Shown here piece after piece: positions 1-64,000 of a stretch of DNA of 64,000 nt (positions are counted from its first letter, which is position 1; every line of letters starts with the position of its first letter). This DNA comes from Tubulanus polymorphus. Lineage: Eukaryota > Animalia > Nemertea. The translations under genes were made by a program, and so were the position numbers. Location: positions 6,360,914 through 6,424,913 of the forward strand of contig NC_134034.1 of NCBI RefSeq assembly GCF_964204645.1, in the 5' to 3' direction. The notes beneath the pieces are model-generated. The model saw nothing but the letters and a program-made list of their open reading frames with translations. It did no database searches and was not told the DNA's origin.

Positions 1-2234
1 AATGTCTTAAAGCATGATCTTCAAAGAAAGTGAAACATTAATTAGTCAGTTGAGGTCTAATTTCATTGGAAGATGTATTCTTTAATAAAATCTGTAAGAA
101 GTGTGTTTACCGATCTAAAGGTTGCAACCAATGTGAGGTATGTTCTGGTAATTCTAACAGTGTTACTCCATTTTCTCTTGCCAGCTCGACCAATTCAAGA
201 AAATTGTGGCTGTTATGTCCATCGGATATCAAAATCTGTGGACGAGCCGCTCCAATAGTAGGTAAAAAATTTTTCTTAAACCAAATCGTTGCAATTCCCT
301 GTTGAAATCATGAATACATGAAATTTGACAATGCTTTTCACTTCAGGAGCCTGATTCAAAATGTGACTGACAACTAATTACCTGTTTCGTCCAACCACTC
401 TCCGATACAGAAACTGTCGTACCTGCCGGTGCGTTCATTGTGTCAACTGAGAGTAATGATGCTGCCGTCTTGCCCTTAAAAATAACGTTAGGGGCCAGCA
501 TCTGCCCAGCAGCATTTCCACATGCCATGATCGTAACTGTTTCGCGATTGCCGCTGATTCGAGATTGAACATACTTGCTCCCTTTTCTGTAAATAAGAGT
601 TTTGAAAATAAAATTTTCATCGTTATAACGTTCATTCCTAAATCTGTTGTTTTATGACTGTGGTATTGAGTTTCTGTATCTGGATGATTGCTGATAGTCG
701 GAAATTAAAAATACTTCAACAACTCATTAGAATATTGCTGGGCTTAATAACTTGGGTTTGATAAGGGCTATTTATAGACCAACAGTTGAAGTATTTAAAT
801 GATAGGCTAATTTAGTTCAAAGCCTACCGTGCAACAATTTTTCCGGGGACATGAGAAAACTGAACGCCAGTTTCATCGAGATTCCAAATATGCATCGGTT
901 GAGCATTTAGCAATACTTTTGTGGCCGATCTAAAGAACATTCCAACCTTCTTAACATTCATGCACTGATGTCGGATTGCCGCAGTGCCCTCTGGCTTTCG
1001 GAGTGCAACAGTGGGGTTTCTAGTTTTAAAGCCAGCCCAGAACTGGTCACTCGGGATAATCTAAAAGTAAAATATATATACCAGTATTAATTATAAGGGA
1101 TAAACAACAACCTTTTAGTGAAAATCGTTGGCCTACCTGTTTAAATGGTGTCCCCCTTTTTAAGGCGAGATCACCCGCATATTTCAATAGATTTCCCTTT
1201 GAAAAACCGTAACCGAGGTCTGCACGGTTTTTCGCGAAATCCGCAAGTTTTGATTCATCTGCCTCAGACAGATTCGTCGGTCGACCTAGTTTCCTTCCTG
1301 CAGGAATTTTCCCACTTATTCGGTCATGTAATGTTGATTTTGGTACGCCAAAGTTTTTTGCTGCCGATAATATTGACATCCCATTCTGAACAGCCTCAAC
1401 AGCTTCACCCATTTGCACTTCTGTCCAACGCCGATACACTTTTGACATACTTAAAAATAAAAAACATTGTAAATATCATGTTGATTATAAAAATAATAAT
1501 AAAATGAATTCATTTTCTTTTATAAATAAGCCTTAATTATTTTCCTTAGTAAATATCATCACATGTTATTAGTTACAACCTGATCTCAGAATGGCATTTT
1601 CATAATTTAGGCCTACTGATAACTGTGTTATGGAGACTAGGTTATAGGCCTAGGCTCTGGGGCTAAAATGATGAATCAATTTGCATTTGTTTTCAGTATG
1701 CACTTTTTTGTGACAGTTATCTCAGAAAAAGGCCTGTTTGATGATAGACTACCGAGAAAACACACACAAATACCATCTATCCGAAATTACGTGAACGAGC
1801 CAGAATAACCGGGTATACGATATCCGAAATTATGTGTAGGCGAGCGAGTTTCTAAAAATCGCTGATATTTCATCAATGACCGTATTCCAATAGCGAATGA
1901 ATGTTTATAAACAAACTTTTTACTTCCTAGAACTTCTTAGTAGTGTTTACATAACAGCTGGCCGCGAAATGCCGTAAAAATGGGGCAATCAATAATGTAC
2001 TTACATGACCGATTTTTATCTCCTGCTTCGCTGGTTTCGTGTGCCGGGAAGAAATGCGTACTACGTCATCAAAACGGCGCGGATTTCCGTGGAATTCCCA
2101 GGAAATACCAACCTACCTCCCCTTTTTCAAATTTAAGCTCGTCCGAATAGGTATTCCCTCTACGCGACTGCTGAGAGGCCGTAGAAGAAAACTTCCGAAA
2201 TTACGTGGTCTTCCGAAATTACGTGGAGTTACCC
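1..2234 (-). mobile_element. pogo/Fot-like DNA transposon (5' half)
   Basis: Terminus read on - is TA|GGGTAACTCCACGTAATTTCGG (TA at 2235-2236). Subterminal repeats CCGAAATTACGTG occur at about 1781, 1823, 2194 and 2212. Encloses the transposase above. Confidence 0.8.
111..1448 (-). CDS. pogo/Fot-like DD35D transposase (psq-type HTH + CENP-B HTH + DDE_1), spliced, 3' end outside window
   Basis: Exons 1448-1137, 1060-828, 586-382 and 298-111 all have GT-AG boundaries and join in frame: [46 protein letters not shown]... WNLDETG... [12 protein letters not shown]... ISDGHNSH...[12 protein letters not shown]. There are 35 residues between the 2nd and 3rd catalytic Asp. No stops or frameshifts in the visible part. 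Confidence 0.9.
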
Positions 2235-2728
2235 TATATGTGTGCCACAGAGCAATCGTCCGTTCTCACTAGAGCCTAGCTGTGATGAGTGGTGTCTCGA
2301 CCTCTCGACCTCTGATCTGAAAACGCCATCTTCTAATTACTGGAGCATTATTTTGTAATTGTGAGTGTAGGCCAATGAATTTATGGCATTTGATCAGGAT
2401 TCGTGTATATTTTCGTACTTAATACAGATATAGTGTCCTTTACGCGAACCCCCTGTGCGTCCTCATTTTGCAAAATCGGATTTTACGTAAATTTCATATC
2501 ATTAATTCAGTCAGGTAGACCTAAAATGATTAACCTTAACCTGTTTTGTTTTTGTAATTTCTATATAACTATCTATATTTTGTATTTTGTATATTTCAAT
2601 TTTGTAAATCTTATTGCTAATGTTTTCATGGGTAACCGAGCCTATTGTACTAATACTTAAGGTAAAATAAGACAATTGATTTCGTCTTTAAAAATACTTT
2701 TTTCAAGAAATATCGAAATTATTCTTAC

Positions 2729-4348
2729 CTGTTTAACTTTGGGTTGATCGTCACCAAACATCTTCATCACAGCTTTTAATACTTTCTTGTAATCTTTCTT
2801 TCTCTTCCCATATATTAATACGAATACAAGAGGGATCTGTTTGATGTTTTTCCCAGATCTGACGAACGAATGAATACTAAAAAGCTTGGTAAATGGCCGC
2901 CTGACGTCCATGTACCAACGTTTGCTGCCCTTCAGAATATCGACCTGCTTCTGTGTTGCAAATACGAGGTGTCTCCTGTCATCTGAAAAAAATATTTAAT
3001 CTATGATGAAACCAGTAGAAAATACTACGATTCGCTTGATTTTTTGAAAGCCGATTATGTTCAAGTTTGTTTCAGTTATTTACTCAAATTAATGATTGAA
3101 CGAGAATGCTAATAGACCAATACTTACCGACCGAAATATCTTTCCTGAAAAACCCGTCGGCAATGAAGTCAGTTTCCAACTGAAAATGCAAATCATTCGG
3201 GTGATCGGGTCGCTGGCCTTGTCGCGCTCCTTTGCCCTGTCTCGCCAGATTTTCGGGAGCTGGAACAGAATCAATGGCCATGTTTTCGTCGGTGACCTGT
3301 TCACGCATCACCTCCTCTACGATTGCCGCAGCTGATCGAAAGACATTTTCTTTCGCCCGTTTTTTCACTTCTGTGCTAATCCTAGCAGCTACTGCGACAC
3401 CGGCGCCTAAAAGAACAAAAGTTCATTTCAATTACAATTAGGGTCAGAAAACTGCATTCATTTGTATTTTCCATTGCGTTTCAAAAACTTTCACTTTCCG
3501 TGCGCCGCCCTCAAAAAAAATCAAACTAATATGATAAATCTAATGAACTCAAGTTATCTGCCTACCTGGAGGATGATTGTGCTCCGAAAGTCTCGAGTAT
3601 TCCGTGGCATTCTGTAGGCCTATCGATCAAAGATGCTTTGCAATTTATGAGTTTATTTCTAACAGAGCACCTCCAATGAACTGTTGAATTAGTTGCACGT
3701 TTCTTTGTGTATGAGAAGCCCAGCGAATCGAACAATTTGTCTTGTCCTCTCTGCGAAGAAGATGATACCTGAAAATGGGAACATTATCATATATAAATCA
3801 AAATTATAAATCAAAATCAAAATACTCATCTTCATTCAACGTAGATATATAGATGAAGCAATTTATGAGTAATTTTGACAAAATACCTTGCTGTATGTAA
3901 TTTCTTCCTCGTCTTCGACTTCTCTGGGTACAGGGTCTCTGATCGAAGATTCATCAAAATCCATTGGCTCTTCAACCCCTCTGGGTACAGGGTCCCTGAT
4001 CGAAGATTCATCGAAATCCATCAGTTCTAATATCGATGGTTCTCGTACTGGTGGAAAGGCATCATCAGTTGACAAGCGAAGGCTCGCCCTCTGGGCGGCT
4101 CCAGTCCCCAATGATAACCGTGTACTTTCTGCCTGGGGAATCGCTGGCAAAGTCCCCTGTAGACGGCAAGGAATGCACTTTCACGGAATGTCCTTGCCAC
4201 TTTTCACTGCTTCCCTGTACGTTTCTCGGGTGATTCCAGTCTTGCAGATTCTGTGCTGCCATTTCCCGCAATCGTCGCACAATATACCCTCTTGCCTTGG
4301 TCTGACTTCCTTCTCGCAAGAAATACATGTAGAATCTCTGGAGGCCAT
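2729..4348 (-). pseudogene. PHD-FLYWCH-MULE transposase pseudogene (Phantom-like Mutator)
   Basis: Exon 4348-3887 encodes a PHD finger (CISC..CDDC..WQHRIC..*KCIPC) with TGA at 4181-4183. Exon 3768-3566 is FLYWCH-like (WRC..C..HNH) with a +1 frameshift. Exon 3406-3128 follows. Exon 2982-2729 is the MULE N-terminal part, where WYMD-VRRPF lacks the usual GTFK after the first Asp. Truncated downstream. Confidence 0.85.
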
Positions 4349-5629
4349 AATAATCGCTGTTCTCAAGTCGTTGTTATCGCTTTAGCAAAATGCTGGATAG
4401 TGATGACCCACAGAAAAATCAAGGGGTTTATATACTTCTGCAGTTCCAATGGCAAACTAATTAGTCAGGATCAATCAAAATTCCAATCTACTCACCAAAC
4501 AGATCAGTTTCTTTCTTAATTAATGATTAGTTCGATTAATAATTAGTTCTGATTACCGTTCATCCGTTCACGCATATGGAACAAAACTTGAATAGATTGA
4601 ATTCATTTCATAATTTCATGATTTTATTTTGAACGTTTCAAGGATGCTTGCGCTATAGGAGCTAAAGTTAAAGCTTTGAACCAAAATAAACCATTTAATG
4701 TTTAAATGTCGGGCCACCATCCGGTCTTCAGATATTGTATATTTAATGATACAAGACATCAAGAGTAAGAAATGATCAAAACTAAACCAAAATCGAACTG
4801 GATCAGGACAAAAATGACACATTTCTTTTGTTGCCAGTCATGAAATTACGTAAGAAATACCAAAAACACAAAATAATGACGGCCGAGTGACCAATTATAC
4901 ATACACACACAAAAGTGAATCCATATGGCCGAAAATAATACCGTTCTTCCTATGGCAAGTGATTTTTGGTTCAGATAAAGAAAGGAGATTAGAGAGCAAA
5001 TAAAGAATAAGGAACGGGAAAGTTAACGAACGTTTTGTTCCTTTATTAGAGATTAATGTAACGATCAGTACCGTAATAAAAAGTTTACTGACATTCAAAA
5101 TGTTCAATCCCACCATGAGGTTTAACAAAAAGTTGTCAGTTTAATTATAATAATAATAAATAAGTCTTGATGGTGTAGGTATGCTATAAAAACAGTTCAG
5201 ATGCCTCAAGTAAATTATTCCTCTAGTGATTATAACATGAACGCCTTTATCATAGATTACACGTCCATGATTTTATAATTGACTACTAGTTGTCAGTACC
5301 GCTCTGCCCTCTGAGTAAGTGCTGACTACTTTTCTACAATCTCATTCGTTCACCTGTGTTTGTTGATTTAAGAAACAATGTGAATTAGTCCAAGCTAACT
5401 GAAATCAATCATAACAACTAACTAATTACATAATTTCCTGATTTAAGAAACAATGTATATAAATTAGTTCTCCAAGCGAACTGAAATCAATCACAACAAC
5501 TAACAAACTAACAATTAATTCCTTTGACGTTATAATAATGATTAAGTTTATTTTCAAAAGAAATTAACAAAATGCAAAAATATCACGTTAAGATTTTCTT
5601 CCAATAGATGACAAAATTTTGTCCGTATT

Positions 5630-5717
5630 ATACATCCTCCCCCGGCAGGGATTCGAACCTGAAGCATCGCTAATCTCGATGTCATCAGGTACGAATCCCT
5701 GCCGTGGGAGGATGCAT
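5630..5717. repeat. ~88-bp hairpin made of two inverted Pol III B-box-containing arms
   Basis: ATACATCCTCCCCCGGCAGGGATTCGAACCTGA...TCAGGTACGAATCCCTGCCGTGGGAGGATGCAT. The arms are reverse complements. Confidence 0.7.
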
Positions 5718-5954
5718 TAAACAAAATCCGAATTATGTTCTCCCATTTGATCCGAATTAAACGAGTTATACTGCAGTACATTACTAATAATGCACAGATC
5801 TCTATATTTAAACAACGCGGGAAATGGGCCGACTTGGTGGGCCGAGTTGGTTGGGACGAGTGGGACGAGTTGGCAGTGGGCCGACTTGACCGTACTCCCC
5901 GCAGAGTACGCGAGTTTTGTACCGTCTGGTTTGTCTGCACTCTGAGTTTGCTAG

Positions 5955-6770
5955 CATTATGAGTTTTCCGGTTTGCTCGGCTACCCGTACTGGCGGGGTA
6001 GTCTAGAGAGGCCAATGAAAACTCCGGTTTGCTAAACCACCCCTCTTTGCGGGGATGCGGTATGATGTTTGATCTGACAGTTTCATGTGGTTAATGGCTG
6101 TTTCAAGTGCTTACAACGATGCTTATTACTTCGTGGTACATGGTGGTTTAAAAAAAGATTTCATAATAATACGCTCACCGCGTGGGCTTCGTGGAAAGAC
6201 CACTACCTGTGACCTTCCCAAATTTTAATTGTCCTGTCCGATTTGGTTTCATCCAATTCAGAGACTGCCTTTTCCAGTTAGGGCATTTTTGGATCACGTC
6301 ACTCCAGGAAAGGACTTAACGCTTTTGGGCCCCTTCGTCGGTTCCACATGTTTCATTTGAGCTATAGACCACAATGGTGACACCATGATGGTCAGTAACT
6401 GACCAATTGAGATATCCCCGAGTCTGAACACTTGACTTCGAATTTCGGAAATTTATCATGTAATGTTTGTTTTCAAACTACTAAGGAATCATCATTGCAA
6501 ATTCATCACTGACCATCACTGACCACCAATGACCAATTCAAACTTCTCGAATATGAAAACGATATACCGCGTTATGGTGTCAAACTAGAAAGGATTCGCC
6601 ATTGAAAATTCATAAATTGACCATCACTGACCACCACTGACCAATTGCAACTTCTTGAAAGAACGATATACCGGTACCGCATTTGGTGTGAAACTAGAAA
6701 GGATTCGCCATTAAATTTCATAAATTGACCATCACTGACCACCACTGCCCAAGTGAAACTTCTCAAATAT
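5955..6770 (+). mobile_element. CATTATGAG-family element, subfamily 2
   Basis: 5955-6368 is nearly identical to 63586-64000. Starts CATTATGAGTTTTCCGGTTTGCT followed by a hairpin. Internal ~110-bp tandem units with GACCATCACTGACCACC occur at about 6500-6770. Confidence 0.75.
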
Positions 6771-9735
6771 CGTGGTCGAATTCGAAAGTGCTTGTCGTCG
6801 TATTGCTATTTCTAGAAACCAGCAGAAAGTTTTGCTACTGTTTTTGAATGGCGTTGACATGATGGAAATTTATTATCCATAAATGGGTTACACATCTGGA
6901 TCACAGCACCTCACTTGCCGCAGTGCGTTATTTTCACTGCATAGTAATGCTAATACATAAACTTTTTTACTACTTGACTCGAATCATCTGAACAGTACTG
7001 CGTTTGAAAACTCAACGAATAGAAAATGTTTGCGGGAAGCGCCTACAAATAAGTTATAATAAGAGTAATTAATCGATGCATGAAAAACAATTAAATCACA
7101 AGGTGACTAACACCCTCTTTCAACCAATCTGCGCGATACTAATTAATTAAATCATTAAACGCATTTGGGTTCCTAATATTTGAAATCATGTGATACAATA
7201 GTTGTTCTTTAGACTTGGCCACTTACATTTCAGAAAACCGCGTACTAGACCAGTGATCACCGAGGCAATAACCATTCCTTCAAGTTATGAAAATTCGATG
7301 GTAACGCGGATTCTTCGCCTCTAAAAACTGTTTCGTTAATAGTTTTCTTTATATGAAAAGTGTTCATAGGAATTGAAATTTGGAGCGATATCAGTCACAG
7401 CTGTAACCCTTTTTCATTGTCAGTTCTTTTTTGGAATTCAAGTAGATTAGTGAAAATATCAATGATGAAGTTCACTTATTATATCAAGTACCGTTTTTAC
7501 TGTCGCATGCGAGTCGAAACAAAAAGATCTATCCAACTGCATATCTTCGGGTATAAACTGTGATATCCTTCAGTATGTTATGAATATCTTTAAAAATTTG
7601 TGTTCTAGTATAATACCCGAAGGTTTAACTATCGGACACATAAAAGATTCGCCATAATCAAAGTTTTTAAGAAAATCTTTCTTCGAGAAAGAAAGATCTT
7701 TAAAAGAACGATTGGCGTCAAACTAATCCATAATGGACTGTTGTGAATTTATTGAATAATCCACCTGAGAAATTTAAAGATTTCGAAGCGAAATTTATTC
7801 ATATAAATCAAAAATGCATGAATAACTTGACGTTATTTGCGGGTCTCATGAAACACTTTCGTGCGCTCTTTTTAAATCTAAAATAGCATAAATACATGCG
7901 TGTTTCGTTATAAACAAGGTTTAATTCCAAACGCACATGAAATATGGAGCCTGCATCACACGATATACACATCTTGAATTTTCTCTAACTACGTAGGCCC
8001 TTTCCAAATGGGAATTGTTCAGTTTTTTAACGGCCGACATTCAGAGGCACCTAAAAAAACCGGTTGTATAGCACTTGAGATTTTCAGTGTAGGGCACATC
8101 TCACATCGACTCGGCTCGCGGTCGGTGGTTTAATGGGAACACAACTGGTTGTTACTAGTTTAACAGTTGACGAATTCAGAAAACTTTTTTCAAATGTCTT
8201 TGATAACTTTTTAAACATAGTATTCTTCTTAGTTACATTTCGCTGATTCCATAGATATTTTTTCATGAAAATTGCTCCAGTTATAACGGATTTAAACATA
8301 CATGTAAAATGATTATTTTCAAAATATTCTATTTTCTCCGATTTTGAAGAAATTCTGACACAATATCATCTCCACTCGACACATGATTTTACTTCGGCGC
8401 CTTTGAAGGGAGTGTCACTTGTTGTTGAGTTCATATTTAGTCAAACAAGAAGATATGCCTGATTCCTTTTTAGAATTTAGATTTCGACGGATATCATCAA
8501 ATTACTAGAAAGGGACAGCAGCTTTCGGTCATCCGCAAAAAAATACCTAGAATGCTCTCCTAGGGTTATGGAAAAACATGTCACGAAACATACAGAAAAT
8601 CCTTTGTTTGGTAGACTGAAATTATTGAACTCTTAAATAGCAACATTCAGAGAAACAAAAACATAAGAATATATTCTCGCCCACCCTTTAAAAAAACAAC
8701 GTGATTTCAATTGAAGATGACACGTAGCCTCATATCAAATGATATGAACGCAACAGAGCCTATTCATTCTCTTTACGAGGATGGGTCTCCACATTCATAG
8801 GATACGATACGAGATTCGTGGGTACGAATGATGAATACAACTGATAAAGCGCCAATTTCACTGATTCTTGCACATAAAGGTGTTTTAGAGTAATCTAGTT
8901 AACAGGTGTGTTTTAGGAGTATTTTGAATTTAAATTCAAATCGGGGTTCATGACGAACATTGAGCATTCTAGGGCTGGAGCAAGAAACGTGTGGGATCGT
9001 CCGCCAATGGTATCGCCAAAGAAATAATAAGGAGCCAGTCCGTGGTGGCTATTGAAAGCAACGACCGCATGTGAATGCATTGATTGAATGACATCTCAAA
9101 AATCAGATTATATAAAATTGAACATGATATATGGATAGGTTATTCCATATACTGGTAAAAATGATGCCAAATATGTGATATTAATGTTCAATTAAAAAGT
9201 AGAAACCGAATCCATAATTCAGTCTGGTATTGTTATAACATCAAACACTCAAATTTAATCCTTTGTTAGATTGGTAGCCAGTGTAGATGAGCAAGAATAG
9301 TGGTCCCTAATTTTAATGTGGACTGTTCAACAAGTTGGAGTTTGTGTAGAGATGAATGAGTTTAAAATGGAGTGGAATTTAGATAATACTGTTTGAATGT
9401 CTATTACTCAATCTTTTTATTGATCATAAAAAATTGTGGTAAAATATTTGACTCTAGGGTTGGTTTTAGATTGTATCTCTCCACGCCAGAGGTAATCACG
9501 GATATTGGACTACACAAAATTCCTTGTGTACAGCTCAACTTTTTAAATCCCTGGAAAAGCTCGCCACGGATATATCTCAGTAATGATTAATTTTCCCACA
9601 AATTCTCCCCTTCGAAAAACCTAAACAACCAATGTAAGTTTGCCAATGCACTATTGTTACCTTTTCTAGCTATTTGCACTAGCTGTTTGTAGCAAATAGA
9701 TTGCATCCTCTATTATAGGAGTAAAGGATACAGCT

Positions 9736-10060
9736 CTGGGACCCGTTTCTCAAAAGATAGTTTAAATTAACCATCATCCAATATGATACATGACTAAATA
9801 CACTGAAAAAGATCAACTATGTACACATTTCAAATTTCAAACCATGTTTTATCATTAGAAAATTACGACACAACGTTCGATCTCTCACTAGAGATAATCT
9901 TTTTGAATTTGTGCACTGATTTTTCGTATCGTATTATCGTATTTTCAATTCTCTGCTTTTGAGTCAACAAGTACAAAGTTATTTTAGCAATGAAAATTTA
10001 ATTGTCATTATAAATGTAAACTATCCACTGGTAAACTTACTAACTTTTGGCAACTGACCT
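9736..10060. mobile_element. Degenerate short Harbinger-like MITE (family of 18149-18278)
   Basis: Ends GGGACCCGTTTCTCAAAAG.. and ..AACTTTTGGCAACTGACC. Shares TAACCATC and CTATCCACT motifs with the 18149 copy. Confidence 0.4.
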
Positions 10061-10786
10061 TAGATCGTGGAATGGTCTCAGGCGGCCTGCTGATCCACTC
10101 TTTATTTATACTACTAAAGAAATATACAGTATAAGACGTAAAAAGTATATGAACATATTATTTATCTTTATGTCGCGATAATTCGTGTACGTATGATTGA
10201 AAAACGATATTCTATCGAATCTCATGGTACTTATGATTATTGTGTATAGAATCAATAATTAGCAACCGTCCACGGATACGAAGCGGCCTAAGTTTACATC
10301 CTACCAAAATTATCTTCGAAACTCTCAGCATTATTTCAAGGGTCGGTCTTAGAAAATTTATGAAGGACGTGTTCACAGGTTAACGAGGCCAAAAATCTTC
10401 CCCAAAATTTCAAATTTTTACAAGCAAAGATAATATACTTCATGCTTTTGGTGCAGAAAAAAATACATGTACACAAAATGCAAATTGAGTTTTCAAAGTA
10501 AACGATTGAGTGAGGAATTGTTTCGAATTCAAGGTTTTCCCATTAACACTCCGGTATTTTTCAATAAGATAAGTCAAACTATTGTTGTGATGGCCAGTTG
10601 AATACTTCATCATTATATTGAAAGATATGTTATACTTAATGCATCCTTTCTTAGGCCTTACAGCTTTCTCTATTGGTTAGCGTTGTGATCACTCAAAATT
10701 AACCATAAGTTTGAATTCTCACTGACCTACAACATCTCTATAACAAAAATATATTTCATATCAGGCAATTAGCTTTTATCTGTGCT

Positions 10787-11818
10787 CAGTGGACAGCAGC
10801 TACGAAACATTTCAAACTACTACATTATCATTCCATCTATTCATGTATATATAATATGATATGATATCTTCTTTGTTCAGTTTAAAAGTCTTGATCGTAA
10901 AAGTTTGACAAGTCTCGCATGTTGGTACCGATACGCACGTTCACGCGAGTGAAATGTGCACGTTACAGGCTCAAATGTGCACGTTACAATTACAAATGGA
11001 AACGTTGTTCGTTCAAAACCCTACGTAAAAATCTTATGCATTTTAGCGGAATTTCAAAGTTAGCTCGCTACCTACAACAAAAATCGGACAAGACTTTTTC
11101 AAGCGACAAATTTAAATATAAGAGTTAGTAGTACTAACGAAGGATTCACTAAACATATAAATTACTTATGGGGGTTCTGGTTAGCACTGGTAACTGGTCT
11201 GTACTGGTCAAGCATTGGTCAGTTAAACAATTCTTAGATTAATGCCCACATCATATCTAGTTATTTGACACCAAACAACTTAATTGTTTGCAAACAAATA
11301 ATTTACTATATGGTCAGTACTGGTCATGCATTGGTCAGTTAAAAGACCATGGTCCACGCCACATTTGATACCAAACATGATTGGATTGTGTCGTTTCGAA
11401 AATTTATCTGTTGGGCAATTTGTGGTCAGCCCTGGTTCGTTAGGTTCTTATTTTGCGGGCATTTTTTCTCGAACCACCGAAGGACAGAATCACTAATTAA
11501 TTCACCAGATCGTTAATTGCTTAAAATGAAGATTAGTGTTTAACTAATAGTCCTTGTCTGAACAAAATGTCTCTGGTATGGGTCCTATGGAATCATGTCC
11601 TTAACTGTACACCGTACTGTATCTTTGTACTGTATCTTTTTATGTTCACTACCATCGTAATTGACTATGATGTTTTCAAGTGGTCTTAAGTACCGCTAAT
11701 AGCCGAAAGTCGTTGATTTATGTGAAATTTACATACAGCGCCACCCGTTGATAGTAAAACTAACCCGAGCAATACGGGTGTTAAATAGATACGCTAGCAA
11801 ACCGGCATTCTCATAATG
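10787..11818 (-). mobile_element. CATTATGAG-family element, subfamily 1 (upstream of SARNP)
   Basis: Reverse complement aligns end-to-end with 62198-63585, for example the ORF-track peptides at 10919-11128 and 63188-63421. Terminus CATTATGAGAATGCCGGTTTGCT followed by an ACCCG..CGGGT hairpin. Confidence 0.8.
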
Positions 11819-11985
11819 AGCACCCAGCGAGTCATCATGTGACATTATTTTCCGAAGATACAAGAGCTAGTAGAAACGCTGTTATACATACACCCTGTCA
11901 CACATCTATGACATAAATTATGTTTGATAATTATGGGGTATTGAAAATATATGTCATTTAATTCTGAAAAAAAAAAATTTCCTCC

Positions 11986-12039
11986 TAGACTGGTTACCGG
12001 TCTCCATCTTCAATTATAATGGGACAGGCAACCAGTCTA
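11986..12039. repeat. 54-bp TA-flanked mini-hairpin element in SARNP promoter
   Basis: TAGACTGGTTACCGGTCTCCATCTTCAATTATAATGGGACAGGCAACCAGTCTA, 52/54 identical to 61924-61977. Confidence 0.85.
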
Positions 12040-12099
12040 AACATCCTCCAAAGGCGTACTCTTTTATGACCTCCGAAGTCTCCGTCAGAAATCTCCGGT

Positions 12100-12300
12100 T
12101 GGCTCCACACAAAATCCGAATCACACCACCTCGACAGAAAGGAGGTTTCGGAGACTCCAAAAAGTCACGTGACCAATAAAAGAGTACGATTGGAGGCAAA
12201 CGGATTCTCCGATCTGATAAAACAGTTCGCCCCAAGTCACCGATTTCTTCGTAAATTTAGTCCGTTGCCTTAGTCCGAGACCCGCATTCAATATGGCGAC
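12100..12300 (+). promoter_or_regulatory. SARNP proximal promoter
   Basis: CpG-richer stretch with palindromic E-box GTCACGTGAC (12164-12173) abutting CCAAT, a reverse CCAAT (ATTGG at about 12189), and a YY1-like AATATGGCG overlapping the start codon. Confidence 0.55.
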
Positions 12301-15300
12301 TACTATGGACATTTCGAAAATGAAGGTTTGTTGATCGTTTCTTTCGAATCCTCGAATCCTTAGGCCTATATTTCCTTTCCTATTTTACCACCTATACAAG
12401 CTCCTGTATTTTTCATTCCGGATGACTAAATTCAGTCATAACCAGAAAAAGTACCATTAACACGGGTAGGCCTAGTCTTGTGTAGTAGTCTTTATATGGT
12501 ACCTAATTCAATTCAATATTTTATTGGAAGTGCATATTTTCATTTAAATCACGATTTAGGTATAGCAATACCAACTACGAGGTATATGTTGCCTAGAGAT
12601 GCAAATTCTGTAAAATTTGCTCTCCTTCAAGCACAAAATATGTTCATCTGATAAATAAATCCTCATTTTGAACAAAATATTGTCGAAGTGGATATTAAAC
12701 CGTGGCCTATGGCAAAGTATTTACTTCCGCTCTTTTACCGTACATTATTACTATATATATAGTATTAACTAATAGAATTAACAATTAAATCATTATATTG
12801 GGTTTAAGGTAGTCTAATGTCTATTTCAACCTGACTTGAGAGCATTCCTGGTGGCCTAGCTCAGTCAGTTTTGGTAGTACATACCTGATAGAAGTCTTAT
12901 TAGGAACAGAATGCATTGGCATATGACCTAAAATATCGTTTTTTAATCCACTTTAAACTGTATTGAAGGATATCCAGAAAATCTGCATTGAGAGGGGTTC
13001 CTGAGAGAAAAGAGACTCCATGATTTCAAAGTTTAACAATATGTCTCCATGCCTACCAAGTGAAGTTTGGTACGTAGGCATGGAAACATATTGTTAAACT
13101 TTCAAATCCTGGAGTCACTTCTTTTCATTTAACCCGTGGAGACTTTAAGGATATCCTTCAATACAGTTTCGAATTAATTAAAAAATGATGATTTAGGTCG
13201 ACTGCCTGTCCTTTCTGGTCCTATTAAGACCTTTGTCAGGTATGTCCCACCAAAAATTGGCGAGCTAGGCCACCGGAATGCTCTCAAGTCAGGTTGAAAT
13301 AGACATTAGTACCTAGCCGTTGTTCCTCAAACAATGTCTAGGGCGAAAGTGCTCATATAAGGTTAATTTTCGTCCCTCATTTTGAGGGATGAGGCTTTGA
13401 GCGTCTATTTCACCCCTTAGGCCTAAAGCACCCTCAACTTACCTCAAACTGACTGTTCTGTAATCAGATGGAAGTTAACTATTGTTTGTGCATAAATTTG
13501 TAATCCTAAGTAGCTCTGACGATCGTAGTAGCTCAAAACTTTTGACTAGTCACCTCAAAAATCAGTTGAAGTGAAGCACCATAACAAATATGGCGGCTTT
13601 TCGTGGTGCATGGTGGGAGTGTAAATAACAGATTCGGACTTAAACTTGGACTGACATTGATGCCAATGCAGATATCATTCTTGTTTCAAATACTTATGGT
13701 TAAAATTGACCAAAATTGATGCGCTTTATCAACAAAAAATAACATATAGAGTTATTTTAGAGAGATTTATTGAGTTTTCACATTTCATTCATTTAGTCCG
13801 TATTGGAAATCCCGATAGTGGCAATCACTACAATTCAAATCAAATCAATAAATTCTCCGGTTCGTGATTTAAATCATCAAAAATTTGGTAAGGTGAGGTA
13901 CTATAGATAGTTAAAACATTTGGGTGGTTTTCAGCGAGCTCGGTGGTTTAGTGGTATGACGCTGCGCTAGTAATTTACTGGCCCGGGTTCGAGTCTCGCT
14001 CTATTTTATCTATCCCTGATCTCCACACTCTACTTGAATTTTGGCTGATTTACACCGCACAGAGGTGCACGACTTTACGATTTAAGGATAGTGTGGAGCG
14101 AGATCAGAGTTCAATCAATTTGAATTCGATAAAATTGTCCAGATCGAGAGGAATTCGGACCTGGCCCAGCGTATTCCTAGCCCAACTTTTTTCCACTAGT
14201 AGACCACCGAGCTCCTTGCAATCCAAGCGTAAGTTTTAATTACATAGGCCTATAGCACTGAACCTTACCAGTCCCTATCCTTAGGGGTAAAATGGACCCT
14301 TACCCTCTAGACCCTAACCCTAACGAAACCCTGTCCCTAATCCCAATATAGTGATTTTATTGTTACTTTTATTAGTCCACTTGGGAATTTAGTCCCAGCG
14401 GGCTATTGCGTTCACTTTTCGTCCGTCGTCCATCCGTAGACGGAATCTAGCTATTTTGCTAAGTTTTGAAGACGCTTCAAGGTAATGTCTTGATATTTGG
14501 TTAATACATGTATCTACCCTAGACACATCTTCAGCCCAAAAACTGGCCCTGTCAGAATCAAGATGACCGACTGGCAGCCATTGTTGTTCGCCAAAATCAG
14601 CACTTTTTACATGTTTTTGAAATTTTTTAGGGAAATTTTGAAGACGCCTTGATCTTTCGTATATATTTGTAAATTTTAAAATTTAACGCCCCTCAGAGTG
14701 TCTGAGACAGAAAATCACACTGGAATTTATGAAAAGTCACAGATGGTTTTAATGCTGGACACCAAATATTACAATAAATCTATCAACGAAAACTGGGCGA
14801 ATGGCTCAGTTACTATGATGGTTGTCCATTTTTTGAAAAAACTGACGACGACCTACGCACTGGAGAGAATGAATGCATGAACACTTACATGCAGATTTTT
14901 TAGAAAATAAAGCGAGACGATTTTGAAGCGTAAAATCTATTTTGATGAAATCAAATGGTTTTGATGAAATCAAATGGGACATATAAGATATTTTACAAGC
15001 AACAGCGCCGAGGCGGCGCGGCGCGTAGTGAGAAGAACATGCCTCAACATGTGGCTTAGTTGTAGTTTTCCAGGAAACCAGGTACTAGGCACTTGGCCAG
15101 GGATATGAATACATTATCACACTCACGTTGAGGCTGACTATCACCGCTACATAAGACTTTGATGTGTTACCTTTACTCAGCTCAAAGAAAATCCTACTAG
15201 ATATATATGACACAATATCAATGATGCAGTCAACAAAAATGTATATAAACTTCATTTGTACATACATTTATTGATGATCCACAGATGCTAAACAAACTTT

Positions 15301-18300
15301 ATTGATCAGAGACACGTGCCATATGCAGCGCGCGCTCGTAGATACTGATAGTAGGCTCCGAACGCTGAGCTGCCAATCATTGTAGAGACCGCCGTTATCT
15401 TAGAAGTTGGCTACGTTCCAACTACTAGAACATTTCACGCATCCGATTTCACAACTTTGTCGGCACACGGTGATTTAGCTTCCCGTAAATTACGCATACC
15501 ACAACAAAACCGAAAAAAAATTTAAGCAGGGCAGTAAAAACATTAGGCAGGGCGGCATTAAATTTTAGCAGGGCGACTCGCCCTGCTAAAACAGCCCATA
15601 GAGAACACTGCTTTTAAGTGTCCAAAAATGTCAATTTTGGCCCGAATTCTGAGTCCTGTAGCTTCCTACTGGTTTGCCATTTCTCATTGCAATTGCTGAT
15701 GGGTATTCTTTGGAAAGGGTTGTTTTAAACCTGAGACCGGTATTTTTGATCAGCCAATTATGATGTCATTGGCGGTTATCTTGGTGTCATCAGTACTCAT
15801 TGGTAGGTGGGAAAAAGTTTTTCGACATTATATTGACATATAACTGGCTATAATATGACTGGCTACACACCCACTGCTGCTGTTGGTCTCCTTACCGGTG
15901 GCAATGAAATGCCGTCGGTGAATTTATTTCTATTATTGCCGTAGGTGATATGAATAACCCGCGGCACACCTGGTTCACAATATAGGTCAGCCGTCAATCA
16001 CCCGCAGTTCTTGACGCTGCATTATAAGGCTGGCTTATGTCGACAAGCAACGCGACGCCTACCGACGCAACTGGGTTTATCGCCGATTAGCGGCCTACGA
16101 GAGGCCGCCAGTTGCTCCTCAATCGGTTCGACATAAGCCGGCTTGCGGCGGCAACGCAACGCCTACCGACTCGTCGCAAGCCGTATCCGGCTAGTTGCCC
16201 ATGTTCTACTCCGGCCTACGGTAGGTGGGCAGTTGCTTTCGATCACAGCCGACATAAGCTCATCTGCGACGCGACGGAACTGAGCGCAGGGGTTCCAGCC
16301 AATGAGAGACCACATATACATAGTTAAAATTATCACCGCTAGTTAGTCATTCGTAATTAGTCATAAACTTTCAAATTCAAGTTAAAAGTAAACCAAACCT
16401 TCAGCACAGCAGAGGACTGGACCGAAGATCTAGAAACGAAATTGGTAGAATTATGGTGTGAGCGGCCATCTTTATAGATGTCGCTAGCACGTTGTATTCA
16501 AAACAGAATCAGAAAGATCAAAGTCTTAAAGAAATAGCTTTTCTAATAGAAATATATTTCCTAATAATTCAAATTTATTCGCAAAATGCTTATCACGTGA
16601 CCATTTGAGCCGTTGCAGTTGCCAGTAATCGTAACCGACATAAGCAGGGAAGCAACTGGGAGGATCTCGTATCCCGATAGTCGGCCTCAGTTGCTGCGAA
16701 TCGGAGCGCAGTCGACATAAGCTGGGCTGGGATCGCGGTTGTTCTCAGTTGCATCGGTAGGAGTCGGTAGGCGTCGCGTTGCTTGTCGACATAAGCCAGC
16801 CTATAAAATATAAATTAGCGCTGCCACTTGACCTGTTTATCTAACTTCAGTCAGAGCTCCATCCAGATTTACTGATAAAAACAATGCCCAGCATACATCT
16901 ATAAGAAATACGGGCGGCGTCAGCAGTGAGCCGTGCGTGTGTCTGTGTATATAGGTTTCAATAATCGCATGTATACAACAGTCACGGGGATGAATAGACA
17001 CATCAGCTCGGCGACTATTGTGCTTCGTGTTTTTCAGCCTCTTACATCCTCAATTAAGACAAACGAATTGACAAATCAGTGAATTAAATTATCTGACGAA
17101 GGGTAATTGGGCGAGTTTCATTAGATCTAACTTATGTATTTTTAGGCTAAAAACTGCCATTGGCTTAAATTCAGCATTATCCCCTTCAAATTTGTTTAGT
17201 TTGGAATGGTTTTATCTTTTATTAATTTTATGATTTATTACTAGGCCTACCTTGAACCTAATTTGTATCACATCTTAATAAAATAAGTATCTTTGTTGTT
17301 CTGGATTCTCTCACTCTTTCTATTTAATCAATAACTGACATTGTATTATTTAAGTACCCCTAGCATGCCTTTAATTAGTTTTTAGTTTGTAACTCTTTTA
17401 TTCCTTTTATTCTACCCCTGTGTAGAATATTATTTAGAAGTTTTATTCATTCTGTGTCAAATTTTTTGCCGTGGGTTTTTCGATTTACGGAGGCAAATTG
17501 GGATTCTAAAATGCTGATGGTCTTTGGTAAAATGCTCTTGCTCCAGGTCTGATTTTCCCAAATTCGAGGCCTGCTGTATGGTCACCAGGGGGCGTTGAAT
17601 AGTAGAATAACCTAGTATTTCCTTATTATATTGGTACCTAGGCATATTTTGTTACCATGATCAATTGCAAAGTTGTAGTTCATGACATGTTCTATCATTG
17701 TGGTGAGTTACAAGGTTATTGGGTTTTGAATATGGTCACCAGGGGGCATTGAATAGTAGAATAACATATATTTTCGTATTAGATTGGTGACAAGGCATAT
17801 TTTGTTTTCACAATCAATTACAAAGTCGTAGCTGCTGACATGTTCTATGATTGTGGTGAGTTTCAAGGTCATTGGTTTTTGTATATGGTCACCAGGGGCG
17901 TTGAATATTGAAATTGTTAGAATGTTGAGCATTTGAAACCACTTCTTAAGGAGGCATGGTGTCCCTGGACCCCTAGTTAGTTTTATGATATATAGGGTAC
18001 GGTCAAATTGTGGAAGTAAGTACTTTGCCATATGGGCCTACGGCTAAATATCCATTTCTAATAGGCCTATAAGATATTGCGCTTTGATCGATGCATCATT
18101 TGTTCATTAGGAAACTTGATTCAGCCCTTGTTTTTACGTTGGAGACTATGGGCCAGTTGCTCAAAAGTTGGTAAAAGATAACCATCCGTTAAATACCATA
18201 GTAACAATGAAATTTCAATTGTCACCATATCAGCTATCCACTAGTTAACTCTAACCAACTTTTGAGCAACCGGCCCCATATAGGTAGGCCTATTGTATGT

Positions 18301-21300
18301 AGTAAAAATCCACAGGGACTTGTCACATTGATAGTGAAAACCAGTATCAATGACCAACCCAATATCCTTGTATAGGAAAAACAAGGATGGCAACTAACTG
18401 ACTTATCGTCAATCTGAAAATTACCTCTCCACTTCAATCGCCTGGAATTCTATGTCTGCTATTCTTCCATTTCCAGCATCCAGCATTGTTGTTTTCTACT
18501 GACTTTGCCGAGCGGCGGTCATATGAAATGGTCCAACTTTTCAATTCTTTTATAAAAAATTGCCCGAAATGTTCCTTTCAAATAGCCTCGAAAAGCCTGA
18601 AATTCAGACTGGCCTGGAAGCTATGAACCATGTCTAGCATGATATTTCAGTATTTGGTGTTAAGGCATTTTTGGTTGGCCTTCCACAATCAATTGCTTAA
18701 TTGTTGCTCATGTCATGATTGTTGCTCATGTCAATTTGATTATATTGAGTGTCCAGGTCATTGGTTTACCGGTATGTTGAATATTTGTCGAGCATTTGAC
18801 CAAGTGGGCATTTCTTCATTCCTTATATTTAACCTATTATTTTACCTAACATTCAGAATTATGCACCAGTCAATGGAAGTCCCGTCCTACGGGGGCTGGG
18901 AAAGGAAAATTAGCGACCCATAGCACCGAACAGAGGTGATCCAGAAAAAAAAAAAGAATAGATCGCATACCGGTAACAGCGCAGCTTTTGCCACTAGTCC
19001 TTGTGTACGGACCCAATCCACAGCGTCAAATAGCGCCGATGTCCTCTCCCACAATGTCGACCCATAGCGATTCACAGCGCTAGCTAGTGCCATCTTCAAC
19101 CACAAACTTTTTATTTCCATAAATTCATATTTTTACCGTTTTTAAGAGCTCAATGAGATCACTTTTTTCAAACATTGGTTTGTAATATTTTTCTGATGAT
19201 ATCATTAAATCTTGACAAATCGTACTAAAAGTAAAATGTGTTTTCGTACTGAAAAGTGTTAATGAATAAATCTTGAAATGATTATGAAATTGTATAAATT
19301 TTAATGGAGAAAACTATGCTGAATACATGCTAAAGCTTTTTACAGTAAACCTCGCACAAGTCGGATCATTTGGGACCAGGCAAGCAAAAAAAATCTGAGT
19401 TAGAAAAAATCCGACTATGGGCAAGTCGGCTTTTTTACTTTTTAGCTCCGCTGTGATGGAAGGAGCTAATGGGTTAGTGTGTGAGCCGTCGTTGTCCGTC
19501 TGTTTGTTCGTACGTGTGTCTGTCAACTTTCTCTTCAAATCGCTCCTAGTCCTACATTTTTTCAGAGTTTCCATTTCTTCAAATCGCTATTTTTCCTACA
19601 GTTTTAATCAGATCAATTCCAAATTTAGTGTGAATGTTCTATGGACCTAGGCCTATAAAGTCAATGAGCAATTTTTAGCCCACTTGGGACTTTAGTCCCA
19701 GCGGGCTATTGCATTCACTTTTCGTCTGTCCGAAGACGGAATCCAGTTATTTTGGGAAGTTTTGAAGACGCTTCAAGGTAATGTCTTGACATTTGGTTTA
19801 TAAATGTATCTACCCTAGACACATCTTCAGCCCAAAAACTGGCCCTGTCAGAATCAAGATGGCTGACTGGCAGCCATAGTTGTTCGTCAAAATCAGCACT
19901 TTTTACACTTTTTGAGGGAAATTTTGAAGACTCTTGAAAAAATAACCTTGGTCTTTCGTATATATTTGAATCCCCCAAGGACCCATCACCATAAGAAAAA
20001 TTTGGTCGATTGGACTCAAGATGGCTGTCCTATGACCTTTTTACTGCCCAAAAATTGTCAATTTTGGCCCAAATTCTGAGTCCTGTAGCTTCCTACTGGT
20101 TTGCCATTTCTCATTGCAATTTGTGATGGGTATTCTTTGGACAGGGATATTTTATACCGGAGCAAGGTATTTTTGATCGACCAATTATGACGCAATTGGC
20201 GGCCATCTTGGTATCATCTTGGTATCATCAGTACTCATTCGTAGGTGGGAAAAAGTTTTTCCACATTATTTTGATACCTAAGCATATTTTGTTACCACAA
20301 TCAATTGCAAAGTTGTAGCTCATGACATCGTCTATGATTGTGGTGAGTTTTAAGGCTATTAGTTATTCTATATGGTCACCAGGGGGCATTGAATAGTTGA
20401 ATAACTTAGTATTTCCTTATTAGATTGGTATCTAGGCATATTTTGTTACCATGATCAATTGCAAAATTGTAGTTCATGACATGTTCTATGATTGTGGTGA
20501 GTTTCAAGGTCATTTGGTATTGCATATGGTCACCAGGGGGCGTTGAATAGTAGAATAAGTTAGTATTTCCATATTAAATTGGTAACGAGGCATATTTAGG
20601 CATATTATGTGATCACAATCAATTACAAAATCGTAGCTGCTGACATGTTCTATGATTGTGGTGAGTTTCAAAGTCATTGGTTTTTGTATATGGTCACCAG
20701 GGGGCATTGAATATTGAAATGGTTAGATTGTTGAGCACTGGAAACCACTTCCCAAGTGTGCATGGTGTCCCAGGACCCCTAGTTTGGATTCGTCCCCCTG
20801 GGGGTGGAGTTTCTATTATTTTCAAATCGCTACTCGTCCTACAGTTTTAATCAGATCAATTCCAAATTTGGTATGAATGCTCTATGGACCAAGGCCTATG
20901 ATGTCACTGAGTCATTTTTTTATTCGTCCACCAGGGGGTGCCCCTGGGGGTGGAGTTTCTATTTCTTCAAATTTCTATTAGTCTTACAGTATAATCTGAT
21001 CAATTTCAAATTTGGTATGAATGTTCTCTGGACCAAGGCCTAGAAAGTTACCGAGCCATTTTTTATGGATTCGTCCCCCAGGGGGGCGTCCCTGGGGATG
21101 GAATTTCTTCAAATTGCTACTTGTCCTACAGTTTTAATCAGATCAATTCCAAATTTGGTATGAATGTTCTATGGACCCATGCTTATGAAGTAACAGAGCC
21201 ATTTACGGAGTTACGGAGCCATTTTTTTGGATTCATCCCCCAGGGGCGCCCCTGGGGGTGAAGTTTCTATTTCTTCAAATTGCTACTAGTCCTACAGTTT

Positions 21301-24300
21301 TAATCAGATCAATTCCAATTTTGGTATGAATGGTTTATGGACCAATGCCTATGAAGTACAGAGCCCTTTTTGGATTTGGCCAAAAGGGGACACCCCTAGG
21401 TATGCAGCTTCTATTTCTTCAAATTACACAGCGGAGCTATATAAGCCGATAGGCACCTTGTTTAGTAAGATATCGGATATGGCCATAGAAAAACGTCACT
21501 GAATGGAATAAAAATAAAACATGAAAATGAATAAAACTGATGTGTTTATTTATTCACTATTTCAACATAATATCCTGGTTATGATGAAGCCTATTTTTAA
21601 CATCTAAAAGAATATAGTGTAATTTTATACATGATTAATAAATGATCGGACTTTGAGACAATGATTTGAATGGAGTATTTATATTTTGGGATCACACTTT
21701 ACACTACAATATAGGCGAGTTTCCGACTAGTAAAATTCCCCGTATACCACGACGATCTGTAACGCACAATTCCCCGCATACTTAAGCGATCCTTAGCGGA
21801 GGAATCCCCGTGTGTAGGTGATCCATAGCGTTACGGCAGCAATAGAAATAACGTTACCGGTAGCGGGGAAAAAGTCCCGATTGAGCGATCCAAGCGCCTG
21901 CGCTAATTTTCGTTTCCCGGCACCCGGGAATGAAAGGGGACTTTCATTGACTGGTGCATTAGGTTGTCATTAGATGATGGTGAACTTTACACAAAGAAAA
22001 TGCTTGAAATGCGGCGGTCATATTATGTAATAGGCTAGCGGCAAGCGAACAGCCCTATACTTTTTGTGCCCTATGGACATTTTAGATTGCCGAGTTAAAG
22101 AAGGAATTAAAAGAACGTGGTTTATCAATGAGTGGTAATAAAAGTGATCTTCAGGAACGATTAAGAATTAGTATCGAAGAAGCTGGAGAAGTGAATGATG
22201 CAGGTAAGCATGTAAAGCTATGTGCGGCTAAGTATAAATCGTCTTATACCCACTCTGGGTAAAGCTCCTTGAAGGCTACTGCCACTTCTTGTCCACTAGG
22301 GCATCGATCTATGTATAGTGCAAATCAAGTTTTGGAAAGTCTTGATAGAGTTGCAATGAATTATCTTAGTATTTAGTTTAGCCTATAGCCTACATGTCTC
22401 CTATCCACATCTGCAGCCCAAAATTTCTAGAAAAATATAATTACTGGCTTGCAACCATCATTATTGTTTGCCAAAATCTAGCTTTTTTTCATATTTTTAG
22501 AATCAACTTTGTTGATCTTGTTGTAGTATTTTAAGTCTTGCTATGAGACGGAAGACTTCTAAGGCTTCTAATGCAACTAAGGCTAACAATGAAGGAACTG
22601 GTTACTTTCTCTGTGTCTGTCTTACAGTTTTAGCTTTGTTAATAGTTGGTTGATCTTGATGAAACGTGGTTACTATGTTAGAAAATGGGTCTAGTATTGT
22701 GCAGTGCAGAGAATAGGCCCGGTGTGCCGCGTAGTTTCAGAACTAGGCACTAAAAACTGGTTTTCCGTAATATGACCTTGAAGATGACCTCAACTGAGGA
22801 ACAGGGTGAAATTTAAATGGCTGACTTGACAAAATGTAGCTAAATATTGGCTCTTTGAATAACATATCCAAAATGCTATGGGAACTAATGCATGGTAATT
22901 TCGGAGTTTTATTTGAGCGAGAACCGTTGTGGCCTATGGCTTGTAATGATGATAATAATAATGGTAATTTAATTTTCTATAGTGATCTACAATTGGTGGA
23001 ATATACTTCTCAGGGCCGAGATATTTGGATAGTTTCTGATACTTAGTACTTCTGAAATTAGTATAGCTGCAAATAAATGTGGTTGGAATGTAGAATTCCT
23101 TTGGAAGTCTGAAATTGGGCCTATTTAAGATGAAACTACTAGTATAGAAATATGTTTAGTTAGCCTATATACACACACTCATATCAGAGTGACACAAGAT
23201 ACAGTATGGATCGATTGGTGGCCATAGAGCTCAGATGCTGTCTACTATCTACATTTTTATCGAGGAAAATAATGCAATTGTTGTGATATTCTTATTTTCA
23301 ACCCTTGGTTGGGGGGGGGGACTCTTGGATCATTCATTTAACAATTGGACCTATGAGCCTATATAGTTTTATTACTAGCCTAAAAATGAATGATATTGAA
23401 TGATATTCAATTGAAAACACTACAGATTTGCTGGCTGATGTAAGTGCTGAAGTTGATGATGATGATGTTGCTGCACTTGAGGATGAAATCCTTGATGAAA
23501 CTGTGAGTATTTACAGAGATCCCTTCCCAATGTTGACAAATGAGTGGCATAGGCCTATTGTGCTAGTCCGTGAAGAAGACATCAATGTGTATAACAATTA
23601 GTTTCACTAAGCTAATTAGGCTATGAATAATGCAGCTATCAATGTAAATCCTGACACCCCCTCACCTACCTCACACATTCGACACCTATTTGACACTTTT
23701 GATAAAAATTTCTGCCCCAGATTCAATAGAATTTCACCAAAAATAACTCACCTCTTTAGCCAGAGCTGTCTCAGAGCCTAGACAGGTTGACCGGAAACCT
23801 GGGTCCACTGAACATTATTTGGCATTACCTTTTTGGGCAAATAGCTCATTTTTAGTTTGCGTTCAGAGATATGTAGCTAATTAATGGTTTGCCAATTGCT
23901 GTTGAAATTGTTGATGGGTATACTTTGGGAAGGGATCTCTTACACATCCCACATCTATTAACTTTCAACTTTCTTCCTTGCATAATAAGATAAAAACCCA
24001 CTAGGCCTATGTACAAATTAAAAGAATTAAAAATCAAGAATTCATTTATTCAAACAATCTAAATTAAAAATACACGACGTTTCTATCTCGCCCTAGAGAT
24101 CATCGTCAGGTTTTGATCTCTAGAAGATGATCTCTAGGGTGAGGTTGAAACGTCATGTATTTTATATTTTAGATTGTTTGAATAAATAAATTCTCAATTT
24201 TACATTCTTTTAATTTGTACATAGTGGGTTTTTATCTTATTATCCGTTCACCACGTGTGGTTATCGTACTGCTGTCTTCTTTGCGTTAAGTTGACTTAAG

Positions 24301-27300
24301 TAGAATGGCACAACGTCCTGATATCATCCATCATATTTAGCCATTTCATCAGTTTGCATACACATAGTAGTTCTTCACATCGATGTCCCCACAGACTTGC
24401 ACAATATGCCACTCATTAGTCAACATTGGTTAGATTTCATATGTGATGTTTTAAAAGGCATCGTAAAAGTTTTTTGTCAAAAAGTCAAAAGTTGAAAAGT
24501 TGAACTTGAGTCTTGATATTTAAGACGTGTAAGCAATCTCTCCCTGAAGTTCGTATTGGTCCAGTGTTTTCAATTATTCAGGTGTCTGGTCCCGGACCCG
24601 TCTGTTAGTCCATTTAGGCCCAGTTGATTTTTTTCAACCCAACATTCATCTCAATCAGTTTGACTCACGCATGATAAGACTGTTGGTACAGGGTTCTGGT
24701 CATCAATTTGATTTTGGGGCCTTCAATTTTAAAAATGTTGCAGATCTATAGACTTATGTTTGTTTTTGTAGTAATGGAAATCTGGCAACATTGTGCTATT
24801 TTGACGAAATATAAATTGTTTCGATTTCTTTTCATTCAATTTTGTACGTAAGGTGTCTTTTTGAGTCATTGGGAATGAAAAAAAGAAGTTATGTTCCCTC
24901 CCATTTTGATAGGTTATGATCTTAAAATGTGTATATTTTTTCTATATTTAGCTTTTATTGTCTGCTGGTAAAATCTGTACTTCAACTGATTAAGAAGGCC
25001 TTAGTGTGAGCATTTGGCCACTGCCTTGAAAATTAGCAAATTTCCTTTAAAAAGTTGCTGCATTTGGCAGTGAATTTGGCATAAGATGGGCAGTGAATGG
25101 TAGTGAAATTGCTAGCCTGGTTTTCCTATAGAAAGTGCTTACTTTGGTTTGAAAAAAGTGGTGTTGCGTGCTTATTTTGAGCCCACTTGGGACTTAACTC
25201 CCAGCAGGCTATTGCGTTCACTTTTCGTCCGTCATCCGTCATCCGTCCGTAGATGGAATCCAGTTTTTTTGGGAAGTTTTGAAGACGCTTCAATGTAATG
25301 TCTTGATATTTGGTGTACACATGTATCTACCCTAGACACATCGTCAGCCCAAAAACCATCCCTGCCAGAATCAAGATGGCCGACTGGCAGCTATTGTTGT
25401 TCGCCAAAATCAACACTTTTTACACATTTTTGAAGTTTTTGAGGGAAATTTTGAAGACACTTTGATCAATTACCTTGATCTTTCGTTTATATTCGAATCT
25501 ACCAAGGGCCCATCAGCATAAGAAAAATTGGGTCGATCGGACTCAAGATGGCCGTCCTATGACCTTTTTAGTGCCCGAAAATGTCAATTTTGGCCGGAAT
25601 TCTAGGTCCTGTAGCTTCCTTCCGGTTTGCCATTTCTCATTGCAATTTGTGATGGGTATTCCTTGGAATGGGAAGTTTTATACCTGAGACAGGTATCTTT
25701 GATCAGCCAATTATGACGCAATTGGCGGCCATCTTGGTGTCATCAGTATTCATTCGTAGGTGGGAAAAAGTTTTTCCACATTAAAATGATACCTAAGCAT
25801 ATTGTGTTACTGTAATCAGTTGGAAAGTTGTAGCCCATGACGTGTTCTATGATTTTGTTACCATGATCAATTGCAAAGTTGTAGTTCATGACATTGTCTA
25901 TGATTGTGGTGAGTTTTTATGGACATTAGTTATTCTATGTAGTCACCAGGGGGCGTTGAATAGTAGAATAGCTTAGTATTTCCTTTTTAGATTGGTACCT
26001 AGGCATATTTTGTTGCAATGATCAATTGCAAAGTTGTAGTTTATGACATGTCCTACGATTGTGGTGGTTTTTAAGGTCATTGGGTTTTGCATATGGTCAC
26101 CCGGGGCATTGAATAGTAGAGTGACTTAGTATTTCCACATTAAATTGGTAACGGAGCATATTTTGTTATCACAATCAATTACAAAATCATAGCTGCTGAC
26201 ATGTTCTATGATTGTGGTGGGTTTCAAGGTCATTGGTTTTTGTATATTGTCACCAGGCGGCGTTATGTATTGAAATTGTTAGATTGTTGAGCATTTGAAA
26301 CCACTTCCCAAGTGGGCATGGTGTCCCTGGACCCCTAGTTACCATTGCCTTGCAACTATGAACCCTGTTTTGTCCTTCGGCCGAAGTAAGTTGAGACCCT
26401 GGACCCAGTTCCACAGTTCTGAGTTAGAGTTAACTCTGAGTTAAAGTTAGTTCATTTTCAATGAGTTAACTCTAAGTCAAATCTTAACTCAGAACTGTGG
26501 AACTGGGTCCTGCTGTTTTTATTAATGACCTGACAGTTAAAATGATTAATGAAAACACTGGGACCTATGCGTATGATGGACCATATCAATTGCAAAATTG
26601 TAACCAAATGTATTCTATAATTTTCAAGCATTTCATCATTTTTATCCCTTGTTGTTGATTCTGTTCTGATTGTAGAACTTTTCTTATGTAGGAAACGAAC
26701 ACAATGATAAATGAGGATGCATTGACTACTGATGATGTTCTTGAGAATCTTGAAGCCAGTTTAGTTGATGCAGGAGTTGGTATCGATCCACCACTTAAAG
26801 TTCAGAAAATGATCACTAAGTCACCACAACATGCATCAGTGCTCATGTGAGTTTTATACTATGCAGATGAAATCTTCCTCATACGATGTGTTTTAGGATT
26901 TATCGATTTTATAACGAACTTTGATACAACGATGTATCAGATATAACAAATATAGAATTTCGTCCCCAGAAAATTTGATTAATCTCGTACTGGATATAAC
27001 GAACTATCGGTTATAACAAACATTTTTGCTGGTCCTGTGAAGTTTGTTGTAATGAGGTTCCACTGTACCAAGCTTTCAATGTATCTGAAAGTAACATGGA
27101 TGAAAATTGATTGAAATAGTTCAGTAAATCAATTTGGTAAGTGGTTAGGCATTTATTGCCATCGTCTGCATACCCTCATTTGCTTGGTCTTTACTAACTG
27201 CTGAGAAAAAATCACTGACCAAAAGATCCACATTTGCCTAGTGTGCGCTCACTAAGTGACTGTTCACTTCCAATCATAGACTCAATGACCAATGAAATGT

Positions 27301-30300
27301 AAGTCAAGAATGGCTTTTTTCATGGATTCTGCAATTTCGAGAGAACTAGTGTAGCATCACTTGTTGAGCTTTCAAACTAGAGTAAAAGTTGACGATCAGA
27401 CAAGAAATTGTCTGTGGCGACAAATATTGGCAAGTAATCGTCAGGTGTGCTGCTGGATTTAGCATAAAACGATGCGACTTAGAGATACTAACATAAACAT
27501 GTAAATAAGATTGCTTTCATTTCAAATTATGATTGAATCACTTGACTTTTACATCATACCAAGCTTTTTATCTAACTTTAATTGCTACAATATTTTTTGC
27601 ATTATAGGGTGAAAGAGTCTGTGGTGATTACAGAAAATAGTGTCAACAAACCTACATCTGATTCTGAAGTAATTATGTCCTCTCTGGTCCTTGCCCCCGA
27701 GTAAAGTCAACTTCTAAAGATACACAGTTTCAGACACTTCAGTGCTTTTATTTTCATTAAAAATGAAGGTTCAGACATTAGAAAATTAAGATATGAATTA
27801 GAACCAGTTAAAAACAAGAGAATAAATGCTAACATCATCTTGATGATAAAATAAAAAATCTGAAGTAATTATTATGTCATCTTTTATAATGGAATTAAGT
27901 ATTCAGTGAAAAACCTGTAAATATAAAAATGAAAAAAAAATTAGAAGTGTCATTCTTACTTATAAACCTAATAAGTATGATTATATTGTTATTAACCTCA
28001 AGTTTATTCACATTTTCAATTTGCCCATTAATAAAGATGAATTGCATTTTTGATAATGGAAACATTCCCAATCTACAAGTTTATCATGCATATCAATTAA
28101 AATGTTTTCAGAAATTACTTGAGCGTGTGAAGAAATATGGTGCTCAGTCAGAGGACAGCAAAAAACAAATGCGTGCAGCACGATTTAACGTGGGTCAAAC
28201 TTCAGAAGAAACAAACTCTGTGGGTGCAAAATCTATTACTACATTAAGTACTGGCAAGGTAAAGATCATAAAATACTAACTTTCGTTGAATATCAGCCAT
28301 TGATTATTTGAGGCTTTATAAATCATTGCCGTATAAAAACTAAGCAAGAAATTGTATTAAGCTAGGTAATTAGAAGGCCGGTGTGTAGATCGAGTAACAC
28401 GTAAAAATCTCCCAAAATTTGATTTCACAGCAAAATATGATAAAATATTCTTATCTTGAAAAACTTAAATAGTTTTCACAAATTTCTAATTTTTCGTGGT
28501 TTTTTTTTTAATATTCACCTCGGATAATCTGTGACTTTTACCAAGCTGCGTGCATGAAAATGACATTAGGCCTATTCAGTGACTTTTTAGCAAGGAACAT
28601 GCATGATATTATCTAAGTTTTGAAAATTTCTATGAAGAAATCTAGTCTAGAAGTAATAGTAAAATATCTATGTACCCTAAATATTATTGTGAAAAGTATT
28701 ATCTATTTCATTTAGGTTACTTGGGTGATTTTTGCCAGGGGGATTTTTGCTGCGGGGATATTTACCGGGGGATTTTAAACGAATGTAGGTAAAAATGTCC
28801 CTGGAAAAAATGTCCCAGAAAATGGGTCCCCGGAAAAAAAATGTCCCATAAGGTAGAAAAAAATGTCTTGGTCTATCATTACTAATTTAGTAAATTTCAA
28901 ATCGAATTAACACCAGAGAACAAACTTGGCAATTGTGTAAATTGCACACTAACCATAAAAAAAGAATTCATTGAGTGACCATGAGGCCTAAAAAAATTTG
29001 GCATTAATTAGTTTTGCCTATGAGAACATGTGAAATCATTATATAATGCGTCAAATTTAAGAAGATTTACTATTGAATTGAATGCACGGTTGCTAAATTA
29101 GATATCATTAATGGGGAAAATTATGAAAAGTTATAAAGTAAATGCACAGTCACTTCAATTAAGATGTCAAAGTTAAGAAGGTTTTAAATCTTTAATACAA
29201 ATAATTAAATCAGAATAGATCCATGATTTATAAAATGTTGAAATTGTAATTAAAATTTATTACCAAGTTTGTTCTCTAGTGTTATTATGATGTGAAATTA
29301 ACTACATTACCAAGTTAGTAATGAAAGACGGGGACATTTTTGCCGGGCATATTTTTACCGTTTACCGATTTTTGATTGGTTTCGTCGTCATACAAACCCA
29401 TCTATGGCATCGTTGTGATATCTGTCTATCTGTCTGTGTCCGTCTGTCTCTCGCTTATATACGGTAATTGCTTTGTAGAGGGCAGTTTTTTAGCCAACTT
29501 CACTTTTCATCCGTCCGTTGGTATGTAGACGGAATCCAGTTATTTTGAGAAGTTTTGAAGACGCTTCAATGTAATGTCTATATATTTGGTTTATACATGA
29601 AGCTACCCGAGACACATATTCAGCCCAAAAACTGGCCCTGTCAGAATCAAGATGGCCAGACTGGCAGCCATTGTTGTTCGCCAAAATCAGCACTTTTTAC
29701 ACATTTTTGAAGTTTTTGAGGGAAATGTTAAAGACGCTTTGATCAATTAGCTTGACCTTTCGTATATATTTGAATCTAACAAGGGCCCATCAGCATAAGA
29801 AAATTGGGTCAATCGGACTCAAGATGTCTGTCCTATGACCTTTTTAGTGCCCAAAAATGTAAATTTTGGCCCAAATTCTGAGTCCTGTAGCTTCCTACTG
29901 GTTTGCCATTTCTCATTGCAATTAGTGATGGGTATTCTTTGGAAAGGGAAGTTTTATATGAGACAGGTATTTTTGATCAGCCAATTATGGCGCAATTGGC
30001 GGCCATCTTGGTGTCATCAGTACTCATTCATAGGTGGGAAAAAGTTTTTCCACATTTAATTGATAAGCACATTGTGTTACTATAATCAATTGGAAAGTTG
30101 TAGCCCATAACGTGTTCTATGATTTTCGTGAGTTTCAAGGTCATTGGTTTTGTATATGGCCACCAGGGGGTGTTGAATAATACAATAACTTAGTATTTCT
30201 ATATTATATTATATTTGTACCCATGCATACTTTGTTACCACAATCAATTGCAAAGTTGTAGCTCATGTCATCTTCCTATGATTTTAGTGAGTTTTAAGGA

Positions 30301-33300
30301 CATAAGTTATTCTATATGGTCACCAGGGGGCGTTGAATAGTCGAATAAATTAGTATATCCTTATCAGATTGGTACCTAGGCATATTTTGTTACCATCTAT
30401 TGCAAAGTTGTAGTTCTATGATTGTGGTGAGTTTCAAGGTCATTGGGTTTTGAATATGGTCACCAGGGGGCGTTGAATAGTAGAGTAACTTAGTATTTCC
30501 ATATTAAATTGGTAACGAGGCATATTTTGTTATCATAATCCATAACAAAATCATAGCTGCCGACATGTTCTATGATTTTGGTGGGTTTCAAGGTCATTGG
30601 TGTTTGTATATGGTCACCATGGGGCGCTATATATTGAAATTGTTAGATTGTTGAGCATTTGAAACCATTTCCCAAGTGGGCATGGTGTCCCTGGACCCCT
30701 AGTTTATCCTGACATATATCGATTTCATTAAACTTTGCCGATTAGTGCTGTTCATACTATCATCACTGCATCACACATACTGCTGAATGCTGACTGCGTG
30801 CATACAATTGTACTATATAGCAGACACGAGGCCCTATTGCGCTGACGCACGTGTCTATACGGATCTTGTCGCTGTCAGTTGATGAAATAAACAAAATAAT
30901 GCAAGAGTAACATCCGGAAGTGATTTATAGGCCAGCCCTACGCTGAGCCTATTACTATACAAATTTAATTCGTTATGGTTTCCAGATGAAAGGGTTTTTA
31001 CTGTGCAACCTTGGAATATATTCATGATACAAATCGTGTATTCAAGCGTGCCAAATTTTGAAAAGGCCTCGTCAAAATTTACAGCAGGTTTTTGACGAAA
31101 ATATGAACGCAAAACTGCCAGTTTTAAAAAGCCAATCGGAAAGTATTGCCTCCTCCAGAGATGAGAATTTCTCGCTTTTTTGTGATGAGAAATTTAGAAT
31201 AGATTGCCCATGGGCAAAGTGTGGTTTACCTTGAAACCTAGAAGTTGTTTGGAGTAAGGGCATTGCTTGAAAAATCTTTTTAATTCGTGACTTCAAAGTT
31301 CCACAAGTTTATATCGTATTTTATCTTTCTGAAAGACTTATTTTGTAGTCAAATAAGACCAAAGATATACATTTGGTTATGGTCCACGTCCAAAATTTTA
31401 TATTTTCCAAAAAAAATATGTTTCACAATATGAAAAAAATATTCAAATAAGGCCATCCCAAAATAATTGTCTGTTTGCCGTAACACCGACTCAACTTTTC
31501 AGGATGAGTCGGTAGGTAAGAAAAAATCTTTTTTGCTTAATTTTTTGGCAAAAAAAAACTAATTTATCACCTTCTACATGTAAACAATATCCCAAAAATC
31601 ATCTACGTTGTGCACGGGAAATTTGTCTAATAGCGTAGATTTAGAGAATTATTCTAAAATTATAACTTCGTCCAGAGCGTCATGTCATCTCTGTGTTAAA
31701 AATGAAACAGTGCATTGAATATGTGCGCAGTTTTACGTTACCAGCTCTGATATAGTCACTATTAGAATGAATGGCAGCTTATTGGAACACTGCCAGTTTC
31801 CTGGAAAACTTAAATTAGGCCACATTGACAAGGCATGTTTTCACAAGATGCACACTTGAATTCAAACATATATAATACGTAGCTCATACGTAGGCAGTGG
31901 GTCGGTCGGCCGTTTTTTTCAAAAATGAAATTTATTTCAATGAATCCCAGAAAAAAGTTTTCACTCGGAACCTTTGAAGTCGGGTCGGTCGGGTTTCGGC
32001 AAACAGACCATAAATATGGGATGGCCTAAAATTCATATGATGTCACATATCAGAGGGTGGCTGAATATTGGGTCATGGAAACCTCTTCCAATGTTGGCCG
32101 CGGAAGTTAAAATACCGGTACAGAAGAAATCGGTTATTAGATCGTTTTAAATCCTGGAATTTACGACTACAATATTCAGACCTCGGCCTATACTTTTAGT
32201 TTGCTGCTTAATATTTTCAGGTCACAAGAAATTACAATTTATTACAAATTCTATCAAACAGAAAACACAGCACTCATCTTCTGCTACGATTATTCAGCTT
32301 ATTTTCATGTCAAACGCGCACGCGTTACAGCATCACCTTGAGTAGTGTACTGTACGAGCTTGTGTATGTGTGTCGTGTAGCACTCTGCGCGCACAGGTGG
32401 AGGCCTCATGTCAGTGAATGTTCGCTTACATTTCAACGTCAATCAAAACAATCACCGGGTATTAAAATGAAACAATATCTATGGCGGTTGTGTGAAATAA
32501 TTTCATCCTCACCAGCAATGAGCATTTAAAATTCGCACGTATACGGCACCTAGTCCAATGAAACGTACGCCATTCTATGGCTTTCTCATAATTATTTTAG
32601 TAGCGCCGGAATTCCCCGTATATCCCAAAAACAGCCAATCACATTCGCTCGTAGAGTCGACGCCCCCCAATCGAGGTCATTGCAATTTTATACGCGAGAG
32701 CTAAGAATTTCCTGCCAAAAACAGTTTTTTGTAGAATTTTAACTCAGTTGACCACGTACATCGACGGAGGTTCGCCATGTCTTCAATCGCATCGATTATA
32801 CGTCATTTAAGCCGAGAACCAATGAAACAAATGCTCACATAAAAAAACGTACCGCGATTTTACATGAATTGGCTCAATGCCAACCTCATGTCGCTGACAA
32901 AGGTTAACCAAAAACGAGCTCTCCAAATTGTCCAGATCCATTAAGAAATTGATGGGGGGGTGGAAGGTTTGCTGTGTCTGGCATTACCGTAAAAACAGGC
33001 GTATAAGTCAACGCGGCGTATAAGTCGAGGTCGATTTTTAGACCTACATTTCATGATTTTAGCATATATCCGGCTTATAAGTCGAGTCCCTTCTCTTAGA
33101 AGAATAATTACTTGTATTATATTGAATAGTTTGTTTTGATAACGATGTGCGCCTTCACGCACGCCGCTGCGCGTCAGCCTGATTGCTGCTGTGTGTTAAT
33201 CAATAGACTGTTACACACACACTCAGGTATAATACACTACCATACAGTGATATAGTAGTGTGAGTCACACGCTATATATAGCTTATGTATTAAGCGCTGC

Positions 33301-36300
33301 TATGAGCGCGCATATATGAATACATCGTTTTAAATGAAGCTATGTCAAGATGAAAGAAGTTTTTTCATGAAGTAACTTTATTTATCATGAATAGTTATTC
33401 AAACTGTTATAGCAGTAAGAAGATGAACACTGTCTTTTTTGTCTGGTAGAATCAATATTTCTTGTGACCTGAAAATACTTAGTAGAAAACTGTACTCGGC
33501 GTATAAGTCGAGGTCAATAATTTAGTGGTAAAATCAAGGGTTAAAAACTCTACTTATACGCCAGTTTTTAAGGTATGTTTCGGCTCACAAAACTGAGTAT
33601 TTTTTTAGCATGCTTGATGGTACTCAGCCCAAAAAATACGAATATGAAAGATGTTCGTTATGTGCTGCCATCTTGTATTGCCAATATAAACTGCTGTGAA
33701 AAAATAACCAGTTCGTGCTGCCATCTAGAAATGAAACAAGACTGTTTTGGAAATCATGCTGGGAACTCCCACTTTGAGCTTCGTGTATATGTTGCAGTTT
33801 AGCTGGAATTTCAGTAATAAGGCCTAATAGAAATTTTCATCATAAGTCCCGCCATCCCTGCTTCTCTATGATAGGCCTAGCCGCAGAAGTCATCAGGTGT
33901 TCATGTGAATCCACAACTTTTTATTTCCGCGTTTAAGATTTAAATTTGTATTTCAAGATCGATTCCTGTGATACCTAGTCAGTCTCTGACAGTTGTAAAC
34001 AAGCAAAGGATGATCTATCAGGGTTATTGTCAATGTTTGTAAAATGTCAATGTCTGTCTCAGTCAGTCTAACTAGAGGACCAAAGGTCCTGTGCTCTCGA
34101 GGTACAGTTTTTAGCATTGGTTGACGTTTATGACGTCATGCCAATTCTAGTAAAATGGATCGAAAAAGGTAGTACGAAAAAATAGCACCGACTCTTCTCA
34201 TTTTCATAGTAACTTCAAATTGTCACTCCGTTCACGTAAAACATAAGAAACAGATGAAAATAACTCAAAACAATGTTTTTATTATTCCCGACAACATAGG
34301 GTTGCCAGATTTCTAATTTATTGGTCCTAAAAGTTATTCTAGCGCATTTTTCTCGTTACTTATCTGGTAGATGAGAGCGGGTTAAACAATCGCGTAGCGA
34401 TATGTCTGCATTGACTTGACAGTAAAGAATGGGGAACAACCTCTTCTCAATAAAAAACATAAAATTATGTACCCCCCCGGTTTATAAATATAGTGTTTGA
34501 ATATCACTGTCAGAAGCCATGGGATTAATTGGGATTGATTCTCAGTGTCAGAATACGTATTTCTAGAGCAGTGGAATGGCAGGCCTACTCATGACTGAAA
34601 CCCGTATAGGTAAGTTATGTAATCGCGCGGGAACGCCTTTACTAAAATTAAAACCGTTTCATGATGACATGAAACATCAAATGGTAAACGGTAGGCTACC
34701 AACATGACACAATATCACCAGTAATGATAGATCATTTTATTCAATTTTACCAGAGTTGTTTATTGGAGGAAAATATCATAGTTAAGTAGGCCGAGAACAA
34801 CCATGTTGTATCATCAATCAGTTGACTGACAGTATTGTAAAATTCCATCGGTTCGGCTATATTCTAAGATACGTTTTCACTTTAAGATGCCCTGCCCGCC
34901 TGCTGCGCACTCACGAGGCGGTTGCAGCCCCTTACGCACTCGCTCGGCAGATAGAATCGTTTTGTAATGTGGCTTGTAATGCGTGCTGGGAAAAAATAAC
35001 GTTTATTATCTTTTCCATGCGTTAAACACCACAACAGTGATTGAATTTACACGTTTTTCGTAAATTGAAATATTGCGATGGTTATTGCCGGTGCTGTAGT
35101 TTTTTGGAATTAAATCGAGCGGCCTCTGTAGCTCAGTGAGATAAGTCATTATGCTAATGCATCCACCATCAGGGCTGAGTGGCAAGTGGGTTTGAGTCCT
35201 ACGGCTGGCTGCTTACAGTACAGTGTGTGGGCAACACTTCAAAGACCGTCCCGTGGTGAGGTTAAATGAACAATCCAATAGGGTTAGTCTTGGGAAACCA
35301 AGATCCAAATGATGTAAAGCCAGACAAACAAACAATCATCAGCCGGCCTCAGTGACAACAATGCCGGCATCGTTTTGCATGTGTACATCTGACCGATTGA
35401 TCAACGTACCTATTATGCATGAGGAGATTCAGTTGGGCCTAACAGTTCATGCCAAAAAATGGGTTTTTGTATCTAAATCTTGATTGATATAAATATCTTT
35501 GCGGGGACATGATTGAAAACAGAATAAACCAGTTTCGTCTTTTTAACAGAATTGCATAAATGAGGTTTAACAGTGCAGAAATCCTAGGCTAAATCGTTTT
35601 GCAGAAAAGAAATTCATTTTCAGCGTGAATAAAAAAATCGTACTAAACAAATTGACCTTTAAGTCTGTGGTCCTCCCAATCAACATTGTCATAGAACATT
35701 TGCCGGCAGATGTAAAACATTACAACCTCTTAATACCTTACCACAGTATAATCTCCCAATGCTTCAAGGTCCATGGACCTCTTGTGTATAATATCAATGA
35801 TAAACATATTACATTGTTCATTCTACTACTCCTTTAATTATGCAGATCTGTTCTCTTTAACATCTGCCCTGGCACTACGGTGCGACTGGACGCCTAAGAC
35901 AGTGGTAGGCAGGAACAGACATGTCGGATCGATTTGTTTTACCTTAAACTTTAGAGTGAGATATGGCCGGTTATAGTTCAAAAAGATCGACAGACCAATG
36001 TGTATCACTTTCGAAGACTTTTTAATAATAATTGGCCCGACAACTTCAATGAAAATCTATGATAAAGTTTATTTCATTCAAAACAGCTTATTTCACTGTA
36101 TGAAAAATGCGCGTATTCATAATGCGTGCGGCAATAGGAGCATATGCTGTCACTGTAGCGTGTGCAGTGTGAGACACTGATCCGCCAGCGCCCGCTTGCC
36201 TCGCGTAGTATACACTGATATGGCTAGATGCTGACTGTTGCTACGCAATACGTCTGCAATTAATGAATAAACGCACACCACACTGCCATACAACTCGGCG

Positions 36301-39300
36301 ATAATTTCTAACTATATAAATTAAAGGTTTTCAAGGAAGTTGTCTCGATTGCCAACCTTTCAAATTTAAAAACTCTCACTGACTTTCCCGGCACAAAACA
36401 AGGAATTTAAGACCAATAAGGTACCGACACTTCGTGCAAGGTGCCCGTTCACACCAAGTGATGTATAGTTATCCGCATATTAATTCACCTTATAAAATAA
36501 ATTCATCCGAACAAATTATTGATAAAATATTATTCAAAAATCTTTTAGATATTATTGTGATCAATTTCTTTCACCATTCAACGCCATATAATTTGAAATA
36601 ATCTTGACACAGGGGTTTGGCGATGAGCTTGGATTTCATTTCCGGGTTGTTGATACTCTCGCGAGAATGGCGCTAAATATGAACTGCGAATAAATTCAAA
36701 ATATCATGGAAATACCTTGTGTTTATATTGTTTATTTATCCGCTATAAGTTTCCGATAAACAATTGGTCGTTAAGGATCATCATCAGACGGTTGTGACGC
36801 TCTATATAAAATCACAAGGGATGAAACGCCTTCAGAGTTGTGCCAGCCAGAAAGTTGGGACAGTCACGTGATCTTAATTACAAAGTTGTCAGATCTATTT
36901 TTGCAACATATTTAACCCCATTTATCGGATCTCTCATTAACTCAATGTCTGTCAAATGGTGTGCTTTGGTTCGCGGTAAACATACACAAAACGATGCCGA
37001 CACGCTCGTAATAGCCCTCTCGTTCCTCGAGAGCTAAAAACGATCTTTGTCATTCAAACCTTTGTCATACCGGGGCAGGAGAACCGACCACATGTTTGAA
37101 GTTTTCTAGTTACATTATGAAGGAGTTATCCTGCTAATATTTTTCATAAATTACCAAATCATCTGAAGTATTGTTTGATTACTAGACTGATAGCTTGCAC
37201 CAAATAACATAATCATAACTTATTGACAATCTTCTCCCAATGATTCCTTGTCGTTTAGAATAGTTTCTGAGATATGATACTCAAAAACTGAGGTTGACTT
37301 AGACATGCATTGTGAAATGATATAGCTCAGTGTCTCTAATGCTTGATAATCTTTGCCTTTTTCTTGTATTATATGTATATGTTTATTCCATGTTGAGATA
37401 AATCTCAACAGTGAATTTACAAAATTCTCGGCAGTGGTTTTAGAAAATTCTCGACAGTGAATTTAGAAAAATCTCAACAGTGGTTTGGAATGAAATCAGC
37501 GTTAAGATATAAATTCAACATATTAGGCTTTGCATGATCAACATATAGTTTAAGAAAAGTCAACATGGATAAAAGCTTGACATAATGTCCCCCACGGCGC
37601 CCCATACAGTACTATGCAGTGGAAAGCGCATATCCCTCATACTTATAGATATTGCAATCATTCGCGGAAATAGTGTCATTTGGTAGAGTTAAAGGCTGTC
37701 AGATGATAAAAACATATTTTGTGTATCTGAGTTTAGGCTATATATGCCCTCTTATTTGCGAAAAAGCCTTTGTAAAGTGTGCGGCTGGTTAACACGTAGG
37801 CTGGATGTTTTTCCTAGTTTAGGCTTCGTATGGTCCATTTTCTTAGGGCCATAAATAAAATTTTATGCTACCTTCGCGGGGAATAATTCATAGCTACACA
37901 CAGCCAAGGCATTTCAAAAGACGGTAAAATTATCACGTTATTCAACAAAAATGATCGTTGTATTATAACTGAGTGTGCTGCAAACAATGCCTTCTAAGTA
38001 TGACTTCATCAATATCAGCGCGCAACCGCGAGCATCCCATTGCTAGAGTGTTGCTATGGGCTTTTCCCGCGTTTGGATAATGATATTTGAAATTTTATTT
38101 TCACTTAACTACTTTAGACACATAGGGTAAACATTTTATGCAAAACAAATTTGATTTATAAATTTTTCCCTTTAAATACTAAACAGAGATGCTAGTTTTC
38201 CGGAAACATCCGGAATTCCGGAAATTTAGGATCGCCGATGTCAATTCCGGAAATTTGGTGAGAATTCCTCGTGGCGACCAGTAATGGCACGGACCGTAAA
38301 AGCGTTCGTTTGCTTGTACTCGTCGTCGCTTCTGTGTTATTTTATCTTGGTCTCCGTTTCCGAGGATGTTCTGCTACTATGTATATATGTGTTCTTGTGG
38401 CGGTATCTGTGCGTGCGTAGGTGGAGCGCCACTGTTGTGACGCCATTTCCAATTATCTTTACGCACCGTTGTACATCGTCCCGCTGATGGCCAACAATGT
38501 GAAGATGCACGTGGTAATAATTCAGATGATATTTAATAAATATCATCTTAATTATAACCATGCGCGTGCTATGTCCTGAGGCACGCAGCTTTGTAACTTT
38601 CTTTTTGCCTGCAGCTGTCAAGCGGGACGGTCTGCAAAATGAGCACGCACGGAAAGATTGTCAGTCGGGAGTCGGCCGATATAAAGGCAATTGACAGCGG
38701 TATAAAAAATAAATTTAACTGGCACTGGCTAGAGTGTAAGGACAGTAACGGGGACTACTTATCGAACTACATTCGTAAGTTAGACTTAGCTGGCGTGGCG
38801 TACTGCGTCGTTTGTGAAGACCAGGTCAAATACGGTAGTGGCGGGAAAAAAGATATTCTTCGTCACCCAGATAGCGCGCGGCATAAGAAGGCAGCGAAGG
38901 ATGTGAAGCACAACGAATGCCTGCCGTCGTATTTTCAGATGAAAGATGCCGATCGTGATATAACGCAAAATTTTTCCTGGGGGAGAATTTTTCTGACCCC
39001 CCGTTCTAAATTCCGGAATTTTGGTACATTGGCCCTAGCATCTCTGACTAAATTAACTCCCCAACATTCTATACAATAATAACTAAAATACTCTAAAATC
39101 AGTTTCGGGTTACTTTTAAACCCCAATATCAGAGAAACTAAAATGATACAATAATGAATCACATGCACAGTAATTCAAAAATATAGTGGTTTCTATGATA
39201 GATAGCTGATTCTATCATGAGTCTTTTTCTAAGGTCAGATAGTAAACTTTTCTAGTGGGTTTTTGGCCTATGTCAACGGTCTGGCCGATCGATAATCATT

Positions 39301-42300
39301 CGTATGCTTAATACACTACGCTCAAAGCAATTTTTAGCACACTCAACGCAATTTCAGTAGCCTGTAATTTCACTACTAATGGGCTAATTGAACGGATTAG
39401 GCAAAAATATATTTCATAACTCGTTTTTCTTTATGGTGCGCAAAGTTGAAAGCCGTAGGTTTCATATTTTTTTAGAAATCAACCAAAAAGTGTAAAAAAA
39501 ATTTGATTTATTTGAGCACGTTTTTTTATGCAGCATCTTTAATTGTCCAAAATAACACATGTGAAAATTCAATGTTATTTGCGTCAGAAGAACTTTATCT
39601 CGTCAAGATCCGATGCTTTGTTCGGTAGTAATGGGCTTTCAAAGACGAAACCCCCCAAAATCTTGGTTATATATAATTTATGTTGACCCGGTTTGAACTC
39701 CATCATGACGTTATAGCATTCGTTGAATATGTAAAGGAGGTGGATCAGCAGGTGCTAAACAAAATCACGGCACAATTGAGGTTCATATTCATCATTTCTA
39801 GCGCGAATAGTGATATTCAAGGCGTATGATATAACGATTTATTGTGCGATGTGTTCATTGATTCATTTAGTTTTGAAATCCCGTAGTCGCGTAGGCAATA
39901 TTGCCTCATACTCTCGTATTCACTGCATGTATGTTTCAGTTATAGATAACGCGAGCCAAGGCGCAGGTCGCGCGTAACAACGAGTGAAGATGTAAGCTTG
40001 CCTGCCTTCTTAAAGCAATCCTATTGTAAAATTATTAAAAACTATGTCAGTCGATAAACTTTATTTCGTCAGTAACCGGCACTGGCCTCAAATTTGCATA
40101 GACTTGGGAGCTTCTGTCCTAATTGAGCCGTTTTATAAGGAAAAACCTCCGATGAAACCCAGGCCCTCACTTTGCCGGGTCGCTCATAGTTTTAGTTGTT
40201 TTATATGTCATTCTATGAATGTATTAGAATTATGAATATTTATTTGTTGAGACAAAAATTCCCAAAATTAATTTTTCAAAGATTTAATTCTCGTTAAAAA
40301 GTCAGTTATCACTGGCCAAAATTAAGTCCTTTTTTATATACTTTTCTTATTTAATTTTCAATGAAATGAATTTTTCGTACTAGTAGCCTATACATGACAA
40401 ATTTTTTACTTCACATTATGGTTTGGCGAGCCACTGGTCCATTGGTCCTTTATTATAGTTTTTGTGTTAGTTTCTATCATGTTTAGAACTATCCATTACA
40501 CAAACAACCTGACAAAGAGATAGAAGCACTTCGATAAATGAATTGCCTCGAAAGCTTACCCTAAAATATTCTACGTTTTTTCCAAGGCTTCAAGTAATAT
40601 ATCTATAATTAATTTTGTAATTGCTTTTTCTTTTAGACCGGTGAAGCTGATGTGCTAGTAAGAAGAGCAGAACGTTTTGGTTTGATTTCACCAAAAGTTG
40701 CCAAGGTAAATCTTCAGGAGCCAGTTGCACAGTCATGGCTTAAGTCCAAAAATTGTCTTAAATCTTAACCCTTACAATACCACTAACGTATGGCATACGG
40801 TACAAATTGGCAAGCTAGCATACCTGTACCGTATGTGATACAGTATCGCTTAACCCTTCTTCTAGAAGGGCATATCTATCAGTATGGTGCTGCCATCTGC
40901 ATAACATCCAAGATGGCAACAGCCAGGAAAAAACAATTTGGCTGGATGAAACGGTTCAGCAGCTCGTATATGATGTTGACAGTGATGCTGGTGACTTGGA
41001 ATTTGGTAGTGAACAAATTGAGAGTGACAACGAATATGACAGCAGCAGGTTGATTCGGTTGTCATGGCAACGGACACCAATAACAATAATGAAGAACCAG
41101 AAACTGTCCTCCTCAAGGTCACATATATCCAAATAATTTGTCTTATTTGTAAGCCCAATGGTTATCAACACCATGGTATACAATGTATCAGTGTCAATTA
41201 CATAGGTAACAATTTTCTGAGGCCTGAAATTATACCCCAATGAAACCCCTTACATCCGGCCTTCCGACATATCGGTGAAGTTGGTAAATGAGTGGAAAAA
41301 TAAATTTTTTACTTGTTCTATTGCTTTGAAATTTTTACTACCTAAAGTAAGGATATATGGCATACAATTTCAGTTGGAATTGAATAGATCAGTGCATTTT
41401 GCTGGCAGACAGAGCAGTTTATCTGAAACTTTTTCGTGAATTTTTTTCATGGCGGCAATCTTGGACTATGTGACCTTGACCTCAAGTTCACTTATATCCA
41501 AATTATTTATGTCTACATTGTTGGCCCAATAAATTTTCTGTGTCAGATACCTTGGTAACTATAAGACTGGTCTTAAGTTGTTAGATTGGCTATAGAACAA
41601 AGTTGGTCTTAGACTGGCAATACAATACATTCAACAAAAATCGAAAGTTTCAGAGAATTTGGAGATGAAATACTAATTGGTTCTTTAATACGAACACTGA
41701 GAGAGCATCAGGTTTCTGCTATATGAAATTTATCACAATCAAGGCAAGGGATTTTGTAAACACCGGCATGAGTTGCAAAGTTGGAGCTTGTGATATGTTC
41801 TATGATCATGAAGAGTTTCCGGGTCATCAGTGGTTGATCACCAGGGGGTGTTGAATAGCCAAATAACTTTCTATTTTCATATTGTATTGGTACCCAGACA
41901 TTTCTACAATGAATTGCTAAATTGTCGCTGGTGACATCTATGATTGTGGTGACTTTCAAGGTCATTGGTACATGTATATGTCACCAGGTAGTGTTAAATA
42001 GTTGAATGGCTTTATATTATTATTCTGTATTGGTAACCAGGCATATTTTGTAACCGCAATGAATTACAAAATTGTAGCTTGCTCCATGTTCTATGATTAT
42101 GGTGAGTTTCAAGGTCATTGGATTTGTGTATGGTCACCAGGGGTAGCGAATAGCGGATTGACTTAGTATTTTCATATTGTATTGGTCTCTAGGCATATTT
42201 TGTAACGGCAATCGATTGCAAAACTGTAGCTAGCGGTGAGTTCTTAATATATTCGCCAGGACGCGTTGAAAATTGACTGTTACGCGTTTCAAGCCACTTC

Positions 42301-45300
42301 TCAAATGGGCATGGTGTCCCTGGACCCCAAATTTCTGATGACTGAGAATTATCATAAAGAAGTAAATCAATTTTGGGTTATGTTTGGTCCTGGTAAGACA
42401 TAAAAAGCAGATAAAGTGAAGTTATTTGAACCGTCCTAAAAATTGGGTATTAAATTGGTTAATATAATGATTCATCAGGTTCTAAGTAATCATATATTTT
42501 TTCTAGCTTGATGAAGAAACTCGTAAAAACAAACGCCAGGAACGATTTGGTAAAGATTTACAGGTATCTGCAACTGCTGATGTGCTTGGGGATAAGAAAA
42601 TAACCAAGGTAAATATCCAAAAGATGTGTTACTTTCCGTAAAAACCGGCGTATAAGTCTACACGGCGTATAAGTCGAGGTCGATTTTTAGACCTACATTT
42701 CATGATTTTAACATATATCCGGCTTATAAGTCGAGTCCCTTCTCTTAGAAGAATAATTACTGTATCATTGTATTGAATAGTTTGTTTTGATAACGATGTG
42801 TGCCTTCACGCACGCCACCGCGCGTCAGCCTGATTGCTGCTGTGTGTTAATCAATAGACTGTTACACACACTCAGGTATAATACACTACCATACAGTGAA
42901 ACAGTAGTGTGAGTCACACGCTATATATAGCCTAATGTATTAAGCGCTGCTATGAGCGCGCATATATAAATACATCATTTTAAATGAAGCTGTGTCAAAA
43001 TGAAAGAAGTTTTTTTCATTAAATAGCTTTATTTATCATGAATAATTATTGAAACTGTTATAGCAGTGAGAAGATGAACACTGTCTTTTTTGGCTGGTAG
43101 AATCAATATTTCTTGTGACCTGAAAATACTTAGTAGAAAACTGTACTCTGCTTATAAGTCGAGGTCAATAATTTAGTGGTAAAATCAAGGGTTAAAAACT
43201 CGACTTATACGCCGGTTTTTACGGTAAGGTTTAAAAGAAATCTCATTTCATGGACCGGCCAATGGTATTTGGTGAATATGTAGTAGTGCCCCCTGCCATC
43301 TATTTTTTGAAAAAACAAAGATGGCGCATGGTGGCTGTTTAATGATGTAGTGAATTTCATCTGAAAAACTTGTGATGTTTTTTGTGTTATTTTGAGGGGT
43401 CATTCAAAATGGCCGATTTTGCGTACAGAAGGGGAAAAATTCAAATTTTATGCGTACGTAATTAATGAATGATCCCTGATGAAATTTAGTACAGCCATTT
43501 GGTACAGCTAAAGTTTGTATTCGCTATTTATTCTTGGATGAAATCAGATGTCAGCCATTTTAGCATCCATCTATGAAGTGAATTTAGCTTGAACAACTCT
43601 GCTTAGATATTTCATTGTATTTTGATGAAATTTGGTACACATATTAAGCATGGTATGAAGTTGTAGGCTTGCTCTTATTTTCTATTTTTCAATAAAAGAT
43701 AGCTGATGGATGGCCAGTTTCGCATGTATCCATACAGTGAATTTTGTGAGGCAACTCTCTTAGATCTTTTTTTTTTTATTTTGATGGAACTTGGTAAAAC
43801 TATTTGCTATGGTGTGCAGTTGTACACCTGTGATTTACCTTAGAAAAGATGTAAGATGCTTGACTGGCAGAATCTTTAATTGTATGATTTAAATTATGAC
43901 TCTGATATTATTGCAGTCTTCGTGGCGAGGATGGTGGCAATGGCAGTCTTACCAAATGCTTTAACCCTTTCAGTACTGGCCATATTCATATGTTATAATA
44001 CTGAGATGATTTTTCGGTAAAACTAGTGTCTGCAGTTAACTTAGCATTACTCAGAAACTACTCAACCTATATAAACAAGCTATACACCAAATTCGAGATA
44101 TGAATCAGGGCTACATTTCAGAATAAGTTTTCCATGGTTCAGATTGGTGTGTTGAGGTCATGTGACCAATGTCAGTCATCTTGGATTTGAAATTACCATG
44201 TCTATGTAAAGATTGAGAAACATTACCCCCTAAACCTACTGAAACAAAAAAATTATTACTATCTGTACTCATCAATACCTTCAAAAACAGATTATCTCTC
44301 TCCTAAGGCCATATCAGAGCAATTCTCGCCGTTGGAATTCAATTGAATATCATCTTTACGCTTCACTGACTGTTAGTCTCCAATTCGGTGCCATTTTGCC
44401 TTTTGTTTTACCACAAAACTTGTCAAAAGTTCATAAAACCTTTAAATTCACTCACAAAATCTACCGGAGCACCACCTGGTAGATGTTTACTACCACCAGG
44501 AAGCGTTCAAATACAATAGGATTCGAGTCCCGACATAATAATCTAACGTAAAGTGACCCCTTCGGGGAATGGGGTGTGTATATTCTGTATATGTTTTACT
44601 GGCTTTCCAGAAGGGGGTGCGTACTGAAAGGGTAAGTTAGCGAAATTGCTCAAGGTTTACCTTACTAAGGTGTAATAGAGTGGGAATGAGACTGTGATCA
44701 TTAATTTTGTCAGTTTCGTCATCCATTTCGCCATCTATTTCACTGGCTTCCTCCGATGGATTTGACAACTCTAAAAGGTCATTAGTTTTCCATCTGTCCA
44801 CAGATGGAATCTTATTTTGGGAAGTTTTGAAGATGTTTCAATGTATTGTATAAGTGTTGAGATCCCATTTACCGTATTTTCCGGTGTGCAAGTCGACCTG
44901 GTGTATAAGTCGAGATCAAAAAAGGTTAGTTTGCTGTAATTCGAAACATCAAAGCAACAATTCGATGATACATTTTTGATACACCTGTTTCTTATAATCA
45001 TTGAATCAATTTACCCTTCTGGCATTTTACCTCTGGCATTTTTACCTCTGGCATTATTACCACGGCATTTTTCCATCGTACCATACTAAGGCTATAGGCC
45101 TAGTCGGTGTATAAGTAAGGTCCCTTCTTCACGTGTTTACATAAGTCACTTTTGAAAACAATGCTATGGTCATTCTCATAGTAGTTGAAAGTCTTTACCA
45201 TTGCAATTTGCAATTAATCATAAGGATCTGTTGTTTCTGATAGTAAATTACTGGATTCCTGCTCATTGGTTGTATCCACATGTTGAATGTATTGTGTATA

Positions 45301-46277
45301 CATTGAATGCTGCGCACCTGTAGTCTAGTATTAGATTGCTGTACACTTATTGATTATTGGCACGCTGCCATAGCAGCGCGGCTTATATAAAATGCTGTAC
45401 AATGATGATACACGTGCGCGCTCTTCTTTCTCATTTGATTTTTAACATCAGTTATTTCGAACCATTTCCAAACTATAAGAAACTATTTTGTCACCATTCT
45501 GAACTCTAATTGGTATATGAGTGTAGCCTAACATAAATTAATATTCCATTTCATCATGGCAACTTTGAAAAATTAAACATCGTCAGTTTAAATGATATGA
45601 AAGTGTATTCAGTATATAAGTCGACCTACTTTTTTGAACATGATTTTGGTCTCAAAAACTCGACTTATACCCCGTAAAATACGGTATCCCGATTCAGAAG
45701 CATCGAAGTCAATGCCTTCTCTGGACTGGTGTGGGATACATGTGTACTTATTTCCTCTGACACCTATTCTAGAGAGATTTGTCAATTAAATCTTGTTATC
45801 GCTTGTCAAGATTCAAAATATTGAAGATGGTAGATACCTGGTAACCAGGATACAACACTATCTCAATAAGACTCACGACGTCCCTCCCTGCTCTTCATTC
45901 ATTGCTGGAGTCTGCATCACCTAGTCTGTGCTGTCTTTTGGTTTCGCGCTACCAACCTCATTATCTGTCTATTATTGATACACTGAATCATGACATGTAT
46001 TTTCACAAATTTTACTATGATATTATAGATTGATGATCAGGGGAAACTTGAAAAACGTAAAGAGAGATTTGGAATTACAACAGGTAGTGGAGATGCTGCA
46101 TCACTCGACGTGGCGATGGATAGAAAACGAAAACGTGCCGAACGTTTTGGACTCATAAATTCTCCAGGATCTGAAAATGTTCCAAATTCTTCTGGTGGGC
46201 TGGTAAATGCCCCGATATCTTCGGAGATCGATGAGAAAAAGCGTAAACGAGCCGAACGATTTGGTGGAATTGCGTAA
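12293..46277 (+). CDS. SARNP: SAP domain-containing ribonucleoprotein (SARNP/CIP29/Tho1), 336 aa, 9 coding exons
   Basis: Exons 12293-12325, 22086-22203, 23426-23502, 26692-26846, 27608-27668, 28112-28258, 40637-40705, 42507-42608 and 46029-46277 are all GT-AG with consistent phases (1011 nt). The protein has the SAP domain MATTMDISKMK|IAELKKELKERGLSMSGNKSDLQERL, an acidic linker, repeated RxxRFG motifs and the C-terminus KKRKRAERFGGIA*. Confidence 0.95.
12815..13308. mobile_element. Nearly fully palindromic TA-flanked MITE (family P1)
   Basis: Ends TAATGTCTATTTCAACCTGACTTGAGAGCATTCC and GGAATGCTCTCAAGTCAGGTTGAAATAGACATTA, with ~245-bp arms. Other copies at 59057-59290, 60001-60409 and 60446-60726. 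Confidence 0.9.
13309..13886 (+). mobile_element. Repeat B with 30-bp hairpin H (13309-13338)
   Basis: TAGGGCGAAAGTGCTCATATAAGG... aligns in reverse complement to 59480-60002, 58800-59058 and 54490-54663. Confidence 0.8.
13886..14270. mobile_element. Inverted-repeat element whose two arms each contain a tRNA-derived head
   Basis: Arms TGGTAAGGT..CTATA..TTAAAAC..GAGCTCGGTGGT(T/C)TA. The left arm has A box TGGTTTAGTGG and B box GGTTCGAGTCT (13986-13996). The right arm carries a degenerate copy on - (about 14147-14214). Confidence 0.65.
14367..15830 (+). mobile_element. Helentron-type non-autonomous element HINE1, interrupted (14367-14670 + 15612-15830)
   Basis: 5' stem TAG(T/C)CCACTTGGGA..AGTCCCAGCGGGCTA and a GTCC microsatellite. 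Body matches 19672-20785 and 25175-26340. Confidence 0.8.
15520..15610. mobile_element. hAT-like element end inserted in HINE1
   Basis: Repeated GCAGGGC subterminal motifs ending GAGAACACTG (CAGTGTTCTC on -). The partner end was not identified. Confidence 0.4.
16027..16802 (+). mobile_element. Non-autonomous PIF/Harbinger derivative with MADF remnant
   Basis: ~40-bp TIRs AGGCTGGCTTATGTCGACAAGCAACGCGACGCCTACCGAC and a 3-bp AT-rich TSD. 16415-16540 encodes frameshifted DWTEDLETKLVELWCERPSL.DVASTLYS.., a MADF/Myb-like ORF2 remnant. Confidence 0.8.
17560..17977 (+). mobile_element. HINE1 3' fragment with ~154-bp tandem units
   Basis: Three units containing GGTCACCAGGGG(G)C, ending CATGGTGTCCCTGGACCCCTAGTT. 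Confidence 0.8.
18149..18278. mobile_element. Short Harbinger-like MITE
   Basis: TIRs GGGCCAGTTGCTCAAAAGTTGGT and ACCAACTTTTGAGCAACCGGCCC. Confidence 0.7.
19440..21463 (+). mobile_element. Helentron-type element HINE2 with ~143-bp tandem repeats
   Basis: subTIRs TAGCTCCGCTGTG and CACAGCGGAGCTA, GTCCGTCTGT microsatellite, T-run flanks. Units CAGTTTTAATCAGATCAATTCCAAATTTGG at about 19599, 20843, 20987, 21129 and 21295. Confidence 0.85.
19672..20785 (+). mobile_element. HINE1 full copy nested in a T-run of HINE2
   Basis: subTIR CCCACTTGGGA / TCCCAAGTG. The host repeat resumes as TTTGGATTCGTCCCC after the insertion. Confidence 0.9.
23982..24243. mobile_element. Penelope-like inverted pseudo-LTR palindrome with degenerate hammerhead-like cores
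   Basis: ~125-bp inverted arms. The left arm on - reads CTGACGA-TGATCTCTAGGGCGAGATA-GAAACGTCG, followed by an AATAAA-type signal, as in PLE termini. Confidence 0.6.
25175..26340 (+). mobile_element. HINE1 full copy
   Basis: GCCCACTTGGGA...TCCCAAGTGGGCATGGTGTCCCTGGACCCCTAGTT, with GTCC microsatellite and ~154-bp units. Confidence 0.9.
26402..26509. mobile_element. 108-bp palindromic MITE with CTG TSD (Harbinger-type)
   Basis: GACCCAGTTCCACAGTTCTGAGTTA and TAACTCAGAACTGTGGAACTGGGTC, flanked by CTG on both sides. Confidence 0.8.
26900..27067. mobile_element. Tc1/mariner-like MITE right end
   Basis: Repeated TATAAC(G/A)A motifs ending GAGGTTCCACTG|TA. Confidence 0.5.
28400..29365. mobile_element. 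Two adjacent foldback/MULE-like MITEs
   Basis: First: GGGGGATTTT repeats at 28738-28780 versus AAAAATCTCCC at about 28403. Second: AAAAATGTCCC repeats at 28790-28870 versus GGGACATTTTT at about 29331, with inner inverted similarity. Confidence 0.5.
29486..30705 (+). mobile_element. HINE1 near-full copy (inside another GTCT-microsatellite element starting ~29370)
   Basis: Matches 25175-26340. Four tandem units and an intact 3' end. Confidence 0.9.
31451..32026. mobile_element. PIF/Harbinger-type MITE, TAA TSD, GGCC...GGCC termini
   Basis: TAA|GGCCATCCCA..GTCTGTTTGCCG ... CGGCAAACAGAC..TGGGATGGCC|TAA, with GTCGG subterminal repeats. Confidence 0.85.
32987..33573. mobile_element. TA-flanked CCGT-terminal (Tc2/pogo-like) MITE
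   Basis: TA|CCGTAAAAACAGGCGTATAAGTC ... ACTTATACGCCAGTTTTTAAGG|TA. Highly similar to 42636-43224. Confidence 0.9.
35119..35337 (+). mobile_element. tRNA-derived SINE
   Basis: A box TAGCTCAGTGAG, B box GGTTTGAGTCC, 3' tail GATGTAAAGCCAGACAAACAAACAA. Confidence 0.7.
36780..37040 (-). mobile_element. HINE-type element 5' end
   Basis: On -: TTTTTAGCTCTCGAGGAACGAGAGGGCTATT stem followed by GTGTCGGCATCG..GTGTATGTTT. Confidence 0.5.
37400..37490. repeat. ~23-bp tandem repeat x4
   Basis: Units AAA(A/T)TCTC(A/G)(A/G)CAGTG(AA/GT)TTT(A/G). Confidence 0.7.
38184..39046 (+). mobile_element. Internally deleted hAT-like element with 6-bp TSD
   Basis: TIR CAGAGATGCTAG / CTAGCATCTCTG, TSD ACTAAA (38178-38183 and 39047-39052), TTCCGGAA subterminal repeats. 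Confidence 0.85.
38639..38940 (+). pseudogene. Truncated transposase N-terminus with BED-like zinc finger
   Basis: KNKFNWHWL...AYCVVCEDQVKYGSGGKKDILRHPDSARH (C-x2-C...H-x5-H). The catalytic region is deleted and the ORF runs into the right TIR. Confidence 0.7.
40768..41100 (+). mobile_element. piggyBac-like left end(s) with acidic N-terminal transposase remnant
   Basis: TTAA|CCCTT at about 40764 and 40850. Frameshifted MATARKKQF..VQQLVYDVDSDAGDLEFGSEQIESDNEYDS. Confidence 0.45.
41780..42330 (+). mobile_element. Diverged HINE1 3' fragment
   Basis: Degenerate tandem units ending TGGGCATGGTGTCCCTGGACCCC. Confidence 0.75.
42636..43224. mobile_element. CCGT-terminal MITE, second copy
   Basis: CCGTAAAAACCGGCGTATAAGTC...GACTTATACGCCGGTTTTTACGG|TA, located 27 bp downstream of SARNP exon 8. 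Confidence 0.9.
43965..44632. mobile_element. piggyBac-type MITE
   Basis: TTAA|CCCTTTCAGTAC ... GTACTGAAAGGG|TAA. Confidence 0.75.
44872..45684. mobile_element. Related CCGT-terminal MITE containing a foldback-like fragment (~45010-45082)
   Basis: TA|CCGTATTTT..GTATAAGTCGA ... TCGACTTATACCCCGTAAAATACGG|TA, with internal CTGGCATTTT(T)ACC repeats. Confidence 0.8.
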
Positions 46278-47797
46278 AGTTAGCAGGAAAGCATAATTTG
46301 ATCATCATTTTCTGAAAAACTTATTAAGATTATGAATTGATCCACATGGACTAACTGACTCATAGAATGTCTTTAGACAACCCACAAAGATTCATGTGTA
46401 CATAGTCGCTACTTAGCGACTCAGGAACCCACACTCATACTGGGTACATTTTGTCAAGGTTTTTAAGCTAAGAGTAGTTTAAGATAAGAAAGCTCTTTAA
46501 GTTTAAGATGAAGATTAAAATTTAAGATAAGAAAACTCTTTAACTACTTGTGTGCAGCAGATGAAAAAAATGTCAGGGACGATTCGGGCAGCATAAGAAG
46601 TAATAGGCAGGATAAGGGTGGATACGGGTGGCTTGAGTGCAAATTGGTTAAAATACATGCCTATATACCAGTGTAGTACGTGTAATACTGAGAAACAAAA
46701 TAACAGATGCCATTTGTTCTTAGATTTCCTTTTAATGATGGTGCCTGGTTTTGGACTGGTTTCGGCGCTATTGCACTTTCGTACCCCCTCCAAAAAACTT
46801 TTATTTCTGTATATTTCTGTATCAGGGAGGTTTGTAGAGTCAAAATAAATTACTTTTGACAAAAAAAATTCTAATAATTAGTCAAAATTCTGATAATTTG
46901 GGGCCGATTTCGTCGGTCGGCTATGTTTCCGCACTAATTACCACCTAAAAACATCTGAATAAATTTGTCTCAATAAATTTAATTGACAAAATTTCGTTTT
47001 TTGCATATAACTTTCCTTCATCAGAACATCTTTTAATCAGTAGCTACGTGTGAAAATAACACAGACATACGCGTCATTTTCAGAAATGGTCATGACATTT
47101 CAGTGGAGTCCTTGTATGAAGCTGGATCCAAATATCCAGCATATTGTTGACCCAGGTTGCGCTTCTTGGAAATAAGTCATATGCTATGGACTGATTTGAA
47201 TTATTTCGATGACGCTTCCCAGTGCGATATACAAACCAGTTAGGCAGAAACCCGTTATCGCTGTTATGCAACTATATTTTTAAGTTTAAAGTTTCAAATG
47301 CAGCTCATCTACATGAAATCTGTGCCATGCTTTGCCTGATACAACCAAACCATGTATCCGCCAATTGAAAATATATTCATTTTAGAGATTCTTCAGATTC
47401 AATTTTGCACTGCCCTCAGAAACATTTATAGGCCTTAGTAGTTTCACATCGGTACTATATGTAACACAGGGGCGAATCCAGGGGGGATTTCAGGGAGTCT
47501 GAAAAGAAATTATCTTTCTTTTAACACTGCTGAAAAAAAATTTATAAGTAACTACTTCGTCATTGAATGTTAAATTTCACTGGTTAAATGCATCTGGAGG
47601 CTTCTATTTTTCATTTTTATTAAATTTGGTGCTTGGCACTTGCTGAATAATTTTAACCTTGGAATCCCCCCTTTCTCATCCTGGCTCCACTCCTATCACA
47701 CTACTTAAAACATCAATTGGTCGAAGGTTGTCATTATCAGTAAACAATGTTAAAATTGGTGGAACCAAACATTTTTATCCATTGTATCTATACTGTA

Positions 47798-48234
47798 TAG
47801 TCAACCTCGCTTAATTTGTATCTCTTGGGACTGTGTTTTTTCTACGAATTAGACATTATACGGATTATACATAATTCGTACTTTCAATGATTTTCAATTT
47901 TTCTATTATCATGTAAATTATTTCTCGAATAAAAACCTGGCGGGAAAATTTCGTGTGGCTGTGGCACGCTTAATGCCAATATGACTGACAAGTTATTGAT
48001 AAGCTTGCCAATCACTGCTGGCAGCGGAACAATGGGATACGAATTACGCGTTGCATTTCCAATTGTTTTTAAGAAAAGGGACCGTGGCAACGACTACGAT
48101 TTACGAATTACTAAGTACGAATTATCCGATGAAGATTAAAGGGAATAATGAAGGAAATAATCAGGACCCTTCATTTTTATACGAATTAGGTAGTTATACG
48201 AATTAACCAACTACGAATGAAGCGAGGTTGACAG
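47798..48234. mobile_element. Tc1/mariner-like MITE
   Basis: AGTCAACCTCGCTT and AAGCGAGGTTGAC ends, TACGAATTA repeats, TA flanks. Confidence 0.7.
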
Positions 48235-49756
48235 TAATGAGAAAATATGTGTACCAATATGCTTTTTTGCTTAGAAATGTTCATCTTTATTTGGTATACT
48301 GGGTATTGAAATCTTTTTAAGCCGGCACTTCCCGGTGACAGGATATGTCGGGCACAGTCCGTGAACTTTCATAAAAAACGAATAAACGAATTGATCAAGG
48401 GATCCATTTAGTTAACTTATTTTCTAAAAATTTTGAAATTTTTGTCAGCTTGTGTTCATTGGCAGCACTGCGTGAATGGAAATGGCCAAAGATTATGAAA
48501 TAGAATGGACTAGAATAGATATTGACGGTTCTATCCCATCCCCATCATCCCACTATGTTTCATCTAGCCCGCTCAAAATCATGCTAGCAACAGTGCCCTT
48601 ATCGATGTCATTCATCAACTGATGGTGCCGTTTGGCTAGTGAAAGTTGATATGTGACCCTAGAAAATCCTGGAATTCAGCCAAGTCATCATTTTTTATCA
48701 CCATCGAATATATATCTCCAGGGGTTGATCCAGAAATTTGAGCAGAGGGGTCAAGCGCAATGTTTTCCCACCTACATGTATATATTTTTGAATGCGAGAG
48801 AATTTCATTCATAAAAATGTGTGCATTAGTGGCAGGCACCGAAACAGCAATCGATATTGTGTTAGTTTCATCATTATTATGATGATTGATATCACTATCA
48901 GAAAACACAGAGCGGGAGGGTCTAGATCCCCTAAGGCCCCACTTGGACCTCCCTGGATATCAATTTCAAAACTTGATTGTAGCAATTTATTATTGTGTCC
49001 CTTATCACCTATTGCTATGAAGAAGCAATGTCACTATCGTAACCTACAAGCTTTCTTGCACGAAATTTCGGCATTTGCTTTAAGGCCCAGAATACCCTAT
49101 ATTTGTCCATCATTAACGTAACCTCAATGTCTCCCTTTGACCTTGACAACCTTTACGTAAAGACTACTGTACTAGACTAAAGCATTTGTAACATATTCGT
49201 AACAGTTGACTTAATTCATGAATTAGCAGTAACCATCATGTTTCATAACCACGAGAAAGAAATCTTTCTATCCTGCAATCTACAATTCAAATTCAGACAG
49301 GATGGTAATCGAAAAAATAGTTACGGACATGAAAATTGCTTTGGACTACATACAATGTACATAATATATAATGTCCAATGCTTCAAACTAACTACGAAAT
49401 TTGATGCTAAGTATCTATTCACAGCGACCCCTTAAGACCCTGATATCATTGTTCTATCACAGCAACTCAGAGCAATCGATTAGCAATTTCTCGGCGATGA
49501 GCAATTTCTTTCGTTGCTGCAGACAGACAGATGAATGCACGAAAAGTGAATGCAACAGCCCACTGGTACATATAAGTCCCAACTGTTTTGTCAATGTGAT
49601 TAAGAGAAAATCAAAAAATCTATACCGGTAACATTTTTCAGGTCCCAGTGCAGAGTCTTTCATAAACATACAGTTTAGTGGAAATGAGATGTTGTTCACG
49701 CCATTTGTCATTGGAACACTTATTTTCACTTTGTTCGATAATCCTATTTGCGGTAG

Positions 49757-50344
49757 GGCCACACCAAAATAAAATCCCGTTTCTCGGGCGGGGCAATCAC
49801 CAAAATGGGTAGGTAGGTATGACATTTTTTTTTTCTTTTTATAGAAAAAAATTGTTAATTCTTCTATCAGTGGGTAGGTTGCCGCAAATAATTTCTACTG
49901 GACTCAGGAATATGATTAACAGCTAGTAGACCACAATTATAAAAGGAAATTGAGGTGTTTGTACAATTAACTATAAAAAAATATATTTTGAACATATTTC
50001 ACGGAATTCATGGAATTTTACAATCCAAGGCCGGCATCAAAGTCCGATAAGCAAAGTTGTCCGAGCATGGCTGCGCAATTTCCAGAATCAAATTTTAAAT
50101 CCGATATAATAAGATGTTTTTATGATGTTGATCTCAGTGCCGACGTCACGATTTGATTTAAAAAATATTTACGAGAAAGGAGAGTTTGGTAGTCGGTCGG
50201 CCACATATATATTTTTGTTATTTCACCCAAAATTTTGAAAAAGGGTCGGTAGGCGGTTATATTTTATTCTGAAAATGATTATTTGAAATGGGGAAATATC
50301 CGGTCGGTCGGGCCAGAGAAACAGGGTTTTCTTTTGGTGTGACC
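49757..50344. mobile_element. Harbinger-type MITE, TAG TSD
   Basis: TAG|GGCCACACCAAAA..GTTTCTC ... GAGAAAC..TTTTGGTGTGACC|TAG. Same architecture as 31451-32026. Confidence 0.8.
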
Positions 50345-50706
50345 TAGGCCTAGCTACTTTTTGCTATGGCCCGAAACTTCATTCACTCTATGGACGCACA
50401 GTGAACGCAGATTCTACCAAAAAACGATTTTTTCCTCGAACTTCATAGATGCCCAATTTGTTTTTACAATGAAAAACATTCCTTTTTCACCAATTTCAAC
50501 TAGTCAGTTGCTATTAGTCAAAAACTGATTTATTAAGTCATGATATGAACTTCAATAAAACTATCACAGACTCCTATACTTCCATATAATCAAATAGAAC
50601 ATGAATTTCAATTAAACATATATTTACATTCTGCTTTTTCATTTCATTTAGATTTTAAAAATAAATACATGTAAATGTCAATAAGACACATAATATTCCT
50701 TACAGA

Positions 50707-53700
50707 TTAATAGTGCGATAAGTATATAATTGTATGTTTTTCAATCATTTCAATGTCCCTTTCGAGTTGCTTCATTTCTGCTTCCATACGCTCTTTGCGA
50801 TTTTTTTTCGGGGCTGTGTCTGTAACAACCGATAATCCTTGATATTGATGATGCAGTTCCTCCCAGTTAGTTTTCAGCCCATCTAGGATCCCCTGTCTTT
50901 CATATTCTTCAAGTTTCCGCATCGCCCCACGTCGGAAATGTTCAGACACATAGTGGTCATATTCTTCCTGTGCTTTCTTTATCTCGTCCTTACGTTTGGA
51001 CAGATAGAGCGGCGTTTTACCAAAGTCCTGTTTAATGCAAGAGAACATCTTAAATGCGCAAATTGAATTGGAAATACAAATTGGGACTCAGATATAATGA
51101 AGTGTTATCTGACAATGACTTAACCAGTTCACTGTTTTAACAAATTTAATTCGTTATTTCAAAGCATGCGAGAAGAAACAATGTCCAAAACTTGCCATTA
51201 AGAGTCTACACATTATCAATCATAATCATGTTGTCATAACCGAGAATTCAATACAAATTACTTCTACCCACAAATTTGAAAGCATATGTACACTACTAGT
51301 GTCAAAACAATGGATGGCGGAGGGTCCCGTAACTTAACACAGTCGATGAAGTATTTAATTAACTCTGCCTGCCAGGCCTATTTTTCAGGAAATGCTGCGC
51401 TTTGCCAGGATTTCAGTGTTTTTCAGAGATTCATAAAACAAAAACTAAAAGGGAAATCATCAAATTTGTTTATTTTGTTCATCTGGTCTTGCTTTTTCAT
51501 GCAAAATAAGCAGCATTTCTTCAAAAAGTGATAAAATCTGCAGCTATTACCAGAGCAGAGGGGGTATTTTGAATAAAATATGCCCATTCATGCGTGTTCA
51601 GACCCCATTTCAATAGATGACGTCACTAACACACCACATAGAACGACTGATGTTTGTTTTAGTAGTAAAAAAGGCATTAAACTAACTGGTGTTGTGCAAT
51701 GAATTTGCCATCTATTGTTAAAGTTAAAAAACAAGTCACCCATACCAGTACGTTTTTGGCAGGCAATGAGTTAAATTGGTCTCAAATAATTATACTATGT
51801 CGTGGGCAGGTAATGTAAGTTAATGTAAGAAAATGGGACTGCACTTCTCGCAACATTTTCAAATTTTGGACAAATTCATAGGCCTTTCATTCAAGTATTT
51901 CAAAACGATGATCATCATATAGCTATCATCTGTTTTTTGATGTTTTGATGTTAGTGCAGCGGCCATGTATATCTTCAAAAAGAAGCTTAACAATTACCTT
52001 TTTATTTAGATATTTAGGTACCAATCCAGATGGTTCCAGTGGACGCTTATCCCCACATTTTGTGTCTACATAATTCATTTCCGGCTTTTTTGGCACGGAC
52101 ATGATATTTTCAACAGCATTAGTGGTGATGAAGTTTTTGGTTGTCCGAAGGCCCATCACCGGTCTGTCATCAGGTTTCGGTACAGGTGGTTTCCTTGAAT
52201 CAGTATATTTGAATTCACTCGCTGAATTGAAAAAGTAGAGTATTTGTTGTGACATATCAATACAAAATGGATAGTTATTGGTTTTTTTATCATTTAAATC
52301 TGAATTAACCCTACGAAACAGGCAGCCCTTTTATTACAATCGGAGTGCCCAGGGTCAATTTTAGAATCATTACAGCAGCAATTCAGATACATCTACACAG
52401 AAGGTTGAACAACTGAAACAACTTTAGTGAAGAATAAAAACTTTTCGCAAAATGACGACAAACAGACCAAACAGCTGTCGAAATGAACTGAATATAAATT
52501 TTGTTGCCATTTACAAAATGACCTGGCCAACAAGGAGAAACGGCATCATTTTTTAGCCTTAGTCTATCAAACTGCTATGCTGAAAATGAATATATCTAGT
52601 GGAGTAGAAATTATAGTAGTCCTCCAGAAATTGACTGAATTTTTCAAGCAAGGGCAAACACATGCTGGTCACATATCATGAATATTGGCACCACCTACCA
52701 AAAAAACATATAGATTGAAAGAGGAACTGAAACCGTTGAAGAATAGTCAACCCCCGATGTACCGCCAATATTGGTGCAGAACGAGGGAGGGCATAATATC
52801 GGGGTTGACTGTTTAGTTTCATAGGATTTAATCCATTGGGAACACTTTTATTGCCTTAATTCACAATGCCCTTTGTTTAGTCTAATTAGGCTTGTCACTA
52901 GGAAAAATGCATGCAACATGTAGGCCTATAGGGTTAAATGAGTTCTACCACCACCAACAAGTGAAAAGACATAACACTGGTAGGCGCTACTTACATTCAG
53001 GGAGTCTTGGTTCCTTTTCATGTTTCTTGAGGAACTGGTCAGTTGTTGGACAGTCAACCTTTGCAGGTCCCATCGTTTTATATGACCCTTTGTTAGCGTT
53101 GTACTCATCTTTTGCTAAGGTCTTAAACTTCGAAATATGTCTAGAAAGAGAGGGAGAGAATTAGTTCATCAATCTATTAGTAGGACTTGGGATCCAGGGC
53201 CACTTGGGGAAGTGGTTTGAGACGCTCAACAAACAGAAAATTTCAATATTCAATGCCCCCTGGTGAACATATTAAGAAAGCAACATTTGACCATAAAACT
53301 CACTACACTCACAATTGATTGTGGTTGCAAAATATGAGTAGGTAACAATATAATATGAAAATTATAAGACGGACGCAGAGCACCGAAGGTGCCCAGAGGA
53401 CGTCCCGTATATGTGGATACTTTGAAGTGTCTTTTTAACCGAATCTTACTTACTTAAAAATGACGTCACTTGACGTCCGGTTGGAAGTTCATGGGGAAAT
53501 CGAAAGTAGAATTATGTCACACTAAAATCAGGCAGCACATAAACTATAATACGGCAACCTTTGGATCGGGTGATATCAGTATTTATTCATTTTATGAAAT
53601 TTCTAGAAAAAGAATCAAATACGTATTGAAACATATCAATAGGAAAATTTTCTGCTAGAAAAAAAAATCAAATTAGCAGGAAATACGAATGTCAGTACAA

Positions 53701-56700
53701 AAATTGATTTCTCTCGCGAAAAATGAAACATTTGTTTCTAATCCTCCGGGAATATCGAGTACCGGGAATCTAGGGTTCAAAATAAGCAGCGCAGCAGTAC
53801 TTCAACAGTGGTACCGAGTTCCGTATTTGGTGAAGAAGGGGCGGAAATTGATGTTTTTGCCGACCACGATGTTGCTGCTACTCGAGCGAGACGCCATGCC
53901 GATCTGCCGCGCAATTTTACGACTCTTACGCGACTCTCACCAATTTGATTTAAAAAACTTATTTCAGTCCTGCGGCTAGGATCGTGCAAGAGCGTAATTC
54001 TCCAGGATTCAAACCTGCGCGCTGGCCGCGTTTGTTATCATGAATTCGCTCCCGTTGCTAAGGGAATTTCAGCTCGTTCAATCAACGCAGTTCATTGTTA
54101 AACTATTCATCGACCCAATCTTATTCTAAATTTCATTAAAATAAATAAATTCTGAAATAACCTGATCCATAAGTTACCGTATTTTAGTCAATCGGCTGCC
54201 TGATTTTAGGGTGACGTAATTCTACTTCCGATTTCCCCATGAGCTTCAAACCAGGCGTCAAGTGATGTCATTTTTTTCTGACTATGTCAGATAGGCCTAC
54301 TGTTTCTCACACATGCTCTCCATGCGACGTTTTGGTCCGTAGTTTCGTTAATAACCAGTTGATCTGTGAATATTATGCATGAATTTGTTCAGTTCAATTT
54401 TTAGTGCCAAATCAAACCTTTGTACTAAAATGAATAAATTAGTTACCTTGTTGACTTTGAAAACGTGTTTTATAATAATATTTTTATTGATTTAAATCGC
54501 GAACTGGAGAATTTATTGATTTGATTTCAATTGATTGCCATAATCGGGATTTTCAATGGACTAGATTAATAAAATGTGAAAATTCAATATGTCTCTCTAA
54601 AATTACTCTAAATTTTATTTTTTGTTGATAAAACGCATAAATTTTGGTCAATTTTAACCTTAAAAAATATAGCTGCAAAGCAGCGATAACGGGTTTTCTG
54701 CACAGTCTTAGAATCCTGTTCAACGGTGGATTTCGACAAAGCATTTGATAAGGCACAACATCAGCCATTACTAAACAGGCTATTAGGAAACAGTATCAAT
54801 GATAGGTCGCTCAAATGGCTCAGCAGTTATTTCTGAACGAAAACTTGTAGCTGAAATCAACAGAACATCTTGGAATAAGTCGGTCTAACTAGTGGTGTCA
54901 CGCAAGGTGGTATCCTAACTCGTCTTCTGTTTGATGTCCTGACAAATGACATAGGCCTACTCAGTAATCTAAAATATACCAGACCGAGTAAATGTCCAAA
55001 ACGACCTTAACACGCCGTTCGACCAAAAAACTTAATGTTCCGACAAGAAAATATTGTTCCAATGAAAACAATTCTGTTTGATCGAACAATACGCTTTTTG
55101 TTTGAACCAAAACTTTTCTTCATTCCGACAAAAAATGAAAACCTTTTTGTCCCGGAAAAAAATTTGGTTGAGCGAAAACAATTTTTTTAGAATGAATGTT
55201 TGAATGAAAACAATTTTGTTCGATTGAACGAAATACTTCATACTTTTGGTTCGGAGGAAAAACTTTTTACAATTTACTTGTTCGAACGAAAAACTTAATG
55301 TCCTGACAAGAAAATTCTGTTCAAATTAAAACGATTGTTCGAACAAAAAACCTTTTGTTTGGACAAAAAAAAATTCTAACAATTTTTTTCAAATTGGTTC
55401 AATCGAACGGAATATTATTGGTTCGAACGAAATAAATTTTGTTCCGACGAAAGAATTTTCAAGCGAAAGGTCTTATGAACTAAAAAAAAAGATAATTCTG
55501 GGGCTCCGCGGTAACTTAAAGCGGGACGTAGGTCGGCCATGTGACGCGATGCGATCCTCACGTTGCATCGCAAGTTTCGGTGCAAGTCGGTTGCGATACG
55601 ATTGTCAGTGACTGTGTGCGACTAGTTTCTGCCAGTCGCAAGAGCGCGTAGGTCGGTTGTGACAGTCGTGTAGCGTCGCAGAAAGTAGAACATGTGCGAC
55701 TCCTTGCGACTGGCGTTGCTGACAGTCGCAACCTGTCGCAAGAGCGCGTAGGTCGGTTGTGACAGTCATGTAGCGTCGCAGAAAGTAGAACACGTGCGAC
55801 TCCTTGTGACTGGCGTTGCTGACAGTTGCAACCCGTCGCAAGGGAGTGTAGGTCGATGAGTCGTTGCGACACAATCGTCGCTGGCGATCACTGTGAATGG
55901 TGTCGCAGTGAGTCACAAGCCGTCGCAAGGCCGACCTACGCCCTGCTTAAGTCATTAGGAATGAATGCGAATGAAAAACCAGTTTCATTTATCATGAAAA
56001 TACTCAAATGAGAAGTCTGGCTTATAAAGCTATCTGCTCAGACGAAATTTTCAAAAAAAATCTTCATTTTTGGCAATAAAATTGATAATTGGGATTGATT
56101 GTTGCAAGTCAGAACCAGTTAATCACTAATTAACATGCATTTTAATAAATCTGATTCCTCCTATACAGTGAACTTAGCATTAACCTAGTAGAGGCTACTA
56201 GCCTATGTATAGGCCTAACATCTGGACAGATTGGCCGTAGGCCTATTAAATAACAACCCTCCTAAATATCGTAAATTTTGTTTTGAAGTTCAACCCAATG
56301 AGTCCTTTAATAAACGCAACAATAATACTGTGTTTGTTTGAGACAGTAAAGGTCAGTGCCGGTAGGCCTAAAGCCTTAAGGTCGTGTAAAACTCGATAAA
56401 CACTTCAAGCGACACAGCGAACGATCTCCTTTCCCCCATGGCGAACGCTTACTCTGAATGTCAAGTGTGAGTCCAGCATACGGATAGGAGTGTGTTATAT
56501 ACTTGTATTTAGTAAATACCTTGTGCATTTGACAATGATCTGTATGTACTGTAGGAAATATAGAGTATTGATGGTATTGATTTAGAGGTTGAGGCCTGCG
56601 GCCGAATTAAGTAATATATTCTTTTTTTGTTACCTCGTCGACACAACAGCTTTTCTCCGCTATATCTCTTCGGCGTGTTTAGTTTAGGCCTGCGAGTCCC

Positions 56701-59700
56701 CGGTACACTAATGATTTATCTTAGTAAATACACTGTTTAATTTGGTAAAGAAAAATAGGTATTGTTAAACTAACTGCTTGAAGCCTGCGGCCAAATCACT
56801 GGTAGTAATAAATATATTTGTACTCGACTTGATTCTCACGATGAGGAGAAACTCGCAGCTGATCCCCGGAACGACGATATAAACACGTCGATTCGTCGTT
56901 GTTTACGGCTCGACAGTGCTTTTAAAATCTAAAGTAGTAAATTTCCTGTGTATCGGTAATATGATTTGATGAGGAAAATGGGCTATTGTTAAAATTAGTT
57001 TTTAAAAACCGCGACTGAATGTGCAATCTTTGGGTAATAAATTTGTAAATTCATGCTTGAATTGATAATCGACGTGACAAGAAACGTGCGGTAGATTTTG
57101 GAAAGACGACTTAGAAAAACATGTCGGCTCTTTGAATGGGGCTCAATCTTTTATGTTTACGGCCCGACAGTGCTTTTTTAACGATGATTCGTGAAAAAAC
57201 ACGCGATGTATTTGTAGATCTCGGTGAGCTGAATGATATCATTGGGATTGTATCGACAACAGCGGCAAGGTAACAAAGCCTTTGTTCTTTTAGTGAAAAT
57301 AGTGTGACATAAAATAATAATAATAAGAAACGCGCGAATCTCAATAGGGTTTTCTGTGATGTAACAGAAAACCCTAAGTATAGCTGCAAGCAGTGATAAC
57401 AGGTTTCTGCCTTTCTGGATAGAATGTCGTTCAGGGATGCGAGCAAAGATTTCACCCGAAATCAGTTCGTTACATTCCATTTTTTGAAAGAGTGCCACCT
57501 AGGGGTCAACTCACAACATGGATATGTTGACCCACATGTGCTATACGCGCATGTGCTACTACGCGCAAAGTACTTATGTGCCAGGTTTTGGGGGAAATAA
57601 CATCGAGAAGAACGAAGCTACGGTGTTTTTACCATTCCCTAGTAGTGACAGTTTAAGCACATATTCGGTTTTTATTAGTTCCGAAAAAAGTCGACTAGAC
57701 AAGAAAACCGAATTTGGCCCAAAGCACAAATTTGGCCTATAATAGGGTAAACTATGCAGGAGGGAAGGCCTTAGTGTTACTATTAGTAGAGGAGTGACAA
57801 GTCAGTCTGACAAGTCAAGCGATCAGATGGGGACTACAATTCACATATGAAATTGACGTCCAATAACTATTATAAAAACGTAATCACGAACGGTACCATC
57901 ACTCCCCATTACTGACTGTCACTGGTCTCTGGCTCGCAATCATTCTTTATCGGTGCAGTGGGTAGGTATTTTCAACTGACTTTGTTCTTCTATGACATTA
58001 CCATCGCCGCTGCGTCACGATGTGATGTACATGGACCTCCAATTTGTAATGTATGTGATGTATTAACTGAATTTAGACCGTTTAATATCGACGATAACAA
58101 GGTTTCACCGACGCTGACATTTTCTGACGCTAACTAGTATGACCCGTCTTTTGGACCGGACCAATTCAATTCAATTAGGAAAACGTGTACCGGTACAATA
58201 AATAAATAAACCGCTGATATCCACGAACAAAACTATACTATTATAGAATGTTTAAAAGGAACTGCTTTTAATAACAGTCTGAATAAACTTACTTCACAAA
58301 CAAGGAAGTACATTTTTAACTTGTGAATGGTCGAACCCCAGTTATTCACAGTAACCTGTGATTTGGATATTCTCGGAGCCTTCCTTCTTTATTTATTAAT
58401 GAAATGACGTCACAAACTTTCAGATTCGCGCCAGTATGCGCGCCATGATCGATGATTGCTAATTCCACCGGTGCTATCTTTAAGTAACTTCAAGTTTGAA
58501 ATAGGAAGCACAGTACATCCATAGAAACTACGCGCAGAAAGAGACTGTTATATTATCATCACTGTTTAACATTTCGTTTCAAAGTTGTTAGTAGTCAAAT
58601 CTAATAGAAGATGATTTTTATGTGACGAAACTCAGTGGAAAATATGTTAAAATAATAATCAGCAGGAATGCCGAGGCAGCAGAAACCCTAATAATAATAA
58701 TAATCACGTGAATCTCAATAGGGTTTTCTGTGAAGAAACAGAAAACCCTAATAATCACGCGAATCTCAATAGGGTTTTCTGTGATGTAACAGAAAACCCT
58801 AATAATATCTGCATTGGCATCAATGTCAGTCCAAGTTTCAGTCCGAATCCGAAAAGCCGCCATATTTGTGACGGTGCTTCACTTGGTGCTTCACTCATTT
58901 TTAAGCGACTAGTCAAAAGTTTTGAGCAACTACGATTGTCAAAAGCTACTTAAGATTACAAATTATCTGATTACAGAACAGTCAGTTTGAGGTAAGTTGA
59001 TGTTGTTTTAAGGGGTGAAATAGACGAAAATTAACCTTATATGAGCACTTTCGCCTTAATGTCTATTTCAACTTGACTTGACAGCATACCGGGTGGCCTA
59101 GCTCAATCATTTTTGGTAGTGCATACCTGATAAAAGTCTTATTAGGACCTGAAAGGACTGGCAGTGGACCTAAACCATTAACTCTTAATCCATAGAAACT
59201 GTATTGAAGGATATCCAAAAAAGTCTTAACTGAAAGGGGTAAGATAAAGAAATTTGACTCCATGATTTGAAAGCTTAACAATATGTTTCCTAGTCTGAAT
59301 ACCACTAGTCGTTGTTACGGTTCTGTACAATGTCTGACGCTAAAGTATCATACACCTATAGAGGTTAACTCCTGTTAATTGCAATGCAACAACTGATTTT
59401 AGTGTCAAATCAAACCTTTGTACTAAAATAAATAAATTACTTACCTTGTTGACTTTGAAAACGTGTTTTATAATAAAATTTTTGATGATTTAAATCGTGA
59501 ACCGGAGAATTTATTGATTTGATTTTAATCGAATTGATTGCCACTATCAGGATTTCCAATACGGACTAAATTAATAAAATGTGAAAATTCAATATGTCTC
59601 TCTAAAATTACCCTAAATGTTATTTTTTGTTGACGCATAAATTTTGGTCAATTTTAACCTTAATAATTTGAAACAAGAATAATATCTGCATTGGCACCAA

Positions 59701-61799
59701 GTTTAAGTTCGAATCCGTAATTTACACTCCCATCATGCACCACGAAAAGCCGCCATATTTGTTATGTTGATTCACTTCAACTGTTTTTTGAGGCGACTAG
59801 TCAAAAGTTTTGAGCTACTACGATCGTCAAAAGCTACTTTGGATTACAAATTTATGCACAAACAATAGTTAACTTCCATCTGATTACAGAAGAGTCAGTT
59901 TGAGGTAAGTTGATGGTGTTTTAAGGGGTGAAATAGACGCTCAAAGCCTCGTCCCTCAAAATGAGGGACGAAAATTTACCTTATATGAGCACTTTCGCCC
60001 TAATGTCTATTTCAACCTGACTTGAGAGCATTCCAGGTGGCCTAGCTCAGTCAGTTTTGGTAGTACATACCTGCTAAAGGTATGTACTAAGAAAAATGAA
60101 GAGAAGTGGTTCCATGATTTGAAAGTTTAACAATATGTTTCCATGCCTACATACCAAACTTCAGTTGGTATGCATGGAGATATATTGTTAAACTTTCAAA
60201 TCATGGAGTCTCTTTTCTCTCATTAACCCCTTTCAGTGAAGACTTTTTGGATATCCTTCAATACAGTTTCAAATGGATTAAAAAATGATGATTTAGGTCG
60301 ACTGCCCGTGCTTTCTGCTCCTACTAAGACCTTTATCAGGTATGTACTACCAAAAATGAGTGAGCTAGCCCACCTGGAATGCTCTCAAGTCAGGTTGAAA
60401 TAGACATTAGACGTTGTTTCAGGAACAACGGCTAGGTACTAGACTATATGTTTCCATGCCTACACACCAAACTTCATTTGGTAGGCATGGAAACATATTG
60501 TCAAACTTTCAAATCATGGAGGTAGTCTCTTTTCTGTCATGAACCCCTTTCAATGCAGACTTTTTGGATATCCTTTAAAACAGTTTAAAATGAATTAAAT
60601 AACGATGTTTTAGGTCCACTGCCAGTGCTTTCTGGTCCTAATAAGACATTTATCAGGTATGTAGTAACAATACTGACTGAGCTAGGCCACCCGGTATGCT
60701 CTCAAGTCAGGTTGAAATAGACATTAGACGTTGTTTGTAGAACGACGGCTAGGTACTACTGTCTGTCACACCTGCACGAATCACAGGGGCTCGTATCAGA
60801 GTTGTAGGTAATGTAAAAACGATAATCTGTGCATTGCGCATTTGAAGCCCTCGACCATCAAAATCGGTGAAGGATTTCGTGTCGAACTCAACGTTTTAAA
60901 TTTCGAAATCGGCAAAAACCGGCGTCATAGCATTTTCGGTCCAGACGATTTCGGCCCTAATTTCGCGTTCAAAGACATATAATTCACGAACTATTCATCG
61001 GAAATTAACGGGATTAGTTTCGTTAGAAGCAGGAAGGTATTAGCTTTCATATCATGCCTGGATTACGGTCATCCTTATTACCGAGATGACGTATTTTACC
61101 GAGATGAACCGAGATAAAATGAAATATAACATATTTATTTATTCCTTATCGATTTTAACCATTGAAATCATATTATATCAGTAATAAATGCCTGCTGGAG
61201 TCATATTTTACATATTTTGTCGGATATTTTTGTAGAAAAATAACTTAACTTTACCAAGATGAGATCGTCGATCAATCAAATTCAATGAAATTTTATTGCT
61301 AACCGAGTTTACGTATTTGAAGTCAAAATTTTTTTAAATAAAAAATATATGTAAAATATGACTCTAGAAGGTATTTATTACTGATATAACATGATTTCAA
61401 GTGTTAAAATCGATAAGGAATAAACAAATATGCTATATTTCATTTCATCTCGGTTCATCTCGGTAATAAGGATGACCCCTGGATTATCAAAATCGGATGA
61501 AAAATAACGAAAAAGTAAGCGACTGAAGTTGAGTAGTTTGTGAGCGTCGTTAGCCCTCTTGTTATTTTATATATACTATATACATTCGATTAACAGATTA
61601 TCGTTTTTACATTACCTACAACTCTGATACGAGCCCTGTGGCACGAATAATGCTGAATTGGCAATTCCCGAAGTGGTGAATTTGGGCCACACTGGTCACA
61701 CATTATATTATATACGATATTCACATACCGTGGGTCCTTCGCGATTCTTTCCGGATCTCTTGGTATAAGATTGTAAATACTTTCGTTTGTTGATGCCAT
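50707..61799 (-). CDS. ENKUR: Enkurin, 253 aa, 4 coding exons
   Basis: Exons 61799-61729, 53140-52995, 52221-51998 and 51027-50707 are GT-AG with phases 2/1/0 (762 nt). Motifs ESIYNLIP, KTMGPAKV, FLKKH, RKPPVP, KNFITTNA, LEPSGLVPKY, DFGKTPLYL, GLKTNWEELHHQYQGLSVVTDT, MKQLERDIEMIEKH. Confidence 0.96.
53165..53370 (-). mobile_element. HINE1-like 3' fragment in enkurin intron 1
   Basis: CCACTTGGGAAGTGGTTT..GCTCAAC..TTTCAATATTCAATGCCCCCTGGTGA is the reverse complement of the HINE1 3' unit. Confidence 0.7.
53455..54277. mobile_element. MITE with ~80-bp TIRs
   Basis: TGACGTCACTTGACG..CATGGGGAAATCG.AAGTAGAATTA.GTCAC.CTAAAATCAGGCAGC and its reverse complement at about 54195-54270. Confidence 0.75.
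54398..54663 (-). repeat. Repeat B fragment
   Basis: Direct match to 59396-59662 and inverted match to 13698-13880. Confidence 0.8.
54729..54980 (+). pseudogene. Non-LTR retrotransposon (CR1/L2-like) RT fragment
   Basis: DFDKAFDKAQHQPLLNRL..LKWLSSY..TSGVTQGGIL..LLFDVLTND with frameshifts. Confidence 0.75.
55010..55470. repeat. Degenerate A/T-tract tandem repeat (GTTCGAACGAAAAA-like)
   Basis: Recurring TTGTTC(G/C)..(G/C)AAAA motifs. Confidence 0.55.
55520..55947. mobile_element. Harbinger-type MITE with ~100-bp internal tandem repeats, TAA TSD
   Basis: TAA|AGCGGGACGTAGGTCGGCC ... GGCCGACCTACGCCCTGCT|TAA. Confidence 0.85.
58681..58804 (-). repeat. Tandem HINE-like hairpin heads (also 57313-57378)
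   Basis: AATCTCAATAGGGTTTTCTGTGATGTAACAGAAAACCCTAA repeated. Confidence 0.65.
58800..60757 (-). mobile_element. Cluster of repeat B / P1 MITE / hairpin H copies in enkurin intron 1
   Basis: B 58800-59058, P1 half 59057-59290, B 59396-60002, P1 60001-60409, H 60410-60439, P1 half 60446-60726, H 60727-60756. Confidence 0.85.
60782..61640. mobile_element. Non-autonomous element with ~50-bp TIRs and 8-bp TSD (P- or hAT-superfamily)
   Basis: TSD GCACGAAT (60774-60781 and 61641-61648). TIR CACAGGG(G)CTCGTATCAGAGTTGTAGGTAATGTAAAAACGATAATCTGT. Confidence 0.9.
61066..61478. mobile_element. Palindromic MITE nested in the above, 8-9-bp TSD
   Basis: GGTCATCCTTATTACCGAGATGA and TCATCTCGGTAATAAGGATGACC, flanked by (C)CTGGATTA. 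Confidence 0.85.
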
Positions 61800-61854
61800 T
61801 GTCGTCGATACTGGCTTCCCTCAAAACGTAGAATGGCAGAATGAAGGAGAGCGA

Positions 61855-61915
61855 AGTGTTTGTAAATATATTAAATGGCGTCCTGCTGTCGCTATGGGTA
61901 CCAGGTGGCAGCACC
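61855..61915 (-). promoter_or_regulatory. Enkurin promoter: X-box-like and forkhead-like sites
   Basis: GTCGCTATGGGTAC (61888-61901) resembles the RFX X-box. TGTTTGTAAATA (about 61857-61868) contains forkhead cores. CRE TGACGTCA at 62090-62097. Confidence 0.5.
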
Positions 61916-61923
61916 TCACATGA

Positions 61924-61977
61924 TAGACTGGTTACCGGTCTCTATCTTCAATTAGAATGGGACAGGCAACCAGTCTA
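61924..61977. repeat. 54-bp mini-hairpin element in enkurin promoter
   Basis: 52/54 identical to 11986-12039. Confidence 0.85.
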
Positions 61978-62197
61978 CTCACATGATGCCGGTTAGACTG
62001 CATCCTCGCTTGCCAGGGGTAAGGTATCACTCCCGAACTCGCTTCCACCAGCCCCCTGGCCTCACGAAGCGTGATCTCATTACTGGCGCTGACGTCATAT
62101 ATTGATTTGCGAAATACTTCCTTGTTCAGTAAAACGTTCACTGAATGGTCCATTTAACGGGAAAACCAATATAAGCCTAAAGTCGTTTGTTGGTACA

Positions 62198-63585
62198 CAT
62201 TATGAGAATGCCGGTTTGCTAGCGTATCTATTTAACACCCGTATTGCTCGGGTTAGTTTTACTACCAACGGGAGGCGCTGTGTGTAAATTTTACATAAAT
62301 CAACGACTTCCGGCTATTAGCGGTACATAAGACCACTTGAAAACATCATAGTCAATTACGGTAGTAGTGAAAATAAAAAGTTACAGTTCGTTGTACAACA
62401 CCATAGCACCCATATAATACCACATACATTTTATTCAGACTAACGACTTAGTTAACACTGATCTTCATTTCCATTAATTAATGATCTGTTGAATTAATTA
62501 GTAATCCAGTCTTTCGGTGTTCGAGATAAAATGCCCGCAAAATAAGAACCAACGAACCAGGGCTGACCACAAATTGCCCAACAGATAAATTTTCGGAAAC
62601 GACACAATCATGTTTAGTATCAAATAACTCGTGGCGGTGTGGACCTTGGTCTATTAACTGACCAATGCATGACCAGTATTGGCTATATAGTAAATTATCT
62701 GTTTTGCAAACAATTAAGTTGTTTGGTGTCAAATAACTAGATATGATGTGGATATTAAACTAAAAATTGTTTAACTGACCAATGCTTGACCAGTACTGAC
62801 CAGTTACCACTAACTAGAACCCACCATAAGTAATTTATATGTTTACTTAAGCAATAAAATCGTGTTTGGGCGTCGAGCTACTAGATACGGTGCGGGCTAT
62901 GATCTAACAACTATTTAACTCACCAATTATTTACCAATACTGACCTTAAAGTAATTTGTTTATTCTAGAAGCAACACAGTCGTGTTTGGTGTCAACTAAT
63001 TAGAAATGGTGTGGGCTTTCATCTTACAACTATTCAAGTGACCGAATCTTGACCAATACTGATCACATAGCTATATGTATCTGTTTCGGAAACAACTTAG
63101 TCGTGTCTCGTATCAAATAATTTCATTAGGTCTGAACGAAAATATAACAACTCTTTTACCTGTACAAGCTACACCAGTACTGTCTAATTACCGGTTAAAT
63201 GTTTTTAGAAATAACACGGGGTATTGCCTGAATCCTTCGTTAGTACTACTCTTATTAAATGTGTCGCTTAAAAAGTCTTGTCCGATTTTTATTGTAAGAA
63301 GCGAGCTAACTTTGAAATTTCCCACTAACTGCAAAAGACTTTCACGTGGGGTTTTGAACGAACAACGTTTCGATTTGTAATTGTAACGTGCGCATTTGAG
63401 CCTGTAACGTGCACATTTCACTCGCGTGAACGTGCGTATCGGTACTATTATGCGAAACTTGTCAAACTTTTGCGTTCAAGACGTTTAAACTGAACACTAA
63501 AGAAGATATCATATCATATATATGAATAACGAATAGATGGAAGATAATGTAGTAGTTTTGAATGTTTCGTAACTGCTGTCCACTG
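62198..63585 (+). mobile_element. CATTATGAG-family element, subfamily 1 (upstream of enkurin)
   Basis: Inverted copy of 10787-11818 with extra internal tandem units (about 62830-63230). Confidence 0.8.
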
Positions 63586-64000
63586 CATTATGAGTTTTCC
63601 GGTTTGCTTGGCTACCCGTACTGGCGGGGTAGTCTAGAGAGGCCAATGAAAACTCCGGTTTGCTGAACCACCCCTCTTTGCGGGGGTGCGGTATGATGTT
63701 TGATCTGACAGTTTCAAGTGGTTAATGGCTGTTTCAAGTGCTTACAACGATGCTTATTACTTTCGTGGTACATGGTGTATTAAAAAAAGATTTCATAATA
63801 ATACGCTCACCGCGTGGGCTTCGTAGAAAGACCACTACCTGTGACCTTCCCAAATTTTAATTGTCCTGTCCGATTTGGTTTCATCCAATTCAGAGACTGC
63901 CTTTGCCAGTTAGGGCATTTTTGGATCACGTCACTCCAGGAAATGACTTAACGCTTTTGGGCCCCTTCGTCGGTTCCACATGTTTTATTTGAGCTATAGA
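63586..64000 (+). mobile_element. CATTATGAG-family element, subfamily 2 (runs off window)
   Basis: Direct near-identical copy of 5955-6368, abutting the subfamily 1 copy head-to-tail. Confidence 0.8.

Follow-up and report, generated by a model that had tools for sequence, protein, structure and literature searches.

The 8-mer TAGGCCTA, which is strongly over-represented in the genome of the nemertean Tubulanus polymorphus, is most likely the excision footprint of TA-integrating transposons with GG...CC termini, belonging to the pogo group of the IS630/Tc1/mariner superfamily. The best candidate parent is pogoGG, a low-copy element of which one copy lies at the left edge of the window, i.e., the whole 64-kb stretch of DNA that was analyzed. 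Comparisons of filled and empty sites, the termini of pogoGG, and the distribution of scars around its copies all point in this direction.

Excess of the palindrome and gain of GGCCTA at TA

The window contains 23 copies of TAGGCCTA, and every one of the 23 coordinates given in the initial annotation is exact. Its estimate of less than one copy by chance also agrees with dinucleotide-preserving shuffles, for which 0.58 copies are expected (maximum of 3). Under an order-2 Markov model, TAGGCCTA is the top 8-mer of the window by z-score, and the flanks of its copies there show no mutual similarity. Genome-wide (268 Mb), the word occurs 21,141 times, compared to 3,384 times for the reversed control word, confirming the excess over background and corresponding to a surplus of about 18,000 scars. 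The genome mean amounts to 0.079 per kb, and the density in the window is approximately 4.5-fold higher.

Related words were counted as well. Among the 16 palindromes of the form TA-NN-N'N'-TA, a clear excess is seen only for TAGGCCTA, TACCGGTA, TACATGTA, and TATATATA. The last of these is a TA-repeat word. The enrichment of TACCGGTA and TACATGTA points to a rule that holds for footprints in general and not to a writer specific for GGCC, and TA-flanked inverted-repeat elements ending in CC...GG and CA...TG occur in the sampled DNA. The 7-mers TAGGCTA and TAGCCTA are enriched in the window (15 versus 6.3 expected), in random DNA (34 versus 13.3), and beside pogoGG copies (19 versus 3.9). In the one attempt to trace this variant as an insertion at TA, an empty paralogue was not found.

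The initial annotation had read TAGGCCTA as an insertion of GGCCTA at a TA, and this stands at most of the sites where a sister copy is at hand. The scar at 13418-13425 forms a clean 6-bp gap against two paralogues within the window, which carry a plain TA at 59922-59923 and 59009-59010. Similarly, the scar at 24002-24009 and, in addition to the cases originally listed, that at 23550-23557 appear as 6-bp gaps in the alignment, with a plain TA in the opposite palindrome arm at 24222-24223 and 24405-24406, respectively. The scar at 14245-14252, with moderate support, is probably a gain of the same kind: it lies in one arm of an inverted repeat, and the length of the second arm (TA at 13904-13905), 6 bp less, fits this, although similarity between the two is limited to 73%. 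The reading fails at 19648-19655. This copy is part of a tandem-repeat unit whose sister units (AAGGCCTA, AATGCCTA, and CATGCTTA) align to it without a gap, so no indel is involved there.

The polarity of the change is apparent at L013:6552, where 74 paralogues carry a plain TA and a single repeat copy, represented by three near-identical duplicates, carries the scar. With 74 plain copies against a single scarred one, the insertion is the derived state, which contradicts the alternative of an ancestral motif deleted in the sister copies. A small derived insertion located exactly at the target, with the target duplicated, was found at the four window sites above and at L013:6552, in line with an excision footprint.

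Two scars fall in coding-like frames. At 54952-54959, the scar extends a reverse-transcriptase-like fragment (plus strand) by an in-frame Gly-Leu, consistent with the two-codon gain described before. In contrast, the scar at 3615-3622, previously placed at a frameshift in a FLYWCH sequence, lies within an open FLYWCH-like frame of 73 codons on the minus strand, which it lengthens by an in-frame Arg-Pro. The scars thus constitute a recurring source of 6-bp gains, which contributed two codons to the reading frame in both instances.

Ten of the remaining window sites have unique flanks according to word counts and flank comparison (12361-12368, 12467-12474, 17242-17249, 18062-18069, 18285-18292, 28567-28574, 33872-33879, 50345-50352, 52921-52928, and 54292-54299). 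Another, at 45095-45102, lies within a TA-flanked element of 813 bp with inverted-repeat ends (44870-45686), which starts with CCGTATTTTCCGG. The copy at 56210-56217 is followed 28 bp further by that at 56238-56245, and the last one occupies 56363-56370.

The pogoGG element and the scars beside it

A copy of pogoGG, a 5.5-kb pogo-type DNA transposon, is represented at positions 1-2234 of the window (minus strand) by its right 2.2 kb, as identified by similarity to full-length copies. This copy runs on to the left of the window, where similarity is lost 620 bp short of the full-length left end. Four other copies, on C1, C2, C6, and C59, are 100% identical among themselves and share 99% identity with the window copy over positions 1-2236. 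Between its flanking TA dinucleotides, the element starts with GGGTAACTCC and ends with GGAGTTACCC (GGGTAAC...GTTACCC), and the terminal inverted repeats (TIRs) at its two ends agree without mismatch for 25 bp. In the window, the 25-bp TIR is located at 2210-2234 on the minus strand and reads GGGTAACTCCACGTAATTTCGGAAG from the outside in, with the exact TIR word at 2222-2236. It is followed by the TA target-site duplication at 2235-2236, directly after which the flanks of the five copies diverge. This TA is present at both ends of the four full-length copies and at the right end of the window copy. In addition, the C59 insertion has empty counterparts on C4, C7, and C8, each with a single TA.

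The transposase gene lies on the minus strand and is interrupted by introns. One exon (1047-1448, minus strand) encodes an HTH_psq DNA-binding domain (PF05225, E = 2e-12), and another (110-298, minus strand; C10:6361023-6361211) encodes part of the DDE_1 catalytic domain (PF03184, 29.7 bits with a curated threshold of 22; profile positions 56-120). A second, weaker piece of PF03184 covers profile positions 2-56, and the matches are exon-sized, as in an intron-split gene. The TA duplication, the TIRs, and the N-terminal helix-turn-helix of the CENP-B/psq type place pogoGG in the pogo group of the IS630/Tc1/mariner superfamily. About 29 exact TIR ends were found genome-wide, and the copy number is about 15-20. 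The terminal bases of pogoGG, GG(G)...(C)CC, equal the inner bases of the scar, and the identical copies and empty sites mark the element as recently mobile.

Two of the 23 occurrences of TAGGCCTA, at 1608-1615 and 1645-1652, are internal to pogoGG (element positions 4844 and 4881). As both are carried by all copies, they are inherited and should not be counted as independent events, as had been done earlier. Both lie in the 5' region of the transposase gene and are kept in a subfamily with 82% identity, a conservation that could hint at a function.

Scars are concentrated around pogoGG. The flanks of four copies contain 20 TAGGCCTA in 32.9 kb, or 0.61 per kb versus 0.079 per kb genome-wide (7.7-fold, Poisson P = 7e-12). 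Their density reaches 1.17 per kb at less than 1.5 kb from a copy, compared to 0.29 per kb farther out (P = 0.002). In contrast, TACCGGTA (one occurrence) and TACATGTA (two occurrences) are not enriched in the same 32.9 kb, though both are enriched genome-wide. The scars are hence spatially associated with the donor copies through excess, distance decay, and specificity for the scar type. A scar located 163 bp from the C59 insertion is shared by the C4 and C8 copies, in which the element is missing, so it is older than this insertion. Part of the local excess is therefore due to repeated targeting and not to a trail left by the present copy.

Excision model and competing explanations

The proposal that TA+GG+CC+TA is the footprint of TA-targeting elements with GG...CC ends, put forward in the initial annotation, gains support from the pogoGG copy at 1-2234, the TA duplication relative to the empty sites, the 100%-identical copies, and the local scar excess. 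Under the corresponding model, integration duplicates the TA target. At excision, the transposase would cut exactly at the 3' ends of the element and, presumably, two bases inside its 5' ends, leaving each flank with TA and a GG 3' overhang. As two GG overhangs are unable to pair, end-joining would retain both, yielding TA-GG-CC-TA, so that the original TA gains GGCCTA overall. If one base were lost, TAGGCTA or TAGCCTA would result. The word TAGGGCCCTA, predicted for a three-base stagger from GGG ends, is absent in the pogoGG flanks even though pogoGG ends in GGG, so the model depends on a presumed two-base stagger. Occupied sites would in this manner turn into scars; no locus among those compared was observed in the empty, the occupied, and the scarred state alike.

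We propose that pogoGG, rather than another GG...CC family, may have made most of the scars. It is a low-copy yet recently active element, and scars would have built up over a long time and preferentially in small regions that it revisits or hops within. About 29 exact TIR ends against approximately 18,000 surplus scars require either long persistence or further GG...CC families; a GG-ended miniature element was not encountered in the approximately 350 kb of DNA that were sampled. Given a mean age of roughly 0.08 substitutions per site, and assuming a typical mutation rate, the approximately 18,000 surplus scars would fit an ordinary rate of about 1e-5 to 1e-4 hops per generation for each copy. 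Neither the very high turnover nor the dedicated cut-and-fill process suggested earlier is therefore needed, given also that TACCGGTA and TACATGTA are enriched.

The footprints could also be real and yet stem mostly from another family, extinct or unsampled, such as a TA-target miniature element (MITE) ending in GG...CC, GGC...GCC, or GGCC...GGCC. This is a possible but not the favored explanation. The small copy number of pogoGG would fit it, as would the very uniform scar, since the 4-base self-complementary overhang of a GGCC-ended MITE would religate to a uniform TAGGCCTA. Further pogo families with intact frames of 740-775 amino acids and several identical copies each do exist, and the enrichment of TAGGCTA/TAGCCTA would be expected from GGC...GCC ends with a three-base stagger. 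However, no MITE with GGCC directly after the TA, or with other GG ends, was found in the window and about 290 kb of further DNA, and around pogoGG copies it is specifically the GG/CC scars that are in excess.

An element-free process dedicated to writing the motif, for instance a domesticated transposase or nuclease with a 2-base stagger at TA and templated GGCC fill-in, would account for the uniform product but is improbable. To our knowledge, no mechanism supplies an unvarying GGCC unless a template is given. An active element whose ends and target match exactly is present, scars concentrate beside its copies, and the parallel enrichment of TACCGGTA and TACATGTA fits other end types. Selection for TAGGCCTA as a cis-regulatory palindrome, such as the site of a dimeric factor, earns slightly less credence still. 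The internal pair kept in the transposase 5' region across 82%-identical subfamilies speaks for it, but sites arise by 6-bp insertion rather than by point changes and are found in decaying repeats, palindrome arms, and a pseudogene fragment of a reverse transcriptase, and one-mismatch variants are modestly enriched, in keeping with neutral decay. An artefact of the assembly or library, e.g., an adapter or linker remnant, can practically be dismissed, since transposon copies and subfamilies diverged by 18% have inherited the motif, which is also common to three segmental duplicates, has decayed variants, and always sits at a TA kept by paralogues.

Excision of pogoGG thus remains the preferred explanation. 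A more far-reaching version, which we consider rather doubtful, is that a pogo lineage of about 15-20 copies wrote most of the approximately 18,000 surplus TAGGCCTA, near a thousand per living copy, and persists by revisiting kilobase-scale hot spots. The internal pair could then mean that the transposase or a host factor recognizes the scar word, such that scars seed further visits. If so, the scar count would be a direct odometer for cut-and-paste activity as well as for germline end-joining.

Comparison with known excision systems

Excision footprints are textbook knowledge and have mostly been observed at individual alleles. The mechanism proposed here is classical, but very many scars stand against few living copies. 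One footprint word is so common that it can be read as a genome-wide record of DNA-transposon traffic, opening a route to the long-term rates of transposition and germline end-joining for a low-copy element. In practice, motif-enrichment analyses in T. polymorphus must discount TAGGCCTA and TACCGGTA.

In Caenorhabditis elegans, Tc1 and Tc3 leave footprints of TA + CA + TG + TA upon excision. In Sleeping Beauty and mariner elements, the stagger spans three bases and the overhangs are partly self-complementary, resulting in 5-bp scars (TACAGTA/TACTGTA); the dominant scar described here is, in contrast, a 6-bp gain. ISY100, a member of the same superfamily as pogoGG, shows exact 3' cuts and a two-base 5' stagger (PMC2170065). 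As for Tc1/Tc3 and ISY100, the TA target of pogoGG is duplicated and the scar consists of TA, two end bases per side, and TA. It differs in that the end bases are GG/CC, giving TAGGCCTA, that the stagger is a presumed one, and that the scar is known as a genome-wide word excess instead of single reverted alleles.

For Sleeping Beauty and mariner, footprints of nonhomologous end joining equal the overhangs, and local hopping leads to reinsertion preferentially near the donor (PMC7827188). The retention of overhang bases by end-joining repair would be a shared feature, and the clustering scale differs, being about 1.5 kb here. Within the pogo group, Passer leaves footprints of 0-4 bp (PMC9976928). 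Similar to pogo, Tigger, Passer, and Lemi1, pogoGG combines a TA duplication and short TIRs with a transposase that contains HTH_psq and part of DDE_1. However, it differs from them in its GGGTAAC termini, which are not of the common CAGT type, in its intron-split transposase, and in the combination of very few copies with very many scars. Finally, a comparison of rice species reports DNA-transposon excision footprints found genome-wide by cross-species alignment (PMC4423477). As in the rice study, genome-scale footprints appear here as a by-product of DNA-transposon activity; in the present case, one footprint word is frequent enough to be the top over-represented 8-mer of the region.

Abundance of the scar palindrome and gains at TA

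The palindrome TAGGCCTA (TA-GG-CC-TA, here called the scar) occurs 23 times in the window, exactly at the positions listed by the initial annotation, and dinucleotide-preserving shuffles produce a mean of 0.58 and a maximum of 3 sites, which agrees with its figure of fewer than one expected. No other 8-mer in the window is as strongly over-represented under an order-2 Markov model, and the flanks of the 23 sites show no mutual relatedness. The assembly holding the window (C10:6,360,914-6,424,913) comprises 268 Mb in 77 contigs. As the initial annotation had proposed, the palindrome was counted genome-wide against background, giving 21,141 sites versus 3,384 for the reversed control word. The excess is 6.2-fold and the mean spacing 12.7 kb; the density in the window is approximately 4.5 times the genome average. 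A random sample of 200 kb, taken from contig C1 only in pieces at even steps, contained 6 sites versus 1.27 expected. The excess is real and genome-wide, although some of the genome-wide counts are copies of a word-bearing repeat rather than independent events, since scar pairs with a spacing of exactly 267 bp are repeated at three C1 locations (915772/916039, 1162305/1162572, and 1349785/1350052). No precedent was found in the literature for TAGGCCTA itself or for a genome-wide excess of a footprint word.

Self-comparison of the window revealed clean 6-bp gaps at scars 13418, 23550, and 24002, with a plain TA in the partner each time. The empty partners are two paralogues for 13418 and the opposite palindrome arm for 23550 and 24002. 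The alignments thereby confirm the 6-bp gain at TA proposed for 13418 and 24002. For 14245, the proposed length difference of exactly 6 bp at a TA holds, but the two arms are merely 73% alike. A tRNA-like stretch at 13920-14000 (ggtggtttagtggtatgacgc...gggttcgagtc) is contained in an inverted repeat and could represent a SINE of tRNA origin; ARAGORN called no tRNA gene in the window.

The polarity of the change is settled outside the window, at position 6552 of the sampled locus L013, where a scar lies inside a repeat of ~520 bp. The scarred form is present in three near-identical duplicates, whereas 74 paralogues carry a plain TA (54 of them exact to a 25-base test word), showing that the gain is derived. 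At L013:6567, the one-base-shorter variant TAGGCTA was tested as an insertion, and no empty paralogue was found.

In reading frames, the scar at 54952 adds Gly-Leu to a reverse-transcriptase-like fragment, the two-codon gain described previously. The scar at 3615, which had been called a frameshift, is instead an in-frame Arg-Pro gain within an open FLYWCH-like frame. Other sites do not count as independent insertions: 19648 belongs to a tandem-repeat unit whose sister units read AAGGCCTA without a gap, and 1608 and 1645 lie inside a transposon and occur in every copy of it. Separately, an open frame at 50707-51048 (-) gives a strong match to the Enkurin domain (PF13864, E = 2e-31) and probably belongs to a host gene as one of its exons.

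A pogo-type transposon as candidate parent

The initial annotation had envisaged a full GG...CC element occupying a TA, and such an element, named pogoGG, has a copy within the window itself (1-2234, minus strand). A genome search with window positions 1-2300 returned four copies, 99% identical to the window copy and ending at window 2236. Extension of these copies defined a full length of 5,485 bp, with a perfect 25-bp terminal inverted repeat (TIR) and a TA flanking both sides (TA-GGGTAACTCC...GGAGTTACCC-TA). The open frame at 1047-1448 (-) contains an HTH_psq domain. Exon-sized matches to DDE_1 (PF03184) exceed the curated cut-off. On these grounds, pogoGG is assigned to the pogo group within the IS630/Tc1/mariner superfamily; introns split its transposase gene. 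Sequence identity among the four full-length copies is 100%. Only ~29 exact TIR ends exist genome-wide, corresponding to ~15-20 copies, including a subfamily of 82-84% identity.

Within pogoGG there are four copies of TAGGCCTA. Those at element positions 4844 and 4881 (window 1608 and 1645), upstream of the transposase start, match positions 2113 and 2161 of locus L008 and are kept between subfamilies. Their contexts of ~23 bp each are perfectly conserved, although the subfamilies are only 82% identical overall. These two may serve a function, or may be internal scars of great age.

Mobility is documented by an insertion at C59:24014-29502, on a contig of 60 kb. Its left flank is 100% identical over 3 kb to C4:5.84 Mb, and at C4:5843606, C7:11644616, and C8:2888392 the two flanks are found directly joined through a single TA, with the element absent, proving TA duplication and movement of pogoGG. 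This pattern suggests either heterozygosity of the insertion in the sequenced individual or a very recent origin; probably the insertion is heterozygous and located on a haplotig of a segmentally duplicated region.

Scars are concentrated beside the element. Flanking sequence of the four full-length copies, 32.9 kb in total, contains 20 (0.61/kb, as against a genome-wide 0.079/kb; Poisson P = 7e-12), where 0.55 would be expected from composition alone. The shorter variants TAGGCTA and TAGCCTA total 19 in the same flanks versus 3.9 expected. In contrast, the palindromes TACCGGTA (1 site) and TACATGTA (2 sites), which correspond to CC...GG and CA...TG ends, are not denser there than in random DNA, and the excess is specific to the GG/CC scar type. 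Scar density also declines with distance, from 1.17/kb within 1.5 kb to 0.29/kb at 1.5 to 6.7 kb (binomial P = 0.002). Local hopping is general in cut-and-paste elements (PMC7827188). However, a scar located 163 bp from the C59 insertion also occurs in the element-free C4 and C8 copies and is thus older than the insertion, so the association partly stems from the same small regions being targeted repeatedly, and not solely from scars that the present copy left behind. In a target-site logo built from 59 unique scars, the sole signal is a weak preference for purines at position -1, too weak for comparison with the few pogoGG insertion sites. The local excess and the derived gains at TA support the original reading of the scar as an excision footprint of TA-targeting GG...CC elements, with pogoGG as the likely parent.

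Further candidate parents

A further GG-ended family besides pogoGG may also have contributed scars, but a search for GG-ended MITEs in the window and sampled loci yielded no abundant family, and the half-sites TAGGCC and GGCCTA show no common extension of the TIR kind. An 814-bp MITE candidate at 60805-61618 proved to be just an inner portion of a longer 44-bp inverted repeat. An element at 60787-61636 measures ~850 bp; its ends are perfectly complementary over 44 bp, and it encloses a nested inverted repeat of 123 nt (61096-61218 and 61344-61466).

A perfect 32-bp hairpin, TAGGGTTTTCTGT...ACAGAAAACCCTA, lies at 57345-57376, 58719-58750, and 58770-58801. It numbers ~1,000 copies genome-wide versus 6-15 for its control, often forms tandem clusters at 51- to 60-bp spacing, and does not resemble a dispersed parent that targets TA. 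The first 100 copies listed all fall between 11.3 and 16.4 Mb on C1, a contig of 32 Mb, and on that basis the family may be confined to the central parts of chromosomes.

A second pogo-type family, with identical DDE_1 matches in open frames of 588-775 aa, occurs in at least eight places (C5:13121760, C5:13703936, C5:15953124, C7:10007561, C8:7361202, C10:7253516, C12:10201886, and C19:107553) and looks intact and young.

Excision, turnover, and relation to known elements

Transposases of this superfamily cleave precisely at the 3' ends of the element, whereas the 5' cut falls two or three bases within it, so that the donor flanks retain short 3' overhangs of element sequence, which end-joining converts into a footprint. 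A stagger of two bases is documented for ISY100 (PMC2170065), and one of three bases for mariner and Sleeping Beauty (PMC7827188). If pogoGG, with its GG...CC ends, is cut with a two-base stagger, each overhang would be GG and the two would be unable to pair; both would then be kept, giving TA-GG-CC-TA, and loss of one base would give TAGGCTA or TAGCCTA. The two-base stagger of pogoGG is inferred from the scar. TAGGGCCCTA, the product predicted from GGG ends and a three-base stagger, is absent from the pogoGG flanks.

One-mismatch variants of the scar in the window number ~14 above expectation, versus ~22 intact sites, which suggests, as a rough figure, that scars average about 0.08 substitutions per site in age. 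Assuming a neutral rate of a few times 1e-9 per generation, the ~18,000 excess scars correspond to about a few times 1e-4 fixed excisions per genome per generation, or about 1e-5 to 1e-4 per copy for ~20 copies. This lies within the ordinary range of DNA transposons, so the very high turnover proposed initially is not required; a low-copy element persisting for long suffices.

Among the 16 TA-NN-N'N'-TA palindromes, TAGGCCTA, TACCGGTA, and TACATGTA stand out in the window and the random sample; TATATATA is likewise in excess, but is a low-complexity TA-repeat word. TACCGGTA occurs 7 times in the window and, its CpG content notwithstanding, 12,039 times genome-wide versus 3,529 for its control, marking a second scar type that implies TA-targeting elements with CC...GG ends. 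A candidate is a TA-flanked 813-bp inverted-repeat element with such ends at 44870-45686. TACATGTA totals 20,353 versus 11,946 for its control, and locus L030 carries two TA-flanked inverted-repeat elements with CAGTA...TACTG ends. The enrichment of these words points to a general rule rather than the dedicated GGCC-writing process suggested earlier. Compound scars sharing one TA (TAGGCCTA+CCGGTA, TACATGTA+CCGGTA, and TACATGTACATGTA; C1:1635732-1635745, C1:513752-513765, and L029:2623) are expected if each scar creates new TA targets.

Passer, which like pogoGG belongs to the pogo group, leaves footprints of 0-4 bp (PMC9976928). The mechanism itself follows a classical scheme; the unusual features are that scars outnumber living copies roughly a thousand-fold and that they cluster at the kilobase scale.

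Follow-up and report, generated by a model that had tools for sequence, protein, structure and literature searches.

Separate insertions of a few cut-and-paste transposon families probably account for the matching repeats around the first exons of the convergent SARNP and enkurin genes

Why do two unrelated genes carry the same repeats, in the same order, around their first exons? In the window, as we call the whole 64,000-nucleotide stretch of Tubulanus polymorphus DNA analysed here, SARNP and enkurin are convergent, and inverted collinearity links two arms (approximately 10788-13886 and 59476-63585) through about 12 blocks of 78-98% identity. The collinear stretch extends over ~3 kb, the arms lie ~46-50 kb apart, and the collinearity is broken around both first exons. 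Because the genes converge, the arrangement looks like a mirror image. A sequence-only reading had described one ordered set of repeats around both first exons; the presence and location of these repeats held up, whereas the mirroring did not extend to the hairpin, and the P1 repeat sits at different positions inside the B repeat in the two arms. At both gene starts, nearly everything is repeat-derived except for the exons and a core promoter of ~100-250 bp. The 5' ends of SARNP and enkurin are the only two in the window, in which ARAGORN found no tRNA. The features discussed below are, by position in the window:

5955-11818, + strand: arm-1 copy of the large TIR element A, 5.9 kb, with CATTATGAG ends at 5955 and 11818
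11986-12039, + strand: copy 1 of the 54-bp hairpin, ending 254 bp upstream of the SARNP ATG
12046-12241, unstranded: M190, a young MITE of ~190 bp in the SARNP promoter, between the hairpin and the ATG, with TIRs read from the sequence
12293-12325, + strand: SARNP first coding exon, 11 codons and then a GT donor, read from the sequence
12810-12816 and 13307-13886, + strand: arm-1 B, sense, with the last ~170 bp missing
12817-13306: arm-1 P1, within B at TA, at B position 6-7
22086-22259, + strand: SARNP SAP-domain exon, in a stop-free stretch (Pfam SAP, 6.5e-10)
50734-51021, - strand: Enkurin-domain exon (PF13864; 108.6 bits in the genome search, 1.7e-31 in the Pfam scan)
58801-60763 (approximate), - strand: outer, older B, split by an earlier P1 (~60724-60456 and 59281-59057)
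60446-60408 and 60002-59291, - strand: arm-2 inner B, sense, flanked by a perfect 9-bp duplication, GGAAACATA
60407-60003: arm-2 P1, within the inner B, at B position 40
60795-61630, unstranded: nested MITE pair in enkurin intron 1 (inverted repeat I10)
61065-61466, unstranded: inner palindromic MITE of this pair, 400 bp
61729-61799, - strand: enkurin first coding exon, 23 codons plus 2 nt and then a GT donor, read from the sequence
61924-61977, + strand: copy 2 of the hairpin, with a perfect 9-bp target duplication, CTCACATGA
62001-62191, unstranded: S200, a repeat of ~190 bp filling most of the gap between the arm-2 A end and the hairpin
62198-63585, - strand: inner 1.4 kb of the older, inverted A of arm 2, 94.3% identical to the copy at locus L001
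63586-64000, + strand: start of a young 6.4-kb A nested in the older arm-2 A, 96.7-97.3% identical to the arm-1 A

Exons were searched one by one, and the SAP exon (6.5e-10) and the Enkurin exon (1.7e-31) bear out the view that both genes are real. SARNP is confirmed through its SAP exon, given that PF18592, the Tho1/MOS11 C-terminal domain, had no genome match in the profile search. The region of SARNP exon 1 (12240-12700) is single-copy in the genome, save for one 70-bp snippet, and that of enkurin exon 1 (61641-61920) is unique; the two are unrelated, in agreement with the earlier statement that the first exons are not one duplicated 5' end. A Pack-type transduplicating element with captured first exons was also considered, and was ruled out because each exon-1 region occurs once in the genome and is followed downstream by the remainder of its gene. 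The promoters had been described as unique, but M190 and S200 make them partly transposon. The 40 scored copies of M190, among 446 candidates, are 95-99% identical, and matches to S200 of 87-91% identity lie beside A ends at loci L019 and L020, at differing distances and in both orientations. Copies of the 400-bp palindromic MITE of enkurin intron 1 are 91-98% identical, among 1841 candidates.

The outermost repeat on the promoter side is A. Its CATTATGAG ends lie at 11810-11818 (-) and 62198-62206 (+), 475 bp from the SARNP ATG at 12293 (+) and 399 bp from the enkurin ATG at 61799 (-), so that the proximity to promoters noted previously is real; the supposed “subfamily 1 element”, however, turned out to be merely the last 1 kb of TIR elements of 5-6 kb that lack ORFs. 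In the arm-1 A, the end at 5955 is of the subfamily-2 type and the end at 11818, which faces SARNP, of the subfamily-1 type; the interval between them holds no ORF of ≥80 aa. Full-length copies of A elsewhere in the genome span 3.9-6.7 kb at 96-99% identity. Against 40 scored copies elsewhere, the arm-1 A shows 97-99% identity, and against the arm-2 A 86-89% (~87%); it is a young full-length insertion. The older arm-2 A runs ~9 kb past the window end, to approximately window-equivalent 73000, and the young A nested in it ends at about 69995 on the same scale. The arm-2 A shares 488 derived states with the L001 copy and none with the arm-1 A.

Genome-wide, the A end motif was counted 164 times (0 in controls), with most matches falling in the middle third of chromosomes, and A elements are often nested within one another; 33 of 89 A ends have a neighbour of the same family within 50 kb. 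Among 11 full copies checked for flanks, 9 have one identical base on each side and two of these match at two bases; neither a target duplication of 3-9 bp nor an ORF was found. Assignments of A to P-like, Transib-like or Helitron-like elements, suggested by the end motif, were rejected because 8-bp or 5-bp duplications and Helitron ends are absent. At the outer ends of the A pair that brackets the genes, a flank duplication of 0-2 bp, as in this family, is uninformative.

The next repeat towards each gene is the hairpin, the two copies of which are identical at 52 of 54 positions. It is predicted to fold at -14 kcal/mol (z = -5.7), and one of its arms occurs 1415 times in the genome compared with 0 in controls. 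Both copies are co-oriented on the + strand, with different flanks, and are thus not mirrored between the arms as had been proposed. The flanks of the arm-1 copy match imperfectly, at 8 of 10 bases, and the other copies in the loci examined are fragments. With a TIR start of TAGACT, compared with TAGTCT in B, the hairpin would be a micro-MITE resembling Mutator-like elements.

Downstream of the first exons, P1 and then B follow in gene polarity. B, with ends set from ~20 copies, is a 740-bp element with TIRs and a 9-bp target duplication; the 5' end (TAGTCTAGTACC...) aligns with the reverse complement of the 3' end (TAGTCTGAATACC...) imperfectly over ~23 bp. The duplications were found at the arm-2 inner B and at loci L036, L030 and L039, and these features, TIRs and duplication only, make B resemble a Mutator-like element or MITE. 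There are 145 motif matches to B in the genome (0 in controls), about 0.04% of the genome, and 19 of 83 copies have a neighbour of the same family within 50 kb. The ratio of observed to expected CpG and the GC content around B copies gave no promoter signal, since this genome shows no CpG depletion. Among the copies retrieved, none of the families yielded an autonomous partner or a transposase, MURA-type ones included.

P1 is a near-palindromic MITE of 400-490 bp with TIRs of ~27 bp, flanked by TA on both sides in arm 1, in arm 2 and in composites, which indicates a TA target duplication. Its TIR motif yielded 693 matches (351 forward and 342 reverse; 0 in controls) in pairs ~470 bp apart, corresponding to ~350 elements. 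The order of P1 and then B, reported earlier, stands in both arms, but the insertion points differ: in arm 1 P1 interrupts B at position 7, and in arm 2 at position 40, which argues for separate insertion. At least 7 copies of B carry or abut P1, even though B accounts for so little of the genome; P1 repeatedly targets CTA(G) sites in B ends, and P1 next to B therefore counts as one coincidence, not two. The arm-2 inner B inserted into a P1 that had itself split the outer B. The closest matches of this inner copy elsewhere reach 95.5% identity, compared with 89.4% for the arm-1 B, which also has closer relatives elsewhere (up to 92.4%) and the missing tail of which was not found elsewhere in arm 1. 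Fragments of B also occur at 54399-54666 and 58801-59026, a correction to the earlier description.

Two further loci, C1:16.93 Mb and C5:13.70 Mb, repeat this order and polarity, with B following an A end within 2 kb; on C1-C7, 2 such pairs were observed against 0.13 expected (Poisson p ~0.008). The C5 pair brackets the first exon of a RecQ-like gene with a DEAD-domain exon downstream (1.4e-24). The A-B loci comprise SARNP, enkurin, the RecQ-like gene and a fourth locus, L057, at which no gene was identified. The dynactin-4 start has an A end 305 bp upstream, and the encoded peptide matches residues 7-46 of dynactin subunit 4 (5.9e-5). Altogether, A ends lie 305-475 bp upstream of the ATG in 4 genes (SARNP, enkurin, RecQ-like and dynactin-4). 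First exons were read by eye as ATG-started frames and counted only with PDB or Pfam support: Pfam matched neither the short first exon of dynactin-4 nor RecQ exon 1, and the PDB sequence search matched dynactin-4 but not RecQ exon 1. An ORF scan of the flanks at 50 aa or more returned 270 frames, mostly spurious in this AT-rich DNA. Among unselected copies, 1 of 20 A ends had a recognisable first exon within 500 bp, near the 1-4% expected from gene density, and none of 20 sampled B loci (14 with B alone, 6 P1-B composites) had a confirmed first exon upstream. The excess accordingly rests on the joint presence of A and B at three genes and L057. The proposed targeting of promoter flanks is, then, favoured by the recurrence of A-B pairs and by the RecQ-like and dynactin-4 cases, but not by the unselected copies.

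We favour, with a probability of roughly 0.65, the reading that the two gene starts were separately colonised by the same few cut-and-paste families, which share a preference for 5' flanks. Insertions that occur and persist near genes would be found chiefly where expressed genes have accessible 5' flanks; in a transposon-saturated chromosome domain, where A and B copies cluster near their own family, the same families may be expected to accumulate at the only two 5' ends available. The underlying cause would be a preference either of insertion or of retention, and a retention bias could mimic an insertion bias. An old inverted segmental duplication, or continuing ectopic conversion between the arms of a 50-kb loop, would explain the ~3 kb of collinearity and the similar identities of the blocks (86-90%), but it is very improbable: every copy has closer relatives elsewhere, the arm-1 A is a young full-length insertion, the P1/B junctions differ between arms, the hairpins are direct repeats with unlike flanks, and the exon-1 regions are unrelated and single-copy. 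The tree check of whether the arm copies are sisters gave the same answer, with no derived states shared by the A pair and 7 by the B pair, which ranks 54th among 231 pairs; the B tree is a star, and the paired copies are not closest relatives, contrary to the conversion scenario raised by the sequence-only reading. These comparisons show that the paired repeats are independent transposon insertions, neither a mirrored duplication nor a conversion tract. More improbable still is a composite macrotransposon, in which two inverted A elements moved in as a unit with the 50-kb gene pair; inverted A elements do bracket the genes and their outer ends match, but the two elements are unlike in age and subfamily, and SARNP and enkurin are single-copy genes with first exons that are ancestral.

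Closer to the favoured reading is a true polar frame, in which A and B, through placement or retention, always occupy one side of the gene and point one way relative to its transcription; we regard this as possible, though doubtful. In a subset of genes, such a frame would tentatively comprise a subfamily-1 A end 300-500 bp before the start codon, a hairpin close to the promoter and a sense B near the beginning of intron 1, and, at no better odds for the two taken jointly, it might stem from polar targeting of promoter flanks by at least two unrelated TIR families, for instance through a directional promoter tether, or from selection of the insertions as boundary or regulatory modules. The subfamily-1 end of A faces the gene in 4 of 4 cases (SARNP, enkurin, RecQ-like and dynactin-4), all 3 intron-1 copies of B read in the sense direction, both additional A-B pairs within 2 kb keep order and polarity while pairs 5-9 kb apart do not, and 11 flanks of the opposite A end yielded no recognisable first exon. 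The independent cases, however, number only 2 for the polarity of A (p ~0.25) and 1 for that of B, and with 1/20 and 0/20 in the unselected samples, the fixed side and polarity suggested previously is not sustained. In addition, hairpin polarity is inconsistent, the distance from the A end to the ATG varies, with younger insertions in between, and some first exons were probably missed, as they were recognised by eye and through PDB and Pfam searches. Pure chance in a transposon-saturated region is a less probable reading than the polar frame. The many scan windows make such a coincidence findable, almost all of the sequence outside the exons and core promoters is repeat-derived, the orientation matches alone are worth only ~1/16, and ~3 genes genome-wide would be expected to have an A end within 500 bp upstream in the same polarity, as estimated from the 164 A ends and an assumed 20,000 genes. 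Against chance, if A and B were independent, their joint presence would be expected at ~0.001-0.002 genes genome-wide, and 3 were seen; the A-B pairs on C1-C7 exceed expectation as given above; and hairpin ends lie within 0.5 kb of the A end in 2 of 20 unselected A copies, compared with ~1% expected.

Separate colonisation of 5' flanks has parallels in several known systems. Open chromatin is targeted by piggyBac and Ds, and the present locus resembles the targeting by these elements, and the promoter-proximal precision targeting by the P element and Mu, in that several unrelated families are found at the same 5' flanks of expressed genes; here, however, the copies are fixed and old rather than new insertions, so that selection or retention is inseparable from targeting. 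P1 resembles Stowaway-type MITEs mobilised by Tc1/mariner in its size, TIRs, TA duplication and genome-wide copy number, but differs in its marked preference for CTA(G) sites in the ends of another element. Inverted duplications that form palindrome arms with gene conversion are similar to this locus in having two collinear inverted arms ~46-50 kb apart, whereas the arms described here are mosaics of separate insertions, with no sister copies, differing junctions and unrelated centres. MULEs, including Mu, are similar to B in its imperfect TIRs of ~23 bp and 9-bp duplications, and to the hairpin in its TIR start and in the 9-bp duplication, perfect in arm 2 and imperfect in arm 1. Insertions of Mu, which has a 9-bp target duplication, and of P are vastly enriched near transcription start sites (TSSs) (PMC7337890; PMC2774946). 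Those of Mu peak at the TSSs (PMC7337890; PMC2774946). B and the hairpin lie within a few hundred bp of the first exons at the present locus. The differences from maize Mu are that the host is an animal and that B is located in intron 1, not at the TSS itself.

The SARNP/enkurin locus thus appears to contain neither a conversion loop nor a duplicated gene start, and provides a concrete animal example in which several cut-and-paste families have come together at the same 5' flanks of genes. Of these families, two look Mutator-like; insertion directed to TSSs is well established for Mu in plants and P in flies. If the preference proves false, this is an ordinary assemblage of nested transposons. 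If it proves true, and above all if the orientation rule does, A and B, with ~150 copies each, would be markers of accessible germline promoters in a non-model animal and would provide a handle on how transposases find promoters.

In the window (G000:C10:6360914-6424913 of the 268 Mb, 77-contig Tubulanus polymorphus assembly), a repeat scan detected about 12 inverted collinear blocks of 78-98% identity that pair 10847-13886, around SARNP exon 1 (arm 1), with 59476-63523, around enkurin exon 1 (arm 2), the collinearity being broken around the two first exons. The repeat order around these convergent genes and the distances of the element A ends (475 and 399 bp) were as the sequence-only reading had described. 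SARNP and enkurin are real genes, from searches run one exon at a time by reference; each exon 1 region was single-copy in the genome searched. No further host genes were evident within the window.

Host gene exons and repeats of the two arms (window positions; strand in parentheses)
12293 (+): SARNP start, 11 codons, then GT donor
22086 (+): SARNP SAP-domain exon (Pfam, 6.5e-10)
61799 (-): enkurin start, beginning of exon 1
50734-51021 (-): Enkurin-domain exon (genome search, 108.6 bits; Pfam scan, 1.7e-31)
5955-11818: arm-1 element A, inverted CATTATGAG ends at both boundaries
12046-12241: young 190-bp MITE between the hairpin, which it adjoins, and the SARNP ATG, ~55 bp upstream of the start codon
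from 62198: older inverted A copy of arm 2, broken at 63586 by a nested young copy and resuming past the window
from 63586: young A copy nested in arm-2 A, 6.4 kb

A stop-free stretch at 27929-28279 (+), with an RAARF-type motif at its end, resembles a later SARNP exon; if it is one, SARNP spans at least 16 kb. Arrays of a ~153-bp satellite lie in SARNP intron 1 (17500-30800), inside repeated units 4.3-5.5 kb apart, and another close to 42 kb (41700-42400). By eye only, two ORFs look transposase-derived: 1047-1448 (-), with a pogo/CENP-B-type helix-turn-helix N-terminus, and 38639-39079 (+), a hAT/BED-like fragment.

What had been taken for a whole subfamily 1 element is just the final 1 kb of a large TIR element, A, and subfamilies 1 and 2 are the two differing ends of this single element. 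The end sequence CATTATGAG has four occurrences where 0.73 would be expected, and two of them had already been named from the sequence. Homology of arm-1 A with copies elsewhere extends to the edge of every flank examined, and no ORF of at least 80 aa lies inside it. The 11 full copies are 3.9-6.7 kb long; in 9 of them only one base on each side (sometimes 2 bp) is identical, with no longer target duplication. Element A is commonly inserted into its own kind (loci L001, L005, L009 and arm 2). Facing pairs of the subfamily 1 end motif, 5-7 kb apart, occur at G000:C8:2337770-2342762, 3148757-3155713 and 3527796-3534728, and may be variants with an identical end on both sides or autonomous copies.

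Repeat B is a discrete 740-bp element with TIRs starting TAGTCT and 9-bp target duplications, features by which it appears to fit the Mutator-like pattern; Mu insertion likewise makes 9-bp duplications (PMC2774946). P1 is a MITE of near-palindromic structure that duplicates a TA. The 54-bp hairpin folds strongly and has TIRs starting TAGACT; its arm-2 copy is flanked by a perfect 9-bp duplication, CTCACATGA, and the arm-1 copy has imperfectly matching flanks (8 of 10 bases). The spacers, described earlier as unique, both contain repeats: the 190-bp MITE in arm 1 (scored copies 95-99% identical, out of 446 candidates; some within 2.5-kb tandem units on contigs C5 and C6) and, in arm 2, a ~190-bp repeat that lies between A end and hairpin and also adjoins A ends at two other loci (L019 and L020). 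Enkurin intron 1 carries a nested MITE pair (60795-61630), the inner one a 400-bp palindromic MITE with copies 91-98% identical, out of 1841 candidates. A tRNA-like, SINE-looking sequence (13887-14042) adjoins the truncated end of arm-1 B; ARAGORN called no tRNA there, and a 76% match lies close to the B remnant of locus L058.

Matches of repeat motifs in the whole genome (all controls zero)
A end motif: 164
B 5' motif: 145
P1 TIR motif: 693, equivalent to ~350 elements
Hairpin arm motif: 1415

The mirrored arms had been attributed either to ectopic conversion in a ~50-kb inverted-repeat loop or to targeting of promoter flanks with fixed side and polarity. Conversion, or duplication of one arm from the other, is contradicted by the relationships of the copies, since the paired A and B copies have closer relatives elsewhere and their insertion junctions differ. 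Arm-1 A has 97-99% identity with 40 scored copies versus 86-89% with arm-2 A, which in turn matches a copy in L001 at 94.3%; across 23 aligned A copies, the two arms share no derived states, versus 488 shared by arm-2 A and that L001 copy. The B copies of the arms are 89.4% identical, with identities to other copies of up to 92.4% for arm 1 and 95.5% for arm 2; the tree built for B is star-shaped, and the arm pair, with 7 derived states in common, ranks 54th of 231 pairs. Thus, in neither family are the paired copies each other's closest relatives. P1 occupies the TA at position 6-7 of B in arm 1 versus position 40 in arm 2, where an older P1, which had split an older B, was the target of a complete, P1-bearing B whose insertion left a perfect 9-bp duplication. 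The hairpin drops out as a mirrored component: both copies share one orientation on the + strand and therefore lie in opposite directions relative to their genes. Because the paired copies have closer relatives elsewhere, the P1/B junctions differ, arm-2 B has its own 9-bp duplication and the hairpins are co-oriented, the repeats of the two arms are separate insertion events.

Part of the resemblance comes from how the families are distributed. A and B copies lie mostly in the central third of chromosomes and cluster with their own family: another member of the family lies no more than 50 kb away from 33 of 89 A ends and from 19 of 83 B copies, versus ~14% expected under an even spread across central domains. 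P1 is carried by or abuts at least 7 B copies, in every case at a CTA(G) site of the B ends, despite B covering only ~0.04% of the genome, so that P1 beside B is no independent coincidence. These associations are insufficient as a full explanation, since a gene is very unlikely to have both A and B by chance (~0.001-0.002 genes expected genome-wide, estimated from counts). Comparison of the A-end and B coordinate lists on contigs C1-C7 yielded two further places where an A end is followed no more than 2 kb downstream by a B 5' end of the same polarity, versus 0.13 expected (Poisson p ~0.008).

Further A-B pairs
C5:13.70 Mb (L058): A end, ATG exon 390 bp on, B remnant, RecQ-type DEAD exon (1.4e-24) at 3.4 kb
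C1:16.93 Mb (L057): A end shortened by a LINE; full B 1.75 kb downstream

L058 also retains a hairpin-end remnant upstream of the ATG; no gene was identified at L057. The L057 LINE (L057:1-4560, G000:C1:16926000-16930560) carries endonuclease/reverse-transcriptase and ORF1-like frames; of the A element into which it inserted, only the last 102 bp are left.

This recurrence supports a preference common to the families for the 5' flanks of some genes, or their common retention there; such behaviour is known for Mu and P, whose insertions are strongly enriched close to TSSs (PMC7337890). To this extent targeting of promoter flanks is partly supported; fixed side and orientation are not established, because only one of 20 unselected A copies lies near a start codon (L010, 305 bp upstream of a peptide matching dynactin subunit 4 residues 7-46, 5.9e-5), close to the rate from gene density alone, none of 20 sampled B loci has a confirmed first exon upstream, and the independent tests of polarity number two for A and one for B. 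At the opposite end of A, 11 flanks showed no first exon recognisable by eye. In L018, a ubiquitin-hydrolase Cys-box exon (485-571, -) lies in sense orientation 931 bp past an A end (Pfam UCH 1.9e-4, under the family cut-off).

The mirror image arises from independent colonisation of the 5' flanks of two genes that happen to be convergent, and the SARNP/enkurin arrangement is an ordinary phenomenon of an already known kind. What remains is a modest, testable recurrence of A-hairpin-B frames at a few genes.
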